A stretch of DNA of 64,000 nt from Halarcobacter sp. (lineage in GTDB: Bacteria; Campylobacterota; Campylobacteria; Campylobacterales; Arcobacteraceae): NCBI GenBank assembly GCA_048571215.1, contig CP182352.1, forward strand, positions 3,550,514-3,614,513, given 5' to 3'. How positions within the stretch are numbered: position 1 is the first letter of the stretch; each line of letters begins with the position of its first letter. The position numbers and the translations under genes are program-made. Positions 1 through 64,000 of the stretch are shown one piece after another. The notes under the pieces were generated by a model, which did not search any database, had not been told where the DNA came from, and was given only the letters and a program-made list of their open reading frames with translations.

Positions 1-505
1 TTTTAAACCAAATTCTAGATCTTGGGTCATATAGCCCTTTAGATGTTGTTTTTTCTAAAATATTTTTCATTGTATTATCATATTGAATTTTTAAAGCTAC
101 TTTTTCCCCTAATTCATTTGTAAAAACTCTTTTTGCAAAATAACCTTTTTTATTTTTTAATAACATTGTAAAATTACTATTTTTATTTCCATAATAGAGG
201 GCTGAAAACTCTTTATTTATTTGTAGCTGTTCATAAAAGTAGTGAATCATCAAGTTAAAATCTTTGCTATTTACAACTTTATTTGAAGCTAATCTTTGTG
301 ATAAATTTGCGGCATCTTTCGCTTTATACATAAACTGTTTTGATTTGTCTAATGCAAAATCGGAAATATTTAACATAATTTGATTTGCATGTTTTAACAT
401 AGATTGTTTTGATGAATAGTATGATGAAAATACAATAATACTAATTAAGAAAAAAGTACCTAAAACTAATCCTATCATTAATAAAGTTTTTATTGATAAT
501 CTCAA
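1..505 (-). CDS. Cache-domain membrane sensor protein, N-terminal part only (runs off window start)
   Basis: Read manually: TTG at 505 after AGGAG, open to position 1. MRLSIKTLLMIGLVLGTFFLISIIVFSSYY is a TM helix; ALYYGNKNSNF and YDPRSRIWFK match the dCache YDPRxRPWY pattern. Output domain lies outside the window. Confidence 0.75.
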   Translation of the reverse strand, partial: MRLSIKTLLMIGLVLGTFFLISIIVFSSYYSSKQSMLKHANQIMLNISDFALDKSKQFMYKAKDAANLSQRLASNKVVNSKDFNLMIHYFYEQLQINKEFSALYYGNKNSNFTMLLKNKKGYFAKRVFTNELGEKVALKIQYDNTMKNILEKTTSKGLYDPRSRIWFK

Positions 506-754
506 TTGAACTCCTAGTATTAAGCTCTTAAGTTAGTATAGTATAAATAAGATTAATTTATAATTGCATAAATTATAGTTATCTAAAAGTTCAATATTCT
601 ATAGTTTATTAAGAGATAAATAGATAATTTTTATTTAAATTATGACAAATTTATAAATTTCTTTATATTATAAGTTCAGCTTATGTAATATTAAGTTTAT
701 TTTTAACTTTAATGCGTATAATTACTTTGATTAATTTCATGCATATCTATAGTT

Positions 755-792
755 AAAAAGGGCTCATCTGTAAAAGATGAGCCCTTTTTTTT
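755..792. terminator. Intrinsic terminator-like hairpin, potentially bidirectional
   Basis: AAAAAGGGCTCATCT-GTAAA-AGATGAGCCCTTTTTTTT: perfect stem with a T8 tail. Confidence 0.75.
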
Positions 793-961
793 AATATTAT
801 TATTACTTATAGTAATAATAATATTGCAATAATAATATTAAACTAATATAGTTACTATCAAATTTTATTTCTAGATTTTCATTTGAACTCATAACCTTTA
901 ATCTTGTTGTTAATAAGGATATAATAAAATAATTACTTATTTTAAAACTAAAGAGAGAGAT

Positions 962-2293
962 ATGAAAAGAGTTAAGTTTTTACTGATAACAATTTTATGT
1001 GTATTTACTGTAGGCTGTGCTGATAAGGGTGAAAAACTTCTTACTGAAATAAAGCCAATGGATAGAGAAAATATAATTCAAAAATCTACAATTCATGATG
1101 CAGTTAGAATAAATGATTTAAAGTTAGTTGATTATTTCATAAAAAGTGGTACAGATATTAATACAAAAGATAAATTTGGTTATACCCCTTTACATCTTGC
1201 TGCAAGATTTAATCACCTAGATATCGCAAAACTACTGATAAAAAATGGTGCAGATATAAACACACAAGATAAATATTTTGATACTCCACTTATAGACTCA
1301 ACAAGAAATGGTTATTCTGCAATGTCTGAATTACTTATTTGCAATGGTGCTAAAAGAGATATGGTAGATAAATATAAAATGACCCCTTCTGATTATGCAT
1401 TAAGAGCAAATGATACAAGATTATCAAAGCTTTTAAAACTTAAAGACCTAAGTGGATATTGTCAAAATAAGATAAAAAAAGAGAAAAAAATTGAAGTTGA
1501 GAAAGATAATAACTCAAATGAAAATGGTACTTCGATAAATATTGATGATCATGCAATCATAAATCAAAGTAAACCCCTAATTTGTGGTGATATTATTGAC
1601 CCTACGGTTCTTCAAATTCAAGTTTCACTTGATGAAGGGAAAACTGTATATGATGCAAATTTAGATAATGAAAACAAAAGATGGTGTGCAAAAATACCTA
1701 CTAAGCTTGAAGCAGGTGATTATAATATCGCTGCAATATCTATAAACAAATTTAATAAAATGAGTAGAGTAGATGATGATTTTAAAATCGAGTTTTCTTC
1801 TAAACTTTTTGATTCTTTGAAAAATGAGTTTAAAGATGATTTTAAAAAATGGAATTTAGTATTATTAGAAGATAATAATATTTTAAGATTCAAAAACCCT
1901 TCATCTATGTTTTCAAGGGGACGAGATAATATAAGTGAAAAATATCAAAAGATATTTAATGACTTTTTCCCAAGATATATAAAGATTATAGAAAAACATA
2001 AAAATGAGATTAAATCTATTTTTGTTGAGGGACATACCTCTTCAAGATATAGAACTGCAAAAACAAAAGAGGAAAAGTTTGAAAAAAATAGAATACTTTC
2101 TCAAAAAAGAGCAAATGAAGTTTTATCATTTTTAAAAAATATTAATGATTCAAGGGTGCACGAAAATTTAGGCTTAATAGATGAACTTTTCACAGCAAAG
2201 GGGATGTCTTCATCACAATTAATTTATAATGAAGATGGAAGTGAAAATATTGAAGCTTCAAGAAGAGTTGAATTTAAAATAGAATTAAAATAG
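962..2293 (+). CDS. Lipoprotein with ankyrin repeats, Ig-like segment and C-terminal OmpA/MotB-like peptidoglycan-binding domain
   Basis: Lipobox VFTVGC; GYTPLHLAA ankyrin motif; VEGHTSS...NRILSQKRA...RRVEF OmpA_C signature. Paralog at 34578. Confidence 0.85.
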   Translation: MKRVKFLLITILCVFTVGCADKGEKLLTEIKPMDRENIIQKSTIHDAVRINDLKLVDYFIKSGTDINTKDKFGYTPLHLAARFNHLDIAKLLIKNGADINTQDKYFDTPLIDSTRNGYSAMSELLICNGAKRDMVDKYKMTPSDYALRANDTRLSKLLKLKDLSGYCQNKIKKEKKIEVEKDNNSNENGTSINIDDHAIINQSKPLICGDIIDPTVLQIQVSLDEGKTVYDANLDNENKRWCAKIPTKLEAGDYNIAAISINKFNKMSRVDDDFKIEFSSKLFDSLKNEFKDDFKKWNLVLLEDNNILRFKNPSSMFSRGRDNISEKYQKIFNDFFPRYIKIIEKHKNEIKSIFVEGHTSSRYRTAKTKEEKFEKNRILSQKRANEVLSFLKNINDSRVHENLGLIDELFTAKGMSSSQLIYNEDGSENIEASRRVEFKIELK

Positions 2294-2308
2294 ATAAGGT
2301 CTTATTAT

Positions 2309-5300
2309 ATGGGAAAAGAGGTAGGGTACATAAAAGAGATTATTTTAAAAGTAAGGGAATCCCTATCTTTTGGAAGCACTTTTTCAATATCAAATCAAGA
2401 ACAATTGGCTTATAATCCAAAAATATCTCAAGTTTATATAACTTTATTTCAAGAGGGATTAAAGCCAATACGTTGGGGTTCAAGAAAAAAAACACTTGAA
2501 GAGTCAATTCAAAGAATTATTTTTAAGCTTAAAACTAATTCTAATTTTTATAATTTTAATATAAGTGAAAATACAAAATGTAGAATTTTGTTTGAGATGG
2601 TTACTAAAGAGTATCCTTGTAATATTAGAAATTTAACTACAATGAATATGGATTCGCCAAATAGATTTGAATCAGGAGTAAATGGTTTAAAGTATAAATA
2701 TAATGCACAAACAAGATTTTTTATGCCAACTGATGGATATACAAAATCGATTATGAGTGTAAATCAGCTTTTGAATTATTTATCAAAACAGTGTGGGATA
2801 TCAAAAAAAACAAATAAGATTAGTGAACGGGTTCATTTAATGAGAAGAGAGCCAATTGAGTACACTTTTATAGAATCTATAGCCTTTATAACTTATGGTG
2901 ACGAAGTGTTAAAACTTGAAAGAGGCTATCCTTTACCTATTGATTTTAATAAAGATATAATTTATGACAAGATGATGAAAAGTGTTGATTGGTTAATAAA
3001 AAATATGAATAATGATGGTAGTTTTTTATACTATTATGATCCATATAAAGACACAATTGTAGATGATATGCATCCTAAGATGATAAACCCTTTATATAAC
3101 AATATATTAAGACATAGTGGAGGAACAATCTCTTTATTAAGAGCTTATGAATTAAGTGATAATAAAATTTATTTACAAAAAGCAAAAGAGTCTATAGAGT
3201 TTTTAATAACTACATTTAAAGAACATCAATATAATAATCAGTATGCTTGTTTCCCATTTTTTAATAAAAAATCAAAATTAGGTGGTGCAGGGATTGGTTT
3301 AGTAGCAATGATGCACTATTATATGCATACAAAAGATGAAAGTTATAGAAAATATTTAGATGGTCTTGTAAGACATATTTTAAGTAGAGTTGATGAAAGT
3401 GGAGAGCTAATTGGTTATTATATTCATCCCCAATTTAATGAGGGAAAACCTTTAATAAATCCAAGTGATGAAGTTAAGAAAAATTTATTTTCTTTCTATT
3501 ATCCTGGGGAAGCACTTTTAGGTCTTGCTTTATATTATCTTTATATTGATAACATTGATGAAGAGTTGAAGAGTGATATAAAAGAAAAGAGTGAAAAAGC
3601 CTTAGACTTTTTAGTTGATATTAGACCTATAAAATATGATTATATGTTTGATACACTACCCGCTGATGCTTGGCTTATGCAAGCGATTGAAGAGTGGGTT
3701 AAAGTTGATGGTTTAAAAAAACAAAGCTATATTGATTTTGTTTTTAATGATACTAAGCAGATGTTTGAACATATGTATAAAGAAGAGAACACTTTAGCAA
3801 CAAATAAAGACTATATAGGTGGATTTTATTATGAATATGGTGATCATGTTTATCATGATGCATCGAGATGTGAAGGGGTTGTTAGCGCCTACTATTTAGC
3901 AAAATATTTAAAAGATGAAAATAAAGCTTCTTGGATAATGGAAAATATGATCTTAAGTGCAAAGGGTTTAATGAAAACATTTCATGATGAAAAATCTGTT
4001 TATGCCCATATAAATCCAGAAAAAGCGCTTCATAGTTTTAGATTTAAACTCACAAGACAGTGGGTTAGGGTTGATTCAGTTCAACACGCTTCATGTTTTT
4101 TTGCTAGATTAATCCCTGTTTTTGATGACAAAAAAAAATTAGATAATAATATATTAAATAAATATGAGATTGTAGATACTATTGATAAAGCAGGGTATAG
4201 TACCGTGTATCTAGTAAAAGACAAGTCATCAAAGCTTTTTGCTATGAAGAAAATAGAACAAACCAGATATTTAAGATTAATAGAAAATGAGATTAAATTT
4301 TTAAGAGTTTTAAATGAATTTAACAGTTTAAAATTTATTGAAGTTATAAAAAATGGTGAAGAGCTTTATTTAATATTTGATTATGCAGAAGCTGGAAATT
4401 TAAAAAAACATGTTGAAAAAAATGCAGTTTTATCAGATGAAGAAACTTTTGAGTATTTGAAGCAGATGTTAGAAGTTTTGAATTTTATTAATCAAAAAGG
4501 GATTTTGCATTTAGATTTGAAACCTGCAAATACCTTAATTTATAATAAAAAGTTTATTTTGGCTGATTGGGGTAATGCGGAAAAAACAAGAGTATCAAAA
4601 AGTGTACATCTAAAAGGAAATCCAATCTATATTGCTCCAGAGTTTTATTGGGGGGAAAGAACTATCTCCTCAGAGATTTATTCTTTAGGTTGCTCTTTAT
4701 ATTTTTTATTAACAGGTAAACATATTTACAGTTTACGAAATAGATATTCATTACTTCAAAAGATATATTCAAGTTTATATTTTCATGCAGATTTATCTGA
4801 AATAAAATCAAATAAGATGAAATATATTTTGGGTAGAATGTTAGAAAAAGAGCCTCAAAAAAGAATCGGTTTAGATGAATTAAATAAAGAGTTAAAAAAA
4901 GATGAAAGTGCTTTTGAAGATTTTTTATATATAAAATATAAAAATGAACAAGTAGATTTTTCAGATGAGGAAAAACTTTATGATAAAATGTTAAAAGATA
5001 ATATTCCTTTTTTATTTAATGAAAAAGGCAGATTGTTTATAAAACAAGGTGAATTTCAAAAAGCTTATGAGATGTTTGAAAAAGGTGCAAAGGCGGGATA
5101 TGTAAATGCACAATTAAATCTTGCATTGATGCATTATAATAAAAAATATGAGATCCTAGATTTAAAAAAGGCATTTTATTGGATAGAAAAAGCTTCACAA
5201 GTTGAATATGACAAGGCTCAATATTTTATGGGAATATTTTACGAAAATGGTCTATATGTAGATAAAGATTTAGAAAAAGCTATTTTTTGGTTTAAAAAAT

Positions 5301-5377
5301 CTGCACGAAATGCATATAGAAAAGCTTATACAAAACTGGATAAGTACAATATTAAATTGGAGGTAAATTTAAAATGA
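2309..5377 (+). CDS. Multidomain protein: AMMECR1-like + alpha-helical (six-hairpin-like) domain + Hanks-type Ser/Thr kinase + Sel1 repeats
   Basis: VYITLF, GVNGL and FFMP are AMMECR1-like. Helical region has YNNILRH, YYPGEALLGL and RVDSVQH. Kinase from about 4160 has AMKK, HLDLKPAN, DWG and YIAPE. Sel1 motifs: AQLNLALMH, AFYWIEKA, AQYFMGIFY, AIFWFKKSA. Confidence 0.75.
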   Translation: MGKEVGYIKEIILKVRESLSFGSTFSISNQEQLAYNPKISQVYITLFQEGLKPIRWGSRKKTLEESIQRIIFKLKTNSNFYNFNISENTKCRILFEMVTKEYPCNIRNLTTMNMDSPNRFESGVNGLKYKYNAQTRFFMPTDGYTKSIMSVNQLLNYLSKQCGISKKTNKISERVHLMRREPIEYTFIESIAFITYGDEVLKLERGYPLPIDFNKDIIYDKMMKSVDWLIKNMNNDGSFLYYYDPYKDTIVDDMHPKMINPLYNNILRHSGGTISLLRAYELSDNKIYLQKAKESIEFLITTFKEHQYNNQYACFPFFNKKSKLGGAGIGLVAMMHYYMHTKDESYRKYLDGLVRHILSRVDESGELIGYYIHPQFNEGKPLINPSDEVKKNLFSFYYPGEALLGLALYYLYIDNIDEELKSDIKEKSEKALDFLVDIRPIKYDYMFDTLPADAWLMQAIEEWVKVDGLKKQSYIDFVFNDTKQMFEHMYKEENTLATNKDYIGGFYYEYGDHVYHDASRCEGVVSAYYLAKYLKDENKASWIMENMILSAKGLMKTFHDEKSVYAHINPEKALHSFRFKLTRQWVRVDSVQHASCFFARLIPVFDDKKKLDNNILNKYEIVDTIDKAGYSTVYLVKDKSSKLFAMKKIEQTRYLRLIENEIKFLRVLNEFNSLKFIEVIKNGEELYLIFDYAEAGNLKKHVEKNAVLSDEETFEYLKQMLEVLNFINQKGILHLDLKPANTLIYNKKFILADWGNAEKTRVSKSVHLKGNPIYIAPEFYWGERTISSEIYSLGCSLYFLLTGKHIYSLRNRYSLLQKIYSSLYFHADLSEIKSNKMKYILGRMLEKEPQKRIGLDELNKELKKDESAFEDFLYIKYKNEQVDFSDEEKLYDKMLKDNIPFLFNEKGRLFIKQGEFQKAYEMFEKGAKAGYVNAQLNLALMHYNKKYEILDLKKAFYWIEKASQVEYDKAQYFMGIFYENGLYVDKDLEKAIFWFKKSARNAYRKAYTKLDKYNIKLEVNLK

Positions 5378-6339
5378 AAACTTTTTTTTTAATTCTATTA
5401 TTAACTATTTCTTTAAATGCAGGATGGAAAACACAAAGGGAAAATCTTGATAAGGTTTATATTTTAGGAGATTTTAGAGTTTTTTATACTTTAAAAGGAA
5501 AGGATGCCCTTCCTAGAAAAAATAGAGTGGATTTAAATAAAAACTCTATTCCTGATTATGTAGAAAATATTGCACAAAGATTAAATGTAACAAAAGAACT
5601 TTATACAAAAATATTGGGGTTTCAAGATCCTCTAAAATCAAAAAGATATAGAGGGGTAAAATATATTGATATACATATTTTAAATTCAAAACATAGTTCA
5701 TCAGGAGATGCTGTTGTAACTTTTAACTATAAAATTTTAGATAAAGAAGATGAAGTTATAAGTATGAAAATAAGAAACAATCTTGATAAAGATACTTTAA
5801 CTCCTTCCCATGAATATTTTCACTTGCTTCAAAATAGTTATAGTATGTTTAAAAATAGATGGTATACAGAAGGTACTGCAAGATGGTCTGAAAGAGTATT
5901 TAAAAAAGGTACTGGTAAAAGAGGAATATTACCCCAAAATTCAAGATCTTTAGATGTATTATTAGATATGACATATGATGCAAAGGGATTTTGGAGAAAA
6001 TTAGCTTACCTTTGTGATACAAATAATGGGAGTTTTGTAAATAGTCTAAATCTTAAAACAGATGTACCAAATTATCCAAACTTGATAGAAGACAGAAGGA
6101 TTTATGGTTATGAATTTATAAGAGTCTTTTTAGAAAATTTGGACAAACAAGATAATATTGTTTCTAAAAAAAGAGGTTATGGTGAGTTTGATTGGAGTGA
6201 AAAAAATCAAAAATATAATGAAGACAACAACAAGTATATTTTAAAAGCTGTAGTTGATACTATAAATACAGTTTGTCCAAAAACAAATCAAGAGATAAAC
6301 AATTTTAAAATTGTTGCAAAAGATTATATTAGAAGATAA
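5374..6339 (+). CDS. Secreted putative zinc metallopeptidase (zincin)
   Basis: Signal peptide MKTFFLILLLTISLNA; HEYFH motif followed by WYTEGTA (gluzincin-like third ligand); DLNKNSIPD Ca-loop-like motif; overlaps the upstream stop. Confidence 0.65.
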   Translation: MKTFFLILLLTISLNAGWKTQRENLDKVYILGDFRVFYTLKGKDALPRKNRVDLNKNSIPDYVENIAQRLNVTKELYTKILGFQDPLKSKRYRGVKYIDIHILNSKHSSSGDAVVTFNYKILDKEDEVISMKIRNNLDKDTLTPSHEYFHLLQNSYSMFKNRWYTEGTARWSERVFKKGTGKRGILPQNSRSLDVLLDMTYDAKGFWRKLAYLCDTNNGSFVNSLNLKTDVPNYPNLIEDRRIYGYEFIRVFLENLDKQDNIVSKKRGYGEFDWSEKNQKYNEDNNKYILKAVVDTINTVCPKTNQEINNFKIVAKDYIRR

Positions 6340-8741
6340 TGGAAAATAAATTACTATTTTCATTAAAAGAGATTGAATCTATTACAGGTGGTAAATGGGT
6401 TAATTTTGATGAAAAATTAGTTATAGATGAGTTTGTCCATCTACTACCACATATAAAAGACGGGGATCTTTTTATTGTACATTATGCAAATTGGTATAAT
6501 AAAAAAACAGATAATGAAAAGGATATTCCAAGAGCTATTAAAAAAGGTGCTCGTGCTTTAATGGTTCAAAAACAAACTGATATATCAAATTTATCTATGC
6601 CTGTTTTAGTAGTAGATGACACTTATTATGCCTTAAAAAATTTAGCTTTGTATGCATCCGAAAAAGCAAGTTCAAAACGAGTTGTTATCACAGGAAGTTA
6701 TGGAAAAACAGGTTTCAAAAATCACTTATATCATTTGATAAAAGATAAAACAAAAGTATTTGCAAGACTTAGTAGTTCAAATAGAGTTGCTTCAACCTAT
6801 GGAAACTTAGCTTCCCTAAAAAAAGATACAGAAGTTTTATTAGTTGAAATCCCTATTAGTACTAGAAATAAAACACAAAGACGAGCAGGTTATGTTAGAC
6901 CTGATATTTGTGTTATAACTTCAATTGGGCATGAACATATAGAAAGACATGCTAGTGTAAATAATATTATAAAAAAGAAGTGTTCTATTGCTGGAACTTT
7001 GCCAGAAGAAGGAAAAATAATTGTACCTAGTGATGGAGAATATAGTGATCTTATAAAAAAAGAGTTAAGAAAATATGAAGATATAGAGGTTTTAACTTTT
7101 GGATATAAAGATAATTGTAATGCTCAGTTATTAAGTGTATGGTACGAGAATTATAGATATAAGGTGATTGCTAGAATTGAAGAGGAACTTGTGCAATATG
7201 AAGTTCCTTTTGTAGATGATCATGCACCTCTTAGTTCAATATGTGAATTATTGTGTATAAAACACTTAGGTTTTGATATATATGAATGTGCAAAAAATTA
7301 TAAAAATATTAAAAATTTTAGAAGTAGTGGGAATTTATATAAATTAGAATATAAAGAAAAAACCTTTTATCTGTATGACCATAGTAGAAGGGGTGGAGTA
7401 GAAGGGTACCGTTCTTTTTTGAAAACAATTAAAAAGATTAATCCTAAGGGAAAAGGAAGAAAAATATTTGTTACTTCTGAGTTTGTAGATATTCAAGATG
7501 GTGAAGAGAAGTTTATAGATAAAAATGAGTTTAAACAATTGATTGAAGAAGCATCAATTGATCAGTTTTATACAGTAGAAAATTTTAAAGCTGTTCATGA
7601 AGATTTAATAAGTGATAAAAAAAAGTGGATACAACACTCTTTAAAAGTTGAAGATTTAAGAGAAAATTTTCTTAATAATATTCATGAGGGAGATGTTATT
7701 TGTATAAAAGCTATATTTGAAAGCTCTCTTCAGCTACTTAGTAAAGATATTTTACACAATTCAGAAATATTAAACTCTCAGCAAGAATATAATACAAAGG
7801 TTGATTTATTAAAAAACTGTAGGATAATTGATACAAAATATATGGAAAGATTTTATTCTATAATGGACAATGCAAAAAAAGAGAATTGGGTTAATTATTT
7901 TCCTTTTTTATATACCTTCTCTGCCTCAAAAAGTAGAAAAATTTTACTAAATTTTGAAGATGATGTAATGAGTGTTTATTTTTTAAGACATCTAAACAGT
8001 AGAAGAAGAGAACCTTTTTTACAATTGTATTTTATACCTATACCTTTTAGTTCTCAAAAGTTAAAAAAAGCATTAACCTTAGTTAAAGAGTTTAATCATG
8101 CATCTTCAAATACAATTCTTTGGTGTGATGCAGAGGATATAAAAAGAGTTAGAGAAAATAAAGAATTTGATAAGGTAATAAAATTTAGATATAAGGAGTC
8201 TGAGTTTATATATTCTCCACAAAATTATGAAACTTTATCAGGTAGTAAATACAAATATTTAAGACGACAAATAGGATGGATAAATGCTTTAAAAGATGTA
8301 AAAGTAACCTCTTATAAAAAAGAGCATTTAAAAGACTGTTTATCTTTATATGATGATTGGAAAAAAACTCAAGGTCTTAAATATGAATCTATAGAAGATG
8401 AATCTTATACAAAACTTTGTCTTTATCATAGTTTTGATTTTCCTAAAGAGATATTAGATGGAATAGTGGTCTTAATAGATAATCAGGTTAAATCTTTTGC
8501 TTTTTATGGAAAAATCACAAATGAAATATCAAATATGTTTATTGCAAAAAGTGACCATAGTATAAGAGGTTTGCAAGTTTTTACAAATTATCAAATATTA
8601 TTAAGATTAGAAGATTACAAATATGCAAATGCTTCAGGAGGAGATTTAAGTAAAGGTTTATACGAATCCAAAAAAAAATTCAGACCTTCAAAAATGCATA
8701 AAATTTATAAAGGGGCTGTTAAATTTAGTTTTTTTAGATAA
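6339..8741 (+). CDS. MurF-like Mur ligase fused to a C-terminal DUF2156 (aminoacyl-tRNA-dependent transferase-like GNAT) domain
   Basis: P-loop ITGSYGKTG and PDICVITSIGHEH. C-terminal part from about 7800 has EFIYS, LSGSKYKYLR, AKSD, YAN and GLYESKKKFRP, resembling DUF2156. Confidence 0.75.
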   Translation: MENKLLFSLKEIESITGGKWVNFDEKLVIDEFVHLLPHIKDGDLFIVHYANWYNKKTDNEKDIPRAIKKGARALMVQKQTDISNLSMPVLVVDDTYYALKNLALYASEKASSKRVVITGSYGKTGFKNHLYHLIKDKTKVFARLSSSNRVASTYGNLASLKKDTEVLLVEIPISTRNKTQRRAGYVRPDICVITSIGHEHIERHASVNNIIKKKCSIAGTLPEEGKIIVPSDGEYSDLIKKELRKYEDIEVLTFGYKDNCNAQLLSVWYENYRYKVIARIEEELVQYEVPFVDDHAPLSSICELLCIKHLGFDIYECAKNYKNIKNFRSSGNLYKLEYKEKTFYLYDHSRRGGVEGYRSFLKTIKKINPKGKGRKIFVTSEFVDIQDGEEKFIDKNEFKQLIEEASIDQFYTVENFKAVHEDLISDKKKWIQHSLKVEDLRENFLNNIHEGDVICIKAIFESSLQLLSKDILHNSEILNSQQEYNTKVDLLKNCRIIDTKYMERFYSIMDNAKKENWVNYFPFLYTFSASKSRKILLNFEDDVMSVYFLRHLNSRRREPFLQLYFIPIPFSSQKLKKALTLVKEFNHASSNTILWCDAEDIKRVRENKEFDKVIKFRYKESEFIYSPQNYETLSGSKYKYLRRQIGWINALKDVKVTSYKKEHLKDCLSLYDDWKKTQGLKYESIEDESYTKLCLYHSFDFPKEILDGIVVLIDNQVKSFAFYGKITNEISNMFIAKSDHSIRGLQVFTNYQILLRLEDYKYANASGGDLSKGLYESKKKFRPSKMHKIYKGAVKFSFFR

Positions 8742-8769
8742 TATTTAAATATTAAATAAGAGGATATGT

Positions 8770-10218
8770 ATGATTGTATTAAATAATAGTGAAATTGAAG
8801 AAGCAACAAAAGGGACTTGGATAAATAAAATTGATGAATTAGATATAAAAAGAGTAATATTTAGTAGTACAAAAATTCAAAATTCAGATTTTTATTTCCC
8901 ATACAATCAAGAAAAATTTCTAGAAGACAGTGAAGAAAATATCAATTTAATAAATAGAGTATTTAAAAAAGGTGCTATTGCTATAGCTTTACCTAAAAAT
9001 TCCAAAATAAAAATTGACAAACCAACCCTTCTTGTTGATCATTTAAGAGATTCTTTTAGAGATTTAGCATTAGCTTCTACTAATAAAACCCAAGCAACAA
9101 AAATTTTAGTAACTGGTTCCTATGGAAAAACAGGATTTAAAAATCAACTTTATACTTTGATAAATGAGTTTAAAAACACTTTTACTTTTTTAGATTCTGC
9201 AAATAAAAGTCTTCCTATATATAAAACTTTAAGTTCAATTCCTAGTGATTGTGAAGTTGCTATAGTTGAAGTTGCTGCTCCTGGCTATGAGATATCAAAA
9301 AAAAGAGCCAATTATGTGAAACCAGATATTGCAGTTATAACAAATATTGGGCCTGAACATTTAAGACAACATGGTGGTAGTATTGAAAATGTTATTGAGA
9401 ATAAATCAAGAGTTGCATATGGACTTAAAGATAATGGTTTGATAATAATTCCTAACCAAAAAGAATATAATACAAAAGAAAAAATGACTAAGTATATCCA
9501 TGAGATAAACCCTACACTAGAAATATTGAGTTTTGGAGAAGATAGTGATAATAATGCATATATTTTAGAAAAAAACTTTTTAGATGTAGGATGGAATTTA
9601 AAAATAAAAATAAATGATAAAGAAATAGATTTTACACTACCTTTTTTAGAAGAGTATTCAGTAAAAGCAACTTTACCTATTTTATTAGTTTGTGATTACT
9701 TAGATTTAGATTTAAAGCAGATTGTTACAAAATATAAAAACTATACACACTTTGCAAGTAGTGGAAACTTTTATAAGGTAACTTCATATGAAAAAACCTT
9801 TTATCTTTATGATCAAAGTATTAGGGGAATATTAGATGGATTCAAAGAGACTTTAAAAGTAATTAGTCAAATGAAACCTCAAAAAAAGGGAAAGAAAATA
9901 GCACTTTTTTCTGAGTTTATAAATTTTGATGAGAGTTCGGTTGATGTTGTTAATTTGGATGAGTTTAAACTTTTGTTTAAAAATTCAGGTTTAAAATCAT
10001 TATTTACAATCAATAAGTTTTGTGAGCATATAAATGTATTGCATGATAAATCAATATGGAAAGAGCATAGATTTAGTATAAATGATATTATGGATAAAGT
10101 TATAGCTGATATAGAAGATGATGATATGCTTTTTATTCGTGCGACTCAAGAAAGTAAAGCAGACACTTTAGTAAAAAATATCTTGGATAATGCAAGTAGT
10201 GTAGAACAATATTATTAA
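8770..10218 (+). CDS. Divergent MurF-like Mur ligase family protein
   Basis: VTGSYGKTG P-loop, PDIAVITNIGPEH, three-domain MurF-like layout; paralog of 6339 and 17306. Confidence 0.8.
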   Translation: MIVLNNSEIEEATKGTWINKIDELDIKRVIFSSTKIQNSDFYFPYNQEKFLEDSEENINLINRVFKKGAIAIALPKNSKIKIDKPTLLVDHLRDSFRDLALASTNKTQATKILVTGSYGKTGFKNQLYTLINEFKNTFTFLDSANKSLPIYKTLSSIPSDCEVAIVEVAAPGYEISKKRANYVKPDIAVITNIGPEHLRQHGGSIENVIENKSRVAYGLKDNGLIIIPNQKEYNTKEKMTKYIHEINPTLEILSFGEDSDNNAYILEKNFLDVGWNLKIKINDKEIDFTLPFLEEYSVKATLPILLVCDYLDLDLKQIVTKYKNYTHFASSGNFYKVTSYEKTFYLYDQSIRGILDGFKETLKVISQMKPQKKGKKIALFSEFINFDESSVDVVNLDEFKLLFKNSGLKSLFTINKFCEHINVLHDKSIWKEHRFSINDIMDKVIADIEDDDMLFIRATQESKADTLVKNILDNASSVEQYY

Positions 10219-10236
10219 AATAGATGTGGAATTAAG

Positions 10237-10992
10237 ATGATTAATATAATAACAAACCCTTTTTTAAAAAAAAGATATTTTTCCGACTTTTCAAATGAAT
10301 ATATTATAAAAAGTAATACTAGTTTGAGTGGAGCAATTTTATTAATGTTTAGTCTAACAGTAGTTTCATTTGTATTCTTTTGGATATTTTCAAATGAACT
10401 ACTTATAAACAGTACTCCTATAGCTATAGAAAATGTAAAGAATTTTTCTTTTGTAAGTGGAGTGATCTCTTTTATTATAGCTTTTTTTGCATATTATAAG
10501 CCAGGATTATCTCCAATCTTAGCACCCTTATATGCAGTTTTTTCGGGTATTTTTATCTCAGGTCTGAGTTTTGCTGCAGAACAAAAGTTTCCAGGTATTG
10601 CAATGCTAACTGCTGAAGTTACTTTAACAACTTTTATTATTGTTTATATTGGATATAAGATTGGTATTATTAAAGTAACACAAAAATTTAAATCTATAGT
10701 TTATTCACTTATTGGGATTATATCATTTTTGTATTTATTGAGTTTCATCTTAATGCTTTTTAATACCACTATCCCTTTGATTCACGAAGCAGGTATAGGT
10801 GGAGTAATATGGACTTTTTTTATTATGGCTACAGCTTCATTTCATCTTGCAATAGATATAGATAAGGTAGAAAAATCTAATACTAACAAAGGGTATGAAA
10901 ACTGGAACTTAGCTTTAGGATTAATGGTATCTTTGATATGGCTTTATTTTTCAACTTTAAGATTTTTATCTCGAATTAAGAGTCTAAAATAG
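10237..10992 (+). CDS. Bax inhibitor-1/YccA family membrane protein
   Basis: About 7 hydrophobic segments; APLYA, FPGI, IKVTQKF and ALGLMVSLIWLY fit the bacterial BaxI_1 family. Confidence 0.8.
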   Translation: MINIITNPFLKKRYFSDFSNEYIIKSNTSLSGAILLMFSLTVVSFVFFWIFSNELLINSTPIAIENVKNFSFVSGVISFIIAFFAYYKPGLSPILAPLYAVFSGIFISGLSFAAEQKFPGIAMLTAEVTLTTFIIVYIGYKIGIIKVTQKFKSIVYSLIGIISFLYLLSFILMLFNTTIPLIHEAGIGGVIWTFFIMATASFHLAIDIDKVEKSNTNKGYENWNLALGLMVSLIWLYFSTLRFLSRIKSLK

Positions 10993-11069
10993 GGATTTGA
11001 AATGAAATATTTTAAGCTAATATAGGGAATTTTTTGGTATTATTATTGGCAAAAGAGGGATATTAAAAT

Positions 11070-12773
11070 ATGCAAATATTATTTTTGACAGATCAAAATA
11101 TTAATGAAAAATATTCTAAAGTTATTTTACAATATAACAAAGCACTTACTCAAAATATCTTATTAGTTAATTATTCTTCCCTATATGAAAAACAAAAGTT
11201 TATTTATGCAAAAGAGTGTATGGTATTAAATAAAGAGGAAGTGCTTACTGACGTACTTCTTTCCCCATCTATTGTTATTGATTTAAGTCAAACTTTAGAA
11301 TATACAATTTTAGAAAAATATTTAAAAACATGTTGGGTAAATGTACAACAAGCATTTTTCCAAAAAGATGAAGCAAAACAAAACTCCATTGGAAGCATAG
11401 AATCTTCTGCAAAAGTATCAAATTGTATTTGTTATACCAATAATAATGAAGCACCAATATTAAAAGTTATTGAAGATAGTATTAATTTATCTTCAGACAA
11501 TAAAATATTAAGCCCTTTTAACACAATTGGATTAATCGAACAAGCTATTACTGAATTTTTTGCAGATATAAATTATTTTAGTCAATTTGAGTGGCCTAGA
11601 AATAAGGATATTTCAAATCATCAAAGTACAGTATTCTTTGTACAATTTGAAGTTTTTGAAAGATTTGGTGATTTTATAGTAGAAAATATTCAATATCAAT
11701 CTTTAAATTATGAACAACTCATATCTTATAATAATCATTTTCTTTTTAAATATATTGATGATTTATTAGACTTTAGACTTGATAGGTATATCCAACAAGT
11801 AAAATTTAGAACACATATTATAAAGCTTTGTGAAAAATATAAAATAGATTTAGAACCTTCATATTATAAAACTTTTGTACTTACCAAAGATAATCATATT
11901 GGACTACAACGTAGATATTATGGATCACTTAATAGTAAAAGAGGTATAAATATTATAAATGATAAACATAAGACTAATACTTTTTTAAGAGAAAATGGTT
12001 TTAATGCTAACTTATCTTATGAATATACACTAAAGCAATTACTTGAAGAGGAAGTAATTGATAATTTGCCAATTGATTATCCCCTAACTTTAAAACCTAC
12101 GGATAAAAAAGAGGGTTATGGGGTTGTAACTAATATTCCCAATAAAAAGCGTATGAAAATCTCTATCAAAAAAATGTTAAACTTAGAGGATATCAATTCA
12201 GTTTTAATTGAAGAGTTTTTTGAGGGTGTAACCTATCGAGTATTAGTTGTTAGTGGTGAAGTTACGGCAGTACTTAAATATATCCCAGCATCTATTTTAG
12301 GAGATGGAGAGAGTAGTATTGAAGAGCTTATAAAAAATAAAAATCTTATTTCTAAGTCAAGAGTAAGGATAAATAATGCTCTTAGATTAAGTATTTTTAA
12401 TGATGAAAAAAGATGGGAAACTGTATTACCTGAAGGGAAGAAATATATTATAAGTCATAATTCCCATGCATCAAATGGGGGACAATCAATAAATGTTACT
12501 AATCTTTTTGATGAAAAGTATAAAAAAGTTTGTTCTCAAGCATGTAAAAGCTTAGGATTGAAAATGGCAGGTATCGATATGATAGTAAACTCAGCTGGAG
12601 ATTATAGAATTATTGAGATAAATTGTGGTCCTGCTTTGGCAACACATGTTAATCCTAAACATGGCTCTTCTATTAAAACATATACAAAAGTCTTATATTC
12701 ACTGTTAGAAGAGGTGGATATTGAAAAAGATGAAAATAGTTATCTAAAAGATTTAGTACCATATCATAAATAA
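11070..12773 (+). CDS. ATP-grasp amide ligase (cyanophycin synthetase/GshF-like) with uncharacterised N-terminal domain
   Basis: DKHKT, LKPTDKKEGYGVVTN, IEEFFEG, YRVLVV, GDGESSIEELI, SNGG, GIDM, EINCGP. Confidence 0.8.
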   Translation: MQILFLTDQNINEKYSKVILQYNKALTQNILLVNYSSLYEKQKFIYAKECMVLNKEEVLTDVLLSPSIVIDLSQTLEYTILEKYLKTCWVNVQQAFFQKDEAKQNSIGSIESSAKVSNCICYTNNNEAPILKVIEDSINLSSDNKILSPFNTIGLIEQAITEFFADINYFSQFEWPRNKDISNHQSTVFFVQFEVFERFGDFIVENIQYQSLNYEQLISYNNHFLFKYIDDLLDFRLDRYIQQVKFRTHIIKLCEKYKIDLEPSYYKTFVLTKDNHIGLQRRYYGSLNSKRGINIINDKHKTNTFLRENGFNANLSYEYTLKQLLEEEVIDNLPIDYPLTLKPTDKKEGYGVVTNIPNKKRMKISIKKMLNLEDINSVLIEEFFEGVTYRVLVVSGEVTAVLKYIPASILGDGESSIEELIKNKNLISKSRVRINNALRLSIFNDEKRWETVLPEGKKYIISHNSHASNGGQSINVTNLFDEKYKKVCSQACKSLGLKMAGIDMIVNSAGDYRIIEINCGPALATHVNPKHGSSIKTYTKVLYSLLEEVDIEKDENSYLKDLVPYHK

Positions 12774-12797
12774 GTAAGAAAGGATAAAATAAAAATT

Positions 12798-13748
12798 ATG
12801 AGTAAATTAAATATATTAAAAGAGTTTGATCATCGACAGTTATTCCGTTTCTTTGTAGATGGGCGTTTATATGTAAAAGAAAATGGTTGGGAAGGTTATG
12901 AAAGTAGACAACCTGGATGCATAAAAGGGATGAGCCTATCTTATGCCCATATGGTTAATAACTTTGAATTAAAAGATGGTTTAACTTTGGAATATATATC
13001 TAAATTACATGACCTTACATTTTATAATATTGAAAAAAAATTACGTAGAAATCGTTACCCTGGTGAGATTAGAGAGTTTAGAATTAGTTTTCTTGTTAAA
13101 CCTGTTATTACAAAGGGTGGTATAGCAGAGTTAATGGGAGATAGAACAGTTGTTGATGCTTTTAAAAAGGGTATAAGAGGGTGTAATACTGCAGAAGATA
13201 TATATAATGCTATTATGGCTGGGAAAAAAATCCGTTATATTTCAGAAGTTGGTTATTTAACACCAGAATTAAATCAAGCATCTTTGGATAGAGAGCCAAA
13301 AGATTTATATCTTAAAGCAAGAGCACAAGTTAAAAAGAATATTACAGAAAAAACATTACAACTTATTAATGAGTATAATGAAAAAATCAATACTTTAGAG
13401 GAAGAAGAGAAAATCTATTTTATTGTAGATGTAATTAAAAGATTAGAAAGATTACACCCTTTTGTTGATGGAAATATTCGTGTATTTGTTACTATTTTAC
13501 TAAACCATTTATTGATGTTAAATGATTTTTATCCAGCTATTTTTGAAGAACCAAGTGTTTTTGATGCTTATACAACAAAGGAGATAGTAGAAGAGGTTAA
13601 AAAGGGGCAAGAGTTAGTTAAACAATTGATTGATAATCCAGAGAGTAGAGTATTTGGACATTCAATAACTGATGAAAGTGAAGAAAACATTTCAACAATT
13701 TGTGAGTTGATGTCTGAATTTTCAGAAGCAATAAAAAATCATAATTAA
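12798..13748 (+). CDS. Stand-alone Fic protein, AnkX-like (putative CDP-aminoalcohol-dependent phosphotransferase)
   Basis: Fic motif HPFVDGNIRVF. N-terminal FVDGRLYVKENGWEGYESRQPGC and C-terminal LLNHLLM...PAIFEEPSVFDAY resemble my recollection of the AnkX catalytic region. Confidence 0.8.
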   Translation: MSKLNILKEFDHRQLFRFFVDGRLYVKENGWEGYESRQPGCIKGMSLSYAHMVNNFELKDGLTLEYISKLHDLTFYNIEKKLRRNRYPGEIREFRISFLVKPVITKGGIAELMGDRTVVDAFKKGIRGCNTAEDIYNAIMAGKKIRYISEVGYLTPELNQASLDREPKDLYLKARAQVKKNITEKTLQLINEYNEKINTLEEEEKIYFIVDVIKRLERLHPFVDGNIRVFVTILLNHLLMLNDFYPAIFEEPSVFDAYTTKEIVEEVKKGQELVKQLIDNPESRVFGHSITDESEENISTICELMSEFSEAIKNHN

Positions 13749-13754
13749 TCAAAC

Positions 13755-15434
13755 ATGCAAATTTTATTTTTAGTTGAAGATAAAGAAAATTTATGGGAAG
13801 AGTCTCGTATTAAATTAGAGCCCCTTTTAAAATATAATAAGTCTTTATCTCAAAATATTTTATTATCAGATTGTGCTTATATTTCTAATGGTTTTTCAAG
13901 TAAATGTTTAGTCGTAAATACAAACGAGATGAAAAAACTTGTAATGTTATCACCCTCTTTGATTGTAAATCTTTATAATAAAAAATCTCAATTGGATATT
14001 GAAGCATATTTTCGTGTCAAATGGCCTAGTGCACAAATAGTTTGTTGGAATAAAAAATATTTAGATAAAAGATATTTTGATAATTTTATAGATGAAAAAG
14101 ATATTATAGAATCTATAGCATATACAACAAATTTAGAAGCACCAAAATTTAAATTACTTAGTAAAACTGTTAAAGATGAAGATTTTATTGGTCTTATTGA
14201 GCAAGCAGTAACTGAGTATTTCTCAGATAGAAACTTTTACAAATCTTTTAAATTACTTCAAACAAGTAAGATTTTAAAAAACCGTAGTATTATCTTTAAA
14301 TTTCAATATAAAATTATAAAAGAAAATGCTGATTATACTATTAAAATCAATTCTGTATCTTTACTTAGTTTTTTTGATTTAGTTGAATTGGATATAAATT
14401 ATGTTTATGAGTATTTTGATGAGGTATTAGATTTTAGATATAAATATTATATAGAACAAGTTAAATTAAGACAATATATAGATGATTTATGTAAAAAGCA
14501 TAATATTAATCTTGAACCCTCAATTTTTAGAACTTTTGTTTTATCAAAAGATGATAAATTAGGATTACATAGACCATATTTTGGTGGAGTTAATGACTTA
14601 GAAGGTATAAAAACAATTAATGATAAACATTTAACGAATGTTATTTTAAAAGAGAAAGGGTTTAAAACAAATATCTCTTATGAATATTCATTAGATGAAC
14701 TCAATAATGAAAAAGTTATTGAAGAGATTCCTTTGGAGTATCCATTGGTTTTAAAACCAACAGATAAGAAAAAAGGATATGGTGTAGTAACAAATATTTT
14801 AAATCCAGAAAAAATGCTTTTTTCAGTTAAGGAACTAATGAAACTAGGAGATATAAAACCTGTTTTAATTGAAGAGTTTTTTGTTGGTATGACATATCGT
14901 GTTTTAGTAGTTGCAGAAGAGGTAATTGCTGTACTTAAATTTATGCCTACTTATATTGTAGGAAATGGAAAATTAACTATTAAAGAGTTGATACTATCAA
15001 AAAATATACTTTTAAGATCTCGTATTCGTATAAATGATGCCTTAGAGTTGAATCTTTTAAATGATGGGTATAATTATAGTACAATATTAGAAAATGGTCA
15101 TAAATATATTCTTAGTCATAACTCTCATGCTTCAATGGGTGGACAAGCTACTAATGTAACTGATATATTTAGTGATGAATTAAAACAAATATCATGTGAA
15201 GTTACTAAAAGTTTAGGTTTAACACATACAGGAATAGATATGAATGTAAATGCTCAAGGAGATTATCGTATATTAGAAGTTAATTGTGCTCCAGCATTAT
15301 CATCACATTTATATCCTAAATATGGAACATCAATTGATACTTATAGCAAAGTTTTAGAAGCTTTTTTTACTCATACTGACTTACAAAGAGTAGAAAATAA
15401 ATATCTTCCCGAAATGTTTAAATATCATAAGTAA
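13755..15434 (+). CDS. ATP-grasp amide ligase, paralog of 11070..12773
   Basis: LKPTDKKKGYGVVTN, IEEFF, YRVLVV, SHNSHASMGG, GIDM, EVNCAP. Same MQILFL start and YHK end as its paralog. Confidence 0.8.
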   Translation: MQILFLVEDKENLWEESRIKLEPLLKYNKSLSQNILLSDCAYISNGFSSKCLVVNTNEMKKLVMLSPSLIVNLYNKKSQLDIEAYFRVKWPSAQIVCWNKKYLDKRYFDNFIDEKDIIESIAYTTNLEAPKFKLLSKTVKDEDFIGLIEQAVTEYFSDRNFYKSFKLLQTSKILKNRSIIFKFQYKIIKENADYTIKINSVSLLSFFDLVELDINYVYEYFDEVLDFRYKYYIEQVKLRQYIDDLCKKHNINLEPSIFRTFVLSKDDKLGLHRPYFGGVNDLEGIKTINDKHLTNVILKEKGFKTNISYEYSLDELNNEKVIEEIPLEYPLVLKPTDKKKGYGVVTNILNPEKMLFSVKELMKLGDIKPVLIEEFFVGMTYRVLVVAEEVIAVLKFMPTYIVGNGKLTIKELILSKNILLRSRIRINDALELNLLNDGYNYSTILENGHKYILSHNSHASMGGQATNVTDIFSDELKQISCEVTKSLGLTHTGIDMNVNAQGDYRILEVNCAPALSSHLYPKYGTSIDTYSKVLEAFFTHTDLQRVENKYLPEMFKYHK

Positions 15435-15468
15435 GTAAATCAAGAAGATAAAAAAGGAGAACTGTAAT

Positions 15469-17274
15469 ATGCAAGCACTAATACTAGCAGCAGGTACAGG
15501 GAGTAGATTAGGTAAATATACAAAAGAAAATACTAAATGTATGTTAGAAGTTAATGGTGAAACTTTAATTAATCAAGCTCTAGCTAAATTAAATAATGTA
15601 GGTATAAAAAAACTAATAATGGTTGTTGGGTATAAAAAAGATAATCTAATTGAACATGTAGGAAATAGATATAAAAATATTGAAATTGAATATATAGAAA
15701 ATCCAATTTATAGTACTACAAACAATATTTATTCTTTGTATTTAGCTAAAGATAAGTTAGCGCAAGATGATACTATATTATTAGAAAGTGATTTACTTTT
15801 TGAAGAAAAAATTCTTTTGAATTTAATAAATGATAAAAGAAAGTCATTGGCAGTAGTGGATAAGTATCAGGCTTGGATGGATGGAACAGCTGTTACCTTG
15901 AGTGATAATGATGATATTTTAGGTTTTTATGGTAAAAAAGCATTTCAGTTTAAAAATGTTGATAAATATTATAAAACAGTAAATATTTATAAATTTTCAA
16001 AAGAGTTTTCTTTAGATGTATATATCCCTTTTTTAGAAGCATATTCAAAGGCAATGGGTGACAATGAATATTATGAATCTGTATTAAGAGTAGTTTTAAT
16101 GCTAGAAGACCAAGAGTTAAAAGCTTTAAAACTTAATGGTGAAAAATGGTATGAGATTGATGATGTACAAGATAAAGCAAATGCAGAAGTAATATTCTCT
16201 AAAAATGCAAAAGATAAATTAAAATTGATTCAAAGTAGATATGGGGGTTATTGGAAGTTTCCAGAGTTAAAAGATTTTTGTTATTTAGTTAATCCATATT
16301 TTCCAACTTTTAAAATGCAAGAGGAGATGAAAGCATATTTTTATGAACTTCTTTCTCAATATCCATCAGGGCAATCAACACTAAGACTTCTTGCTGGGAA
16401 AATGTTTAAAGTAGAGGCTGAAAATATTTTAGTTGGAAATGGAGCATCAGAGATAATAAGAGGCTTAGGAAATGCAATTGAGGGAACTTTTGGTTTAGCT
16501 TTTCCAACATTTAATGAATATCCTGAAAGTCTAGGTTATAATAGAATAGTTAAATTTATGCCAAAAAATGACCAATTTTCTTATGATATAAATGATATGA
16601 TGAATCTAGCTAATAATTGTGACAATCTATTATTAATCAATCCTGACAATCCAAGTGGTAATTTTATATCAAAAGATTTTTTATTAGAGCTTGTAGAAAA
16701 ACTTCAAAAAATAAATAAGAATTTAATTTTAGATGAGTCTTTTGTTGATTTTTCAACACAAGGTGAAAAAGAGACTATGATTACACAAAAAATAATAGAT
16801 AGATATCCTAATTTAATAGTTATAAAAAGTATATCAAAAAGTTATGGAGTTCCAGGTATAAGACTTGGAGTTGTAGCAACATCAAATATGAAAATTATGT
16901 CAGCACTAGAAAAAGAAGTAACTATATGGAACATTAATTCTTATGGTGAATTTTTCTTACAAATTATTGGAAAATATAAAAAAGATTATAATGCAAGTTG
17001 TGAAGAGATTTCCATGGAAAGAGATAGATTTTATATTAAACTTCAAGAAATCTCCTATCTAAAAGTTGTCTCTTCTCAGGCGAATTATTTTTTACTACAT
17101 GTAAGTGATAAATTTACAGCAACTGAACTCACTGAGTTATTATTATATAAATATGAAATTTATATAAAAGACTTGACAGGAAAAATTGGTTTTGAAGATA
17201 AACAATGTATACGAATAGCTGTAAGAAGTTATGAAGATAATGAGTTTTTAATTGATAGATTAAAAGAGTTATAA
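15469..17274 (+). CDS. LicC-like cytidylyltransferase fused to a class I/II PLP-dependent (CobD/HisC-like) enzyme
   Basis: N-terminal ALILAAGTGSRL...K, ENPIYSTTNNIYSLYLA and WYEIDD. C-terminal GNGASE, NPDNPSG, DESFVDF, KSISKSYGVPGIRLG and IRIAVR. Confidence 0.85.
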   Translation: MQALILAAGTGSRLGKYTKENTKCMLEVNGETLINQALAKLNNVGIKKLIMVVGYKKDNLIEHVGNRYKNIEIEYIENPIYSTTNNIYSLYLAKDKLAQDDTILLESDLLFEEKILLNLINDKRKSLAVVDKYQAWMDGTAVTLSDNDDILGFYGKKAFQFKNVDKYYKTVNIYKFSKEFSLDVYIPFLEAYSKAMGDNEYYESVLRVVLMLEDQELKALKLNGEKWYEIDDVQDKANAEVIFSKNAKDKLKLIQSRYGGYWKFPELKDFCYLVNPYFPTFKMQEEMKAYFYELLSQYPSGQSTLRLLAGKMFKVEAENILVGNGASEIIRGLGNAIEGTFGLAFPTFNEYPESLGYNRIVKFMPKNDQFSYDINDMMNLANNCDNLLLINPDNPSGNFISKDFLLELVEKLQKINKNLILDESFVDFSTQGEKETMITQKIIDRYPNLIVIKSISKSYGVPGIRLGVVATSNMKIMSALEKEVTIWNINSYGEFFLQIIGKYKKDYNASCEEISMERDRFYIKLQEISYLKVVSSQANYFLLHVSDKFTATELTELLLYKYEIYIKDLTGKIGFEDKQCIRIAVRSYEDNEFLIDRLKEL

Positions 17275-17305
17275 AAATTATTAAAATTTTGCTAAAGGTT
17301 AATCA

Positions 17306-18757
17306 ATGGACGATAGAGTGATGTTATTAAACTCAGATGATATAGCACAAATCACTGGTGGGGAATGGTTTAATTTAAATGAAACAATAAAGTTTCATGG
17401 AATTAGAGTGAATATTAAACGTTTAGAAAAAAATGATATATGCTTTTGTACAAATCCTGAACAATGGGGTAAAAAGATTGTTAACTCAGAAAAATCGCTT
17501 CAGAAGATTTTTGAAAGAGGAGCTAGTGCAGCTGTAATTGTAAATAAAGAACTTGTAAATAGTATAAAAAAACCATTATTATTAGTTGAAAATAGTAAAA
17601 AAGCTTTAGAAGATATAGCTTTTTATGTTAGAGATAATATTAATATTCCTAGAGTTTTAGTTACTGGTACAGAAGGTAAAACAGGTTTTAAAAATCAAAT
17701 TTATTCACTATTGTCAAGACAGATTAATGTACATGCCAAACTCGATAGTTCAAATTTAAATGTACCTATAATGTGCTCTTTGGCAAGTTTATCGGAGAAT
17801 GATAAAGTAGAAATTTTAGAAGCATCTGTTGCAGGTCCAAATGTTGGTGTGACTAGAAGCAATATAGTAAAACCAGATATATGTGTAATAACACAAGTTG
17901 GTATTGCCCATATTACTACTCATGGTTCAGTTGATAATATGATTGAAAATAAAGCATCAATAATAGATGCCCTTAAGAAAGATGGTATTTGTATTGTAAA
18001 TGCAGATAGTGATAATTATGATAAATTAAGAGAAGCTATATATAGAAGAAAATATGTTGATATCAAAACCTTTGGAAGTAGTTCTAAATGTAATGCTAGG
18101 ATAATTGAATCTTCATTTGATAAAAAAGAACTTTTATGGAATGTAAAAGCTAATATAGAGGGGATAGAACTAGAGTATAAAGTTCCTTTATTGGGTGATT
18201 ATGTTCCTGTTGCTAGTTTAATACCTTTACTTACGATTCATTATTTAGGCTATGATGTAAAAAAAGCTGCAGCTGATTTTATATATTTTAAAAGTATGGA
18301 TACTATGGGTGGATTGAGTGAAATTGTTTGTAAAGATAAAACATTTAGATTTTTTGATCATTCTCATAGGGGTTCACTTTTAGGTTATAGCTCTGCTTTA
18401 AAAGATTTTGCTTATATGCATCCTAAAAAAAATGGTAAAAAGATTGCAGTTATTGGAAATATGATGAATATAGGAAAAATATCAAAAAAAGCTCATGCTG
18501 ATTTAGTACCTTTAATAGAAGAAGCAAAAGTTGAAAGATTATATACCGTAGGTAAATTTGCAAAACCAATACATGAAAAACTTAAAGATAAATCAATTTT
18601 AATAAATCATGCAGATAAATATCAAGATATAGAAAAACAAATTTTAGCAGATATAGATGATGGCGATGTAATTTTTATGAAAGGTAATCATAGAATTTGG
18701 TTAAAAGAACTTGCTGCAAAGATATATGATATGGGAGAACGACATGCGATCAGATGA
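17306..18757 (+). CDS. MurF-like Mur ligase family protein
   Basis: VTGTEGKTG, PDICVITQVGIAH, IAVIGNMMNIG (cf. MurF VLGDMLELG), DVIFMKG. Confidence 0.8.
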   Translation: MDDRVMLLNSDDIAQITGGEWFNLNETIKFHGIRVNIKRLEKNDICFCTNPEQWGKKIVNSEKSLQKIFERGASAAVIVNKELVNSIKKPLLLVENSKKALEDIAFYVRDNINIPRVLVTGTEGKTGFKNQIYSLLSRQINVHAKLDSSNLNVPIMCSLASLSENDKVEILEASVAGPNVGVTRSNIVKPDICVITQVGIAHITTHGSVDNMIENKASIIDALKKDGICIVNADSDNYDKLREAIYRRKYVDIKTFGSSSKCNARIIESSFDKKELLWNVKANIEGIELEYKVPLLGDYVPVASLIPLLTIHYLGYDVKKAAADFIYFKSMDTMGGLSEIVCKDKTFRFFDHSHRGSLLGYSSALKDFAYMHPKKNGKKIAVIGNMMNIGKISKKAHADLVPLIEEAKVERLYTVGKFAKPIHEKLKDKSILINHADKYQDIEKQILADIDDGDVIFMKGNHRIWLKELAAKIYDMGERHAIR

Positions 18758-19823
18758 TAATGTAGATATTTTCTTTTTAGGAGATACGTATTTTGGCGAA
18801 TGGCATATGAGACTTCGTGGAAGAAAAGGGCAGTCTAATATTTTAGAGGAAAAAGGTTATTTACATTTTGGTAAAAATTTTGAAGAAATACTAAGTGATG
18901 GTGATGAGGTTCTTATGAATTTAGAATGTACTATTACCGAAATAGAACCATCACCTTTGAAAGGTACTGAAAAAAAACATCTTTATTCTGCAAGAGCAGA
19001 AGGAACAATTTCAGCACTTAAAAAGTTAAATATAACCACATGTATTTTAGCAAATAATCATGCGGTAGATTATGGTAAGGCTGGACTTATTGATACTATT
19101 ACAAATTTAGAAGAAGCTGGTATTAAATATATTGGAGGAGGTAGAAATGAAGCAGAAGCAGCGGCTCCACTAATATTTCAAAAAAAACTAGGTGATAAAA
19201 AATTCAAAGCAGCTATAGTATCAACATACAATTATGGTGTAGCATCTGATAGATATGGATTTTATGCAAAGGGTGATATCCCAGGAGTTAATAGAAAAAA
19301 TTTATCAAAAATTACAGAACAAATTAAAAAAATAAAAGCAAAAGACAATGATATAATGTATATTTTGTCTCCCCATTGGGGACCAAATTATGTATGGAGA
19401 ACTTTTACTCAACAAAAACAAGGTGAAGAATTTATAAGATCAGGTGTTGATTTAATAGTTGGACATAGTGCCCATATGATTCAGGAAGTTGAATATTATA
19501 AAGATAGACTTATAATATATAGTATAGGTAATTTTCTTATAAATGGTAATGGTGAATATAAAAGAAGAAGATTGCCACCTTATAGTTTTATAGCAAGATT
19601 GAATGTGCAAAATATTGATAATACTTTTGTTAAAAAGATCTATTTATATCCTATATTTGTTGATAATATGGCAAGTGATTTTACCCCTAGATTTGTAGAT
19701 AAAAAAGAGTTTATTCATGTAAAAGATATATTAAGAAGTCATGAAATAAGTACAGATATATTTGATAATACAGTAATTTTAGGTCAAGATAAGTTTGGAT
19801 ATTTTTTAGAATATGAAATTTAA
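18744..19823 (+). CDS. CapA/PgsA-family calcineurin-like metallophosphoesterase, apparently soluble
   Basis: GDTYFGE, NLEC, LANNHAVDYG, HWG, GHSAH and YSIGNF motifs. ATG at 18744 after GGAG is preferred over the track start 18711. Confidence 0.85.
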   Translation: MRSDDNVDIFFLGDTYFGEWHMRLRGRKGQSNILEEKGYLHFGKNFEEILSDGDEVLMNLECTITEIEPSPLKGTEKKHLYSARAEGTISALKKLNITTCILANNHAVDYGKAGLIDTITNLEEAGIKYIGGGRNEAEAAAPLIFQKKLGDKKFKAAIVSTYNYGVASDRYGFYAKGDIPGVNRKNLSKITEQIKKIKAKDNDIMYILSPHWGPNYVWRTFTQQKQGEEFIRSGVDLIVGHSAHMIQEVEYYKDRLIIYSIGNFLINGNGEYKRRRLPPYSFIARLNVQNIDNTFVKKIYLYPIFVDNMASDFTPRFVDKKEFIHVKDILRSHEISTDIFDNTVILGQDKFGYFLEYEI

Positions 19824-19830
19824 TTAAAAA

Positions 19831-19851
19831 GCAACTTTTAGGCAACTTTTA
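19831..19851 (+). promoter_or_regulatory. Tandem direct repeat GCAACTTTTA x2 (11-bp period), candidate OmpR-family regulator site
   Basis: GCAACTTTTA-G-GCAACTTTTA directly upstream of TATAAT hexamers and the AAGGA RBS of the giant gene. Confidence 0.5.
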
Positions 19852-19896
19852 TAATTTATAATTAGAAAGATAAGAGTCTATAGTAAGGAATACAAG

Positions 19897-22800
19897 ATGA
19901 TTAAGCTAATAATTAGACACACAAATGCTGAGATTGAAGAAAAAGTTGTTGAAGATGGTATGAAGTTTCAACCATTGGAAGGTGAACAATTCTACTTCAT
20001 AGGTTCTGATGGTTATACATTTACTTTATCAGGGAATGAATCTACAGTAAATCTTTCTTTAATGGATGGTAATGAAAGAGTTAGTGTAAGTCTTGATAAC
20101 ATGGCAGATTTAATAAAAGCTAATAATCCTGGAGATGCATTTGCTTTAACTACAGCACTAGGGGTGTCTTCAACTCCGGATGGTGCAGCTGAAATAGAAC
20201 AAGCATTAGCAGACCCAAATTTAGAATCAGCACAAATTATAGATGTATTAAAAGAGAATTTATCAGAAAGTACTGTTGCAGAAAATGATGGTGCAATTAT
20301 TGATAACTTTGGTTCATTGGCAGAAGCTCTTGATGCAGCTGCAGCAGGTGCAATACAGAGTGATCCGACTTTATTTATAGACGAAACTAGAGGGCAAGAA
20401 GAAACTCCAGCAGATACGGAGAGAGGTGAACGAATCGAGACTGATACCGACACGGATACTGATACAGATACAGATACTGACACGGATACAGATACCGATA
20501 CTGATACCGACACAGATACGGACACGGACACAGATACAGACACGGATACTGATACAGACACTGACACAGACACTGATACAGATACTGACACGGATACAGA
20601 TACCGACACAGACACTGATACAGATACTGATACCGACACCGACACTGACACCGATACTGATACAGACACAGATACAGACACGGACACAGACACGGACACA
20701 GACACGGACACAGACACGGATACAGACACGGATACCGATACCGACACTGACACCGATACTGATACAGACACCGATACAGATACTGATACAGACACTGATA
20801 CAGACACTGATACCGACACAGACACGGATACAGATACTGATACCGACACTGACACAGACACTGATACAGATACAGACACCGATACTGATACTGATACCGA
20901 TACTGACACAGACACGGATACAGATACTGATACCGATACTGATACCGACACGGATACAGATACTGATACCGATACTGATACCGACACGGATACTGACACA
21001 GACACCGATACAGACACTGATACAGATACAGACACCGATACTGATACTGATACCGACACAGATACTGACACAGACACGGATACAGATACTGATACCGACA
21101 CGGATACAGATACTGATACTGACACGGATACAGACACCGATACTGATACCGATACCGACACTGATACCGATACAGACACAGATACAGATACTGACACAGA
21201 CACTGATACTGATACAGACACTGATACTGATACTGATACCGACACGGATACAGATACGGACACTGACACAGACACGGACACGGACACTGATACAGATACT
21301 GACACAGACACTGATACCGACACGGATACAGACACGGATACAGATACGGATACAGATACTGATACTGATACAGATACTGACACGGATACAGATACCGACA
21401 CGGACACAGACACTGATACAGATACTGACACGGACACTGATACAGATACTGACACAGACACTGATACAGATACAGATACAGATACCGACACTGACACAGA
21501 TACAGATACAGATACTGATACAGATACAGATACAGATACTGATACAGACACGGATACAGATACTGATACCGACACGGATACAGACACGGATACAGATACA
21601 GACACGGATACAGATACTGATACTGATACAGATACTGACACGGATACAGATACCGACACGGACACAGACACTGATACAGATACTGACACGGATACAGATA
21701 CTGATACCGACACTGACACAGATACAGACACCGATACTGATACAGACTCTGATTCAGACAGTGATACCGATTCGGATTCAGACTCTGACACCGATAGTGA
21801 TAGTGACTCAGACACTGATTCAGATACCGACAGTGATAGTGATTCAGACACAGACTCTGACTCAGACAGTGATACGGATTCTGATAGTGACTCAGATTCT
21901 GATTCGGATAGTGATTCAGACTCAGATAGTGACTCTGATTCAGATACTGACACGGATACGGACACAGATACCGACACAGACACTGATACGGACGCAGACA
22001 CTGACACAGACACTGACACGGATACAGATACAGATACGGACACAGACTCTGACTCAGATAGCGATACCGATAGTGATAGTGACTCAGACACAGACAGTGA
22101 TACAGATTCAGACACAGATTCGGATAGCGACTCAGATACAGACTCTGATTCAGACAGTGATACCGATTCGGATTCAGACTCTGACACCGATAGTGATAGT
22201 GACTCAGACACTGATTCAGATACCGACAGTGATAGTGATTCAGACACAGACTCTGACTCAGACAGTGATACGGATTCTGATAGTGACTCAGATTCTGATT
22301 CGGATAGTGATTCAGACTCAGATAGTGACTCTGATTCAGATACTGACACGGATACGGACACAGATACCGACACAGACACTGATACTGATACGGACACAGA
22401 CACTGATACCGACACAGACACTGATACGGACACAGACACTGATACCGACACAGACACGGATACCGATACTGATACGGACACAGATACGGACACAGACACT
22501 GATACAGACACAGACACTGACACGGATACAGATACAGATACGGACACAGACTCTGACTCAGATAGCGATACCGATAGTGATAGTGACTCAGACACAGACA
22601 GTGATACAGATTCAGACACAGATTCGGATAGCGACTCAGATACAGACTCTGATTCAGACAGTGATACCGATTCGGATTCAGACTCTGACACCGATAGTGA
22701 TAGTGACTCAGACACTGATTCAGATACCGACAGTGATAGTGATTCAGACACAGACTCTGACTCAGACAGTGATACGGATTCTGATAGTGACTCAGATTCT

Positions 22801-25800
22801 GATTCGGATAGTGATTCAGACTCAGATAGTGACTCTGATTCAGATACTGACACGGATACGGACACAGATACCGACACAGACACTGATACTGATACGGACA
22901 CAGACACTGATACCGACACAGACACTGATACTGATACTGATACGGACACAGACACTGATACCGACACAGACACGGATACCGATACTGATACGGACACAGA
23001 CACTGATACGGACACAGACACTGATACAGACACAGACACGGATACAGATACGGACACAGACTCTGACTCAGATAGTGATAGTGACTCAGACACAGACAGT
23101 GATACAGATTCAGACACAGATTCGGATAGCGACTCAGATACAGACTCTGATTCAGACAGTGATACCGATTCGGATTCAGACTCTGACACCGATAGTGATA
23201 GTGACTCAGACACTGATTCAGATACCGACAGTGACAGTGATTCAGACACAGACTCTGACTCAGACAGTGATACGGATTCTGATAGTGACTCAGATTCTGA
23301 TTCGGATAGTGATTCAGACTCAGATAGTGACTCTGATTCAGATACTGACACGGATACGGACACAGATACCGACACAGACACTGATACTGATACTGATACG
23401 GACACAGACACTGATACCGACACAGACACTGATACTGATACTGATACGGACACAGACACTGATACCGACACAGACACGGATACCGATACTGATACGGACA
23501 CAGACACTGATACGGACACAGACACTGATACAGACACAGACACGGATACAGATACGGACACAGACTCTGACTCAGATAGTGATAGTGACTCAGACACAGA
23601 CAGTGATACAGATTCAGACACAGATTCGGATAGCGACTCAGATACAGACTCTGATTCAGACAGTGATACCGATTCGGATTCAGACTCTGACACCGATAGT
23701 GATAGTGACTCAGACACTGATTCAGATACCGACAGTGATAGTGATTCAGACACAGACTCTGACTCAGACAGTGATACGGATTCTGATAGTGACTCAGATT
23801 CTGATTCGGATAGTGATTCAGACTCAGATAGTGACTCTGATTCAGATACTGACACGGATACGGACACAGATACCGACACAGACACTGATACTGATACGGA
23901 CACAGATACTGATACTGATACGGACACAGACACTGATACCGACACAGACACTGATACCGACACAGACACTGATACCGACACAGACACGGATACCGATACT
24001 GATACGGACACAGATACGGACACAGACACTGATACAGACACAGACACTGACACGGATACAGATACAGATACAGATACGGACACAGACTCTGACTCAGATA
24101 GCGATACCGATAGTGATAGTGACTCAGACACAGACAGTGATACAGATTCAGACACAGATTCGGATAGCGACTCAGATACAGACTCTGATTCAGACAGTGA
24201 TACCGATTCGGATTCAGACTCTGACACCGATAGTGATAGTGACTCAGACACTGATTCAGATACCGACAGTGACAGTGATTCAGACACAGACTCTGACTCA
24301 GACAGTGATACGGATTCTGATAGTGACTCAGATTCTGATTCGGATAGTGATTCAGACTCAGATAGTGACTCTGATTCAGATACTGACACGGATACGGACA
24401 CAGATACCGACACAGACACTGATACTGATACTGATACTGATACGGACACAGACACTGATACCGACACAGACACTGATACTGATACTGATACGGACACAGA
24501 CACTGATACCGACACAGACACGGATACCGATACTGATACGGACACAGACACTGATACGGACACAGACACTGATACAGACACAGACACGGATACAGATACG
24601 GACACAGACTCTGACTCAGATAGTGATAGTGACTCAGACACAGACAGTGATACAGATTCAGACACAGATTCGGATAGCGACTCAGATACAGACTCTGATT
24701 CAGACAGTGATACCGATTCGGATTCAGACTCTGACACCGATAGTGATAGTGACTCAGACACTGATTCAGATACCGACAGTGATAGTGATTCAGACACAGA
24801 CTCTGACTCAGACAGTGATACGGATTCTGATAGTGACTCAGATTCTGATTCGGATAGTGATTCAGACTCAGATAGTGACTCTGATTCAGATACTGACACG
24901 GATACGGACACAGATACCGACACAGACACTGATACTGATACGGACACAGATACTGATACTGATACGGACACAGACACTGATACCGACACAGACACTGATA
25001 CCGACACAGACACTGATACGGACACAGACACTGATACCGACACAGACACGGATACCGATACTGATACGGACACAGATACGGACACAGACACTGATACAGA
25101 CACAGACACTGACACGGATACAGATACAGATACGGACACAGACTCTGACTCAGATAGCGATACCGATAGTGATAGTGACTCAGACACAGACAGTGATACA
25201 GATTCAGACACAGATTCGGATAGCGACTCAGATACAGACTCTGATTCAGACAGTGATACCGATTCGGATTCAGACTCTGACACCGATAGTGATAGTGACT
25301 CAGACACTGATTCAGATACCGACAGTGATAGTGATTCAGACACAGACTCTGACTCAGACAGTGATACGGATTCTGATAGTGACTCAGATTCTGATTCGGA
25401 TAGTGATTCAGACTCAGATAGTGACTCTGATTCAGATACTGACACGGATACGGACACAGATACCGACACAGACACTGATACTGATACGGACACAGACACT
25501 GATACCGACACAGACACTGATACTGATACTGATACGGACACAGACACTGATACCGACACAGACACGGATACCGATACTGATACGGACACAGACACTGATA
25601 CGGACACAGACACTGATACAGACACAGACACGGATACAGATACGGACACAGACTCTGACTCAGATAGTGATAGTGACTCAGACACAGACAGTGATACAGA
25701 TTCAGACACAGATTCGGATAGCGACTCAGATACAGACTCTGATTCAGACAGTGATACCGATTCGGATTCAGACTCTGACACCGATAGTGATAGTGACTCA

Positions 25801-27588
25801 GACACTGATTCAGATACCGACAGTGACAGTGATTCAGACACAGACTCTGACTCAGACAGTGATACGGATTCTGATACCGATTCAGATTCAGATAGTGACA
25901 CCGATTCTGATAGCGATAGTGACACAGATTCAGATTGTGATACAGATGTTGATGCAGATAAACCAATTGCAGATATTGAAGTTGAGTATGAAAAAACAGT
26001 TACCGTAAATGAAGTTTGTTCTACTTCACAAAATCTAGGTAATTTAGCTGCTTATTTAGATGGTATGAATAATGTAAATGCAAATGAAGTTGTTGATTTA
26101 GCAAAAGATCAAAATGGTAACCCACAACAAGATCAATACAACTTAGAATTGACTTCATTTGGAGATGGAGATTTAGCATTATATGATAATGAATCTAATC
26201 AAAATGAAACTAGAGATATCAATGATATTGATTTAAATGATGTTACACCATTTGATCCATCAAATGCAGAAGTAGTAAATAACACCATAAATCATACATA
26301 CAATATGACATCAAATGAAGTTATTTTTGAAGGTGATATTGTTCAAAATGGTAATGTAATAGGAACATCAGACAATGATGTGATTATTGTAAAAGGTGAG
26401 GTTCAAGGTGGTTCAAATGTTAATGCAGGTGCTGGAAATGACCTTATTGCAATAGTAGGAAATATTGGAGAAAATCAACCAGCAATTGATGGGGATAGTG
26501 GTACAGACATACTATATCTAAGTAAACCTGCATCTAATTATGAGTTTTTAGATATCCACTTCCATGACAATTTAGATGGACATATTTTAGATAAAGAGAC
26601 TCAAAGTGTATTAACATTTAATAACATAGAAGGAATTGCCTTTGGTGATGGTTCTGGGGTAAATTGTAAAGTAAATACATCAACAAGCTATCAATACAAT
26701 GTAAGTATAAGTGCTGCATTAACTGATATTGATGGAAGTGAAACTTTATCTGTAGCAATATCTGGAGTGCCAAATGGTGCTACACTATCAAGTGATACCT
26801 ATACATTAATTGATAATGGAAATGGAAATTGGACAGTTGAAGTACCAAATGGAGATGTATCTATAGTTGATGATATTACTATGAATGTTCCATCAGATAT
26901 AGGAGATTTTAACCTTGAAATAACAGCAAGAGCAACTGAAATCAATGATAATGATGGTACTGATTATGCAGAAACAACAGATAGTGATTTTGTAACTGAT
27001 GATATCGATCCAGATACAGAAATCAATAAATTTGACTTAGTAGGAAATGTAACTACTGGTTCAGGAGATGATACAATTAATGTGTCAGATGATATATTCT
27101 TAGCTAATGTTGATACTGGAGCAGGAGATGATACAATCAATGTAGGAGATGATATAGGATTATTTACTTCAATAGATACCGGAGCAGGAGATGATACAAT
27201 TAATATTGGTGACAATATTAGTTATTCAGCTCAAATTGATATGGGTGATGGTATTGATACCCTAAGTTTAGATGATGATATTGATTTATCTGATATAGCA
27301 AAAAATGTTGATAATGTTGAAATAATTGATTTGGATAATGATGAAGACCAAGATCTAGAAATAGATTTAGATTCAATTATCGATTTAACTGATGATGATA
27401 ATGATTTAGTTGTTATTGGTGATAATGGTGACAAAATTGACTTTAATGATTCTGGTTGGGAAAAAGGCGATAGCACAAAAACTGTTGATGGACAAGATGG
27501 AGAGTTTACTGAATACACAAATACAAACAATCCAAATGTATCAATTTTAATTGATAATGACATTGACGTAGATGATGATGACATTTAA
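19897..27588 (+). CDS. Giant T1SS-secreted RTX-type surface protein/adhesin with about 920 Asp-Thr/Asp-Ser dipeptides
   Basis: No Sec signal. N-terminal ~180 aa includes EALDAAAAG. (DT)n/(DS)n tract; Ig/cadherin-like [10 protein letters not shown]...[12 protein letters not shown]-like GAGNDLI, GSGDDTI, GAGDDTI x2, GDGIDTL; acidic T1SS-type C-terminus; adjacent T1SS genes. Confidence 0.88.
20443..25956 (+). repeat. Coding hexamer repeat GAY-ACN/TCN/AGY with ~0.4-0.55 kb higher-order units
   Basis: Pure Asp-Thr from 20443 to 21744 (about 217 units), then alternating DS-rich and DT-rich blocks. A shared junction recurs at 21943, 22339, 22843, 23341, 23845, 24379, 24889 and 25435. Confidence 0.95.
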
Positions 27589-27595
27589 AAAAACT

Positions 27596-27628
27596 ATATA
27601 AGATAGCATTTCGCTATCTTATATTTTA
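27596..27628 (+). terminator. Hairpin/terminator after the giant gene
   Basis: ATATAAGATAGC-ATTTC-GCTATCTTATAT followed by Ts. Confidence 0.6.
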
Positions 27629-27640
27629 TATAGGTTTAAT

Positions 27641-28453
27641 TTGACTTTAGATGAGTTAAAAAAAGAGAATGAAACTCTTAAAAATGAAATTGTACTGTTG
27701 AATAGTAAAATATCAGAGAATCTAGAACAAAATAGAATCAATGATAAGATGCTATTTCAACAAAGTAAAATGGCTTCAATGGGTGAAATGATTGGAAATA
27801 TTGCACACCAATGGAGACAACCTCTTATGGAGCTTTCTTCTATTTTTATGTTAATTCAAACTAAAATTGAGTTTGAAGGAGATATAGAAAATAGTGAACT
27901 TATTGATTTTATTAAAAAATCTGACGAAATTACCCATTACATGTCTCAGACAATAGATGATTTTAGAAACTTCTTTGCAAAAGAAAAAATTAAAGTTGAT
28001 TATAAAATATCAAACCAAGTAAGTTTAGCTGTAAGTATGTTAAATATGTGTTTAAAACAGCATGGAATAAAAGTAGAAATAGTTGTTCTTAAAAATCCAA
28101 AACTTTATGGTTTTAAAAATGAATATTCGCAAGTTCTTATTAATATTTTAAATAATTGTAAGGATGCTTTGATTCAAAGAAATATAAAGAATCCCAAAAT
28201 CAAGATTATAATTAATAAAAAAGATGATAAATCAGTTTTAACAATTGAAGATAATGCTAAAGGAATAAATATAGAACCTATAGAAAAAATATTTGAACCA
28301 TTTTTTACCCATGACAAAAAAAATGGAACAGGAATAGGTTTATTCATGTCAAAACTAATAATTGAAAATAATATGAATGGAAGATTATTTGTTGAAAATA
28401 TTAACAATGGTGCAAAATTTACTATAACAGTACCCTTTAGTCATAAGTTATAA
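27641..28453 (+). CDS. Soluble histidine kinase lacking an obvious sensor domain
   Basis: H-box IAHQWRQP, N-box NILNNCKDA, DNAKGI, FEPFF, GTGIGL; only a short coiled coil N-terminally; TTG start. Confidence 0.88.
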   Translation: MTLDELKKENETLKNEIVLLNSKISENLEQNRINDKMLFQQSKMASMGEMIGNIAHQWRQPLMELSSIFMLIQTKIEFEGDIENSELIDFIKKSDEITHYMSQTIDDFRNFFAKEKIKVDYKISNQVSLAVSMLNMCLKQHGIKVEIVVLKNPKLYGFKNEYSQVLINILNNCKDALIQRNIKNPKIKIIINKKDDKSVLTIEDNAKGINIEPIEKIFEPFFTHDKKNGTGIGLFMSKLIIENNMNGRLFVENINNGAKFTITVPFSHKL

Positions 28454-29129
28454 GTTGGTATCCTACACTAGAAATATTTTTTATGGAATCTTTTCCAATT
28501 TTATTTCTTAATTTATTCATTAAAGATTTAAATGCAGATTCTGTAGAGCTATAACTATCTTCCCAGACATGACATTGAATCTCCTCTTTAGAAACAACTC
28601 TATTTTTATTTTCATACAAGTATTCAAGTAATAGTATCTCTTTTGCTGTAATGTCTATTATTTTAGTATCTATTGATAATATCTTTTTATTAAAATTATA
28701 TTCTATTTTATTATTGAACTTTATTATAAAATCATTATTCTCAAAGTATTCATTTCCTGCATTTAGTAATGCTTTTTTAAGTTTATTAAAATCAATGGGT
28801 TTTGTTAAATAATCCACAAGTTTTAATCTTGCTGCTTTTAATAAAAACTTAGTATCGGTATGTGCCGTTAAGAGTATCACTGGTATAGTGATTTTTTCTT
28901 TTCTTAAATATTCTACAAAATCTAAACCTGTTTTTCCAGGCATACTTATATCACTTAATATCACATGCACACAATTAGATGAAAAAACCTTTAAGGCATC
29001 ATCTACACATGATACAGAGTAGACATTTTTAAATATATAACCTAATATTTTAGTTATATTTTCTCTTATTTGATTTTCATCTTCTAGATACAAAATATTT
29101 AATTGTTTTAAAGAATTATCTTTTACCAT
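28437..29129 (-). CDS. OmpR-family response regulator
   Basis: ILYLEDE, SDISMP (phosphoacceptor Asp), LTAH, YLTKP; winged helix LRNKIGKDSIKNISSVGY. Confidence 0.9.
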   Translation of the reverse strand: MVKDNSLKQLNILYLEDENQIRENITKILGYIFKNVYSVSCVDDALKVFSSNCVHVILSDISMPGKTGLDFVEYLRKEKITIPVILLTAHTDTKFLLKAARLKLVDYLTKPIDFNKLKKALLNAGNEYFENNDFIIKFNNKIEYNFNKKILSIDTKIIDITAKEILLLEYLYENKNRVVSKEEIQCHVWEDSYSSTESAFKSLMNKLRNKIGKDSIKNISSVGYQLITYD

Positions 29130-29271
29130 AAAGTATTATACCAAAAATGTATAAATAAATTACTAAAATTTATTTTAGTCGCTAAAAAGTTACTATAAAA
29201 TAATTTTTTAAGTAACTTGTAAACTTAATTAAAGTATTATGTTTTTACAATCAAACAATATGGATAAAACT

Positions 29272-31080
29272 ATGAAAACAATAATCGAAAGAATTCTCAT
29301 TTTAAGTCTCTTTGTAACATATGCTAGTTCAACTTCTTTAAAAGATTCAGTTATAAGTACTTTAGGTAAAAACCCTGATGTATTATCTGAAAAATTAAAT
29401 AGGGATGCTTATCAAAAGTATGTTGATGAAGAAAAAGGTGATTATTATCCAACACTAGATTTTCAAGGATATGTTGAAAAATCTAGAACAAGAAATGATA
29501 GAGATAATGTTGCTACAGATCCAAGCAGTGCAAAAAAAGATGGATGGCATGCTGCATTAACTTTTGAACAGATCATTTATGATGGTGGACAAACACCAAG
29601 TCAAGTAGAACAGTATAAACATACTTATCTATCAAATAAGTACAGAAGTTTAATTAGAGTTGATGAAATTGTAAGGTCAACTATTGATAATTATCTTAAT
29701 GCAGTTAAATATCAAGAGTTAATTGATCTTTCTCAATTAAATCTACAGGTACATGAAGATTATTTAGTGATTGCACAAGAGAAAGAAAATATAAGTGGAG
29801 AAATCTTAGAGACTTATCAAGTAAACTCTAAAAAACATTATGTGATAGACAGATATTTGGAACAAAAAATAAATGAAGATGAGGCAAGAAATATTTTTGC
29901 AGAAAAGTCAGGTATTGAAAATCCAGGAAATATTTGTAGACCTACAATTAATGAAGCTTTTATACCTAGTACTTTAGAAGAAGCAATAGAAAAAGCAGTT
30001 AGAAATAGTCCAAAAATATTAAGAGCTATTGAAGATATTAAGGAGCAAAGGGAAAATGTAGTACAAGCTAATGCTACATATCTACCTACTTTAAGATTCC
30101 AATGGGTAGGAAGTTTAGATGATGATTTATCAAATGCAGAAAATGGTAGACAAGATATATCTAGATTTAGAATTATTATGGATTGGAATCTATTTGAAGG
30201 TGGAAAAAATAAAATTGCAAAAGAAAGAGAAGTTCTTTTTTTACAAGAAAAACAAAAAATTCTTGATACAACAGTAAATCAAGTTATTCAAGAGGTTACC
30301 ACAAGTTATAAAAAGTATTTTTCTTTTAAAGAAAAAATAGAAAATTATAAAAAATATGTTAAAGATAACTATTATATTAAAGAGGTATATTTTAAACAAT
30401 TAACAGATGGTACTAGAACTTTTATTGATATACTAGATGCAGAATCAGAATATTATAGATCATCATTAGATTTAATAGATTTTGAATATCAGTTATATGG
30501 ATATTATTATGATATTTTAAATCATAGTGGTCTATTGAGTACAAGCATTTTGATGTCTGAAAATCAAGTATGTAAAGAATTCAAATTATCAAAATATGAA
30601 AGTAGATTTAAACAAAAAGTAAAAGATAATAATAGTGAATTAAATGACTTAGATTTACTCCAAGAGCTTGGTCAAGCACAAAGTAAAACAAAAACTGAGG
30701 AAGGAAATACAAAAGAAGTAGATATGGAGATTGATAATTTAATCAATGGTACCTCTGTAGGGGAGAACAATGAAACTAAAAATCCAGATGAAAATGCAGT
30801 AAAAAATTTACCTACAGGAAAGTATACTATTAAGCTTGCGACTTTTGATCAAAACTATGATATTAATTCATTTATAGAAAAAAATAAACTAAATCCAGAT
30901 GATGTATATGCATACAGTACTAACAATAATATAAATGTTATTTATGGGCACTTTAATAAGCTTGGTGATGCTAAAGCACTATTAAGCAGTTTAGATAAAA
31001 GTTTAATTAATAGTAATGTATATATTGATATTCTTGAAAAACATAGAAAACTTTATCAAAAATATAAAACAAATAATTAG
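29272..31080 (+). CDS. TolC-family T1SS outer membrane protein (LapE-like) with C-terminal SPOR-like domain
   Basis: Signal peptide; YYPTLD, YLPTL, WNLFEGG and GTRTFIDILDAE TolC motifs; tail YTIKLATF...VIYGHF. Start uncertain (29239, 29260 or 29272). Confidence 0.85.
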   Translation: MKTIIERILILSLFVTYASSTSLKDSVISTLGKNPDVLSEKLNRDAYQKYVDEEKGDYYPTLDFQGYVEKSRTRNDRDNVATDPSSAKKDGWHAALTFEQIIYDGGQTPSQVEQYKHTYLSNKYRSLIRVDEIVRSTIDNYLNAVKYQELIDLSQLNLQVHEDYLVIAQEKENISGEILETYQVNSKKHYVIDRYLEQKINEDEARNIFAEKSGIENPGNICRPTINEAFIPSTLEEAIEKAVRNSPKILRAIEDIKEQRENVVQANATYLPTLRFQWVGSLDDDLSNAENGRQDISRFRIIMDWNLFEGGKNKIAKEREVLFLQEKQKILDTTVNQVIQEVTTSYKKYFSFKEKIENYKKYVKDNYYIKEVYFKQLTDGTRTFIDILDAESEYYRSSLDLIDFEYQLYGYYYDILNHSGLLSTSILMSENQVCKEFKLSKYESRFKQKVKDNNSELNDLDLLQELGQAQSKTKTEEGNTKEVDMEIDNLINGTSVGENNETKNPDENAVKNLPTGKYTIKLATFDQNYDINSFIEKNKLNPDDVYAYSTNNNINVIYGHFNKLGDAKALLSSLDKSLINSNVYIDILEKHRKLYQKYKTNN

Positions 31081-31091
31081 TTAGTGAAGAT

Positions 31092-33221
31092 ATGGAAGAA
31101 TTAGAAAAAACAGTTAATAGAAAAGTAGATACTCTTTTAGAGTCTCTATTTTTTATTGCTAAATATTATCAAAGAGCGACTTCTAAAGAGTCATTACTTA
31201 ATGGCTTGTCAATTTTTGGAGATGTAATGGATGTTGATAATTTTATTCAAGCATCAAAAAAGGTTGCATTAATCTCAAAATTTGTTAAAAGAGATAATAT
31301 TGAAGATATAAATAAATTAACATTTCCAGCTGTAATTTTCACAACAAAATACGACTCTATGATTTTACTTGACTACGATGAAGAAGGGAATAGTGCAAAT
31401 TTGATTATTCCTGAATTGAGTTTAGGTGAAACTACTATGCCATTAGATGAACTTAATTCACTTTATACAGGCAGGGTAATTATTATTAAGCCTGCATATA
31501 ATTTTGAAAATCGTTCTTCAAGAGAAGTATCTATCTTAAATCCAAAAAAATGGTTTTGGGATACAATGAAGAAAAGTAAAGAGTTCTACGCAAGAGTTAT
31601 TGTTGCAACTATTTTTATCAATATCTTTGTGATAGCTTTACCTTTATTTATAATGAATGTCTATGATAGAATTTTACCAAACAATGCTATTGAATCCTTA
31701 TGGGCATTAGCAATTGGTGTATTTGTTGTAATGATATTTGATTTTATTCTTAAAATTATTAGGTCGTATTACATTGGTAAAGCTTCAAAAAAAGCAGATA
31801 TCATTATGTCAAATAAAATATTTGATCATCTTTTAAATTTAAGGCTTGATTCTAGACCTTCATCTACTGGTATGTTTGTTAATAGATTACAATCTTTTGA
31901 ATCTATAAAAGAGTTTTTTACAACAGCAACAATTACTACTTTAGTGGATATTCCATTTTTATTTATTTTTGTAGCAATTATTTTTTATATTGGTGGACCT
32001 TTAGGATGGATTCCTGTAATTACAATAATTATAGCTCTAATTAGTTCTTTTTTTATGCAAAAGATAATTAAAAAAAATGTTACAAATACAGTTAATGAGG
32101 AACAATTAAAACAAACAACATTAAATGAAACTGTAACAGGATTAGAAATAATAAAAAGTGTTCGCGGTCAAAATAGAATGAAAACACACTGGGATAAATC
32201 ATTAAGTCAAACAGCATATTATGGAGAAAAAACACAACTTTTCTCACAAGTTGCAAGTGGCCTTACCGATTTTATAACAAAGTTTTCAAATGTAGTTATT
32301 ATTGTATTTGGAGTTTTTTTAGCTTCAAGTGGTGATATGACGATGGGTGCAATCGTAGCTTCAATGATGTTAAACAGAAGAGCAGTTGCTCCTGCATCAA
32401 AGATTGTGAATCTAGTTATAAAATATGATAGAGCAATGATTGCATTAAAAAATATTGATGACATTATGAGTTTAGATGTTGAAAAAGATCATAAAGTATA
32501 TTTAAGTAGACCCCATTTAATTGGAGACATAGAGTTTCAAGATGTAAGTTTTTCTTATAAAAAACAAAATTATGAAGTATTAAAAAATATAAATTTAAAG
32601 ATAAATCAAGGTGAAAAAGTAGCGATTTTAGGAAAAATTGGTTCAGGAAAGTCAACACTAATTAAGATGATTCAAAATCTTTATGTTCCAACAAAAGGTT
32701 CAATTTTAATTGATAATACAGATGTTAGACAAATTGACCCAGTAGATTTAAGAAAGGCTATAGGTGTTGTTCCTCAAGAATCATTTTTATTTATGGGAAG
32801 TGTAAAAGATAATATTACAATAGGAGATCCTTTTGCAACAGATGAGGAGATATTAAAAGCTTCAAAAATTGCTGGAGTTCATGATTTCTTAGGTAAACAT
32901 GAAGCGGGTTATGATTTTCTTGTAGGTGAAAGAGGAGAAGGATTAAGTGGTGGTGAAATTCAATCTATTACTTTAGCAAGAGCACTTGTAAGTAATCCAG
33001 ATTTTATGATATTTGATGAGCCTACAAACTCAATGGATAAACAAACAGAAAGAGATTTTTTAAAAAAATTAAAACTTATTTTAGATAAACAAACTGTGAT
33101 TATTGTTACCCATAAGTTATCTTTATTGTCTTTGGTTGATAGGGTAATAGTTTTAGATAATGGTAAAATAGTAGCTGATGGTCCAAAAGAAAAAGTATTT
33201 TCTAAAGCGAATAAAGAGTAG
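31092..33221 (+). CDS. T1SS permease/ATPase (LapB/LssB-like) with C39-like N-terminal domain
   Basis: PLFIMNVYDRILPN, Walker A GKIGSGKS, LSGG signature, FDEPT. Confidence 0.92.
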   Translation: MEELEKTVNRKVDTLLESLFFIAKYYQRATSKESLLNGLSIFGDVMDVDNFIQASKKVALISKFVKRDNIEDINKLTFPAVIFTTKYDSMILLDYDEEGNSANLIIPELSLGETTMPLDELNSLYTGRVIIIKPAYNFENRSSREVSILNPKKWFWDTMKKSKEFYARVIVATIFINIFVIALPLFIMNVYDRILPNNAIESLWALAIGVFVVMIFDFILKIIRSYYIGKASKKADIIMSNKIFDHLLNLRLDSRPSSTGMFVNRLQSFESIKEFFTTATITTLVDIPFLFIFVAIIFYIGGPLGWIPVITIIIALISSFFMQKIIKKNVTNTVNEEQLKQTTLNETVTGLEIIKSVRGQNRMKTHWDKSLSQTAYYGEKTQLFSQVASGLTDFITKFSNVVIIVFGVFLASSGDMTMGAIVASMMLNRRAVAPASKIVNLVIKYDRAMIALKNIDDIMSLDVEKDHKVYLSRPHLIGDIEFQDVSFSYKKQNYEVLKNINLKINQGEKVAILGKIGSGKSTLIKMIQNLYVPTKGSILIDNTDVRQIDPVDLRKAIGVVPQESFLFMGSVKDNITIGDPFATDEEILKASKIAGVHDFLGKHEAGYDFLVGERGEGLSGGEIQSITLARALVSNPDFMIFDEPTNSMDKQTERDFLKKLKLILDKQTVIIVTHKLSLLSLVDRVIVLDNGKIVADGPKEKVFSKANKE

Positions 33222-33223
33222 TT

Positions 33224-34567
33224 ATGAAAAAGAATAATGATATAAATTTTGTGCATAACCTTTATGGTCAAGCAAATGAAAAAGCTTCATCAAAAATAGA
33301 TTTTTTATTTATATTTATTTTATGCTTTTTAGTAGCTGCCATTGTTTGGTCAAGTATAGCTCAAATAGATGAATTAGCAAGGGGTCAAGGTAAAGTAATC
33401 CCTTCAAGTAAAATCCAAACTATTCAATCTTTAGATGGAGGATTAGTTGAAGAGATTTTAGTTAAATCTGGTGATCAAGTAAAAAAAGGGCAACCTCTTA
33501 TGAAAATTGATACAACAAGATTTCTAGCTTCTTTAGAGGAAAATCAAGAGAGTTACTATCAATGGCTAGCTATGAGAGTTAGACTTGAAAAAGAATCTGT
33601 TGTTGATATTGATAAGAAAATTGAAAAGTTAGTTTTCCCTGATGATATTAAAAAAATTGCAAAAGATTATATTAAATCAGAAACATTTTTATATATTAAT
33701 AGGGTTAATGAGTTGAAAAGTTCTATAAATGTTTTTGATTCACAACTAAATCAAAGATATCAAGAGATAAAAGAGATCAATCAAGAGATTTCTAAATTAA
33801 AAACTAGATTAAAACTTGTAACTATTGAGAGAAAAACTATAAAAGATTTAGTTAGAACAGGGGTTAAGTCAAAAGTTGAATTAATTGCAATTGAAAAAGA
33901 ATATCAACAAATTGTCGGAGATTTAAAATCAGCAGAATTATCAATTCCTAAATCTAGATATGCAATAAATGAGATAAAAAACAAAAGATTAGAGAGGATA
34001 ACTCAATTTAGAACAGAAGCATCAAAAGAGTTACAAAGAATTTCTGTTGAAATTAAAAAAGCAGAAGCAAGAATGATTTCAGCTACAGATAAAGTTAATA
34101 AAACGGTTATAAAATCAAGTGTTAATGGAATTGTAAAAGAGATTTATATGAATACAATTGGTGGAGTTGTTCAATCAGGAGCAAGTTTATTAGATATTAT
34201 TCCTAATAGTGACAATCTACTTGTTGAAGCAAAAATAGACCCTAAAGATATTGCTTTTATAAGTCCCATGCAAAAAGCTATAGTTAAAATTTCAGCTTAT
34301 GATTATTCAATATATGGAGGTCTAGATGGAAAAATTGTTGAGATATCTGCAGATAGTATCATTGATAAAGAGAGTAAAGATGGTAAAAGTTACTATAAAA
34401 TTATAGTTCAAACTGAAAAGAATTATTTGGAGAAAAATGGAAATAAATTGCCAATTATTCCTGGGATGATAGCCAATGTTGATGTAATTACAGGTAAGAA
34501 AACTATTATGGATTACATCTTAAAACCAATACTTAAAATAAAACAAAATTCATTACATGAAAAATAA
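33224..34567 (+). CDS. HlyD-family T1SS membrane fusion protein (LapC-like)
   Basis: N-terminal TM; ARGQGKVIPS, AYDYSIYGGLDG, PGM...GKKTIMDYILKP. Confidence 0.92.
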   Translation: MKKNNDINFVHNLYGQANEKASSKIDFLFIFILCFLVAAIVWSSIAQIDELARGQGKVIPSSKIQTIQSLDGGLVEEILVKSGDQVKKGQPLMKIDTTRFLASLEENQESYYQWLAMRVRLEKESVVDIDKKIEKLVFPDDIKKIAKDYIKSETFLYINRVNELKSSINVFDSQLNQRYQEIKEINQEISKLKTRLKLVTIERKTIKDLVRTGVKSKVELIAIEKEYQQIVGDLKSAELSIPKSRYAINEIKNKRLERITQFRTEASKELQRISVEIKKAEARMISATDKVNKTVIKSSVNGIVKEIYMNTIGGVVQSGASLLDIIPNSDNLLVEAKIDPKDIAFISPMQKAIVKISAYDYSIYGGLDGKIVEISADSIIDKESKDGKSYYKIIVQTEKNYLEKNGNKLPIIPGMIANVDVITGKKTIMDYILKPILKIKQNSLHEK

Positions 34568-34577
34568 AGGAAATAAC

Positions 34578-35915
34578 ATGAAAAAATTAATTTTTATAAC
34601 TTTTACATCTTTATTATTATTAACTGGATGTGCTCAAAAGAGTGAAGTTACTAATAGTGGAAATAGTGAAGTAAAAAAAGAGCAGATGAAATCAATGCAG
34701 AGTGATGGTGATTTTATCAATGAGTTAGCATTGCATGATGCAGTTAGAGCAAAAGACTTTGATATAGTAAAAGATTTAGTTAACAATGGTATGCAGGTTG
34801 ATACGAAAGATAAATATGGATATACACCTTTACATTTAGCTGCAAGATTAAATCAATATGATATTGCAGAGTTTTTAATAAATAAAGGTGCAAATGTCAA
34901 TAACGTAGACGTTTTTAAAGATACGCCACTTTTAGATTCCACTAGAAATGGTACAAATGAAATGTCAAGATTGCTTTTATGTAATGGTGCATCTCCTGAT
35001 GTATATGATAGACATGATATGAAACCTATACATAATGCATCTAAGAATAATGATTTGTATATTGTTGAAATGATTGAAAGTGATGATATTACTAAAATGT
35101 GTGAAAAATTAGATATCACTTTAGATGAATATATTGAAGATACCAATCAAATTTGTGGAAAAATTGTAAAAGGTTATGCGACAGATATTGATTTAGCTAT
35201 TACCGATGAATCAAGTGATTCAGTAAAACCTTTTGGAAAATACAAAGCTGAATTTGATAGTGAAAAATATTGTGCTACTTTAGATAAAAAGCCAGATTTA
35301 ACAAAAAGTTATATTGTTACAGCAGTTGGTTCAAACTCAATTGATAAAGATATAGAGATCGCAAATTTAGGTGACTTAGTTAAAAAAGAAGAACCAGTAA
35401 AATCTCCTTATATTTCAGGATTATATGAAGATTTAATGGCAGAATTTGGTCCTGATTTTGAACCATGGAATGCTCAGTTAGACAAAGATGGTTTGGTATT
35501 TAGATTTAAGAAACCAGAATTATTGTTTAGTCATGGTAGTTCAAATATTAAAAATAGTTACAAAAAGATTTTAGATGACTTTTTCCCAAGATATTTGAAG
35601 GTAATAGAAAAGTATAAAGATCAAATTAAAGATATCATAGTGGAAGGGCATACATCATCAGTATATGCAAGTGCAAAAACTCAAGCAGAAAAATATGCAA
35701 AAAATAAAATTTTATCTGAAAAAAGAGCAAAAAAAGTTTATGATTATACTTTATCTCAAGAAGGACCAATGACAAGTGAAAATAAAGACTGGTTATCTTC
35801 TCATTATAGTTATGAAGGTTTATCTTCAGATAATTTGATTTATGATGCTAATGGTAAGGAAGATGAAGCTTTATCTAGAAGAGTTGAATTTAGGATAAAT
35901 AAAATTGTAGAGTAA
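34578..35915 (+). CDS. Ankyrin repeat/OmpA-family lipoprotein, paralog of 962..2293
   Basis: AAGGA RBS then ATG at 34578; lipobox LLLTGC; GYTPLHLAAR; VEGHTSS...LSEKRA...RRVEF. Confidence 0.85.
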   Translation: MKKLIFITFTSLLLLTGCAQKSEVTNSGNSEVKKEQMKSMQSDGDFINELALHDAVRAKDFDIVKDLVNNGMQVDTKDKYGYTPLHLAARLNQYDIAEFLINKGANVNNVDVFKDTPLLDSTRNGTNEMSRLLLCNGASPDVYDRHDMKPIHNASKNNDLYIVEMIESDDITKMCEKLDITLDEYIEDTNQICGKIVKGYATDIDLAITDESSDSVKPFGKYKAEFDSEKYCATLDKKPDLTKSYIVTAVGSNSIDKDIEIANLGDLVKKEEPVKSPYISGLYEDLMAEFGPDFEPWNAQLDKDGLVFRFKKPELLFSHGSSNIKNSYKKILDDFFPRYLKVIEKYKDQIKDIIVEGHTSSVYASAKTQAEKYAKNKILSEKRAKKVYDYTLSQEGPMTSENKDWLSSHYSYEGLSSDNLIYDANGKEDEALSRRVEFRINKIVE

Positions 35916-35927
35916 TAAGGCTAAATT

Positions 35928-36683
35928 ATGAAAAATATATTAACATTTGTAGCAATTGTATTGCTGTGTGCTGGGTGTAGTTATAAAAATGATGCAACTA
36001 CTGTATCAGTGGCTAAAAAAGAAGGACTTATAAATAGAAATGGTGAGATTGAAGTTAAACCCATCTATAAAGATATGAGTTATCTAAAAGATTTTGATTC
36101 AAATGAGTATGAACATCCTCATTATATTAATTTACATTGGCTACATTTTGGAGATGATGAGTTTGCAGTAGTAAGAAATGTAGATGATAAGTATGGGATT
36201 ATTGGAAGAGATGGAAAATTAAAATTGAAGGCAATCTTTGATTCAATTGGAGAGTTCTTTAATGGCTATGCAAAAATTGAAGTTGATAAAAAGTTTGGAC
36301 TTATTAATGAAAAATTTGAAATAGTTGTTAAACCAATTTATGACGATGTCAGAAATGTCATAGATGGAAGTGTTATTGTAAAAAATTATGATAAAAATAA
36401 AAGAACAAAATATGGGTGTTTAAACTTAGATAATAAGTTAGTTGCTCCACTTGATTATGATATGATTTACTTATCAAATGAAAAAAGAATGAGAATTGTA
36501 AAAGATGGTAAATGGGGTTTTATGGATACAAAATGTAATGTTGTTGTAGACCCTATCTATACTTTTGCAGATGATTATTCAAAAGGGATTGCAAGAGTAA
36601 AAAAATCTGAGTTATGGACTTACCTTAACCTTGATGGTAAGGAATTGACCCGTAAAACTTTCGACTCTGCTGATAATTTTTAA
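35928..36683 (+). CDS. WG (KWG) repeat lipoprotein
   Basis: Lipobox LCAGC; repeats KYGIIG, KFGLIN, KYGCLN, KWGFMD with F.NG.A segments. Confidence 0.8.
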   Translation: MKNILTFVAIVLLCAGCSYKNDATTVSVAKKEGLINRNGEIEVKPIYKDMSYLKDFDSNEYEHPHYINLHWLHFGDDEFAVVRNVDDKYGIIGRDGKLKLKAIFDSIGEFFNGYAKIEVDKKFGLINEKFEIVVKPIYDDVRNVIDGSVIVKNYDKNKRTKYGCLNLDNKLVAPLDYDMIYLSNEKRMRIVKDGKWGFMDTKCNVVVDPIYTFADDYSKGIARVKKSELWTYLNLDGKELTRKTFDSADNF

Positions 36684-36688
36684 TTAAA

Positions 36689-36720
36689 TATAACAGAAAC
36701 TATTATAAGTTTCTGTTATA
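36689..36720 (+). terminator. Hairpin closing the T1SS operon
   Basis: TATAACAGAAACT-ATTATA-AGTTTCTGTTATA perfect inverted repeat right after the stop. Confidence 0.6.
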
Positions 36721-36801
36721 AATTTAATTCATTTTTTTTTTATTAAACTTTAGATATAATCGCTCAAAATTAAAATAAAACTTCTTAAAATTAGGATAAT
36801 T

Positions 36802-38712
36802 ATGTCAAAACAACTACTTCAGAAACAAGCAGATACGATTAGATTTTTAGCTGCGGATATGGTACAAAAAGCAAACTCTGGACACCCAGGTGCACCTATG
36901 GGAATGGCAGATATTGCTACAGTATTAAGTTCACACTTAAATTTAAATCCAGCAAATGATAAATGGCTAAACAGAGATAGATTAGTATTCTCAGGTGGTC
37001 ATGCTACTGGTTTAGTATATTCTTTATTACATCTTTGGGGATTTGATGTAAGTTTAAGTGATATGAGAAATTTTAGACAACTTAATTCTAAAACACCTGG
37101 ACATCCAGAATATGGTCATACTCATGGAGTAGAGATAACAACTGGTCCCTTGGGACAAGGTATTGCAAACTCAGTTGGTTTTGCGATGGCTTCAAAGTAT
37201 GCAAAAAATATTTTAGGAAAAGATGTAATTACTCACAATGTGTATTGCCTTTGTGGTGATGGAGATTTACAAGAGGGTATTTCATATGAAGCTTGTGCAA
37301 CAGCAGGGCATCTTGGTTTAGATAACTTAATTGTAATTTATGATTCAAATAATATTACGATTGAAGGTGATGCTTCAATTGCGTGGAGTGAAAATGTTAA
37401 AAAAAGATTCCAAGCAATTAATTTTGAAGTTTTAGAAATAGATGGACATAATTTTGATCAAATTGATAAAGCAATTATCAGTGCAAAATCTTGTGATAAA
37501 CCTGTTCTTATTATTGCAAATACTGCAATTGGAAAGGGTGCAGCTACTTTAGAGGGATCTCATCATACTCATGGGGCTCCTTTAGGTGAAGATGAGATTA
37601 GAGCATCTAAAGAAAAAGCTGGGTTTAATCCTGATGAGACATTTGTAGTTCCTTATGATATAAAAGGTGCTTTTGATAAACTTATAAAAGGTGTTGAAGC
37701 TGAAAATGCTTGGCTTGCTACATTAAGTGATGAAACAAAAGCAAAAATTGAAGAGTTACAAAATCCAGATTATGATTCTATCTCTTATCCAGAATTTGAA
37801 GTTGGAGCAAAGGTAGCTACGAGAGAATCAAATCATAAAATATTAAATGCTATTGCACAAGCTGTTCCAGGATTTTTAGGTGGTAGTGCAGATTTAGCAC
37901 CTTCAAATAAAACTGAATTAAAAGGGATGGGTGATTTTCCAAATGGAAGAAATATCCATTTTGGTATTAAAGAACACGCAATGGCAGCAATGACAAATGC
38001 AATGAATCTTTATGGTTTATTTAAAGTATTTTCAGCAACATTTTTTGTATTTTCAGATTATTTAAAACCAAGTGCAAGAATAGCAGCACTTGCAGGTATT
38101 CCACAACACTTTGTATGGACACATGATTCTATTGGTGTTGGAGAAGATGGACCAACTCACCAACCAATTGAACATTTATCTCAATTTAGAGCCTTACCAA
38201 ACTTTTATACTTTTAGACCTGCTGATGCAAGTGAAAATATTGAGTCTTGGAAAATTGCCCTTACAATGAAAGCTCCTACTGCTTTTGTATGTTCAAGACA
38301 AGGCTTAGAGGTATTAAAAGATGAAAGAGAGTTTGGAACAGTTTCTCATGGTGGATATCTTTTGAAAAAAAGAGAAAATGCAACTATAACACTTATGGCA
38401 AGTGGTAGTGAAGTGATGCTTGCACTTCAAACAGCATGTGAATTAGCAAAAGAGGGGATCAATGCAAATATTGTTTCTGTACCTTGTTTTGATTTACTTG
38501 TTGAACAAGATAAAGAGTATATTGATACAATTATTGACCCAAATACAAAAGTGTTTGCAATTGAAGCAGCAAGAGGAATGGAATATTATAAATTTGCGGA
38601 TGAAGTTTATGGTATGGATACCTTTGGAGCTTCTGGACCAGCTGGTGATTTATTTAAAGAGTTTGGTTTTACTACTGAGGCTTTAGTAGAAAAAATCAAA
38701 AGAGATATATAA
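36802..38712 (+). CDS. tkt: Transketolase
   Basis: SGHPGAPMG, TPGHPE, GDGDLQEG, GEDGPTHQP. Confidence 0.97.
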   Translation: MSKQLLQKQADTIRFLAADMVQKANSGHPGAPMGMADIATVLSSHLNLNPANDKWLNRDRLVFSGGHATGLVYSLLHLWGFDVSLSDMRNFRQLNSKTPGHPEYGHTHGVEITTGPLGQGIANSVGFAMASKYAKNILGKDVITHNVYCLCGDGDLQEGISYEACATAGHLGLDNLIVIYDSNNITIEGDASIAWSENVKKRFQAINFEVLEIDGHNFDQIDKAIISAKSCDKPVLIIANTAIGKGAATLEGSHHTHGAPLGEDEIRASKEKAGFNPDETFVVPYDIKGAFDKLIKGVEAENAWLATLSDETKAKIEELQNPDYDSISYPEFEVGAKVATRESNHKILNAIAQAVPGFLGGSADLAPSNKTELKGMGDFPNGRNIHFGIKEHAMAAMTNAMNLYGLFKVFSATFFVFSDYLKPSARIAALAGIPQHFVWTHDSIGVGEDGPTHQPIEHLSQFRALPNFYTFRPADASENIESWKIALTMKAPTAFVCSRQGLEVLKDEREFGTVSHGGYLLKKRENATITLMASGSEVMLALQTACELAKEGINANIVSVPCFDLLVEQDKEYIDTIIDPNTKVFAIEAARGMEYYKFADEVYGMDTFGASGPAGDLFKEFGFTTEALVEKIKRDI

Positions 38713-38737
38713 AGTTAGAGTTTAATCTCTAACTTTA
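38710..38737 (+). terminator. Hairpin after tkt
   Basis: TAAAGTTAGAG-TTTAAT-CTCTAACTTTA. Confidence 0.55.
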
Positions 38738-38892
38738 GTCCTCAAACAAAACTTATTTGGTTTTTCTCTTCATATACTTAATTGATTTATCTTTATTCAT
38801 TTTTAAACTATCATTTATCTTAGCCATTTTTAACCTTGAAATAATATAGCTAGTTTTTTATACTATTTTGTAAATATGATAATATTATAGTT

Positions 38893-38920
38893 TAATATAT
38901 CAAGATATATTGATATATTA
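38893..38920. promoter_or_regulatory. Candidate ArsR operator upstream of arsR
   Basis: TAATATATCAA-GATATA-TTGATATATTA inverted repeat just upstream of TGATATACT (extended -10-like). Confidence 0.65.
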
Positions 38921-38963
38921 AAAATTTTATGATATACTTTCAAAACAAAATAAAAGGCTTGTC

Positions 38964-39272
38964 ATGGAAATTTTTTTAAAGTCTGTTTCTGCATTAAATG
39001 ATGAAACAAGAGTTAAACTCATAAAATTTATAAATATTCATGGTAAATGTTGTGTATGTGATTTAGAAAACTCTTTTGATATGATTCAATCGAGATTATC
39101 AAGACATCTAAAGATACTTAAAGAAGCTGGCTTTCTAAGAGTTGAAAGATTAGGTAGATGGGCTTATTATTCTATAAGAACTCCTTTAGATGAATTTAGA
39201 CAAGCTTCAATAAAAGAGATTATGACTTTAGAAATAGAGTTACCAAAATTAGTAAAGGCTTGTGAGAATTAA
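38964..39272 (+). CDS. arsR: ArsR/SmtB-family repressor
   Basis: ALNDETR, CCVCDL metal site, QSRLSRHLKILKEAG; heads the ars genes. Confidence 0.9.
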   Translation: MEIFLKSVSALNDETRVKLIKFINIHGKCCVCDLENSFDMIQSRLSRHLKILKEAGFLRVERLGRWAYYSIRTPLDEFRQASIKEIMTLEIELPKLVKACEN

Positions 39273-39625
39273 TGACTGAAACGCTATTTGTATATGGAAC
39301 TTTGATGCCAAACTGTCCAAATGGACATGTTTTAGAAAAAATTGTAGGTAGATTTGTAAGAGCAACAGTTAAAGGAAAACTTGTGGATGCAGGTTGGAGT
39401 GCTGGTATGGGTTATCCTGGAATAAAACTTGATGAGCAAGTTGATACGGTTCATGGATATTTGTTTTATTCAAGTAATCTGATAAACCATTGGGATTTTT
39501 TAGATGAGTTTGAAGGAGAAGAGTTCGTAAGAACACCTGTTAGGGTAGAAAGATATGATGAATTGGATGTTGATACTTATATATATACTTTAAAACCTGA
39601 AGTGGAAGAGATGTTGGAAGAGTAA
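39272..39625 (+). CDS. Gamma-glutamylcyclotransferase (AIG2-like) family protein
   Basis: LFVYGTL, GYPG, VHG, LDEFEG motifs. Confidence 0.85.
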   Translation: MTETLFVYGTLMPNCPNGHVLEKIVGRFVRATVKGKLVDAGWSAGMGYPGIKLDEQVDTVHGYLFYSSNLINHWDFLDEFEGEEFVRTPVRVERYDELDVDTYIYTLKPEVEEMLEE

Positions 39626-39653
39626 GTAAAATTACTCTTTTTTTTAAATTTTA

Positions 39654-39677
39654 TTATATCAATATATCTTGATGTAT
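39654..39677. promoter_or_regulatory. Second candidate ArsR operator upstream of arsB
   Basis: TTATATCAATATATCTTGATGTAT is a near-perfect reverse complement of the operator at 38893. Confidence 0.6.
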
Positions 39678-39694
39678 TGATAAAAAGGAATGGG

Positions 39695-40948
39695 ATGTTT
39701 TTAGCTAGTGGAATATTTATACTTACACTAATTTTTGTGATTTGGCAACCAAAAAATTTGCAAATAGGAACTACAGCAGTTATTGGTGCGATAGTTGCTT
39801 TAGTTTTAGGGGTTGTAAGTTTTGATGATGTATTAATAGTTACTAATATAGTTTGGGATGCAACTTTGGCATTCATTGGTATTATAATTTTATCTATGGT
39901 TTTAGATGAGATTGGATTTTTTGAGTGGTGTGCTATAAAAATGGCTAAGCTTTCGAATGGTAATGGGCATTTAATGTTTGTATATGCTCTTATTTTAGGT
40001 TCTTTTGTCTCAGCACTATTTGCAAATGATGGAGCTGCACTTATTTTAACACCAATTTTATTGGCAAAAATGAGGATTTTGAAACTAAATACAAAAACTA
40101 TTTTAGCGTTTTTATTAGCAGGAGGATTTATAAGTGATAGTGCTTCATTGCCTTTTGTATTTTCAAATCTAACAAATATAGTTACAGCAAACTACTTTGA
40201 GATAGGTTTTTTACAATATCTATCAAATATGTTTATTCCATATATAGTAAGTACTATAGTTTCTATTTTAGTCTTATGGTTAATTCTTAAAAATGATATT
40301 CCAAAAGAGATTGATATAAGTTTACTTAAAAATCCAGATGAAGTGTTAAAAAATAAAACCTTATTTAAATTTTCTTGGTTTTTTCTTGTTTTACTTTTAT
40401 TTGCATATTTTATTGGGGATGCTTTTAATTTACCCATATCAATTTTTGCTTTAGGTGGGGGACTTATTTTTCTAGGAATTGCAAGTTATTATAAAAGTGC
40501 AAAGGCATGGCTTACTATTAAAACTGCACCTTGGCAAGTTGTTTGGTTTAGTATAGGGCTTTATATTGTTGTTTATGGGCTAAAAAATGCTGGATTAACT
40601 GATTATTTAACAATGATTTTAAATGATTTAGTACAAAGGGGTGATGCTATTGCCATAATAGGTACGGGGTTTATATCTGCTTTTTTAAGTGCGATTATGA
40701 ATAATATGCCAACAGTTATGGTAATGGATATAGCTTTAAAGGATATCCCAAATGAAGCCTTAGCTTATGCAAATATTATTGGATGTAATTTAGGTCCCAA
40801 AATGACACCATTTGGTAGTCTTGCAACCTTACTTTGGCTTCATGTATTAAGTAAAAAAGGTGTTAAAATAGGATTTTGGCAATACAGTAAATTTGGACTA
40901 ATGGTAACTCCTCCAGTATTATTAGTAGTATTATTAACATTAATTTAA
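39695..40948 (+). CDS. arsB: ArsB arsenite efflux pump
   Basis: IWQPK, VWDATLAF, ANDGAALILTP, SNLTN, MNNMPTV, GPKMTPFGSLATLLWLHVL; ATG at 39695 after AAGGA. Confidence 0.93.
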   Translation: MFLASGIFILTLIFVIWQPKNLQIGTTAVIGAIVALVLGVVSFDDVLIVTNIVWDATLAFIGIIILSMVLDEIGFFEWCAIKMAKLSNGNGHLMFVYALILGSFVSALFANDGAALILTPILLAKMRILKLNTKTILAFLLAGGFISDSASLPFVFSNLTNIVTANYFEIGFLQYLSNMFIPYIVSTIVSILVLWLILKNDIPKEIDISLLKNPDEVLKNKTLFKFSWFFLVLLLFAYFIGDAFNLPISIFALGGGLIFLGIASYYKSAKAWLTIKTAPWQVVWFSIGLYIVVYGLKNAGLTDYLTMILNDLVQRGDAIAIIGTGFISAFLSAIMNNMPTVMVMDIALKDIPNEALAYANIIGCNLGPKMTPFGSLATLLWLHVLSKKGVKIGFWQYSKFGLMVTPPVLLVVLLTLI

Positions 40949-40959
40949 AAGGGAAAAAA

Positions 40960-41364
40960 ATGGATAAGAAAGTTTTGATTTTATGTACAGGGAACTCATG
41001 TAGAAGTATTATTGCTGAAGCTCAAATTAATGCTTTATTAGATGGAGTAAGTAGTGATAGTAGTGGAGTAAAAGCTAGTGGAAGAGTAAATCCAAATGCT
41101 AAAAAGCTATTAGAACAAAAGGGTATCTGGAAAGAGGAGTATCATTCAAAAACTATTGATAAGGTTATAAACAAAGAATATGATTTAGTAGTAACAGTTT
41201 GTGACAATGCAAATGAGACTTGCCCAATGTTTCCAAAAGCAATTAAAGTTATTCATGTGGGATTTGAAGATCCAGATGGTAAAGGGTATGAAGCATTTGA
41301 ACAAACTTATAAAGAGATTGAAGAGATTTTATTACCAAAGGTAAAAGAGGCTTTAAATGTTTAG
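40960..41364 (+). CDS. arsC: Arsenate reductase, thioredoxin/LMW-PTP type
   Basis: CTGNSCRS P-loop, TVCD...CP, FEDP. Confidence 0.92.
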   Translation: MDKKVLILCTGNSCRSIIAEAQINALLDGVSSDSSGVKASGRVNPNAKKLLEQKGIWKEEYHSKTIDKVINKEYDLVVTVCDNANETCPMFPKAIKVIHVGFEDPDGKGYEAFEQTYKEIEEILLPKVKEALNV

Positions 41365-42316
41365 TTATTGGGAAAAGCTTGTTGATTATTTTATTTATAC
41401 ATTAATTGGATTAGATAAGAGTACTCATTTTGCACAAGCCTTCCATTTTTTTATTTTTGATACAGTTAAAATATTTATTTTACTTATTGGAATAATATTC
41501 CTTGTATCATATTTAAGAACCTGGTTTAATGTGGAAAAGGTAAGAGCATATTTACAAGGAAAATCTGAATTTACAGGAAATGTTTTTGCAAGTATATTTG
41601 GAATAATCACTCCTTTTTGTACTTGTAGTGCAATTCCTCTTTTTTTAGGATTTTTACAAGCAAGAATCCCTTTAGGTGTAACTTTTTCATTTTTAATATC
41701 AGCTCCTTTAAATAATGAAATAGCAATAGCAATGTTGTTTTCTTTATTTGGTTGGAAAATTACTGCTATATATATTGGGTTTGGTTTACTTGTTGCCATA
41801 GTTGGTGGATATATAATTGGTAAATTAAAAATGGAAAAATATATTTTACTTGATATACAACCAATGGAAGGATGTTGCAAAAATCCTACAATAGATTTGG
41901 ATAATAAAACAAGAATAAAAGATGCTTGGGTATACACTATGGATATATTTAAAAAAATATATTTATATGTGATCATTGGTGTTAGTGTTGGAGCATTTAT
42001 TCATGGGTATATTCCTACAGATTTTATTGCAAAATATACAGGTGGAGATGCTTGGTATACTGTTCCTTTATCTGTGATTTTAGGAATACCAATGTATGCA
42101 AGTGCAGCAGGAGTTATGCCATTAGTTGAAGTGTTAACTTCAAAAGGGATGTTGTTAGGGAGTGCACTTTCTTTTATGATGGCAGTTACAGCTTTATCTT
42201 TACCAGAGGCTATGATTTTAAAAAGATTATTACATACAAAACTTATTGTTACATTTTTTGCAATAATAGGAATAGGAATTATAATAATTGGATATATATT
42301 TAATGCAATTTTATAA
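41357..42316 (+). CDS. arsP: ArsP/DUF318 permease
   Basis: TPFCTCSAIP, FSFLISAP, ALSLPE motifs; ars context. Confidence 0.8.
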   Translation: MFSYWEKLVDYFIYTLIGLDKSTHFAQAFHFFIFDTVKIFILLIGIIFLVSYLRTWFNVEKVRAYLQGKSEFTGNVFASIFGIITPFCTCSAIPLFLGFLQARIPLGVTFSFLISAPLNNEIAIAMLFSLFGWKITAIYIGFGLLVAIVGGYIIGKLKMEKYILLDIQPMEGCCKNPTIDLDNKTRIKDAWVYTMDIFKKIYLYVIIGVSVGAFIHGYIPTDFIAKYTGGDAWYTVPLSVILGIPMYASAAGVMPLVEVLTSKGMLLGSALSFMMAVTALSLPEAMILKRLLHTKLIVTFFAIIGIGIIIIGYIFNAIL

Positions 42317-42450
42317 GAAGAATGAGCAAATTGAGAATTTGAAAATAAAAAAGATTGAATCAAGACAAAGTATATAGTTTAAGAAACTACCCTTACTTAC
42401 CTAAAGTAAAGTATTGAGATGTTACAATTCTCAAAAACTAAGGTGTATAT

Positions 42451-43326
42451 GTGAGTGAGAAAAATCTAGGTTTAATTTATGCTTTATGTGCTTTTTTCTT
42501 TTGGGGTTTAGTTCCTATTTATTACAAACAAGTAATGATGGTACCTCCTTTTGAGATTTTAGCTTCAAGGATTGTTTTTTCTGTAATAGTCCTATTATTT
42601 TTGCTTACGGTTAGTAAACAGTTTAATACAATTAAGCCGATAATAAAAAGTTTAAGTAAGATGAGATATTTAGTTATGGCATCTTTACTTATTTCTTTAA
42701 ATTGGTTTACTTTTATATATGCTATATCAGTAAATAAAATTGTGGAAGCAAGTTTGGGATATTTTATTACTCCATTAGTTAGTGTTGCATTGGGTTATTT
42801 TATATTTAAAGAGAGTATTAATAAAATCCAAAAAGTAGCTATTTTATTAGCTTTTATTGCCATTGTTTACCAACTTATGACAATAGGAAGTATTCCTATA
42901 ATTGCACTAAGTTTAGCATTTTCATTTGGTTTTTATGGAATGGTTCGAAAAAAAGTACAAATAGCTTCAATACCTGGACTTTTTATTGAGACAATAATTG
43001 TATTACCCATTGCACTATTTTATTTATATTTTATATATGATAATTCAACAAGCGTATTTAATACTTTAAGCTCTTATGATTTTACAATATTGAGTTTAAG
43101 TGGATTAGTGACTGTATTACCTCTATTATGGTTTAATAGTGCAGCAATTAGAATGGATCTTACCACTTTAGGCTTTTTGCAATATATTGGTCCCACAGTG
43201 GCATTTTTAGTAGCAATTTTTATTTATGGTGAGAATCTAAATATAAATAAATTGATTACATTTATTATAATTTGGATAGCTTTGGCAATTTTTTCATTTG
43301 ATATTATTAAAAGAAGAAGAAATTAG
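42451..43326 (+). CDS. rarD: RarD-family EamA/DMT transporter
   Basis: WGLVPIYYK, EASLGYFITPL, FYGMVRK, GFLQYIGP; GTG start. Confidence 0.88.
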   Translation: MSEKNLGLIYALCAFFFWGLVPIYYKQVMMVPPFEILASRIVFSVIVLLFLLTVSKQFNTIKPIIKSLSKMRYLVMASLLISLNWFTFIYAISVNKIVEASLGYFITPLVSVALGYFIFKESINKIQKVAILLAFIAIVYQLMTIGSIPIIALSLAFSFGFYGMVRKKVQIASIPGLFIETIIVLPIALFYLYFIYDNSTSVFNTLSSYDFTILSLSGLVTVLPLLWFNSAAIRMDLTTLGFLQYIGPTVAFLVAIFIYGENLNINKLITFIIIWIALAIFSFDIIKRRRN

Positions 43327-43506
43327 TCTTCTAGTTTTATCTAAAAAGTAAAATTGTATTTTTTATAGTTTAACTATAATCAATGTATAATTTAGGAAAC
43401 TCTTAAAAAGGATAGTTCCTGATTACAGAAGCTAAAGAGTATTTTGTGGTATTTAGAAAAACTTTTACAAAAGAAAAATAACGATTAATTTATCTTAAGG
43501 AATAAA

Positions 43507-43734
43507 ATGAAAATAGAGATTTTAGGAACAGGTTGTTCAAAATGTGAAACTTTAGCAAATAATGCAAAAACTGCAGTTGCAAATGCAAAGGTTTTTGCCC
43601 AAGTTGAAAAAGTAGAAGATATGGTAAAAATCATGGAATATGGTGTGATGAGTACACCTGGACTTGTTATCAATGGGGAAGTAAAATCAGTAGGAAAAGT
43701 TTTAACAGCTCAAGAGATTCAAGAACTATTTTAA
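43507..43734 (+). CDS. Small thioredoxin-like redox-active disulfide protein (MTH895-type)
   Basis: ILGTGCSKC, YGVMSTPGLVING. Confidence 0.88.
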   Translation: MKIEILGTGCSKCETLANNAKTAVANAKVFAQVEKVEDMVKIMEYGVMSTPGLVINGEVKSVGKVLTAQEIQELF

Positions 43735-43754
43735 TTACAAATTAGTTACAAACT

Positions 43755-43836
43755 AAAAAGTAAAGAGTTGTACTCTTGACTTTTTTATTTATTTTCTCTA
43801 TAATTTCAAAAGTAAAGAGTTAAACTCTTTACTTTT
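43755..43836 (+). promoter_or_regulatory. Sigma70 promoter flanked by two palindromic operators
   Basis: TTGACT (43776) - 17 nt - TATAAT (43799). Palindromes AAAAGTAAAGAGT-N3-ACTCTT(G/T)ACTTTT at about 43756-43784 and 43808-43836. Confidence 0.8.
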
Positions 43837-43847
43837 AGGAGTGAATT

Positions 43848-44486
43848 ATGAAAATTATAGATGAAAAAAACTATTATAAGATGAGTGAACTTGTTGAGCA
43901 AGTTGAGCTTAGCAATCACACAATCGCTTTTTATCACAAAAAAGGCTTACTTCCAAATACAGTTAATACTTCAAAAAATATGAAGTATTATCCAGAAATC
44001 ACAATCACTGTTTTGAATATGATTAAATATTTCAAAGATAATCTAAATTTTTCTATTGATTACATTAAAGAGTTGTTTGATTATTATAGAATAGATTTCA
44101 ATGATAGAGCAGAACTTATTTTACAATCAATACAGATGTTATCAAGTGAGATAAAAAATCCAATTGAGAGAAAAGATTTAAATCAAGAACTTTTACAAGA
44201 AGCAATAGATTTAGATTTACTTGATAAAAAAGAGATATATTTTAAAACTGAAGTTGCCGTTTTAAAAACTTATGAAGAGTTAAGAAAATATGAAATTTCA
44301 AATCAACTAATAAGTGAATATGTGACTACAAGTAAAAGATTAGCATTACTTGAAAGGCAATTAAGTACAAAGGTTTTAGAAAAAACAGGGTATTTACCTG
44401 AGATTTTAGTTTTAGATATTTTAAACTCATTTAAACCTTATATTTTTAATAGACATACAATTATAGAATTTAAAAAGGATGTCTAA
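43848..44486 (+). CDS. MerR-family HTH transcriptional regulator
   Basis: YKMSELVEQVELSNHTIAFYHKKGLLP...KYY...FSIDYIK fits the MerR winged helix. Confidence 0.8.
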   Translation: MKIIDEKNYYKMSELVEQVELSNHTIAFYHKKGLLPNTVNTSKNMKYYPEITITVLNMIKYFKDNLNFSIDYIKELFDYYRIDFNDRAELILQSIQMLSSEIKNPIERKDLNQELLQEAIDLDLLDKKEIYFKTEVAVLKTYEELRKYEISNQLISEYVTTSKRLALLERQLSTKVLEKTGYLPEILVLDILNSFKPYIFNRHTIIEFKKDV

Positions 44487-45490
44487 TGGAAACTGTAGAT
44501 TTTCATACCCACTTATTAAATCCAAATGTATCTTTTTCAAGAGTTTATGACAAAGTTGCTATTTCACTTTTTGCAAAAAAACTTGGTGTTGAAAAAAATG
44601 ATTTATTAAATAGAAAATATAATGCTTTTGTTGATGCTTTTATTAACAACATACAAACTTCAAAATATGTATCAAAATCAGTAGTTCTTCCCGTTGATGC
44701 AAAAATAGACTCAAAAGGGAAAGAGATATCAAGGGATAAAACCGTATGTTCTTCAAATGAAGATGTTTTAAATGAATATAAAAAATATCCAAATGAAGTT
44801 ATCCCATTCTTTTCTGTAAATCCAAATAGAGTAGATGCCTTAGATTTGATTGATAAATATACTTCCCAAGGCTTCAAAGGAGCAAAATTTTTACAAAATT
44901 ATTGGGATATAGATATAAATCAAGATAGATATATCCCTTATTTTGAAAAGATGAAATCATACGATTTGCCAATTATTATCCACACAGGGAGTGAACATGC
45001 AGTGGAATCAAATCCTATGTATGAAAAGGTTGAAGTTGCAAACTTAGCAATAGAAATAGGATGTAAAGTGGTACTTGCACATTTTGGGGTTAACTCAATT
45101 ATGGAACATAATCCTAGAAAATTTTTGAATAATTTTTCATTTGATAATAAAAAATTTGGTGATGATTATTTTAAAACAATTGAATATTTAGAAAATCATG
45201 AAAATGTATATGCTGATTTGTCCGCTATGATTATGAATTTTAGATCAAAGATTATTGAAGATTTAGCAAAAAATCAAACTCAAATACATCACAAACTACT
45301 TTTTGGGACAGATTATCCTGTCCCCTTTTCTCCAATGTTTTCTTATCACTCTTTGGATTTAAATAAAAGAAGAAAGTTGGAAAAAATAGAGAATCCACTT
45401 GATAGAAATATAGAATTTTTTAATCACTATTTTGAAGAAAAATCTTGTATATATACAAACTGGCAAAAGTTAATAAAGGATATTGCATGA
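44486..45490 (+). CDS. Amidohydrolase (family 2) metal-dependent hydrolase
   Basis: DFHTH, IHTG, LAHFG, YADLS, FGTDYP. Confidence 0.85.
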   Translation: METVDFHTHLLNPNVSFSRVYDKVAISLFAKKLGVEKNDLLNRKYNAFVDAFINNIQTSKYVSKSVVLPVDAKIDSKGKEISRDKTVCSSNEDVLNEYKKYPNEVIPFFSVNPNRVDALDLIDKYTSQGFKGAKFLQNYWDIDINQDRYIPYFEKMKSYDLPIIIHTGSEHAVESNPMYEKVEVANLAIEIGCKVVLAHFGVNSIMEHNPRKFLNNFSFDNKKFGDDYFKTIEYLENHENVYADLSAMIMNFRSKIIEDLAKNQTQIHHKLLFGTDYPVPFSPMFSYHSLDLNKRRKLEKIENPLDRNIEFFNHYFEEKSCIYTNWQKLIKDIA

Positions 45491-48400
45491 AAAATATAAA
45501 AATAAATTTGTCTTTAATAAAAATCGCCTTTTTATTAGTAGTATTTTGTAATGTTGCTGTTGATATTTCACATAAGATTTTACTTCAAAATATTGCTTTT
45601 AAGATATATGATGGGAGTGAGCAAGTTATCTGGATATCTGTAATCAATATGCTAATCTTAATCCCTTTTTTACTTCTTTTTACTCTAAGTGGACATTTGT
45701 CTGATAAATATCCTAAAAAAAGTATTTTAATATATGGGGCTATTTCATCTTTTTGCTTATCCGTATTTATGATTGTAGCTTATTTAGTAGGAAGTTTTTA
45801 TCTTGCTATGTTTGGATTGTTTTTACTTGCAATTCAAAGTGCTATTTATTCTCCTGCAAAATTTGGAATAATAATAGATATTTATGGTAAGAGTGAATTG
45901 TCTCGTGGGAATTCAAGTTTACAAGGGGCTTCTATAATCTCTATACTTGTGGCAATGGCAAGTTTTTCTTTTCTATTTGAATCTTTTTACATATCAAACA
46001 ATCTTGAAATTTTAACTTCAAAAGAGCAATTACTACAAGCAGTGTTTCCTTTATGTCTTTATATTTTACCAATTGCTTTTATTGAGATGATGGTATCTCT
46101 ATTTGTTTTAAGAAAAATTAAAACAACAAGTAAAATAAATGAACAATTATCATTAGCTAATAAAGAGTTAGTTCTTGGAAAACTATTTAGAAAAAATATA
46201 AATAAAATTACTTCTAATAAGATAATATTTTTATGTGTTTTAGGTTTGGGATTATTTTGGGGAGTATCTCAAGGTATGATTGCTGTTTTCCCATCTTATG
46301 CAAAAATGTATTTAGATATTACAAATGTTTTTGTAATAAATGGTGTAATAGCAGCTTCGGGTATTGGTATAGCAATTGGCTCTATTCTTTATGCTAAATA
46401 CTCTAAACATTATATTGAAGTTGGAACGATTCCCTTTGCTGCCCTTGGGATGAGTATGATGATTTATATTGCAACAATAGTAAATAAGCCTTCAAGTTTA
46501 GCTTTAGCTTTTTTATTATTTGGTATTTTTGGAGGATTATTTGTAGTGCCTTTAAATGCTCTTATTCAATTTAACTCAAAAAAGAGATATTTAGGAACAA
46601 TTTTAGCTGGAAATAATTGGTTTCAATCTTTATTTATGTTTGTAGTTTTAATAGCTACCACTGCTGTATCTTTATTTAAATTTGATCCACTTCATACCAT
46701 ATATATTATTTTGCTATTAATGTTTTGTGGAGCAATATTTATAGTTTATTTTATTCCTCAATCTATGATTATATTTTTTATGAAGTGTATAGTTGGCTTA
46801 AAATATAAGTTGGAAGTAAATGGAATAAAAAATATTCCATCTAGTGGGGGAGCTCTTCTTTTAGGAAACCATGTTTCTTGGTTAGACTGGGCAGTTATAT
46901 ATATGTCAACTCCAAGGGATATAAAGTTTGTAATGGATAAACATATATATTCAAAATGGTATCTAAATGGTTTAATGAAGTTTTTCAAAATCATTCCAAT
47001 ATCTTCATCTTATAGTAGAACTACTCTTCAAACTATAGCAAATGAGCTTGATAATGGAAATATAATTGTATTGTTTCCAGAAGGAAATATTACTAGAACT
47101 GGTCATTTAGGGGAGTTTAAAAAAGGTTTTGAAAAGATTTTAGAACAAACAAAAACGGATGTTCCAGTTATCGCTTTTTATATTAGAGGTTTATGGGAAA
47201 GTATGTTTAGCAGGGCAAATAGAAAATATAAAAAATCAAAACGAACAGGTAGTGTTTCAGTATCTTTTTCAAAACCTATTAAAAAAAGTAAAGCTACTGT
47301 AACTAGAGTTAAAAGTGAAGTTGTAAATCTTACAACTAAATCTTGGGTAAAACATATTAATAAAGAATCTGGTATTGCACAAACTATTTTTGATAGATTA
47401 AAAGAGGTAAAAAAAGAGACAATTTTTGCTGATTCTACAGGAGTAGAACTTAGTGGATATAGATTTTTAAGCGCATCAATACTATTTAAAAATCTTTTAG
47501 CAGAAGAGATTAAAGGGCAAAATATAGGATTATTAATCCCATCAAGTGTAGCAGGTGCTTTTGTTAATACTTCTATTTTGATGTTGGGTAAATGTTGTGT
47601 AAATCTTAATTTTACAGCTTCAATAGATGCTTTAAAAGAGTCTGTAAAAAGTGCAGATATAAACTCAATTGTGACGTCAAAAAAATTTATTGAAAAGTTA
47701 AAAGATAGGGGAGTTGCTATTGATGAGGTATTAAATTTATGTGATGTGATATATTTAGAAGATTTAAAAACTAAAATATCAAAACCAAAGGCTTTGATAA
47801 CTCTTTTAAGTGTAGTTTTCTTACCTTCAAAAATATTAAAAGCTCTTCATATAATAAAAGTATCAACAAAATCTACAGCTTTAATTCTATTTAGTAGTGG
47901 AAGTGAAGGGGTTCCAAAAGGTGTAGAATTAAGTCATAAAAATGTTATAGGAAATGCTCAACAAATCTCTACTGTATTAAATGTAGATGAGTATGATACT
48001 ATAATTGGCTCTTTACCTTTATTTCACGCTTTTGGTATAGTTGTAACAAACTTTCTGCCATTACTTGAGGGGATAAAATGTGTTTCACATCCTGATCCTA
48101 CCGATGGATATGCAATAGGAAAGTTAGTTCAAAAACATAAAGGAACTATTATTCTTGGTACATCAACTTTTTTTAGACTTTATACAAAAAATAATAAACT
48201 TACAAAAGAGATGTTTGAGAGTCTAAGATTGGTGGTTTCAGGAGCAGAAAAACTATCACAAAAAGTTAGAGAAGAGTTTAAAGAGAAATTTAATAAAGAT
48301 ATTTTAGAAGGGTATGGTACTACAGAAACAACACCAGTTGCTGCTTGTAACCTTCCTGATGTAAAAGCGCCTAATGGAGTTTATCAAATAGGTGGAAAAA

Positions 48401-48960
48401 TAGGAACAGTTGGTATGGCTATGCCTGGAACAAGAATTAAGATTGTTGATTCTTCAAGTTTTAAGCAATTAGATATAGCAGAAGAGGGGATGATATTAAT
48501 CTCTGGTGTTCAAGTTATGAAAGGGTATTTAAAAAACAAAAAGAAAACAAAAGAGGTTTTGGTAAATATAAAAGGTAATACTTATTATGTAACAGGGGAT
48601 AAAGGTAAACTTGACGAAGATGGTTTTTTAACAATAGTTGATAGATATTCAAGGTTCGCAAAGCTTGGTGGAGAGATGATAAGTTTAGGTGCAGTGGAAC
48701 AAAAAATTGAGAAGTTAATTCCTAATGATGAAATAGAATTTATTGCAAGTTCAATTAGTGATGATAAGAAAGGTGAAAAAATAGTTTTACTTATTTCCCA
48801 TATTAGCCAAGATGAATTAGAAGAGTTAAAGGTAAAAATAAAAGAGAACTTTGATACAAAACTTATGGTTCCTAGTGTATATAAAGTATTAGATGAGATA
48901 CCAAAACTTGGAAGTGGTAAAAAAGATTTTGCAAAAGCTAAGGCTTTGGCATTAGCTTAA
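45487..48960 (+). CDS. aas: Aas-type fusion: LplT-like MFS + PlsC acyltransferase + acyl-ACP/CoA synthetase
   Basis: LSDKYPK and QSAIYSPAKFG (MFS); NHVSWLD and FPEG (acyltransferase); FSSGSEGVPKG, EGYGTTE and YVTGD (AMP-binding). ATG at 45487 after AAGGA. Confidence 0.9.
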   Translation: MKNIKINLSLIKIAFLLVVFCNVAVDISHKILLQNIAFKIYDGSEQVIWISVINMLILIPFLLLFTLSGHLSDKYPKKSILIYGAISSFCLSVFMIVAYLVGSFYLAMFGLFLLAIQSAIYSPAKFGIIIDIYGKSELSRGNSSLQGASIISILVAMASFSFLFESFYISNNLEILTSKEQLLQAVFPLCLYILPIAFIEMMVSLFVLRKIKTTSKINEQLSLANKELVLGKLFRKNINKITSNKIIFLCVLGLGLFWGVSQGMIAVFPSYAKMYLDITNVFVINGVIAASGIGIAIGSILYAKYSKHYIEVGTIPFAALGMSMMIYIATIVNKPSSLALAFLLFGIFGGLFVVPLNALIQFNSKKRYLGTILAGNNWFQSLFMFVVLIATTAVSLFKFDPLHTIYIILLLMFCGAIFIVYFIPQSMIIFFMKCIVGLKYKLEVNGIKNIPSSGGALLLGNHVSWLDWAVIYMSTPRDIKFVMDKHIYSKWYLNGLMKFFKIIPISSSYSRTTLQTIANELDNGNIIVLFPEGNITRTGHLGEFKKGFEKILEQTKTDVPVIAFYIRGLWESMFSRANRKYKKSKRTGSVSVSFSKPIKKSKATVTRVKSEVVNLTTKSWVKHINKESGIAQTIFDRLKEVKKETIFADSTGVELSGYRFLSASILFKNLLAEEIKGQNIGLLIPSSVAGAFVNTSILMLGKCCVNLNFTASIDALKESVKSADINSIVTSKKFIEKLKDRGVAIDEVLNLCDVIYLEDLKTKISKPKALITLLSVVFLPSKILKALHIIKVSTKSTALILFSSGSEGVPKGVELSHKNVIGNAQQISTVLNVDEYDTIIGSLPLFHAFGIVVTNFLPLLEGIKCVSHPDPTDGYAIGKLVQKHKGTIILGTSTFFRLYTKNNKLTKEMFESLRLVVSGAEKLSQKVREEFKEKFNKDILEGYGTTETTPVAACNLPDVKAPNGVYQIGGKIGTVGMAMPGTRIKIVDSSSFKQLDIAEEGMILISGVQVMKGYLKNKKKTKEVLVNIKGNTYYVTGDKGKLDEDGFLTIVDRYSRFAKLGGEMISLGAVEQKIEKLIPNDEIEFIASSISDDKKGEKIVLLISHISQDELEELKVKIKENFDTKLMVPSVYKVLDEIPKLGSGKKDFAKAKALALA

Positions 48961-48990
48961 CAGATGGGTTTATTACCCATCTGTAGCTAA
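48952..48990. terminator. Hairpin between convergent aas and glnD
   Basis: CAGATGGGT-TTATT-ACCCATCTG, extended by TTAGCT/AGCTAA. Confidence 0.55.
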
Positions 48991-51507
48991 AGCATTTATA
49001 ATCTCATCTTGTTTACTACAAAATCTTCCATTTTTTTCAATCAGGAATAAATCTTTTGCCATCCCTTTTATAGAACCAACTTTTGCACTTTCTATCTCTA
49101 TACTAAAGTCATCAAAAATTTGTGCAATATATGCAAAAAGAGCTTTTTGGTCTTTTGCTGTTACCTGCATAGAAGCTAAATAAGTTGTATGGTTACAATC
49201 AATAGATATATTCTCTTTTTTAATTATAGGTTTTTTTAAGTTTGCTTTTTTATCCATATCAAATGAGTTTTCAATTATATAAGAGATATGAAGTAAATCC
49301 TCTTCATCTATAATTGATTCTGAAAATTTAATTTCAAAAAACTTCTTCTCATCATATAGTTTAAAAATATTCATGGTAGAGATATTTAAAAACTCTAACC
49401 TTCCCAATAAATACCCTAAATTTAAAGGTTGTTTTCTAATGATTCTAATTATAAGTGTAGGTTCATTTTTTATTTCATAATCATAAGTTGAAATATCATT
49501 TGCTTTAATTGCAATATCCAAAATCTCTTTTGCTTTTTTTTGTAAGAAGATTTGATTAGATGCAATATAATGAATTTTCTTTTTCATTAAGTTAGATAAC
49601 TCTTTATATTGCTTAGATTTTTTAATTGTATTCATTTTAGCAATTCTTCTAGAGTTTTCATTTAATAAATTAACATTTTCAAATGCAGGTAGAGATTGTA
49701 AATAAAGTTGTCTCATAAGTGAGGCTGTTGAACTTTTATAAACACTATCCCCAACAGCTGAAATATCTGCATAAGTTACCACATATAACATTTTTAATGC
49801 CAGTTCAGACTTAATCAATGCGGTAAAAGATAAAATCACTTTTTCAGAATAGATATCTTCATGGGATGCAACTTTGCTCATCATATTATGGTATCTTACT
49901 AATAAAGCTCCTAATTGAATATCATTATATTCAAAATCAAGTGAAGTGGTAAGATTCTTAAATAGTTTCTCCCCAGATAAATGGTGGTCATTCACCCTTC
50001 CTTTACCAACATCGTGTAATAAACAAACCAATCTTACTAAAGCTCTTTGTTTTTCATCTAGTTCATCATATATCTCTTTTACATAAGGGTCTTTAATCTC
50101 TTGAAGTTTTTTCAAGGTTTTGATAGAGTGTACATCTACAGGATGTTGATGATATCCATCAAATTGAGGCTGATTTACTATTTTTTTTGCTATTGGAAGT
50201 ACAGATTGAAAAAGTCTTGCATTGTATATTAGTTTTATAATTGGGTATAAATTTTCTTTATAAAGTAAAGTTTTAATAAGTTTTTTTACATCTTTAGTGA
50301 GTTTACTTGGTAGTATTGTTTTACTTGCATAATATATATATGATCTATCAAAATATTGAACTTCATTGGGTAAATCTATAAGCTCTTGTAAAATCTCTAT
50401 AAGTTTTTTTGGTTTTGCACTAAATGAGGTATAAAGTTTGTTTTCAAAAATATATAGATTTTTTTTGTATCTATAGTTTTTGATTTCTAAAGGATGTTCT
50501 TTATTTGTTATAATTTGTCTTGTAAATTTTTTTATCATAACTGTTGAGAAAAAATGAACTCTATGTAAGGATTCTAATATTTTTGCCATACATTGTCTCT
50601 CTTTAGTCATTCTTGGTTTATGAACAAAACCAAGCTTAGAACTAAGTTCAGGCAAAATATCAAAATTTACCACATCAATTTTCTTTTTTGCTATATTATG
50701 TAGGGCACTTCTTACTTGAAAAATATATTCTAAAGAGGTTCTATATTTTTTGTATTCCTCATCGTTAAACTCTTTATCCATAAGTTGTTTAATATCAGAA
50801 ACTCCATAAATAACTGTAGCCATCCAAAATATCATATTGGATTCTCTCATTCCACCATAACCATCTTTAATATTTGGTTCCATTTTTAGAGGATATTTTA
50901 AAAGTCTTTGTTTATGCTCTTCTAGTTTTTCTAATACAAACTCTTTTTGATTTGTTTTTCTAATTTTTCTTAAAACATTTTGATAACTATACCAAAGGTG
51001 TTTTGAACCATAAATCATTCTTGATTCTAAAATTGAGCTTTTTATAGTTATATCCTCTTTTACAGAGTCTACTACCTCTTTTATTTCATGTACTCTTGAA
51101 CCAAGCTTCAATCCACAATCCCAAGCAAGAGTTATAAGCTCTTCAATAATAACTTTTAAATTATAACCTTTAATATCCTCATAAAGAATCATTAAATCAA
51201 CATCAGAATAGATACATAGTTGTTCTCTTCCATAACTTCCTAGTGCAATTAAAGTAATAGGTACAGATGTACTCATTGGTTGATAATCACCAAAATGTTT
51301 TCTTAACATATATTTGTATAATAGAATAATAAATTTGTCAGTCTCTTTTGTGTGTTTTACAAAAAAATCTTTTCCGCCAGTTGTTTCTACTGTAGTGTCA
51401 ATAGAATTTACATAGTCTTTAAAATATTTTTTAAAAACTTTTGAAATTTCAAAATCTGGTGCATTATTTGAAATTAAATCCTCAACGAGGATGTTTATTT
51501 CACTCAT
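48973..51507 (-). CDS. glnD: PII uridylyltransferase/uridylyl-removing enzyme
   Basis: ALGSYGR...SDVDL nucleotidyltransferase, EPNIKDGYGGMRE, HD domain LLHDVGKG, C-terminal ACT-like region; next to PII genes. Confidence 0.88.
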   Translation of the reverse strand: MSEINILVEDLISNNAPDFEISKVFKKYFKDYVNSIDTTVETTGGKDFFVKHTKETDKFIILLYKYMLRKHFGDYQPMSTSVPITLIALGSYGREQLCIYSDVDLMILYEDIKGYNLKVIIEELITLAWDCGLKLGSRVHEIKEVVDSVKEDITIKSSILESRMIYGSKHLWYSYQNVLRKIRKTNQKEFVLEKLEEHKQRLLKYPLKMEPNIKDGYGGMRESNMIFWMATVIYGVSDIKQLMDKEFNDEEYKKYRTSLEYIFQVRSALHNIAKKKIDVVNFDILPELSSKLGFVHKPRMTKERQCMAKILESLHRVHFFSTVMIKKFTRQIITNKEHPLEIKNYRYKKNLYIFENKLYTSFSAKPKKLIEILQELIDLPNEVQYFDRSYIYYASKTILPSKLTKDVKKLIKTLLYKENLYPIIKLIYNARLFQSVLPIAKKIVNQPQFDGYHQHPVDVHSIKTLKKLQEIKDPYVKEIYDELDEKQRALVRLVCLLHDVGKGRVNDHHLSGEKLFKNLTTSLDFEYNDIQLGALLVRYHNMMSKVASHEDIYSEKVILSFTALIKSELALKMLYVVTYADISAVGDSVYKSSTASLMRQLYLQSLPAFENVNLLNENSRRIAKMNTIKKSKQYKELSNLMKKKIHYIASNQIFLQKKAKEILDIAIKANDISTYDYEIKNEPTLIIRIIRKQPLNLGYLLGRLEFLNISTMNIFKLYDEKKFFEIKFSESIIDEEDLLHISYIIENSFDMDKKANLKKPIIKKENISIDCNHTTYLASMQVTAKDQKALFAYIAQIFDDFSIEIESAKVGSIKGMAKDLFLIEKNGRFCSKQDEIINALATDG

Positions 51508-52258
51508 TCAATAGTTCCTTATGTATATCCAATTTTTTTCGAAGTGTAATTCTGTTTAATCCTAAATGTTTTGCCATTTGAACTTGAGACTTATATTTTT
51601 TTGTAGCTGCTTTTAATAGAGGAACTTCAAGTAGATATAAAAAATCTTTATAAGAGTTTTCCCCCTCCATATTTGCAAACATATAGTTTTCCATAAACAT
51701 TAAAATTTCATCTTCACCAATAGTTTCAAAAAGGTATGAAAAGTATATAGACTTTCTTAAACTGTGGGCATTATTTGAGATATTTATCATAAGTTTAGAT
51801 GGTATAATTCTATCCAAGTCTAAAGTGTCACTTGCCTCTTTAGAGAATTTTTCTGTTAATGCCTTAACATCTTCATCTCTATCTCTTAAAGGTGGTAGCT
51901 CAATTGTAATAGAAAACATTTCAGATAATTTTGAATTTAATTCATCTTTTAAAGTTGTTGCTATTACTCTTATATTGTTTTCATTAATCCAAGTTGTAAG
52001 TAAATCTACATTTGTAATATTTTCAATTTTATCAATTATTATTGAACAATTTTGTAAGTTAATTATCCCATCACTTACATCTTGTTGTAGATTCTTTGCT
52101 TTAAAAACTGGAGCTTTTGGCACAATATATTGGGACAATGATTTTTTACCAACTCCAGCTTCGCCTGAAATCAATGCATTTACTTGCACACTTTGTAATA
52201 AGTGAGCAGAATTTAATATCTCTTTTGAATTTTTTGAAATTGCTATATATTCTTCCAT
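51500..52258 (-). CDS. Truncated NtrC-like regulator (degenerate AAA + Fis-type HTH, no receiver, no GAFTGA)
   Basis: ISGEAGVGKK, IRVIATT, LPPLRDRDED, AKHLGLNRITLRKKL. Confidence 0.8.
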   Translation of the reverse strand: MEEYIAISKNSKEILNSAHLLQSVQVNALISGEAGVGKKSLSQYIVPKAPVFKAKNLQQDVSDGIINLQNCSIIIDKIENITNVDLLTTWINENNIRVIATTLKDELNSKLSEMFSITIELPPLRDRDEDVKALTEKFSKEASDTLDLDRIIPSKLMINISNNAHSLRKSIYFSYLFETIGEDEILMFMENYMFANMEGENSYKDFLYLLEVPLLKAATKKYKSQVQMAKHLGLNRITLRKKLDIHKELLNE

Positions 52259-52278
52259 TTAATACCTTCTTTATTATA

Positions 52279-53142
52279 CTATATTTCTTTTTTGTTTAGA
52301 TAAATAAATATTGATAGAGCAATCAATATTAGTGATATTCCTGTAATTAGGTATAAAGCATTTATCATTTTATCATAATCATGTATGGCTATTTTAAATA
52401 CAACCATTAAACCTTCAATAGATAAGGCAATAATGATTGAGATTAAAAACTTAGTAATCATCTTTGTTTCAACTTTAGAGTTTTTGGAATAACTCTTAAA
52501 ATAAACCTCTTGTTCTAAAATAGTTTTTGCCAAGTCAAAGATGGCAACTCCCAAGGTTAGTGCAATAATTGGTTTAAATATTGTATCTAAATCAAATATT
52601 CCTTTAATTATAAAGGAGTGTGCAAAATCATAAAGTGAATAAAAAACTATAAAAATTGAAAGCAAAAACATAGAATACCCAGCAAGAGTATAAAAAGCTT
52701 TTGTTAATGTATGAAAAGGTTTATTAAGTTCTATTAAATGTAACCTTTCTAATAAAGTTTCTAATTTAAAATCAAAAAAGATTATATAGTTTCCCTCTTT
52801 TATAGAAACTGTAATGCAGTTGTTTCTAGTTGCATTGCTTATATAAGGGTTACTAAAAGCTGCACTTGAGTTTTCTTTAAAGTGTAGTTTTGAGATTAAA
52901 TATTCTCTTGTTTTATTTTGCGCACTTGCATCAACACCATTTCTAGTAAAATTTGGAGAAATTTGAAGTTTAGTGTCTTTATTTATTATATACACTAATT
53001 CCAATGATGGAAATAATTCAAAAACATCTTTAAATTTAAATTCTCTTAATCTCTTTATCTCACCCAAATTAAGAAGGCTCTCTTGTATAAAGTCTTCAAT
53101 TTTGTTTTGATTTTGAGAATATGCTTCTAAATATTCTTTCAT
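52279..53142 (-). CDS. Membrane protein with N-terminal PDC/Cache-like domain and four C-terminal TM helices (PsiE-like)
   Basis: SNPYISNAT...CITVS Cache-like strand; AIFDLAKTILEQE and ALSIEGLM hydrophobic C-terminus. Confidence 0.65.
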   Translation of the reverse strand: MKEYLEAYSQNQNKIEDFIQESLLNLGEIKRLREFKFKDVFELFPSLELVYIINKDTKLQISPNFTRNGVDASAQNKTREYLISKLHFKENSSAAFSNPYISNATRNNCITVSIKEGNYIIFFDFKLETLLERLHLIELNKPFHTLTKAFYTLAGYSMFLLSIFIVFYSLYDFAHSFIIKGIFDLDTIFKPIIALTLGVAIFDLAKTILEQEVYFKSYSKNSKVETKMITKFLISIIIALSIEGLMVVFKIAIHDYDKMINALYLITGISLILIALSIFIYLNKKEI

Positions 53143-53191
53143 ACTATTCTCCTAAATATGATTATTATATCATACAGTTGTTTAAATATTG

Positions 53192-53208
53192 TGTATATAT
53201 ATTATACA
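53192..53208. promoter_or_regulatory. Palindromic box TGTATA-N5-TATACA (NtrC-like), copy 1
   Basis: TGTATA-TATAT-TATACA upstream of the minus-strand sensor/regulator/glnD operon. Confidence 0.65.
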
Positions 53209-53338
53209 ATTATTTAAAAAGTGAGAAAATGTTCAAGAAATAAAAAAATGAAAAAAAAATATATTAAAAATAGATTTTTGAAAAAAAGCCAAAATAGTGG
53301 GCTTAGTTAAACAATTTTACATAAAATCAAATCAAGTG

Positions 53339-53355
53339 TGTATAAATATTATACA
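53339..53355. promoter_or_regulatory. Palindromic box TGTATA-N5-TATACA, copy 2
   Basis: TGTATA-AATAT-TATACA upstream of amtB. Confidence 0.65.
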
Positions 53356-53422
53356 AGTGGGGTGAATATTTACTTTTTAAATCTGATAAAATTCCAACAT
53401 AACATTTTTGTAAAGGAAAAAT

Positions 53423-54637
53423 ATGGAAAATTTTGCTGATGTAAAATATATTCTTGATGGATTTCTATTTTGTATAATGGGAGTCTTAGTAATGTGGATG
53501 GCTGCAGGTTTTGCAATGCTAGAGTCTGGTCTAACAAGATCAAAAAATAACGCGACGGTGTTAACAAAAAATATTGCATTGTTTGCAATCTCTTGTATTA
53601 TGTACTACTTTATTGGGTACAACGTAATGTATGGTGAGGGTTCATCTTTCATTGGAAGTTTTTCAACTATTAGTATGGTAACTGCACCTGATGCATCTTA
53701 TCCTGCTGCTGCTGATTTCTTCTTCCAAGTTGTATTCGTTGCAACTGCTGCATCTGTAATTTCAGGTTCAATTGCAGAAAGAATGAAATTATGGCCATTT
53801 TTAATATTTGTTGTAATATTAAGTGGTATTATTTATCCAATTCAAGGTCACTGGACATGGGGTGGAAGTGAATTAGGTGGAGTTATCGCTGGTTTCTCTG
53901 ACTTTGCTGGTTCAACTATTGTTCACTCTGTTGGTGGATGGGCTGCTTTAGCTGGTGTACTTATATTAGGAGCTAGAAAAGGTAAATATACTGCAGATGG
54001 TAAAGTTAAGCCAATCCCTGGTTCAAACTTAACATTAGCAACACTTGGTACATTCATTTTATGGATGGGTTGGTTTGGATTTAATGGTGGTTCACAATTA
54101 GCATTAGGTTCAAAAGGTGATATTGATGGTATTGCTTTAGTTATCGCTGATACTAATATGGCTGCTTGCGCAGGTGCTGTTATGGCTGCATTATTAACTC
54201 AACTTCTATACAAAAAAGTTGATTTAACTATGGTATTAAATGGTGCTTTAGCTGGTCTTGTTTCTTGTACAGCAGGTCCAGATTTAGGTATGATAGTTGC
54301 ATTTATTGAAGGTATCGTTGGTGGTGCATTAGTTATATTCGCAGTACCTTTCTTTGATAAGTTAAGAATTGATGATCCAGTTGGTGCTTTATCTGTTCAC
54401 TTAGTTGCTGGTATTTGGGGAACAATTGCAGTAGGTATCTTTAACCCTGATGTAACAATCTTAGCACAGTTAAAAGGTGTTGTAGTTATTGGTGCATTTG
54501 TATTCATTTCATCATTCATCGTATGGAAAATTTTAGACCTTGTGATGGGATTAAGAGTTGATGAAGAGACTGAGATTACTGGTCTTGACATTCATGAAAC
54601 AGGATTAGAGTGTTATCCAGAGTTCAAAAAAGCTTAA
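53423..54637 (+). CDS. amtB: Ammonium transporter
   Basis: GFAMLESG, DFAGSTIVH, WFGFNGGS, DDPVGALSVH. Confidence 0.95.
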   Translation: MENFADVKYILDGFLFCIMGVLVMWMAAGFAMLESGLTRSKNNATVLTKNIALFAISCIMYYFIGYNVMYGEGSSFIGSFSTISMVTAPDASYPAAADFFFQVVFVATAASVISGSIAERMKLWPFLIFVVILSGIIYPIQGHWTWGGSELGGVIAGFSDFAGSTIVHSVGGWAALAGVLILGARKGKYTADGKVKPIPGSNLTLATLGTFILWMGWFGFNGGSQLALGSKGDIDGIALVIADTNMAACAGAVMAALLTQLLYKKVDLTMVLNGALAGLVSCTAGPDLGMIVAFIEGIVGGALVIFAVPFFDKLRIDDPVGALSVHLVAGIWGTIAVGIFNPDVTILAQLKGVVVIGAFVFISSFIVWKILDLVMGLRVDEETEITGLDIHETGLECYPEFKKA

Positions 54638-54656
54638 TAAATAATAGAGGATTTAA

Positions 54657-54998
<342 letters not shown>

Positions 54999-55040
54999 GT
55001 TGGGGGAGATTTTTTCTCCTTCAATATAAAAATTATACAA

Positions 55041-55057
55041 TGTATATTTAATATACA
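55041..55057. promoter_or_regulatory. Palindromic box TGTATA-N5-TATACA, copy 3
   Basis: TGTATA-TTTAA-TATACA upstream of the second amt; an imperfect copy abuts it at 55023-55039. Confidence 0.65.
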
Positions 55058-55124
55058 GTTGAATACTATCTAAAACTCTCAAAAATCTATATAATTATCC
55101 ACATTTCAAAAGGTGAGGATAAAA

Positions 55125-56315
55125 ATGACCGATTTAAATTCAATCAACTACGTAATTGATACGTTTTTTGCAATATTTGCAATGACATTAATCATATTTA
55201 TGGTACCAGGTTTTGCTATGCTTGAAGCTGGACTTGTTAGAACAAAAAATGTTTCAGCAGTTCTTATGGTTAATACAATGATATATGCAGTAGCTTCTTT
55301 AGCATTTTTACTTGTAGGTTACTCTATTGCATTTGGTGATTTTGGAAGTGATTCTATGTCAAAATGGGCTGCATTTCTTTTTCAAATGGCATTTGTTGGA
55401 AAAGTAATCAATATTATGTCAGGTGGGGTTAGTGAGCGAGCAAAGGTGTTGCCATTAGCACTATTTACTGTAATTATGGCAGCAGTTATCTACCCTATAG
55501 TTGTAAACTGGTCATGGGGTTCAGATATGTTAGATGGTACATTTTTTGACATAAATATGTATGACTTGGCTGGTTCTACTGTGATTCATAGTACAGGTGG
55601 TTGGGCATTATTAGCTGCTATTTTAGTTATAGGAGCAAGACAAGGAAGATATACAAAAGAGGGTGGTGTAAAAGTAATACCAGCATCAAATATCCCTTTG
55701 GTTACCCTTGGAGCATTTTTATTATGGATAGGTTGGTTTGGATTTAATGGAGGTTCTGTAGGTTCTATTGCTTCAAAAGAGAGTGCTGATGCAGTTGCTC
55801 TTACAATTATGAATACAAATACAGCAGGACTTTCAGGAGCAATTGTTGTGGGTGCATTTATGTATTTGATGTATAAAAAACTTGATATTACTATGGTTTT
55901 AAATGGAGCTTTAGGTGGATTGGTTGCAATTACAGCAGGTCCTGATTTATATGATATCTATACTCCTATATTAATTGGTGCAATTGGTGGAGTATTGGTT
56001 GTATTTGGTGTAAGTTTTTTTGATAAATTAAGACTTGATGATCCAGTTGGTGCATTATCTGTACATTTATTAAATGGTATTTGGGGAACAATCGCTGTAG
56101 GAATATTTGCAAGTAATGGAGTGGATATTACACTTTTAGGTCAATTAAAAGGTGTGGTAATTGTTGGAGTGTTTGCCTTTACAGTTTCTTTTATTGTTTT
56201 ATTTATCATAAATAAAATTATGCCAATGAGAGCACAAAGAGATGAAGAATTGCAAGGTTTAGATGTTGATGAATGTGGGCTTGAAGCTTATCCTGAATTT
56301 AAACGAGCATTCTAA
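55125..56315 (+). CDS. Second ammonium transporter
   Basis: GFAMLEAG, DLAGSTVIH, WFGFNGGS, DDPVGALSVH; ATG at 55125 after GAGG. Confidence 0.93.
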   Translation: MTDLNSINYVIDTFFAIFAMTLIIFMVPGFAMLEAGLVRTKNVSAVLMVNTMIYAVASLAFLLVGYSIAFGDFGSDSMSKWAAFLFQMAFVGKVINIMSGGVSERAKVLPLALFTVIMAAVIYPIVVNWSWGSDMLDGTFFDINMYDLAGSTVIHSTGGWALLAAILVIGARQGRYTKEGGVKVIPASNIPLVTLGAFLLWIGWFGFNGGSVGSIASKESADAVALTIMNTNTAGLSGAIVVGAFMYLMYKKLDITMVLNGALGGLVAITAGPDLYDIYTPILIGAIGGVLVVFGVSFFDKLRLDDPVGALSVHLLNGIWGTIAVGIFASNGVDITLLGQLKGVVIVGVFAFTVSFIVLFIINKIMPMRAQRDEELQGLDVDECGLEAYPEFKRAF

Positions 56316-56380
56316 AACTATTTCACTTGTTAAAAAAACAATAGTAATTTTAAAAATATTTAGTTAAAATAATATAATAA

Positions 56381-56734
<354 letters not shown>

Positions 56735-56735
56735 A

Positions 56736-57752
56736 ATGCATTCTTTTTCTATAAATCAAGCTTTAGATATGCATCTTCATCTTCGTGATGAAGAGATGCT
56801 AAAGCTAGTAGCTCCATTAACATCAAATAGTTTTAGTGGGGCTTTAATTATGCCTAATTTAGTTCCACCTATAACTACAAAAGAGGCATTATTATCTTAT
56901 AAACAAAGAATAAAAGAGGCTACAAGTGGCGATAAGTTTGAAGCATATGTAACACTTTTTTTTCAAAACAATTATTCATATGAGTTTTTAGAAGATATAA
57001 AAGCTGATATTATTGCAATAAAACTTTATCCAGCTGGAATTACTACAAATTCCCAAACAGGTGTTTCTTCAATGGATGTAGAGGTTTTAAGATCTACTTT
57101 AGAAGCGATGAGTAAATTAAACATCCCTTTATGTATTCATGGTGAAACAAATGGTTTTGTGATGGATAGAGAAAAAGAGTTTATGCCTATATATGAGTCA
57201 ATAGCAAGTGCTTTCCCTAATTTGAAAATTATTATGGAGCATATTACAACTAAAGATGCGATTGAACTTTTAGATAAGTACGACAACCTTTATGCAACAG
57301 TTACTCTTCATCATTTGCTTATAACTTTAGATGATGTAGCTGGTGGTATGCTAAATCCACATCTATTTTGTAAACCAATTGCAAAAAGGCCAGAAGATAG
57401 AACTGCTTTATTAAATGCAGCTTTAAGTGCACATCCAAAACTTATGTTTGGAAGTGATTCTGCACCACATCCAAAACATAAAAAAGAGTGTTGTGGTTGT
57501 GCTGCTGGTGTATTTACTTCACCTATAGCATTGCAAGTTTTAACGCAAGTTTTTGATGAGCATAATTGTTTAGAAAATCTAAATAAATTTGTAAGTTTAA
57601 ATGCACAAAGTATATATGGGATTAATCCACCTACAAAAGAGATAAAACTGATAAAAAAAGAGTTTACTGTACCAACTTCTTATAAGTATAACAATGAAAT
57701 AGTAGTTCCAATGTATGCAGGTGAAAAACTATCTTGGAGTATAGAGGGATAA
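56736..57752 (+). CDS. pyrC: Dihydroorotase (homodimeric type)
   Basis: DMHLHLRD, MPNL, KLYPAGITTNS, HGE, MEHITT, GSDSAPH. Confidence 0.95.
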   Translation: MHSFSINQALDMHLHLRDEEMLKLVAPLTSNSFSGALIMPNLVPPITTKEALLSYKQRIKEATSGDKFEAYVTLFFQNNYSYEFLEDIKADIIAIKLYPAGITTNSQTGVSSMDVEVLRSTLEAMSKLNIPLCIHGETNGFVMDREKEFMPIYESIASAFPNLKIIMEHITTKDAIELLDKYDNLYATVTLHHLLITLDDVAGGMLNPHLFCKPIAKRPEDRTALLNAALSAHPKLMFGSDSAPHPKHKKECCGCAAGVFTSPIALQVLTQVFDEHNCLENLNKFVSLNAQSIYGINPPTKEIKLIKKEFTVPTSYKYNNEIVVPMYAGEKLSWSIEG

Positions 57753-57761
57753 ACTTATTCT

Positions 57762-58856
57762 TTATCTCTTTCTTTGGGCTAGAAGTCTTTTGATATTTTC
57801 ATTAGACTCTTTTGCTTTTATAATTCTTTCTTCTCTCATTTGTCTTAAGGCTTCTAAAGTCTCTTGTTTCTCATGATCAATATTAGACTTGATTTGTACA
57901 GCTTTTCTATTATTAGATATACCAGAAACAGTTAAGAATTTTTCAGTATTATTGATATATATCTTCGAAGAGGAAGAGGTTGCGTTTTTATTAAATACAA
58001 CTATATCATCATTTTGCAATTTTAAAAGATCAGCAACAGTTAGTTCTGTTTCTGCCATTATAGCTTCCATTTGCATTTTAGCACCAGAGATTAAAGTTGT
58101 AATATCTTTTTTCCTACTTGCTTTTTTATTTTTACCTTCACTAAAAATTCTTTCAACAATTTTATTAAGAAGTTGTTCTATATATGCAATAGGATAACAA
58201 ATAGATAAGAAACCTGATTCCTCATCAATGGTAATTTCCAATACAACAAGAAGCACAATCTCATGATCAGAGATGATTTGAATTGCATTGGCATTTGTAT
58301 CTCTTGATTCTATTTTAAAGTTAAGTGTTGTAACTTCATCCCAAGCTCTATATAGATGTTTGATAAACATTTTATAGAAGTGTTCAAAAATATTAACCTC
58401 AATCTCTGTTAGTTCTCTATCAAGGTTATCACTTGCTGCAACTGCACCAGAACCTAAAAGTTCAGCAATGATTTTATGGGAAATACCTGGGTTACACTCA
58501 ATAACTATTCTTCCATCTAAAGGTTTAATTGAAAGGGTATTTAATGAGGTTAATTGAGGGATAGATAAAATAAACTCCCCATAAGTCATCTGCTCAATTG
58601 AGTACAATTTTATATCAACAATTTTTCTAAGCATTGCTGAAAGGTCAGTAATCAAATCCCTTAACATCTTATCATGCAGTGTTGAAAATGCTTTAAACTG
58701 TTCATTTGAGATTCTATTAGGTTTTTTAAAGTCATAAATAGAGTAGTTTTTCTCTTTTGATATAACTTGTTCTTCAGCATTTACATCAATCTCTTCACCG
58801 GCTTCGGCTATATCTAAAAGTGCATCAATTTCATCTTGACTTAAAAATTCAGCCAT
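57762..58856 (-). CDS. fliM: Flagellar motor switch protein FliM
   Basis: LSQDEIDALL CheY-binding motif, YDFKKPNRIS, EQMTYGEF. Confidence 0.95.
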   Translation of the reverse strand: MAEFLSQDEIDALLDIAEAGEEIDVNAEEQVISKEKNYSIYDFKKPNRISNEQFKAFSTLHDKMLRDLITDLSAMLRKIVDIKLYSIEQMTYGEFILSIPQLTSLNTLSIKPLDGRIVIECNPGISHKIIAELLGSGAVAASDNLDRELTEIEVNIFEHFYKMFIKHLYRAWDEVTTLNFKIESRDTNANAIQIISDHEIVLLVVLEITIDEESGFLSICYPIAYIEQLLNKIVERIFSEGKNKKASRKKDITTLISGAKMQMEAIMAETELTVADLLKLQNDDIVVFNKNATSSSSKIYINNTEKFLTVSGISNNRKAVQIKSNIDHEKQETLEALRQMREERIIKAKESNENIKRLLAQRKR

Positions 58857-58857
58857 A

Positions 58858-59895
58858 TTATCCTCTTAATTCCAATTCAACATCTATAGCACCTAATTCT
58901 TTTATCATCTTAAGTGTGTCAATAATCTCAGTCATAGGTAATTTCATCACTTTCATGGCTCTTACTAAATCTGAAACAGTTGGTTGTTTAGAAGTACTCA
59001 TAAGTGTATTATCAATATTAACTGAAACAGGCTTGTTTTCTAATTTTACACCATCACCCAAATCTTTTGCTCCCTCTATTGAGTCAAATTGCATATTAGG
59101 TTTTTTAATCTTAATTGTAAAGCTATCTCTAGCTACTGTAACTGGACCTATTGGTATATCTGCACCAGTTACAATAGTTTCTCTATTTAAATCTATGATT
59201 ATTTTCTTTTTAAAAGTTGAGCTTAATTGTATAGATTGAACATCAGAGATAAATTTTACGATAGAGGTGTTTTGTGGCTTTCTAACTTCAACAGTTCTTG
59301 TGTCAGTAGCCATTGCTATTTTTTTACCAAAAAACTCATTTATTTTCTTTTCTACTAAATATGCTTGTTTTGCATCATTTTTAAATAAACTTAATCTTAT
59401 AGATTTTTCACCTTGTAAAGAGTAATCAACTTCATTTTCAATAGTTGCTCCCTCATATATAAATCCTGTAGTTGAATTTTTACTATCAGCTATTATTGAA
59501 CCTTGTGCTAGAGCATAAACTTGTCCATCAACAGCTTTTAGTTGTGTTAATAAAAGCTCCCCATGATCTATAGATTTAGCATCACCAATAGCAGAAATTT
59601 TTACTTTTATTTTATCCCCTTGCCTTGCAAAGGCTGGTAGGTCTGCTGTTACCATAACAGCAGCAATATTTTTTGATTTTATAGATGAAGCTGGAATCTT
59701 TATATACGAATTTCTTAAAAGGTTTTGTAAACTTTGCATCGTAAATTGTGATTTGTCTCCAGTTCCAGCTAATCCAACAACTAAACCATAACCAATAAGT
59801 TGATTGTCTCTTATTCCGACAATATTAGAGATATCTTTAATGGTTACAGCATACATGGAATGTAACATTACTAAAACAATGAATATAAATCTCAA
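58858..59895 (-). CDS. flgI: Flagellar P-ring protein
   Basis: IKDI...GIRDNQLIGYGLVVGLAGTGD, KNIAAVMVTA. Confidence 0.95.
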   Translation of the reverse strand: MRFIFIVLVMLHSMYAVTIKDISNIVGIRDNQLIGYGLVVGLAGTGDKSQFTMQSLQNLLRNSYIKIPASSIKSKNIAAVMVTADLPAFARQGDKIKVKISAIGDAKSIDHGELLLTQLKAVDGQVYALAQGSIIADSKNSTTGFIYEGATIENEVDYSLQGEKSIRLSLFKNDAKQAYLVEKKINEFFGKKIAMATDTRTVEVRKPQNTSIVKFISDVQSIQLSSTFKKKIIIDLNRETIVTGADIPIGPVTVARDSFTIKIKKPNMQFDSIEGAKDLGDGVKLENKPVSVNIDNTLMSTSKQPTVSDLVRAMKVMKLPMTEIIDTLKMIKELGAIDVELELRG

Positions 59896-59985
59896 TCTTA
59901 CACCTTATGCTAAAATGATTATATTTTATCAAAAATTATATAAAATAAAGGTATAATCTAAAAAAAATAATTTTAGGATTAATCT

Positions 59986-60999
59986 TTGATTATATATATT
60001 TATGGAAGTGAAAATTTTAAGAAAGAGATTCACGAAGTATTAATTCATTCTAATATTAGACTAAGGTTAGATGACCATAGTGAAATTATAGATTTAAATA
60101 GTCTAGATGAATTAAAAAATGCCATTGAAGACAATCCTAATAATATATATTTAATAGATGATACAAAAATTATAAAAAAGAACTCTTTAAATAAAAAAAT
60201 CAAATTTTTGATACCAAAAGATGCTATTGAACAAGAGTATTTATTAGATCATGGTATTGGTGACATGAGTGTAGATTCTATTGAAGAGTTATCAAAACAT
60301 CTTATTCATAAAATAGAGTCTTCTATGGGTGATGAAGAGGCAAGTGATGTCCAATCATCTATTGTAAATATTGTTGAAGATGCTTATAGCAATCAATCAG
60401 ATTCAGATGATGAAAAGATGTATCAATTAGATGATGAATTGAGCGCTTTATTATCTAGTGATAGAGAAGATGATGAAGATGAAGAAAATTTTGAGCTTGA
60501 ATTGATAGAAGATGAACAAAAAGAAACATCATCAAATGAATTGGATTTTGAAAAGATAGAATCTGAACTTGAAGAGATAGAAAAATTAGTTCCCCAAAAA
60601 GAAAATGAAGAAACTATAGAAGATAACTCATTGTCTACTTTAAAAGATTTGGATTTTGATGAAGATTTTGATAATATTGAAGAAAAAGAATCTAATAAGG
60701 ATATTCCATTAGAAAAAGAGATTCAGGTAGATACCCAAGGAGATGAAATGGCTGATGAGTTTGCAGAGTTTGATACTTTAAGTGAAAATGATATTTTAGA
60801 GGCACTTGATGAAACTAATACTGATATACAAAGTAATTTTGAGATACCAGAAACGCCAAAAGTAACTGAAGAAAATCAACCTGAGACTTCAAGTGATAGT
60901 TTAGAAGTTAATAGTAACAATATAAATGATATTGTAAATTTATTCTCTAAATTATTAAATAATAAGACTTTGGAGATTACAATAAAAGTAAAAGATTAA
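59986..60999 (+). CDS. Highly acidic hypothetical protein heading the flagellar operon
   Basis: TTG start after TAGGA; D/E-rich middle; ends 1 nt before fliQ. Confidence 0.7.
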   Translation: MIIYIYGSENFKKEIHEVLIHSNIRLRLDDHSEIIDLNSLDELKNAIEDNPNNIYLIDDTKIIKKNSLNKKIKFLIPKDAIEQEYLLDHGIGDMSVDSIEELSKHLIHKIESSMGDEEASDVQSSIVNIVEDAYSNQSDSDDEKMYQLDDELSALLSSDREDDEDEENFELELIEDEQKETSSNELDFEKIESELEEIEKLVPQKENEETIEDNSLSTLKDLDFDEDFDNIEEKESNKDIPLEKEIQVDTQGDEMADEFAEFDTLSENDILEALDETNTDIQSNFEIPETPKVTEENQPETSSDSLEVNSNNINDIVNLFSKLLNNKTLEITIKVKD

Positions 61000-61000
61000 T

Positions 61001-61261
61001 ATGGATTTAATGGGTATTGCTGAAAATACAGTAAAAATTATTTTGATATTAGGATTACCCTCTTTGCTTGTAAGTATGGTTATTGGTCTTTTGATTTCTG
61101 TATTTCAAGCGGTTACTCAAGTAAGTGATGCTTCTTTAAGCTTTGTTCCAAAAGTTATCTTTGTTTCAATTTTTGTTTTAATTTCATTACCTTGGATTGG
61201 AGATAATATTGAAAGTTATACAAAAAATTTGTGGGATATGATATTGATTTTTGGGAAATAA
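61001..61261 (+). CDS. fliQ: Flagellar export protein FliQ
   Basis: GLLISVFQAVTQVSDASLSFVPK. Confidence 0.93.
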   Translation: MDLMGIAENTVKIILILGLPSLLVSMVIGLLISVFQAVTQVSDASLSFVPKVIFVSIFVLISLPWIGDNIESYTKNLWDMILIFGK

Positions 61262-61262
61262 G

Positions 61263-61667
61263 ATGATAGATAAACTATATGATTTAAAGAAATTACAAAG
61301 AGATCAAAAACTTATAGAAAAAGCACAACTAATGTCAAAAATTAGTCAAATTGAAGCAGAGGTTATGTTCACTCAACAAAAGATTAATACAACTTCTGTA
61401 GAAAGACATGGGGCAATTTCAGATTTCTCAATACTTGCAATTCATAAAGAGACTATGAAAATGCATATTAAAAAGTTAAACTTACAAAAGAATACACTTT
61501 TAAAACAGTTAGATATTATTGTAAAAGAGATAATTGAGTTGCAAAAAGAGAGTGAACAGTATAAATATATTTTAGATGAACAAAAACAAGAAGAGTTAAC
61601 AAAAAGACTTTTAGTTGAACAAGAGGCATCTGATGAGTATATGCAAAGTAAGTATATTAGTAATTAA
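61263..61667 (+). CDS. FliJ-like coiled-coil protein
   Basis: Length, coiled-coil character, C-terminal EQEASDE and flagellar context. Confidence 0.55.
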   Translation: MIDKLYDLKKLQRDQKLIEKAQLMSKISQIEAEVMFTQQKINTTSVERHGAISDFSILAIHKETMKMHIKKLNLQKNTLLKQLDIIVKEIIELQKESEQYKYILDEQKQEELTKRLLVEQEASDEYMQSKYISN

Positions 61668-61676
61668 GGAGTATTT

Positions 61677-62174
61677 TTGATTAGATTTTTATTTATTACA
61701 ATTTTAATATTCAATTTATCAAATGCACAAGAGAGTTCAACAAGTAATGTAGCCTTGATAAAACAAAAAATAGAGATAAAAGAGTTAAAAAAAGAGTTAA
61801 ACAATTTTTATAATAAAAAAGAAAAAGAGTATCAGGATAGAAAAAAAGAGTTAGAAGCAATATTAGCTAAAATTGAAAAAGAGAAAAAAGCTATTGAGGA
61901 TTTGCACAATAAAAATAAAACAGTTTTAGCCAATATAAAAGGTGAAATTGAGAATAAAACTTCAAAAATATATAATAAAATGAAACCAAAAGTTGCTGCA
62001 TCTATTTTTAATCAAATGATAAATGAGGGTAAAATTGAAGATGTTTTTGATATAATCATTAAATTAAAAGAGAGTAATGTAACCTCTTTAATGAAATATT
62101 TAAGTCCAAAAAATGCAGCTGATTTAACAAATATGTTGCAAACTTATAGTACAGAAAAACTTAATAAAGGGTAA
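61677..62174 (+). CDS. MotE/FlbB-like (MgtE N-terminal-like) flagellar protein
   Basis: Signal peptide, coiled coil, IYNKMKPKVAASIF and LMKYLSPKNAADLT. Confidence 0.65.
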   Translation: MIRFLFITILIFNLSNAQESSTSNVALIKQKIEIKELKKELNNFYNKKEKEYQDRKKELEAILAKIEKEKKAIEDLHNKNKTVLANIKGEIENKTSKIYNKMKPKVAASIFNQMINEGKIEDVFDIIIKLKESNVTSLMKYLSPKNAADLTNMLQTYSTEKLNKG

Positions 62175-62176
62175 TT

Positions 62177-62710
62177 ATGGCAGAAGATGGTAATGAAGAG
62201 ATAAAACAATCAAGTGGTGGTGGAAAGGGGCTAATGATAGTCCTGATTGTACTTATTGTTATACTTTTAGCAGGTTTAGGTTTTTTAGGATATGTAGTTT
62301 ATGACAAAGTATTAAATGTTGATCCAAATGCATCTCAAGAACAAATAGCAAAAGAGAATTCAAAAGATGAAAGTCAATCTTATAAAGCTGCAATTAATGA
62401 TTTAGTTTTAAACATTACAAATGCAAAAGGTAGAGAAAAACTTATGAAACTCTCTTTTTCAATTAAAAGTAATGAACCTTCAATAGAATCTATTGTTGAA
62501 GAATATAAACCAGAAATTGTCGATGCTGTAATTTCACAAATTAGTTCAAGAAGTTCAGAGGAGTTGTTAACTGTTGGAGGGAAAGCTTTATTAAAAGAAG
62601 AGTTACTTCAAGATATTAATAACATTTTGAATGAAGTTACAGCAACAAACTCTGATATAAAACAAAATATTGTAAAAGAAATTTTGTTTACAACATTTGT
62701 AATTAAGTAA
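62177..62710 (+). CDS. fliL: Flagellar basal body protein FliL
   Basis: N-terminal TM; PEIVDAVI...ELLTVGGKALLKEEL; ILFTTFVIK. Confidence 0.9.
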   Translation: MAEDGNEEIKQSSGGGKGLMIVLIVLIVILLAGLGFLGYVVYDKVLNVDPNASQEQIAKENSKDESQSYKAAINDLVLNITNAKGREKLMKLSFSIKSNEPSIESIVEEYKPEIVDAVISQISSRSSEELLTVGGKALLKEELLQDINNILNEVTATNSDIKQNIVKEILFTTFVIK

Positions 62711-62711
62711 A

Positions 62712-63128
62712 ATGATAGTAGCAGTAAAGAATAATAACAAAAAAAGATTTTTTATAAAAATCATATCTTTAGTAGTAGTTGTAATTATGTTTACAGTTTA
62801 TTATAACTATATGAGTGGTGAATTTAGTGATAATGTTGACACAACTGATATTCAAGCTGTACAATTAGATAAAGAAAAAGAGAAAAAAAATAGACTTGAA
62901 AGATTAGTTTATAGGGAAATTGAAACTGCTGTTGATCTTATTGGTCAAAGAAATGTACAAGCAATTAAGTTGGTATCAAATAGAGTTTTAATAATTGCTG
63001 ATTTAGACACTAACTTAGATGCATTAAAAGTTAGATATGGAACCATGGCATTAATAAAAAAAGATATAAAAGATATAAAAATAGCTATAGATTTACAACA
63101 TGTTATAGAGAGTAAAATAAATGAATAG
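62712..63128 (+). CDS. Hypothetical single-TM protein in the flagellar operon
   Basis: Coupled ORF between fliL and flgH with one hydrophobic helix. Confidence 0.7.
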   Translation: MIVAVKNNNKKRFFIKIISLVVVVIMFTVYYNYMSGEFSDNVDTTDIQAVQLDKEKEKKNRLERLVYREIETAVDLIGQRNVQAIKLVSNRVLIIADLDTNLDALKVRYGTMALIKKDIKDIKIAIDLQHVIESKINE

Positions 63129-63822
63129 TAGATATATTTTATTATTGATACCTTTTTTATTCTCTGCGTGTGCAAATGATAAAAATATAGAGTTTAAAAA
63201 ACCTGAGCTACAAGTGCCAAAACCTACCCCTGTTGTTAAAAGAAATAAGGGTTCACTTTATGCCATAAAAGGTCCCTCTTTATTTGCAGATAAAAAAGAT
63301 TTGCATATAGGGGATATAATTCAAGTTAAAATTGATGAATCTTTATCATCTAATACAAAAAATAAAAGAGAGCTTTCTAGTGATAGAACAAATAGTTTAG
63401 GTGGAGGTCTACTAGGTGCAACAGCAGGAAATACTCTTGGTGGAGTAACTTCTACAGTTGCAAAAAATGTAAATCCACTTTTGGGTGTTGATTTTGGTAC
63501 AAAAAGTACTACTTCAAACAATGGGGAAGCAAAAACAACTTTAAGTGAATCGTTTTCAACTAATGTTTCTGCTATAATAGAAGAAACATATCAAAATGGT
63601 AACTATTTTATAAAAGGGACAAAAGAGATGATGATTGATGGTCAAATGCAATCTTTGACACTAACAGGAGTTATAAGACCTTATGATATAACTTCTGATA
63701 ATGCTGTATCTTCATCACAAATTGCAAATTTGAAACTTTTATACAAAAAGGATGGAGAGGAACAAGATGTACTTCATGTTCCTTGGGGCTTAAGAATTAT
63801 ACAGATGTTTTGGCCCTTTTAA
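63121..63822 (+). CDS. flgH: Flagellar L-ring lipoprotein
   Basis: Lipobox LFSAC; LFADKK...GDII, GVIRPYDI, WPF terminus. Confidence 0.95.
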   Translation: MNSRYILLLIPFLFSACANDKNIEFKKPELQVPKPTPVVKRNKGSLYAIKGPSLFADKKDLHIGDIIQVKIDESLSSNTKNKRELSSDRTNSLGGGLLGATAGNTLGGVTSTVAKNVNPLLGVDFGTKSTTSNNGEAKTTLSESFSTNVSAIIEETYQNGNYFIKGTKEMMIDGQMQSLTLTGVIRPYDITSDNAVSSSQIANLKLLYKKDGEEQDVLHVPWGLRIIQMFWPF

Positions 63823-63880
63823 TCTAAGTTTAAGAATTGTAATGCAATAATTAGTTAAACTATATCAAAAAGGAGTAGTC

Positions 63881-64000
63881 ATGCTAAATTCATTAAATGT
63901 TGCGCAGACTGGTTTAAGTGCTGCAAAAGTCGCAGTTGAGAATGTATCAAATAATATAGCAAATCAGAATACTCCTGGATATAAAAAAGAGTAGTTCAAA
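63881..64000 (+). CDS. flgK: Flagellar hook-associated protein FlgK, N-terminus only (runs off window end)
   Basis: AAGGAG RBS; MLNSLNVAQTGLSAAKVAVENVSNNIANQNTPGYKKRVVQ carries the NNIAN.NTPGY motif. Confidence 0.8.

Follow-up and report, generated by a model that had tools for sequence, protein, structure and literature searches.

A candidate modular system predicted to modify Asp-X tracts in secreted surface proteins

In staphylococci, dedicated enzymes coat Ser-Asp stalks of surface proteins. SdgA and SdgB are described as glycosyltransferases that act on Ser and shield the stalk from proteases (PMC3794999). The pls-gtfC-gtfD locus of MRSA encodes the Ser-Asp repeat protein Pls, and GtfC, published as a glycosyltransferase on these repeats, is required for their full modification (Bleiziffer 2017, PMC5230774). 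The Pls SD-repeat peptides reported in that study carried HexNAc only and were pronase resistant (PMC5230774). Further precedents concern other chemistries. The Legionella phosphocholine transferase AnkX provides the mechanistic precedent for the Fic chemistry (PMC8605245). In the account of CphA1, a Mur-like M domain with an ATP-grasp partner amidates the Asp side chains of a poly-Asp backbone (PMC9262961), and for C. jejuni HS:2 (Cj1436/Cj1437/Cj1438) PLP enzymes are described that give ethanolamine or serinol phosphate for a surface polymer (PMC12409886). In Klebsiella, the ATP-grasp enzyme CfmP has been tied to surface-protein modification (bioRxiv 2025.10.03.680091). Here, we analyzed a gene run in which relatives of several of these enzymes precede an adhesin with a long Asp-Thr/Ser tract. 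The window is the whole stretch of 64,000 nucleotides that was analyzed, and the run comprises the following features.

962..2293, plus strand: ankyrin-Ig-OmpA lipoprotein, first gene of the run (Pfam Ank_2, Big_13, OmpA)
2309..5377, plus strand: AMMECR1-like domain, (alpha/alpha)6 barrel, Ser/Thr kinase and Sel1 repeat
5374..6339, plus strand: HExxH putative metallopeptidase (NCBIfam MXAN_6640_HExxH, E 3e-15, below cut-off)
6339..8741, plus strand: MurF-like ligase with a fused DUF2156 / aminoacyl-tRNA transferase-like domain
8770..10218, plus strand: MurF-like ligase 2 (Pfam/NCBIfam)
10237..10992, plus strand: BaxI-like membrane protein, accessory (Pfam BaxI_1)
11070..12773, plus strand: ATP-grasp ligase 1, cyanophycin synthetase / GshF-like C-terminal domain (Pfam/NCBIfam)
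12798..13748, plus strand: stand-alone AnkX-like Fic domain, 316 aa
13755..15434, plus strand: ATP-grasp ligase 2 (43% identity with ligase 1)
15469..17274, plus strand: nucleotidyltransferase (PntC/LicC-like) plus PLP enzyme (Thr/Ser-phosphate decarboxylase-like)
17306..18757, plus strand: MurF-like ligase 3 (Pfam/NCBIfam)
18711..19823, plus strand: CapA/PGA_cap protein without signal peptide (Pfam PGA_cap)
19897..27588, plus strand: T1SS-type adhesin, 2563 aa
20440-25959, plus strand: Asp-Thr/Ser tract, 920 units, predicted acceptor (residues 182-2021 of ORF 19897-27588)
27641-28453, plus strand: histidine kinase
28437-29129, minus strand: response regulator
29239..34567, plus strand: T1SS with TolC, LssB-type ABC permease/ATPase and HlyD (NCBIfam)
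34557..36683, plus strand: two lipoproteins (ankyrin-OmpA and WG-repeat) that form the conserved end of the T1SS locus

Gene run and adhesin

All genes named in the initial annotation lie where it had placed them, and the observation is real. The genes partly overlap as it had described, with gaps of -47 to +77 bases between genes across 962-27588; the run is not wholly co-oriented, as the response regulator between the adhesin and TolC breaks it. The HExxH and BaxI-like genes belong to the run as well and had been left out of its gene list. One DNA contig from a run that is possibly the source's spans 962-20400 without differences. The first lipoprotein, a paralogue of 34557-35915, belongs with the T1SS locus and not with the enzyme core, and it also flanks cassette-less T1SS loci. 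The HExxH protein has a hydrophobic N-terminus according to hydropathy, is probably exported, and is a common accessory (29 of 45 Fic loci), while the BaxI-like gene also adjoins barrel-only loci.

Pfam and NCBIfam searches gave no glycosyltransferase family match for any gene in 962-36683, and no flippase or polymer exporter in the run, in agreement with what had been noted earlier; sugar-nucleotide genes were likewise not found in the window run. Repeat glycosylation of the SdgA/B, GtfD or serine-rich type was rejected on the lack of a glycosyltransferase gene in 962-36683, and the predicted coating of the surface protein would probably be sugar-free.

The adhesin consists of an N-terminal domain with an AAAAG motif, which is found family-wide (91 of 184 family genomes), followed by the Asp-X tract and C-terminal GxGxD repeats. 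The proposed tract composition of about 920 Asp and about 920 Thr/Ser is borne out by counting (920 Asp, 592 Thr, 324 Ser, 2 Ala, 1 Cys and 1 Val). The tract is encoded by mixed synonymous codons, and no other (D[TS])6+ tract occurs in the genome of 3.6 Mb. Both NCBIfam models for the window T1SS, type_I_sec_LssB and type_I_hlyD, score above cut-off, and genes for Peptidase_C93 (LapG family) are found elsewhere in the genome. LapA-type retained T1SS adhesins combine an LssB-type T1SS with an N-terminal di-alanine motif and a LapG protease; the AAAAG sequence may be such a motif.

The AMMECR1-barrel protein and Asp-X tracts

The product of 2309..5377 had been annotated as a kinase fusion. A kinase is present (aa 620-860, with a Sel1 repeat), but the first 610 aa had been overlooked; they comprise an AMMECR1 domain followed by a six-hairpin barrel, the arrangement by which we define the family, and the barrel is the most conserved gene of the system. 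The predicted structure (model pLDDT 96) matches cellobiose 2-epimerase (Z 29.2, rmsd 3.2, 331 aligned), a match of the AGE type that is tied with GH76 (Z 28.1) and GH105, as well as the AMMECR1 proteins 1ZQ7 and 1VAJ. These barrel relatives act on sugars, not peptides, a point against action on a protein. C5-epim_C occurs on 43-49% of members in two Atlas clusters. Thirteen pocket residues are conserved down to 22% identity (Y241, N265, R268, H269, K323, Y398, E401, D453, W455, E522, R587, D589 and H593), a pattern resembling that of an active site. The motifs N-x-x-R-H, YY-x-GE, D-x-W and R-x-D-x-x-x-H are common to the window and staphylococcal barrels, and 14 of 15 pocket positions are identical in the S. 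haemolyticus barrel. Two staphylococcal barrels are found by the window-family profile with E 1e-70, and the GtfC primers map inside both genes with 3-4 mismatches and an equal 390-base spacing (shuffles, 7-10). By this primer mapping, together with length and position, MRSA GtfC is assigned to the barrel family.

We compared the occurrence of barrel and tract in three lineage samples, namely 184 family genomes, 251 genomes of the order Methylococcales and 106 genomes of the family of a further genome (G184). A tract was found in 8 of 10 barrel genomes compared to 0 of 174 others in the first sample, in 9 of 13 compared to 12 of 238 in the second, where most of the 12 are plain hexamer microsatellites, and in 8 of 10 compared to 1 of 96 in the third, that one being a microsatellite. 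The barrel and a coding Asp-X tract thus nearly always co-occur in these samples, although Fisher values overstate the association because related genomes are not independent. The neighbourhood test proposed beforehand, run here with Fic as the marker, was passed too: tracts occur in 7 of 8 Fic genomes versus 1 of 176 Fic-less ones among the 184 family genomes and, in other genomes, in 28 of 38 with a strong Fic match versus 1 of 12 with a weak match. No tract was seen in the remaining 10 of the 38, and in 14 of the 28 it was not seen on the Fic contig; assemblies break at repeats, but Fic and tract look truly unlinked in two genomes. The cassette is absent from five close adhesin relatives that lack the tract. 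The same pairing of enzymes and tract recurs in many unrelated bacteria. In records of Listeria, Acinetobacter, Klebsiella and Agrobacterium, barrel-family genes lie next to adhesins, and in 8 of 9 hand-picked plasmid-collection loci a GtfC-subtype barrel adjoins an Asp-X repeat surface protein; in the window, the barrel belongs to the same gene run as the adhesin. No tract was seen in six barrel genomes or, within the DNA examined, in 13 metagenome loci of one low-GC clade with an intact barrel, and in one Myxococcales genome none of the four barrel genes adjoins a tract.

The tract hosts are unrelated, barrel-adjacent proteins (T1SS adhesins, two-partner passengers, lipoproteins and LPXTG proteins). 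As X varies between Thr, Ser, Ala and Asp, Asp is the constant residue. In Fic-less barrel loci X is Ala, Asp or hydrophobic, and a Ser plus Thr share below 0.5 was found in 0 of 21 Fic loci compared to 8 of 35 Fic-less loci. Because pure Asp-Ala and poly-Asp tracts exist, the hydroxyls previously proposed as acceptors are unnecessary for the core. The initial annotation had missed the core gene, the barrel, and the most compact systems lack Fic, Mur, kinase and T1SS alike; the barrel is the sole candidate enzyme beside the tract in five genomes, three further loci and a Listeria record. Distinct fusion proteins comprise barrel-Mur (10), barrel-Fic-Mur (7), barrel-kinase (6) and CapA-barrel (4), compared to 97 with the barrel alone.

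Fic, ligase and donor enzymes

The only PDB match of the Fic protein is AnkX (E 2e-27). Its residues Y34, F98, H220, D224, N226, R228 and D256 correspond to Y41, F107, H229, D233, N235, R237 and D265 of AnkX, so the CDP-binding and catalytic residues are intact, and the protein is predicted to transfer a phospho-aminoalcohol from a CDP donor. Membership in the AnkX effector family proper (~940 aa) was rejected (112.6 bits against a cut-off of 1400; no C-terminal ankyrin repeats). The fusion at 15469..17274 matches 6OUX (E 2e-51), 6PD1 (E 2e-14) and 1JYK (E 4e-12), with CobD as its best NCBIfam model, below cut-off, and is predicted to provide CDP-ethanolamine or a donor like it. Such a supply travels with Fic: a nucleotidyltransferase is present in 38 of 45 Fic loci, and its partner is a class V PLP enzyme (34), a class I/II PLP enzyme (6) or PEP mutase/phosphonopyruvate decarboxylase (3), that is, the donor module is swapped and not lost. 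Fic is fused to Mur in 39 of 47 Fic proteins.

The three window Mur-like ligases form their own group. Ligase 2 is 31-34% identical to the other two and far from housekeeping Mur enzymes, and peptidoglycan MurF was rejected for the group (121-184 bits against the TIGR01143 cut-off of 288.6). The product of 6339..8741 has Pfam Mur_ligase_M and LPG_synthase_C, the P-loop GSYGKT and a PDB match to 2HQY. Both ATP-grasps match the CphA model over ~260 aa; membership in cyanophycin synthetase, which has its N, G and M domains in one chain, was rejected, as the score is 141 bits compared to a cut-off of 850 and the domains here are encoded by separate genes. The kinase, which had been counted as part of the system, occurs in 6 of 45 Fic loci and is accessory, as are CapA and DUF2156. 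CapA had been called a phosphoesterase. It is a PGA_cap protein whose best solved-structure match is the peptide epimerase MslH, and it may be a phosphoesterase or a peptide epimerase; of the MslH dyads His88/Asp91 and His295/Asp11, the residues His88, Asp91 and His295 align, these residues also occur in ordinary metallophosphoesterases, and the score is 45.7 bits against a cut-off of 700. CapBCA capsule systems have a CapC membrane subunit and a membrane-anchored CapA. A poly-gamma-glutamate capsule of this kind was rejected, as no CapC match was found in the run by Pfam or NCBIfam, the CapA N-terminus is not hydrophobic, and CapA occurs in 8 of 45 Fic loci.

Proposed mechanism, alternatives and relation to known systems

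The observed anatomy, folds, conserved residues, linkage and constant Asp, together with fusions (Fic-Mur, barrel-Mur, barrel-Fic-Mur) that tie the enzymes to one substrate, make it very likely that the cassette modifies the tract. The earlier interpretation is supported in part: its main idea, that these enzymes act on the repeat protein, has survived the neighbourhood test, with the core barrel added and the kinase made accessory. We consider it likely that the system is modular and acts post-translationally in layers, and give the following division of labour an even chance. The AMMECR1-barrel protein would bind the tract and act on Asp; it would probably need no nucleotide cofactor and might leave the mass unchanged. 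Epimerization to D-Asp or isomerization to isoAsp are the leading guesses. In a second layer, Mur-like ligases would phosphorylate Asp side-chain carboxylates and join amines there. In the third layer of the window, the nucleotidyltransferase-PLP fusion would make CDP-ethanolamine or a similar donor, Fic would place the phospho-aminoalcohol on Thr/Ser hydroxyls, and the ATP-grasp and DUF2156 enzymes would attach amino acids to the new amines or to carboxylates. The cytoplasm would be the site of modification, with the chain still unfolded; the T1SS would then export the chain and retain it at the surface, where it would form a charged coat that resists proteases and varies between strains. Linkage and folds are observed, and the reactions, their order, the side-chain length and the biological role are all inferred. 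A heavily branched chain may fail to pass TolC, a point against it.

A bolder version, which we hold only tentatively, sees the barrel as a cofactor-free processive epimerase or isomerase that would convert hundreds of Asp-X units of a ribosomally made surface protein, giving a backbone of isoAsp or one in which D and L residues alternate and which is prone to form a beta-helix. This general bacterial platform would extend from staphylococci to Planctomycetes-type loci, with interchangeable sets (glycosyltransferase, Mur ligase, or Fic together with CDP-aminoalcohol or phosphonate) building a protein-templated capsule, and effector AnkX would have been recruited from a biosynthetic Fic, which would reveal its housekeeping origin.

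The barrel might instead be a non-catalytic poly(Asp-X) binder or chaperone that maintains tract solubility and offers the tract to whichever transferases are present (GtfD in MRSA; Mur and Fic here). Its fusion to many other enzymes fits this idea, as does the reported reduction or loss of GtfD-dependent Pls glycosylation upon gtfC deletion, for which the portion of the paper used here gives no GtfC-specific mass (PMC5230774). We nevertheless judge it rather improbable: Pls is reported to be secreted and anchored without gtfC (PMC5230774), the pocket is conserved as in an active site, and in many loci the barrel is the sole candidate enzyme by the tract. A glycosyltransferase or transglycosylase yielding a glycoprotein, as implied by the name GtfC and the label 'poly(glycerol-phosphate) alpha-glucosyltransferase', is the least probable reading. 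GtfC raises Pls glycosylation, and the barrel fold is common to glycosidases; yet the same publication states that GtfC alone gave no glycosylated Pls, that CAZy did not class it as a glycosyltransferase, and that its assignment came from BLAST to like-named entries (PMC5230774). Asp-Ala and poly-Asp tracts offer no hydroxyl acceptor, and the absence of sugar-nucleotide genes from the window run also argues against it.

We regard two other readings as unlikely. Poly-gamma-glutamate synthesis uses CapA and Mur-fold enzymes, and Fic, Mur and ATP-grasp could make a separate phosphodiester-amide or poly-amino-acid polymer (a teichoic-acid- or PGA-like capsule) that the acidic adhesin merely partners. 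Cassette content that differs between close relatives as in capsule loci, the location of some cassettes apart from the repeat gene, the presence in three cassettes of an ABC ATPase and its small partner gene, and the amidation of capsule by a PLP decarboxylase/aminotransferase with Cj1438C in the C. jejuni account (PMC12409886) would suit such a polymer. The fusion of Fic and Mur to a barrel that tracks the tract speaks against it, however, as does the tract hydroxyl content that tracks Fic, and the run has no polymer exporter or glycosyltransferase by Pfam and NCBIfam. Alternatively, the chain could be cross-linked internally, either as a ladder in which Fic places phosphoethanolamine on Thr/Ser and the fused Mur closes the amine onto the neighbouring Asp, or through graspetide-like Asp-Thr esters made by ATP-grasps. 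In the strictly alternating tract every hydroxyl has a carboxylate next to it, Fic usually occurs fused to Mur, and graspetide ligases are described as forming lactones and lactams (PMC8939145). However, some barrel and Mur loci lack Fic and have pure Asp-Ala tracts, so that Mur must take an outside amine there, and the window ATP-grasps are closest to CphA/GshF models.

If the layered modification of Asp-X tracts is true, it would represent a widespread class of surface-protein modification with chemistry that has not been reported for adhesins of bacteria, namely amidated Asp, esters of a phospho-aminoalcohol or a phosphonate and perhaps D-Asp or isoAsp. It would give Asp-X low-complexity tracts a possible reason for their existence, an uncharacterized, mis-named enzyme family including MRSA GtfC a testable substrate, and AnkX-type Fic chemistry a non-effector setting. 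Protein engineering would also gain useful tools, namely an enzyme that edits Asp processively and Fic/Mur decorators of peptides.

The statement in the initial annotation that no system of this composition had been described was too strong, as genetic data exist for a relative, MRSA GtfC with Pls. In both cases a barrel-family gene accompanies an Asp-rich repeat surface protein, there a Ser/Ala-Asp repeat protein with a 538-aa gene immediately after it. The MRSA barrel is 22% identical to that of the window, and the pls locus uses GtfD, a HexNAc glycosyltransferase, as its second layer and Sec/sortase export, whereas the window has Mur, Fic, ATP-grasp, a CDP-donor module and a T1SS. SdgA and SdgB have no homologue in the window run. 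The window Fic/CMP-binding domain shares with AnkX the residues for flipped CDP-X binding and catalysis; in contrast to this effector, it belongs to a family commonly fused to Mur, comes with its own CDP-aminoalcohol or phosphonate supply and is predicted to target a protein of its own cell. The CphA1 backbone is non-ribosomal and made in one polypeptide, while that of the window is ribosomal and its enzyme domains are separate. In the C. jejuni account the acceptor is glucuronate in a polysaccharide, with neither cytidylylation nor Fic (PMC12409886), and CfmP is a single gene of the TupA family with a reported oxidation of FimA His11 (bioRxiv 2025.10.03.680091).

The gene run and its Asp-Thr/Ser tract

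In the Halarcobacter sp. genome (3.6 Mb, GC 28.5%), of which the window is an AT-rich end, thirteen plus-strand genes occupy 962-27588 with intergenic gaps of -47 to +77 bases. The enzyme assignments of the initial annotation stand when compared to Pfam and NCBIfam profiles, and the Asp-Thr/Ser tract that it described was confirmed; its 920 Asp are interleaved with 592 Thr and 324 Ser. The tract is encoded by mixed codons and is the genome's only (D[TS])6+ tract. The features referred to below are the following:

755-789, one terminator-like hairpin, upstream of the gene run
2309-5377, plus strand, AMMECR1-like domain and (alpha/alpha)6 barrel (amino acids 1-610, hereafter "barrel") fused to a kinase
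12798-13748, plus strand, AnkX-like Fic protein
15469-17274, plus strand, fusion of a PntC/LicC-like nucleotidyltransferase and a PLP domain
19897-27588, plus strand, T1SS adhesin with the tract at 20440-25959
Downstream of 27588, histidine kinase, then response regulator (minus strand), then T1SS

A promoter scan of the window remained at chance level (134 compared to 144 in shuffles). The public runs examined are four DNA runs from one study, three of them flagged as a possible source, and one RNA library, which has patchy contigs covering 25 of 30 bins and does not demonstrate transcription. In the window (25930-25990) and in many relatives, a (Glu)-Gly or Glu-Ser/Ala motif often precedes the tract, and the tract often ends in Asp-Cys-Asp or Asp-Asp-Asp; these motifs are possibly start and stop marks. 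The remainder of the window contains an arsenic-resistance cluster (38964-42316: ArsR, GGACT-like, ArsB, an ArsC-like low-molecular-weight phosphatase, ArsP), a nitrogen cluster (48973-57752: GlnD, two ammonium transporter and P-II pairs, an amidohydrolase) and, at 45445-48960 and 57762-63822, an MFS-acyltransferase-AMP-binding fusion and the flagellar genes fliM, flgI, fliL and flgH.

Partners of the tract across genomes

Co-occurrence of a cassette of Fic, Mur, ATP-grasp and donor enzyme genes with a repeat protein had been anticipated and is borne out in the family sample of 184 genomes, where Fic and the repeat pattern are each found in 8 genomes and coincide in 7; 91 carry the adhesin N-terminal domain. 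Cassettes of variable content lie directly upstream of a tract-bearing adhesin in genomes G087, G100, G103, G105, G053 and, across a contig break, G093, and the cassette is absent from close adhesin relatives without a tract. In G103, the adhesin frame (L014:199-10803) stops before the C-terminal part, which continues as a separate ORF owing to a frameshift or assembly error. We rejected genome G088 as a case of cassette decay, since its barrel ORF is intact.

A genome-wide scan yielded 60 Fic loci. The tract was present in 28 of 38 genomes with a strong Fic match, in 14 of these 28 on the Fic contig, and in 1 of 12 with a weak match. Its host proteins in Fic genomes are unrelated, mostly lying behind a T1SS N-terminal module and once being a signal-peptide outer-membrane protein; mere synteny was rejected as the cause of linkage because non-homologous proteins carry tracts. 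The Ser+Thr share of the tract was never below 0.64 where Fic is present (21 loci) and fell below 0.5 in 8 of 35 tract loci without Fic, a comparison that excludes genome G199, whose joined sequence had lost its tract.

Among 251 genomes of the order of G196, Fic occurs in 3, all with a tract, and the repeat pattern in 21; of the 20 of these that were inspected, ten are mixed-codon tracts and ten plain hexamer microsatellites, and the other is a single match. In G243, G334 and G382, long tracts adjoin a 60%-identical copy of the window barrel, and genes for Fic, Mur and the donor are absent there. Since long tracts thus occur with the barrel only, Fic was rejected as the core partner; the core partner of the tract is the barrel. 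In G334, two insertion-sequence-like genes interrupt the tract-bearing adhesin gene (L230:1739-4472).

The barrel was found in 13 of the 251 genomes, 9 of them with the repeat pattern; one more, G480, carries (Asp-Ala)32, a tract invisible to this pattern. It is present in 10 of the 184 family genomes, including 8 of 8 tract genomes (the remaining two assemblies are fragmented), and in 10 of the 106 sampled from the family of G184, 8 with the repeat pattern; the centre genomes of these samples were chosen, and related genomes within them are not independent. No tract was seen in G677, a barrel genome of the latter family. Within a class sample of 201 genomes, the barrel is confined to the Halarcobacter genome and G053. 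In G680, the other barrel genome of the G184 family outside the repeat pattern, a pure poly-Asp run adjoins the barrel; here a T1SS-type protein with a run of ~60 Asp (L364:102-2456) neighbors a shorter, 387-aa barrel.

Within the contig stretch examined, 21 of 80 metagenome barrel loci have a tract, and in three further loci Asp alternates with varied residues, many of them hydrophobic. The 13 loci of one clade (L333, L335-L346), on low-GC metagenome contigs, have intact barrels but no tract in this stretch. Judged from sequence motifs, tract hosts at the metagenome loci presumably include T1SS adhesins, haemagglutinin-like passengers, lipoproteins and a protein with a PEP-CTERM-like tail. 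A second barrel subtype was found in 55 plasmid-collection records; in 8 of 9 records, hand-picked to span organisms, a tract adjoins it, mostly Asp-Ala in 6. The composition of tracts across barrel loci therefore indicates an invariant Asp and a freely variable X. A Listeria locus (L374:5686-9560), where a lone barrel gene follows that of an LPXTG protein whose 146 units are mostly Asp-Ala, represents a minimal two-gene system.

The N-terminus is hydrophobic in 17 metagenome barrels; 12 of these have a visible tract neighbor, in every case a non-T1SS protein. Membrane-anchored barrels thus appear to go with Sec-exported substrates, an association that is only partial; the 17 fall in about two clades, and such an anchor is absent from the barrels of L121 and the staphylococci.

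Fic and its predicted CDP-donor module

AnkX is the sole solved-structure match of the window Fic (E 2e-27, PDB sequence search). Residues Y34, F98, D256, H220, D224, N226 and R228 align with AnkX Y41, F107, D265, H229, D233, N235 and R237, which a review assigns to flipped CDP-choline binding and catalysis (PMC8605245).

We surveyed the gene content of 45 Fic loci, many of which end at contig breaks. They contain Mur (43 loci), a nucleotidyltransferase (38), the barrel (36), HExxH (29), ATP-grasp (22), DUF2156 (11), CapA (8) and a kinase (6). The kinase was therefore rejected as an essential hydroxyl modifier. Class V PLP enzymes occur in 34 and class I/II in 6 loci; the PLP domain of the window fusion is closest to the Thr-phosphate decarboxylase-like enzyme 6OUX (E 2e-51), which we take to decarboxylate phosphoserine. 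Three loci have PEP mutase and phosphonopyruvate decarboxylase. These counts indicate that the amine donor is interchangeable (aminoalcohol versus aminoethylphosphonate), while Fic, Mur and nucleotidyltransferase are kept together; 39 of 47 Fic proteins are Fic-Mur fusions.

The phosphonate genes replace the aminoalcohol module at L018:2001-6232 (G053), L121:5045-7936 and L262:3-1663, loci that are candidates for phosphonate-modified proteins; in G053, an AEP transaminase also scores above cut-off. L121 further encodes a signal-peptide, outer-membrane-like protein with a 60-unit Asp-Ser/Thr tract near its N-terminus (11151-12587), adjoining a stand-alone Fic. Most fusions have an alpha/beta-hydrolase-like domain C-terminal to Fic-Mur, and an exported ~390-aa family without Pfam match (L021:7809-8981 and relatives) occurs in 20 of the 45 loci.

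Proposed chemistry and relation to known systems

The predicted structure of the barrel (pLDDT 96) comprises the AMMECR1-like domain and the (alpha/alpha)6 barrel, and its best fold matches, within ~3 Z units, are cellobiose 2-epimerases, GH76, mannose isomerase and GH105. As a lone query, the window barrel matched no PDB sequence and no plasmid. Tyr, Asn, Arg, His, Lys, Glu, Asp and Trp residues form a conserved set across the barrel tree, and 27 of 124 distinct proteins are fusions to Mur, Fic-Mur, kinase or CapA. Beyond these observations, we infer that the barrel would act on the Asp of the tract.

Staphylococcal barrels have 538 aa and lie downstream of pls-like genes, and the published primers for gtfC map within their genes. 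According to PMC5230774, MRSA GtfC has 538 aa, follows pls, the gene of a repeat surface protein, and is not listed as a glycosyltransferase by CAZy. GtfC alone did not glycosylate Pls; without gtfC, GtfD-dependent glycosylation was incomplete in strain COL and absent in strain 1061, and the pronase-resistant Pls repeats yielded only HexNAc-bearing peptides (same source). For one barrel-family member, genetic data thus support action on an Asp repeat, where its effect is priming-like and apparently mass-silent. GtfC, seemingly an AMMECR1-barrel protein, may have been mis-assigned as a glycosyltransferase. Two AMMECR1-barrel proteins (L369:11932-13548, L377:5803-7419) are labelled "poly(glycerol-phosphate) alpha-glucosyltransferase" in the database.

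Regarding the reaction, epimerisation of Asp is our tentative proposal, and isoAsp formation is unlikely. Together we rank them above a helper role, glycosyl transfer or other chemistry because the barrel is often the sole enzyme present and its fold performs acid-base chemistry beside carbonyls. That the barrel is only a helper is doubtful, and glycosyl transfer by the barrel itself is very improbable. Against modification of the tract speak the sugar substrates of the barrel's fold relatives, several barrel or Fic genomes without a visible or linked tract, and the export step, in which passage of a branched chain remains putative.

In the proposed modification of the tract, the Mur-like ligases would amidate Asp side chains, a reaction known from the M domain of CphA1 (PMC9262961). 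Fic would move a phospho-aminoalcohol onto Ser/Thr, ATP-grasp and DUF2156 enzymes would attach amino acids, and CapA may trim phosphate or epimerise (compare PMC10406935). Hydrophobic N-termini are absent from the window's barrel, Mur-like, Fic, ATP-grasp, DUF2156 and CapA enzymes, which fits modification in the cytoplasm prior to T1SS export.

A search of literature outside subscription papers returned no account of the Fic-Mur-CDP cassette, of Asp as acceptor or of the GtfC barrel fold. The initial annotation knew of no described system of this kind; this applies to the Fic-Mur-CDP layer, for which we found no published account, and not to the general logic, since SdgA/B (PMC3794999) and Pls likewise combine a repeat adhesin with dedicated modifiers. 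Overall, the system is real and widespread, and its chemistry may prove categorically new compared to these precedents.

Follow-up and report, generated by a model that had tools for sequence, protein, structure and literature searches.

A cytidylyltransferase-PLP fusion encoded with an AnkX-like Fic protein beside a Thr-Asp repeat adhesin in Halarcobacter is a candidate CDP-ethanolamine synthase

Gene content of the adhesin locus

The window analyzed here is a stretch of 64,000 nucleotides (genome positions 3,550,514 to 3,614,513) from a marine bacterium, Halarcobacter sp., referred to below as the host. The genes described in this section all lie on the plus strand. A conserved 600-aa domain that belongs to no Pfam family is fused to a Ser/Thr kinase and Sel1 repeats (positions 2309 to 5377); downstream are a MurF-like ligase fused to a DUF2156/LPG_synthase_C domain (6339 to 8741), another MurF-like ligase (8770 to 10218), and a BaxI-family membrane protein (10237 to 10992). 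Next comes an AnkX-like Fic protein of 316 aa (12798 to 13748), flanked upstream by a cyanophycin-synthetase-like ATP-grasp ligase (11070 to 12773) and downstream by a further ATP-grasp ligase (13755 to 15434). Beyond the fusion gene that is our subject (15469 to 17274) are a MurF-like ligase (17306 to 18757), a CapA/PGA_cap-family protein (18711 to 19823), a giant RTX-like protein of 2563 aa with Thr-Asp and Ser-Asp repeats, which is the predicted acceptor (19897 to 27588), and type I secretion genes for an outer-membrane efflux protein, a C39-ABC transporter, and HlyD (29239 to 34567). A first-pass annotation of this DNA had reported a Fic enzyme and amide ligases near the fusion; both are there, the amide-ligase genes numbering five.

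The ORF at 15469 to 17274 is a real gene, which starts with ATG 9 nt downstream of a Shine-Dalgarno sequence (AAGGAG, 15454 to 15459) and encodes 601 aa. Scans for promoters (95 sites versus 108.7 expected) and terminators (5 versus 3.1 expected) did not rise above chance. Residues 1 to ∼245 (15469 to 16203) form a LicC/PntC-type nucleotidyltransferase domain and residues 263 to 600 (16255 to 17268) a CobD-type PLP domain. The Pfam matches were NTP_transf_3 (residues 3 to 122, E = 1.2e-11), NTP_transferase (residues 3 to 115, E = 1e-10), and Aminotran_1_2 (residues 309 to 598, E = 3.9e-30); together with the NCBIfam and PDB matches given below, they bear out the earlier view that LicC-like and CobD/HisC-like domains share one ORF. 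When residue conservation was assessed in 32 diverse family members with 30 to 82% identity, A8, G9, G11, R13, D108, D422, E423, K567, and R582 were invariant in all 32, and K23, E106, Y202, E203, K457, and R465 were conserved in at least 90%.

The two domains of the fusion and their relatives

The best solved relative of the N-terminal domain is Tde1415, the PntC-AEPT protein of Treponema denticola (PDB 6PD1/6PD2), whose PntC entry 6PD1 matched residues 2 to 212 with 59.5 bits (E = 3.6e-15); LicC (1JYK) matched residues 2 to 112 with 53.2 bits (E = 3e-13). The GXG(T/S)R...K nucleotide-binding signature of LicC/PntC-type enzymes (PF12804/PF00483) is present as A8, G9, G11, R13, and K23, with Thr, not Pro, preceding the signature Lys; the signature and the role of this Lys are described in PMC6697681. 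In alignment, E106 falls on Glu104 of Tde-PntC, the residue that touches the aminoethylphosphonate primary amine; LicC has Asp at that position. The significant match to solved LicC/PntC places the domain in this type, and CTP-dependent activation of a phospho- or phosphono-amine is predicted from the homology. Like the fusion, Tde1415 joins a LicC-like cytidylyltransferase to a PLP enzyme, and it makes a cytidine-activated 2-aminoethyl-P compound; its PLP partner, however, is a class V aminotransferase that acts on phosphonoacetaldehyde, whereas the fusion has a class I/II, CobD-type decarboxylase-like domain.

A second counterpart is FrbH, from the FR-900098 pathway of Streptomyces rubellomurinus. 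As described in PMC6697681 and PMC8007912, FrbH has the build of the fusion, an N-terminal PF12804 cytidylyltransferase and then an aminotransferase-fold PLP decarboxylase in one chain, and turns an amino acid that carries a phosphate or phosphonate group into an amine linked to CMP, CMP-3-aminopropylphosphonate; the likeness is one of described domain build and reaction. FrbH differs in its substrate, 2-amino-4-phosphonobutyrate, and in serving an antibiotic pathway, whereas the host lacks a phosphonate source and the context of the fusion suggests protein decoration. A phosphonate reading for the window was rejected: the PF13714 match in the host genome is isocitrate-lyase-like (30% identical to true Ppm, over partial length only), and Ppd had no match there.

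For the C-terminal domain, the best NCBIfam model was CobD (TIGR01140; 164.7 bits over residues 263 to 598). Assignment as a CobD equivalog was rejected, since the score lies under the cut-off of 290.55 and no cobamide-gene neighbors of the fusion were found in the window. Assignment as HisC, an activity that the first-pass annotation had named as contrary to its proposal, was rejected as well: hisC scored 143.8 bits against a cut-off of 276.55, and a separate HisC (345 bits) is encoded elsewhere in the genome. A CobD-like gene also adjoins CbiB at 1.267 Mb (227.6 bits); with these separate genes in the host, a cobamide or histidine role for the fusion was rejected. In the PDB, the C-terminal half matched 6OUX with 180 bits, CobD (1LC5) with 89, and named HisC chains with 40 to 65.

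We take the telling residues of CobD to be the Schiff-base Lys, the Asp at the pyridine nitrogen, two basic phosphate-binding residues, and a Phe where aminotransferases have Tyr. All have counterparts in the fusion, as in a CobD-type PLP decarboxylase: K457 aligns with the Schiff-base Lys216, D422 with D185, and F425 with F188, and K567 and R582 sit at the positions of Arg323 and Arg337, with Lys at 567 in place of the Arg of CobD and 6OUX. The fusion, the host CobD, and the SMUL_1544-like protein share the Phe within DESF (D422-E-S-F425 in the fusion), and the host HisC and another aminotransferase have Tyr where the fusion has Phe425.

We placed the PLP domain in a tree of 46 sequences, including fusions, stand-alone Campylobacterota proteins, and the host CobD and HisC. 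A clade of 43 leaves (SH support, 0.84) unites the fusions with five stand-alone Campylobacterota proteins and L011, a protein identical to 6OUX, leaving the host CobD and HisC outside. The stand-alone group (support, 1.0) is sister to a fusion subclade (0.97), and deeper nodes are weakly supported (0.35 to 0.40). The norcobamide protein SMUL_1544 (PDB 6OUX) presumably acts on L-serine phosphate. Around the stand-alone genes, a HAD phosphatase adjoins the hit in all four loci examined (of five), an ATP-grasp protein occurs in two of the four, and a HisC-like aminotransferase occurs in one (L014), whose gene order matches Cj1437-Cj1436-Cj1435. The identity of L014 to L018 with Cj1436 was assigned by neighboring genes, with the full order in L014 only, and not through a named sequence. 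Cj1436, from the Campylobacter jejuni capsule locus, decarboxylates L-serine phosphate to ethanolamine phosphate, which the ATP-grasp enzyme Cj1438 joins to a carboxylate (PMC11800397). Cj1436 and SMUL_1544, the closest relatives of the PLP domain, differ from the fusion in that each stands alone and gives a product that is consumed as the free phosphate ester rather than in CDP-activated form. The tree thus supports placing the PLP domain of the fusion with L-serine-phosphate decarboxylases (6OUX/SMUL_1544-like and Cj1436-like), apart from the host CobD and HisC. CDP-ethanolamine, CDP-aminopropanol, and CDP-serinol had all been put forward as products; membership in this clade narrows the candidates toward CDP-ethanolamine, which would be the likely product.

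The Fic protein and the module in other genomes

AnkX-type transfer of phospho-head groups is known as a trick that Legionella plays on the Rab proteins of its own hosts. AnkX of Legionella pneumophila uses CDP-choline, accepts CDP-ethanolamine, and transfers phosphocholine or phosphoethanolamine to a serine. The Fic protein of the window (motif HPFVDGNIR, His220) matched the NCBIfam model T4SS_AnkX with 112.6 bits over residues 4 to 295, far under the full-length cut-off of 1400, and AnkX in the PDB with 99.5 bits. The PDB match comprises two stretches (residues 5 to 98 with AnkX 12 to 107 and residues 178 to 279 with AnkX 186 to 288) and includes the region N-terminal to the Fic core. The motif His and AnkX D265 are kept, with Ile in the motif where AnkX has Gly. 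The catalytic-His motif and the AnkX-specific N-terminal region are therefore both present, and they support the view that this protein is an AnkX-like phospho-head-group transferase. Unlike AnkX, it has 316 aa, lacks ankyrin repeats, does not lie in an injected-effector context, and is encoded with its own putative donor synthase next to the gene for a bacterial secreted adhesin. Homology and the occurrence of donor-pathway genes in the window and in two other genomes, G401 and G065, suggest that it draws on a CDP-linked donor.

The system recalls the Lic pathway (LicA-LicC-LicD), in which a LicC-type enzyme makes a CDP-activated phospho-head group, but the host system lacks the kinase and uptake steps, a decarboxylase would provide the phospho-amine, and Fic would stand in place of LicD. 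That the window holds neither LicA nor LicD, as initially stated, was confirmed: in the whole genome, the sole LicA match (PF01633) is at 777,599, outside the window, and LicD (PF04991) gave only a weak match at 2,281,827 (26.4 bits, 39 of 227 positions), which is part of an 889-aa TPR/ATP-grasp protein. Four LicD proteins from related loci, used as tblastn queries, gave no match, and no credible, full-length LicD was found in the host genome or in G401. An EamA-family transporter is encoded at 42451 to 43326, amid arsenic-resistance genes.

Members of the fusion family occur widely, as a rule next to LicD in glycan loci; LicD lies at most four genes away in 53 of 75 family loci. Of the 80 loci of the family in genomes, 79 lack Fic and 1 has it; hence, the fusion is not tied to Fic in general. 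Some relatives are fused to, or precede, methyltransferases. De novo CDP-choline synthesis in the host was rejected because this methyltransferase family has no homologue in its genome; the methyltransferase of G401 is unrelated to the family. The dehydrogenase-fusion-LicD cassette of Bacteroidales resembles the pneumococcal gtp1-3 set, which gives a possible lead to CDP-2-glycerol. In the literature, gtp3 is called a "putative phosphotransferase." The dehydrogenase of the cassette is absent from the host genome, so this lead does not bear on it.

Closer counterparts of the whole locus exist. G401, a Sulfurimonas MAG, carries on a single contig a T1SS, a Thr-Asp protein, a 599-aa protein, a kinase, ATP-grasp, Fic, ATP-grasp, BaxI, MurF, CapA, and the fusion, which lies inside a co-directional module in two genera. 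The 600-aa part of the protein at 2309 to 5377 is 61 to 75% identical in G401, G245, and G065. In the last of these, from a sister genus, an orthologous cluster (adhesin N terminus, 37% identical; 600-aa protein, 61%) has four genes between an ATP-grasp-Fic-Mur ligase protein and the adhesin: a Ppm-cytidylyltransferase fusion, Ppd, a PntC-like nucleotidyltransferase (40% identity to residues 3 to 124 of the fusion), and a class V aminotransferase. Ppm-Ppd-PntC-aminotransferase is the CMP-aminoethylphosphonate route set out in PMC6697681, so that G065 has a nonhomologous gene set where the host has the fusion. In both G065 and G245, Fic shares a chain with ATP-grasp and/or Mur ligase domains (with both in G065), and a homologue of the MurF-like ligase at 17306 to 18757 is the fusion partner in each. 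Fic-Mur ligase proteins are about 1040 aa long. The Fic-Mur ligase module is present in G245 and G395, where neither the fusion (E ≤ 1e-30) nor Ppm was found.

In one set of 401 genomes, AnkX-like Fic occurred in 4 and (Thr-Asp)10 arrays in 6; long Thr-Asp arrays were present in 4 of 4 genomes with Fic versus 2 of 397 without it, counts that overstate independence because the genomes are kin. The gene module (600-aa protein, ATP-grasp, and Mur-type ligases) is conserved beside T1SS Thr-Asp adhesins in at least four genera. The novelty lies in the partner of the fusion, an AnkX-like Fic protein in a conserved ligase module beside such an adhesin.

Candidate product and its use

We lean toward a reading in which the fusion makes CDP-ethanolamine from L-serine phosphate and CTP and the Fic protein then modifies the Thr-Asp adhesin with phosphoethanolamine. 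Decarboxylation could come first, or cytidylylation could, as in FrbH, with CDP-serine as the intermediate. The AnkX-like Fic would transfer phosphoethanolamine from CDP-ethanolamine to Ser/Thr of a protein, presumably the neighboring Thr-Asp repeat adhesin, and the ATP-grasp and Mur-type ligases might then build on the free amine. As for the source of L-serine phosphate, the best SerC-like match in the genome scored 49.8 bits, under the cut-off. Comparative evidence favors the main proposals of the first-pass annotation: a CDP-aminoalcohol synthase, with the catalytic residues of both domains kept in 32 relatives; Fic in the role of LicD, with the CMP-aminoethylphosphonate set at the place of the fusion in G065 and no credible LicD in the host or G401; and a free amine as the ligase handle, in line with the Fic-ligase fusions of G065 and G245 and the Cj1438 precedent.

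The CDP-aminoalcohol might instead serve a glycan or lipid through an unrecognized transferase, with Fic using another nucleotide (ATP, or CDP-choline from elsewhere). The predominance of LicD over Fic as family neighbor, the Fic modules of G245 and G395 that lack the fusion, and the weak partial LicD match at 2.28 Mb are in keeping with this. We nevertheless consider it rather unlikely, given the co-directional module in two genera, the presence in G065, at this position, of another pathway to cytidine-activated aminoethyl-P, the failure to find a full LicD in the host or G401, and the extension of the AnkX match beyond the Fic core.

Decarboxylation of L-threonine phosphate, which would yield CDP-(R)-1-amino-2-propanol, appears improbable. 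CobD, the L-threonine-phosphate decarboxylase, is the best NCBIfam model, and a ThrB-like kinase beside the host CobD and CbiB could supply the substrate; however, that CobD-like gene is already in place, the PLP domain groups with 6OUX/Cj1436-like proteins, the G065 genes lead to a 2-aminoethyl and not an aminopropyl head group, and ethanolamine-to-choline chemistry would suit the methyltransferases that relatives carry as a fusion or as a following gene. Least probable, and hardly to be expected, is a transaminase that forms CDP-serinol out of DHAP or, given a source of phosphonate, CMP-aminoethylphosphonate, the latter as in the PntC-aminotransferase fusion Tde1415: the hisC score comes near that of CobD, and a 41%-identical fusion of G036 sits within a Ppm-Ppd phosphonate cluster where 20 kb showed no further aminotransferase, but the host genome has neither Ppm nor Ppd, Phe425 replaces the Tyr of both compared aminotransferases, and the HisC-like, Cj1437-type neighbor differs from the clade that holds the fusion.

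The cluster could be a cytoplasmic assembly line for a novel type of protein decoration, a wider picture that we hold only tentatively. Fic would put phosphoethanolamine (aminoethylphosphonate in the sister genus) on hundreds of Thr/Ser residues of the (Thr-Asp)n type I-secreted adhesin, and ATP-grasp, Mur-type, and DUF2156 ligases would add amino acid or peptide branches on the free amine, giving a stalk that is a teichoic acid-like zwitterionic polymer made of protein. The ligases might even work on the precursor while it is still CDP linked, much as Mur ligases use UDP-MurNAc. That an AnkX-like Fic is encoded with its own putative donor synthase and amide ligases next to an adhesin, in at least four genera, suggests that bacteria put this chemistry to housekeeping use and that Thr-Asp stalks carry a modification not described so far. 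The exchange of fusion and CMP-aminoethylphosphonate pathway at this site suggests a concrete product, CDP-ethanolamine made without a kinase, for a widespread and unstudied cytidylyltransferase-decarboxylase family, and a protein-linked use of an activated phosphonate would be the first suggested. A metagenome scan with Fic as the query returned one locus only, of 3.5 kb; Fic and fusion matches on contigs of equal size (105139 and 9949) give only a hint, and the short-Fic clusters number 31.

Domains and catalytic residues of the fusion protein

The ATG-started ORF at 15469..17274 (+) encodes a 601-residue fusion protein in which Pfam places NTP_transf_3/NTP_transferase at residues 3 to 122 and Aminotran_1_2 at residues 309 to 598, confirming the two-domain ORF of the first-pass annotation. 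The Shine-Dalgarno sequence AAGGAG lies 9 nt 5' of the ATG, and the gene belongs to a co-directional run (962 to 27588), with a gap of ∼30 nt on each side of it. Consensus scans gave neither promoter signals (95 sites versus 108.7 expected) nor terminator signals (5 versus 3.1 expected) above chance. The fusion reaches the cut-off of no curated equivalog model: in NCBIfam, CobD ranks first, with 164.7 bits (cut-off, 290.55), and hisC second, with 143.8. Among solved structures, the N-terminal half is nearest to the Tde1415 PntC domain (6PD1, 59.5 bits) and LicC (1JYK, 53.2), and the C-terminal half to 6OUX (180 bits), followed by CobD (1LC5, 89) and named HisC chains (40 to 65).

Conservation was assessed in an alignment of 32 fusion-family members with 30 to 82% identity. 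The nucleotide-binding signature (A8, G9, G11, and R13, with K23 at ≥90%) and D108 are kept, as are E106 and Y202-E203. At the position of E106, Tde-PntC has Glu104, described as touching the primary amine of that enzyme's substrate; the equivalent residue of LicC is Asp. In the PLP half, no member departs from D422, E423, K567, or R582, and ≥90% have K457. Aligned with CobD, D422, K457, and K567/R582 fall on the positions that we take to be the pyridine-N Asp, the Schiff-base Lys, and the two phosphate-binding residues. D-E-S is followed by Phe in the fusions, in the CobD-like protein of the same genome, and in an SMUL_1544-like protein, and by Tyr in the genome's own HisC and in one more aminotransferase.

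A protein from a related genome scores 769.7 bits against 6OUX over 344 residues. The 6OUX molecule bears the name "threonine phosphate decarboxylase-like enzyme," which is also that of the SMUL_1544 product. This enzyme presumably decarboxylates L-serine phosphate. SMUL_1544 is placed between CbiB and CobU in the Sulfurospirillum norcobamide cluster (Table A5 of PMC7755780). In a FastTree phylogeny of 46 PLP sequences, a 43-leaf clade unites every fusion with the SMUL_1544-like protein and five stand-alone proteins from Campylobacterota and excludes the genome's own CobD-like protein and HisC (SH support, 0.84). The stand-alone group (support, 1.0) is sister to one fusion subclade (0.97); deeper nodes are poorly supported (0.35 to 0.40). 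Four of the five stand-alone loci were inspected: a HAD phosphatase adjoins the hit in all four, ATP-grasp is found in two, and a HisC-like aminotransferase in one, whose gene order is that of C. jejuni Cj1437-Cj1436-Cj1435. In that organism, ethanolamine-P arises from L-Ser-P through the decarboxylase Cj1436 and serinol-P from DHAP through the transaminase Cj1437; either product is joined to glucuronate as an amide by the ATP-grasp enzyme Cj1438C (PMC11800397).

The Halarcobacter genome has a separate HisC (345 bits) and a separate CobD-like gene (227.6 bits) that adjoins CbiB, a ThrB-like kinase, and B12 uptake genes; therefore, the fusion is needed for neither pathway. The cobamide loop-assembly and salvage island (G000:C1, the same genome's contig, 1,265,033 to 1,273,002) comprises a ThrB-like/APH kinase, a metallophosphoesterase, a CobD-like decarboxylase, CbiB, BtuCDF-type uptake, and a TonB receptor. 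L-Thr-P may be supplied in this genome. For SerC, as a supplier of L-Ser-P, the best match in the genome (49.8 bits) is under the cut-off.

Distribution and neighbors of the fusion family

The fusion is common: at least 7998 proteins match at E ≤ 1e-10 (all 7998 candidates scored), and identity to the fusion is 70 to 100% among the 120 matches listed. A 50%-clustered library holds 611 relatives at E ≤ 1e-30, the majority of them full length among the 150 matches listed. The best 80 of 130 confirmed genome loci include eight Campylobacterota MAGs (69 to 87% identical); the others are ∼50% identical and nearly all from Bacteroidales, three having Bacillota-type names (Lachnospiraceae, Roseburia, and Erysipelotrichaceae). 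No paper on this family was found in the literature searched. The characterized FrbH has the same build of cytidylyltransferase and PLP decarboxylase (PMC6697681, PMC8007912).

Neighbors were counted, with HMMs from Pfam-checked seeds, in the 75 of these 80 loci where ORF calling recovered the fusion. LicD lies ≤4 genes away in 53 of the 75. The next gene is octopine-dehydrogenase-like in 45 loci and a ∼220-residue methyltransferase in 4, all Campylobacterota. Among six longer forms scanned, four carry a C-terminal methyltransferase (three of the same family as the ∼220-residue neighbor), one an N-terminal GT4, and one a TagF-like part. This SAM-methyltransferase, which follows the fusion or forms its C terminus (L025, L026, L030, and L031; proteins P0133, P0233, and P0234), may provide a route to CDP-choline or N-methyl-ethanolamines that needs no kinase. 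The octopine-dehydrogenase/G3P-dehydrogenase-like gene directly 3' of the fusion (e.g., 11813 to 12928 in locus L034) occurs in Bacteroidales and under some Bacillota-type names, such as Roseburia; it may form opines or act as a reductase like gtp1 of the pneumococcal CDP-2-glycerol genes. Both families are absent from the Halarcobacter genome. A 41%-identical fusion lies inside a Ppm-cytidylyltransferase/Ppd cluster (L019, G036:C1, 78 to 11159) that also encodes three APS-kinase-like proteins, a radical SAM enzyme, GNAT, and a formyltransferase, a putative phosphonate tailoring locus.

The AnkX-like Fic protein and its module

On sequence grounds, the 316-residue Fic protein (12798 to 13748) is not a generic Fic but AnkX-like. 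The AnkX model matches residues 4 to 295 (112.6 bits), and AnkX structures align over residues 5 to 98 and 178 to 279, the latter stretch holding the motif HPFVDGNIR with its catalytic His, along with the Asp located near choline in AnkX. CDP-choline is described as the AnkX donor, with CDP-ethanolamine accepted and bulky head-group substituents tolerated. Short-form AnkX-like Fic proteins are scarce (31 at E ≤ 1e-5), and no paper on one beside an adhesin was found in the literature searched. A whole-genome search upholds the observation that the window lacks LicA and LicD, LicD giving only a weak partial match distant from the window. That match, a 39-residue LicD-like motif, is in an 889-residue protein with TPR repeats and a RimK-like ATP-grasp trace (L119, G000:C1, 2,279,793 to 2,282,462), adjoined by a DUF4915 protein.

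The Fic context is found at one of the best 80 of 130 fusion loci and is missing from the other 79. That locus, in a Sulfurimonas MAG (G401), occupies one contig and runs in one direction. It comprises TolC-OmpA, OmpA, ABC transporter, and HlyD genes; a 1265-residue Thr-Asp repeat protein; a 599-residue protein, 74 to 75% identical to the N-terminal half of window ORF 2309 to 5377; a kinase and a 368-residue protein; ATP-grasp, Fic, ATP-grasp, and BaxI, in that order; and MurF, CapA, and the fusion, with one opposite-strand methyltransferase gene between BaxI and MurF. The ATP-grasp-Fic-ATP-grasp order recurs on a 3.5-kb metagenome contig.

Of 401 genomes sampled from the phylum, 4 encode an AnkX-like Fic and 6 contain (Thr-Asp)10 arrays, which are present in 4/4 Fic genomes versus 2/397 others. 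With two of the four Fic genomes in a single genus, the number of independent events is below four. Arrays in the two genomes lacking Fic (G254 and G394) are short. Within the family of G401, 11/353 genomes have Fic, which in ten heads a protein of ∼820 to 1060 residues. In G245, a 1035-residue Fic-Mur ligase (L124, G245:C4, 7287 to 10394) comes after T1SS genes and a 74%-identical 618-residue protein and before a MurF-DUF2156 protein. G065 represents a sister genus of the window's family; there, a single 1523-residue protein (L125, G065:C15, 6705 to 11276) contains an ATP-grasp, a Fic, and a Mur ligase part. These gene fusions would tie head-group transfer to amide ligation.

Donor modules and a proposed modification route

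In G065, the 1523-residue protein is followed by a Ppm-cytidylyltransferase fusion, Ppd, a PntC-like nucleotidyltransferase (40% identical to fusion residues 3 to 124), a class V aminotransferase, a histidine kinase, and a Thr-Asp protein whose N terminus is 37% identical to that of the giant adhesin in the window (19897 to 27588). The Ppm-Ppd-PntC-aminotransferase set is the CMP-aminoethylphosphonate route (PMC6697681); thus, two nonhomologous donor modules occupy the same place in one conserved system. Both would lead to a cytidine-activated 2-aminoethyl-phosph(on)ate, which for the fusion, within our best reading as a whole, is the somewhat favored product. Neither module was found in G245 or G395, another compared genome (fusion searched at E ≤ 1e-30; Ppm).

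From the observed gene content, homologies, and co-occurrences, we infer every chemical step of the following route. The fusion would convert L-Ser-P and CTP to CDP-ethanolamine; in FrbH, cytidylylation is described as preceding decarboxylation. Fic would then move phosphoethanolamine onto Ser/Thr residues in the cytoplasm, ahead of type I secretion; the likeliest acceptor is the Thr-Asp/Ser-Asp stalk. The ligases would work on the free amine or on Asp side chains. The same evidence supports the first-pass reading of a CDP-aminoalcohol synthase, with Fic in place of LicD and the amine serving amide ligases. What is new is the coupling of the fusion with both an AnkX-like Fic and a Thr-Asp adhesin.

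Other features surround these genes. The 600-residue domain at 2309 to 4108, which has no Pfam match, is 61 to 75% identical in G401, G245, and G065 and occurs always within the Fic/ligase module. In the window, it forms one protein with a Ser/Thr kinase and Sel1 repeats, and in G401 it is encoded separately, beside the kinase; the G065 copy has a weak C5-epimerase-like match. Between the adhesin and T1SS genes lie a gene for a histidine-kinase-like ATPase and, oriented divergently, one for an OmpR-type response regulator (27641 to 29129); a similar kinase gene stands ahead of the adhesin in G065. Two ankyrin-OmpA proteins (962 to 2293 and 34557 to 35915) flank the entire adhesin/modification/T1SS region.

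Follow-up and report, generated by a model that had tools for sequence, protein, structure and literature searches.

The 64,000-nucleotide stretch of Halarcobacter sp. DNA analysed here (the window) encodes a protein in which every second residue is aspartate for 1840 residues, beside a set of enzyme genes. This raises the question of what such a tract is for, and whether the neighbouring enzymes act on it. We propose, with a probability of about 0.6, that this protein is secreted to the cell surface and that the adjacent enzymes covalently rework its tract before type I export. We infer every step of this proposed modification from gene context and fold.

Features of the locus, with the evidence for each assignment
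Feature	Position	Strand	Evidence
Ankyrin-OmpA lipoprotein, first cassette gene	962..2293	+	
AMMECR1-like domain + (alpha/alpha)6 barrel; predicted Asp-tract modifier	2309..4141	+	Structure model, co-occurrence
Ser/Thr kinase + Sel1 domains fused to barrel	4166..5377	+	PF00069 E 2e-39
HExxH putative metalloprotease, MXAN_6640-like	5374..6339	+	NF045524 E 3e-15, below cut-off
MurF-like ligase fused to tRNA-dependent aminoacyl-transferase-like domain (PF09924)	6339..8741	+	
MurF-like ligase	8770..10218	+	Pfam/NCBIfam scans
ATP-grasp ligase, cyanophycin-synthetase/GshB-like	11070..12773	+	TIGR02068 E 5e-41, below cut-off
AnkX-like Fic domain; predicted CDP-ethanolamine:Ser/Thr phosphotransferase	12798..13748	+	AnkX the only PDB matches, E 2e-27
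Second ATP-grasp ligase, cyanophycin-synthetase/GshB-like	13755..15434	+	
LicC/PntC-like cytidylyltransferase + PLP phospho-amino-acid decarboxylase fusion; predicted donor supply	15469..17274	+	
MurF-like ligase	17306..18757	+	Pfam/NCBIfam scans
CapA/PGA_cap metalloprotein, MslH-related (MslH: peptide epimerase)	18711..19823	+	PF09587 E 3e-51
Acidic T1SS substrate, 2563 aa, tract carrier	19897..27588	+	ORF; HK-RR-TolC-ABC-HlyD synteny in relatives
N-terminal domain, 182 aa, AAAAG at residues 147-151; likely divergent retention module	19897..20442	+	
(Asp-Thr/Ser)920 tract: (DT)217, then ~500-550-bp macro-repeats of DT/DS blocks	20443..25962	+	
C-terminal region: four RTX-like GxGxD nonapeptides + acidic tail	25963..27588	+	
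Type I secretion system: TolC-family, LssB-type ABC, HlyD	29239..34567	+	NCBIfam

An unbroken run of 920 Asp-Thr/Ser units

The tract-bearing ORF has a single, terminal stop. Its strict (D-X) run covers residues 183-2022, the final Asp codon ending at 25959, which bears out an earlier sequence-only reading of Asp at every second residue behind an opening of about 217 DT units. The X positions hold Thr 591 times, Ser 324 times, Ala twice, and Cys, Val and Lys once each. At the DNA level, the part 3' of the (DT)217 block consists of 8-9 copies of the macro-repeat, and the longest exact duplicate inside the tract is 892 bp. The tract uses 21 hexamer types, and the Asp codons are split GAT 503 to GAC 417, compared with 43786 to 4893 across the long ORFs of the genome; the tract DNA is thus synonymously scrambled while the peptide stays fixed. 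A hexamer is followed by an identical one in just 6% of steps, and simple slippage was therefore rejected as the origin of the tract. Three long antisense or frame-shifted ORFs across the tract were also rejected as genes, since the hexamer repeat contains no stops. The genome holds no second such tract (it is present in one of 180 20-kb windows).

The length of the tract is real, and the possibility of an assembly expansion, raised in the sequence-only reading, was checked by read depth. In run X1 the ratios of contig depth to flank depth were 7.0, 8.0 and 6.2 against 7.1, 8.0 and 6.2 copies in the assembly, and in run X2 they were 9.6 and 9.4 against 8.3 and 7.9, both runs being from one study that is possibly the source of the assembly. 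This comparison covers the tract outside 20437-21872 (skipped as repeat), and leaves aside runs with small word shares as well as X6, whose tract depth came from short repeat contigs. Five relatives carry tracts of 696 (G100), at least 780 (G093), 1480 (G087), 1496 (G103) and 2480 (G105) residues that use different codons, sharing 0-4 of 352 36-mers with the window tract. RNA run X5 gave contigs at 20139-20436, 22027-22409 and 26760-27489 and in the cassette, with DNA carry-over possible and no silent-region control, and is therefore not counted as evidence of expression.

A predicted substrate of type I secretion

The assignment to type I secretion made earlier holds up. The ABC and HlyD genes, 3.5 kb downstream of the tract gene, both pass their cut-offs (LssB-type ABC, TIGR03375 823 bits, cut-off 693; HlyD, TIGR01843 377, cut-off 209), the four nonapeptides are in place and the synteny is conserved; the TolC-family protein scores 164 with TIGR01844, below the cut-off of 225. 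The ORF has no hydrophobic leader (no Sec signal). Judged by its exporter context and nonapeptides, it would fall among the predicted T1SS-secreted RTX-type proteins. The Pfam RTX model gave no score on the C-terminal region, which has no Pfam match above cut-off, and neither the N- nor the C-terminal part has an NCBIfam match.

Homologues of the N-terminal domain occur in 91 of the 184 genomes of the family, and A147, A149 and A150 are invariant (17 rows). The domain found no Pfam or NCBIfam match, NF033682 included (hhalign probability 13.7), and no PDB profile match under E 0.4; its model (pLDDT 72.8) had no Foldseek match under E 0.001, the best VIA PDB match reaching Z 4.8. We take the AAAAG to be a di-alanine LapG site following a likely, divergent retention module. 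Four PF06035 (LapG) matches in the genome are over the cut-off, and two neighbouring genes resemble LapD, below cut-off and over partial sequence. The AAAG near residue 150, the LssB-type ABC, the GxGxD repeats and these LapG- and LapD-like genes are shared with RTX adhesins of the LapA/MpIBP type, and in several homologous systems the carrier is a true NF033682 protein. Unlike them, the window protein has no NF033682 match at its N-terminus and a dipeptide tract as its extender; we know of no modifying cassette for LapA.

The tract travels with a barrel enzyme

In the 184-genome family the tract is found in 8 genomes, all within the 10 that have the gene for the AMMECR1-like/barrel enzyme. 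A second family (251 genomes) has 16 pattern-positive genomes, 15 of them among the 19 with a barrel gene; the sixteenth is a GACAGA microsatellite. The barrel occurs without a tract in G115 and G175, and in 4 of the 19 genomes of the second family; most of the tract-free cases are fragmented assemblies, which does not account for every one of them. Over many phyla, 24 of 79 barrel loci have a tract within 10 kb, and 50 further barrel genomes divide into 26 with a tract elsewhere and 24 with no tract match. Five minimal loci (L098, L110, L112, L114, L127) consist of barrel and tract protein, no Mur, ATP-grasp or Fic gene being found there. In a distant barrel subfamily 8 of 80 loci have a poly-Asp protein (D8 or longer) alongside, as against none of the 79 close-set loci, a count made without a matched metagenome background.

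The carriers are exported proteins that are unrelated to each other and have nothing but the tract in common; they are of T1SS retention-module, two-partner-secretion, lipoprotein-like and porin-like types. Their X residues are T 2119, S 490, N 81, A 32 and G 16, and Asp is fixed. In a tree of the adhesin (29 rows) long tracts appear in three places, interleaved with orthologues that have neither tract nor barrel. G085, assembled as one contig, has Ig-like repeats and a cassette reduced to a truncated Ank-OmpA remnant, and G088 has a 17-unit tract and keeps the barrel but no Fic. The sequence-only reading had the tract standing instead of Ig domains; it does replace the Ig-like repeats of orthologues, although G103 and G105 have both. 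Since Asp tracts adjoin one enzyme family in many phyla, the tract is likely a decorated scaffold rather than a bare acidic spacer, and on balance we regard it as a portable modification tag. No description of the tract-barrel pairing, nor of an AMMECR1-barrel fusion linked to Asp tracts, was found in a literature sample that was mostly open-access and at abstract level (for the pairing, supplements aside).

The structure model of the barrel enzyme (pLDDT 81.6) matches 1zq7/1vaj/1wsc in Foldseek with its N-terminal domain and AGE epimerases and GH76 with its barrel. The N-terminal matches (1WSC/1VAJ/1ZQ7, E 2e-5 to 2e-4) place that domain in the AMMECR1 fold, and PF01871 is found on 12-13% of members in related clusters. 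The AMMECR1 family is reported to have an RGChG motif (PMC2034487); unlike in that family, the motif with its catalytic Cys is absent from the conserved columns of the barrel-enzyme alignments. The barrel superposes on cellobiose 2-epimerase with VIA Z 28.7 (rmsd 3.3, 340 aligned) and on GH76 with Z 27.9, a tie; it shares the fold of these sugar-acting enzymes at just 9-13% identity, and a PDB sequence search gave one weak match (E 0.89). Near-invariant polar residues over 111 rows are R268, H269, E401, D453, R520, E522, R587, D589 and H593, with H269 kept in 106 of 111 and H593 in 103 of 103. AGE-family epimerases use a catalytic His pair.

Some barrels have an N-terminal hydrophobic segment. 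At their loci HlyD is present in 0 of 18 against 24 of 61 for the others, and an ATP/CTP-dependent accessory gene in 0 of 18 against 39 of 61; the loci include kin and are not independent, and Fisher values overstate these differences. L128, L133 and L151 fit this compartment pattern poorly. With neither HlyD nor an ATP/CTP-dependent accessory gene at those 18 loci, it seems that the barrel can work without a cofactor from the cytoplasm.

A variable cassette of transferases and ligases

The cassette extends over 17.5 kb upstream of the tract gene, and its ankyrin-OmpA lipoprotein also heads the cassette in G087, G100, G103 and G105. The Fic protein (316 aa) keeps the CMP-binding and catalytic residues of Legionella AnkX, with AnkX Y41, F107, H229, D233, N235, R237 and D265 present as Y34, F98, H220, D224, N226, R228 and D256; Y34, H220, D224, N226 and R228 are invariant (7 rows). 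Unlike AnkX, Fic proteins of this type are stand-alone or Mur-fused, have no ankyrin tail (113 bits against the full-length AnkX cut-off of 1400), come with their own donor pathway, predicted to supply CDP-ethanolamine or CMP-aminoethylphosphonate, and probably act on a protein of their own cell. The cytidylyltransferase-decarboxylase matches 6OUX (E 2e-51), 6PD1 (E 2e-14) and 1JYK (E 4e-12), and all 12 cytidylyltransferase loci also have Fic. In G053 and L128 an aminoethylphosphonate pathway takes the place of the donor gene alongside the same Fic. Fic is missing from 10 of the 15 tract-plus-barrel genomes of the second family, and is an accessory to the tract-barrel pair.

The Mur, ATP-grasp and CapA content also varies between loci. 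The ATP-grasp and Mur-like ligases and the CapA protein recall cyanophycin synthetase CphA1 and Cap/Pgs systems. CphA couples an amino acid to the side-chain carboxylate of Asp. Unlike in CphA1, the window domains lie on separate genes, each scoring far under its family cut-off (141 bits against 850 for cyanophycin synthetase), and the Asp backbone is ribosomal; no CapB/CapC pair was identified. Graspetide chemistry makes Asp-Thr ester cross-links, and this was rejected for the tract: the ATP-grasps are CphA/GshB-like and missing from most loci. A Ser-specific role of the PF09924 fusion fits six genomes of the family and was rejected as contradicted by L081, L109 and L128. The CapA protein matches MslH, a lasso-peptide epimerase of the CapA family (8GQ9, E 3e-7, two short stretches), and D25, H117/D120 and H255 line up with both of its His/Asp dyads; the match is weak, the dyads may be general to CapA proteins, and MslH acts on one C-terminal Trp, unlike the modification proposed here. 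The kinase retains its Lys, Glu, HLDLKPAN, DWG and APE motifs. The HExxH protein has no PDB match, and neither it nor the hydrolase-containing ORF of G100 resembles a poly-aspartate hydrolase.

Proposed modification of the tract

The AMMECR1-like/barrel enzyme quite probably recognises Asp tracts and alters their Asp residues. As to the chemistry, cofactor-free L-to-D epimerisation or alpha-to-beta isomerisation is our tentative preference. In a second step, which we find rather more likely than its opposite, the decarboxylase-cytidylyltransferase would make CDP-ethanolamine or a closely related aminoalkyl-phosphate donor, from which Fic would move phosphoethanolamine onto the Thr/Ser hydroxyls. 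MurF-like and ATP-grasp ligases might then, with somewhat less than even odds, add amino acids to Asp side-chain carboxylates or to the amines brought in by Fic. This would yield a brush that resists proteases and is partly zwitterionic, with a contour length of up to about 660 nm; it would keep the C-terminal domains at a distance from the cell and coat the cell surface. The proposal in full is doubtful as a whole: that tracts of Asp, whether (D-T/S)n or poly-D, serve as a tag for the barrel family in many bacterial phyla, that the barrel would invert or isomerise Asp at hundreds of positions in a ribosomal protein (giving an alternating D/L or iso-Asp backbone), and that Fic and ligases would build on it a sub-micron, gene-templated bottle-brush anchored at the cell surface.

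A barrel that only binds the tract (as chaperone or export helper) or hydrolyses it, with any covalent decoration left to the accessory enzymes alone and any epimerisation to CapA, is improbable. The tie of GH76-type hydrolase folds with epimerases, the MslH dyads kept in CapA and the export help that polyanions may need would suit it; yet near-invariant polar residues are typical of an active site, cytoplasmic cleavage would presumably leave the C-terminal export signal and the anchor on different fragments, and many loci have no CapA.

The sequence-only reading had seen a bare polyanion binding Ca2+ or mineral. In that form it is unsupported, because it fails to explain why tract and enzyme cassette are gained and lost together. 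A fuller version is likewise improbable; in it the tract is a bare polyanionic, Ca2+-binding spacer, and the cassette, inherited with it on one island, produces a polymer of its own such as a poly-gamma-glutamate-like capsule. It draws on the likeness of the CapA, Mur-like and ATP-grasp genes to amino-acid-polymer synthesis, on the variable cassette, and on the acidic, Glu/Asp/Thr-rich stalks of G055 and G058, which have no cassette. Against it, the minimal loci pair barrel and tract without those ligases or Fic, the pairing persists over unrelated carriers and export routes, and AnkX-type Fic is reported to act on protein Ser (PMC8605245).

O-glycosylation of the Thr/Ser residues, with the barrel as an epimerase, transglycosylase or hydrolase acting on those glycans, stands at long odds. 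The fold neighbours of the barrel are carbohydrate enzymes, the homologue P0125 is fused to a GT4 domain, and there are a weak PMT-like neighbour at L112 (E 0.0045) and a GT2 neighbour at L127; the window cassette, however, has no glycosyltransferase (a Pfam scan of the 46 window proteins found none of any family, Sdg-like or other), and Ala/Gly tracts (L133) and hydroxyl-free poly-Asp tracts are also paired with the barrel family. An assembly expansion or a silent gene deserves almost no weight, the exact duplicates of up to 892 bp, the lack of a read contig spanning the tract and the weak RNA evidence being set against matching depth ratios, long tracts (1480-2480 residues) in the single-contig genomes G087, G103 and G105, and a frame and Asp register unbroken for 920 units despite scrambled codons.

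Significance

The SD repeats of Sdr/Clf adhesins, to which the tract had been likened, are an apt analogy: both are Asp-containing dipeptide-repeat stalks on surface proteins, with scrambled codons. The better lesson from them is that dedicated enzymes modify them, SdgA/SdgB being reported to glycosylate the SD repeats of staphylococcal adhesins (ClfA, Sdr) and to shield them from proteolysis (PMC3794999). The window protein is not an SDR protein as defined by Ser-Asp repeat, sortase anchor and MSCRAMM domains; it has a Thr-dominated tract of 920 units on a Gram-negative T1SS carrier, its partners are the AMMECR1-like/barrel enzyme, Fic and ligases, and its tract moves between unrelated carriers. 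The logic thus has a precedent in SdgA/SdgB, and a barrel that proved to be a glycan enzyme would make the finding a variant of that kind.

If our reading is right, this would be a new protein-modification system in which a simple repeat serves as a tag rewritten at hundreds of sites per chain. It would give the AMMECR1-containing enzyme family its first testable substrate, and the two-gene minimal version of barrel and tract makes testing cheap. Aminoethylphosphonate pathways, whose downstream steps have been described as enigmatic (PMC6697681), would in part gain a protein acceptor, and AnkX-type transferases would have a housekeeping role and a possible origin.

The Asp-X tract and its length

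The carrier (stalk protein) is 2563 aa long, and from residue 183 to 2022 Asp occupies alternate positions without interruption, in agreement with the sequence-only reading. The tract opens with (DT)217 and continues in 8-9 copies of a macro-repeat unit of ~500-550 bp; its X position is Thr 591 times, Ser 324 times and another residue five times. Its codons are scrambled: the DNA comprises 21 hexamer types, only 6% of neighbouring hexamer steps are identical, and Asp is encoded by GAT and GAC at ~1:1, versus 9:1 genome-wide. Searching the whole genome, a single 3.6-Mb contig of 28.5% GC, we found no second tract of this type. A protein neighbouring the carrier has its nearest named homologues in Halarcobacter and Poseidonibacter. 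Three antisense stop-free frames over the tract (1859-1970 codons) were rejected as genes, being a by-product of the hexamer repeat.

The sequence-only reading had raised assembly expansion as an alternative, which was not borne out. In read run X1, three repeat contigs lie at 7.0, 8.0 and 6.2x flank depth for 7.1, 8.0 and 6.2 assembly copies, and in X2 the ratios are 9.6 and 9.4 versus 8.3 and 7.9 copies; both runs belong to one study, possibly the source of the assembly itself, no read contig bridges the whole tract, and the comparison excludes the pure DT part. The length is independently supported because orthologues carry long tracts of their own, of 696, at least 780, 1480, 1496 and 2480 residues (three in single-contig genomes), which have almost no 36-mers in common with that of the window. 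The tract length is genuine, and the Asp stalk is real and conserved.

Export context and relatives of the carrier

The stretch 1.7-7 kb downstream of the carrier is occupied by a TolC/ABC/HlyD operon, with the order preserved in relatives and an ABC gene that scores above the LssB-type cut-off. The carrier has an N-terminal AAAAG motif and four C-terminal GxGxD nonapeptides, and the genome encodes LapG-like and LapD-like proteins; the N-terminal domain matched neither the LapA retention model nor solved folds. Homologues of this domain occur in 91 of the 184 genomes of the surrounding family. The 29 relatives' loci translated past the N-terminus mostly have Ig-like repeats, with irregular acidic repeats in 2, long DT runs or their start in 6, and a short DT run in G088 only. 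The genome has three further T1SS-type ABC genes and other giant ORFs.

A cassette upstream of the carrier

Immediately upstream, on the same strand, we found a 17.5-kb cassette that the sequence-only reading had missed. Variants of it are present in long-tract relatives and absent from orthologues without a tract. A housekeeping Mur gene sits elsewhere in the genome, so the three cassette ligases look extra to the housekeeping set.

Features of the window and of related loci
Feature	Position	Remark
Ank-OmpA lipoprotein	962-2293	cassette
611-aa domain (barrel) fused to Ser/Thr kinase	2309-4141 (barrel gene)	cassette
HExxH protein		cassette
MurF-like ligases		cassette; three
Mur-PF09924 fusion	6339-8741	one of the three MurF-like ligases; also in L037, L039, L054
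ATP-grasps, CphA/GshB-like		cassette; two
Bax-inhibitor-1-like membrane protein	10237-10992	within cassette
Fic protein	12798-13748	cassette
Cytidylyltransferase-decarboxylase fusion		cassette
CapA	18711-19823	cassette
Carrier	19897-27588 (+)	
Antisense frames	20013-26008 (-)	rejected
Lipoprotein paralogue	34557-35915	139 bits on ZorB2 model, under cut-off
ArsR, ArsB, LMW phosphatase/ArsC-like, ArsP	38964-42316	arsenic-resistance type; downstream of transketolase
Giant ORFs, G000:C1	3195876-3233090; 1094090-1115998; 549975-570341	12,405; 7,303; 6,789 codons
AvrB/AvrC-like ORF, L072	3792-4274 (-)	161 aa
Grasp-Fic-Grasp block, L081	5812-19772	Sulfurimonas
DT tract, then GSKD tetrapeptide repeat, L084	13983-16793	
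In-frame TAG codons, Pirellulales barrel genes	L123:11330; L141:1227, 2061	one position common to both

The two ankyrin-OmpA lipoproteins, ~36% identical, flank the cassette and T1SS operon. The Mur-PF09924 fusion accompanies Ser-containing tracts (G000, the window's genome, and G087, G093, G100) and is absent with Thr-only tracts (G103, G105), a rule that breaks down in the 10-kb loci examined from outside the family. The L081 block is much like the window's, with a similar Bax-inhibitor-1-like gene, and stands beside an unrelated retention-module carrier; this resemblance suggests that cassette blocks have been transferred.

Co-occurrence of tract and barrel

Of the 184 family genomes, 10 carry the barrel domain. 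The 8 that show the (D[S/T])10 pattern are all among them; the other two (G115, G175) are fragmented and also lack an adhesin N-terminus match. In a second family, whose sample contains its centre, picked because domain-bearing, the domain occurs in 19 of 251 genomes, the pattern in 16 and both in 15, the sixteenth pattern being a GACAGA microsatellite. On a tree of adhesin N-termini (29 rows, one truncated row omitted), long tracts appear in three places among orthologues without tract or barrel. Related genomes are not independent, and we put weight on this pattern of presence rather than on Fisher values. G088 retains the barrel with a 17-unit tract and no Fic; in G085, a truncated Ank-OmpA is all that is left of the cassette. 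Between barrel gene and adhesin in G088, the L072 ORF matches the C-terminal third of the AvrB/AvrC family (PF05394, E 1e-22) and is possibly a remnant of a different Fic-like transferase.

More widely, runs of (D[STAG])6 or more lie within 10 kb of the barrel in 24 of 79 loci from GTDB genomes. Five of the remaining 55 genomes had been covered previously; among the 50 searched, the pattern occurs elsewhere in 26, some with low counts or large genomes, and is absent from 24. Among the carriers in the 15 tract loci examined one gene at a time are retention-module T1SS and filamentous-haemagglutinin-type proteins and, judged from sequence, one lipoprotein-like protein, one that resembles a porin and one whose tail is PEP-CTERM-like; the tract is their sole common feature. 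Loci of the 18 barrels with an N-terminal hydrophobic segment, a class set by our own threshold, hold neither HlyD (versus 24/61 others) nor genes for Fic, Mur, ATP-grasp, CapA or cytidylyltransferase (versus 39/61); L128, L133 and L151 fit this pattern poorly. The in-frame TAG codons of the Pirellulales barrel genes may reflect either read-through of TAG or a break common to both genes.

A test at the boundary of the family, on 80 metagenome loci from a distant barrel subfamily, yielded neither a DX tract nor a Fic. Neighbouring proteins carry D8 or longer in 8 of these 80, versus none of the 79 close loci and none in the window genome; a pattern widened post hoc gives 11, nine of them on the strand of the barrel ORF and at most 300 bp away from it, all counts standing without matched background. 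Asp is therefore the constant element.

Candidate enzymes

In the model of the barrel protein (pLDDT 81.6), an AMMECR1-like domain at the N-terminus is joined to an (alpha/alpha)6 barrel whose predicted fold is nearest to AGE-family epimerases and GH76; AMMECR1 itself is called uncharacterised in PMC2034487. Conserved polar residues include R268, H269, E401, D453, R520, E522, R587, D589 and H593. From the constancy of Asp, the variation in X, the poly-Asp partners and the lack of an obvious cofactor requirement, we infer that the barrel is a putative Asp epimerase or isomerase. CapA, which retains the dyads of MslH (residues as in the portion of PMC10406935 consulted), is by its sequence a rival epimerase candidate.

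AnkX is the only PDB match of Fic, and the seven residues named for it in part of PMC8605245 are identical at the mapped positions. Across the 184 family genomes Fic is found in 8, namely G175 and seven with long tracts; among the 251 genomes of the second family it is found in 6, of which five have tracts. Fic is therefore accessory. Its donor gene matches 6OUX, which we take to be a phosphoserine decarboxylase, PntC-aminotransferase 6PD1 and LicC. The LicC product is CDP-choline and that of PntC is CMP-aminoethylphosphonate (PMC6697681, in part). Fic is present in 12 of 12 loci holding this cytidylyltransferase; G053 and L128 have a PEP mutase and decarboxylase in place of the donor gene.

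Discussion

We propose, with a probability of about 0.6, that the Asp tract of the stalk is modified by a system not described before, of putative chemistry. The nearest precedent is SdgA/SdgB, which act on SD repeats (PMC3794999, excerpt) but differ from the enzymes of the window's cassette; we found no published description of the Asp-tract/barrel pairing within the literature searched. The orthologous adhesins of G058 and G055 (L011 for the latter, L010 for the former) have irregular acidic stalks of EDTT/DENT-type repeats and no cassette. They offer a natural comparison, a polyanion stalk left unmodified.
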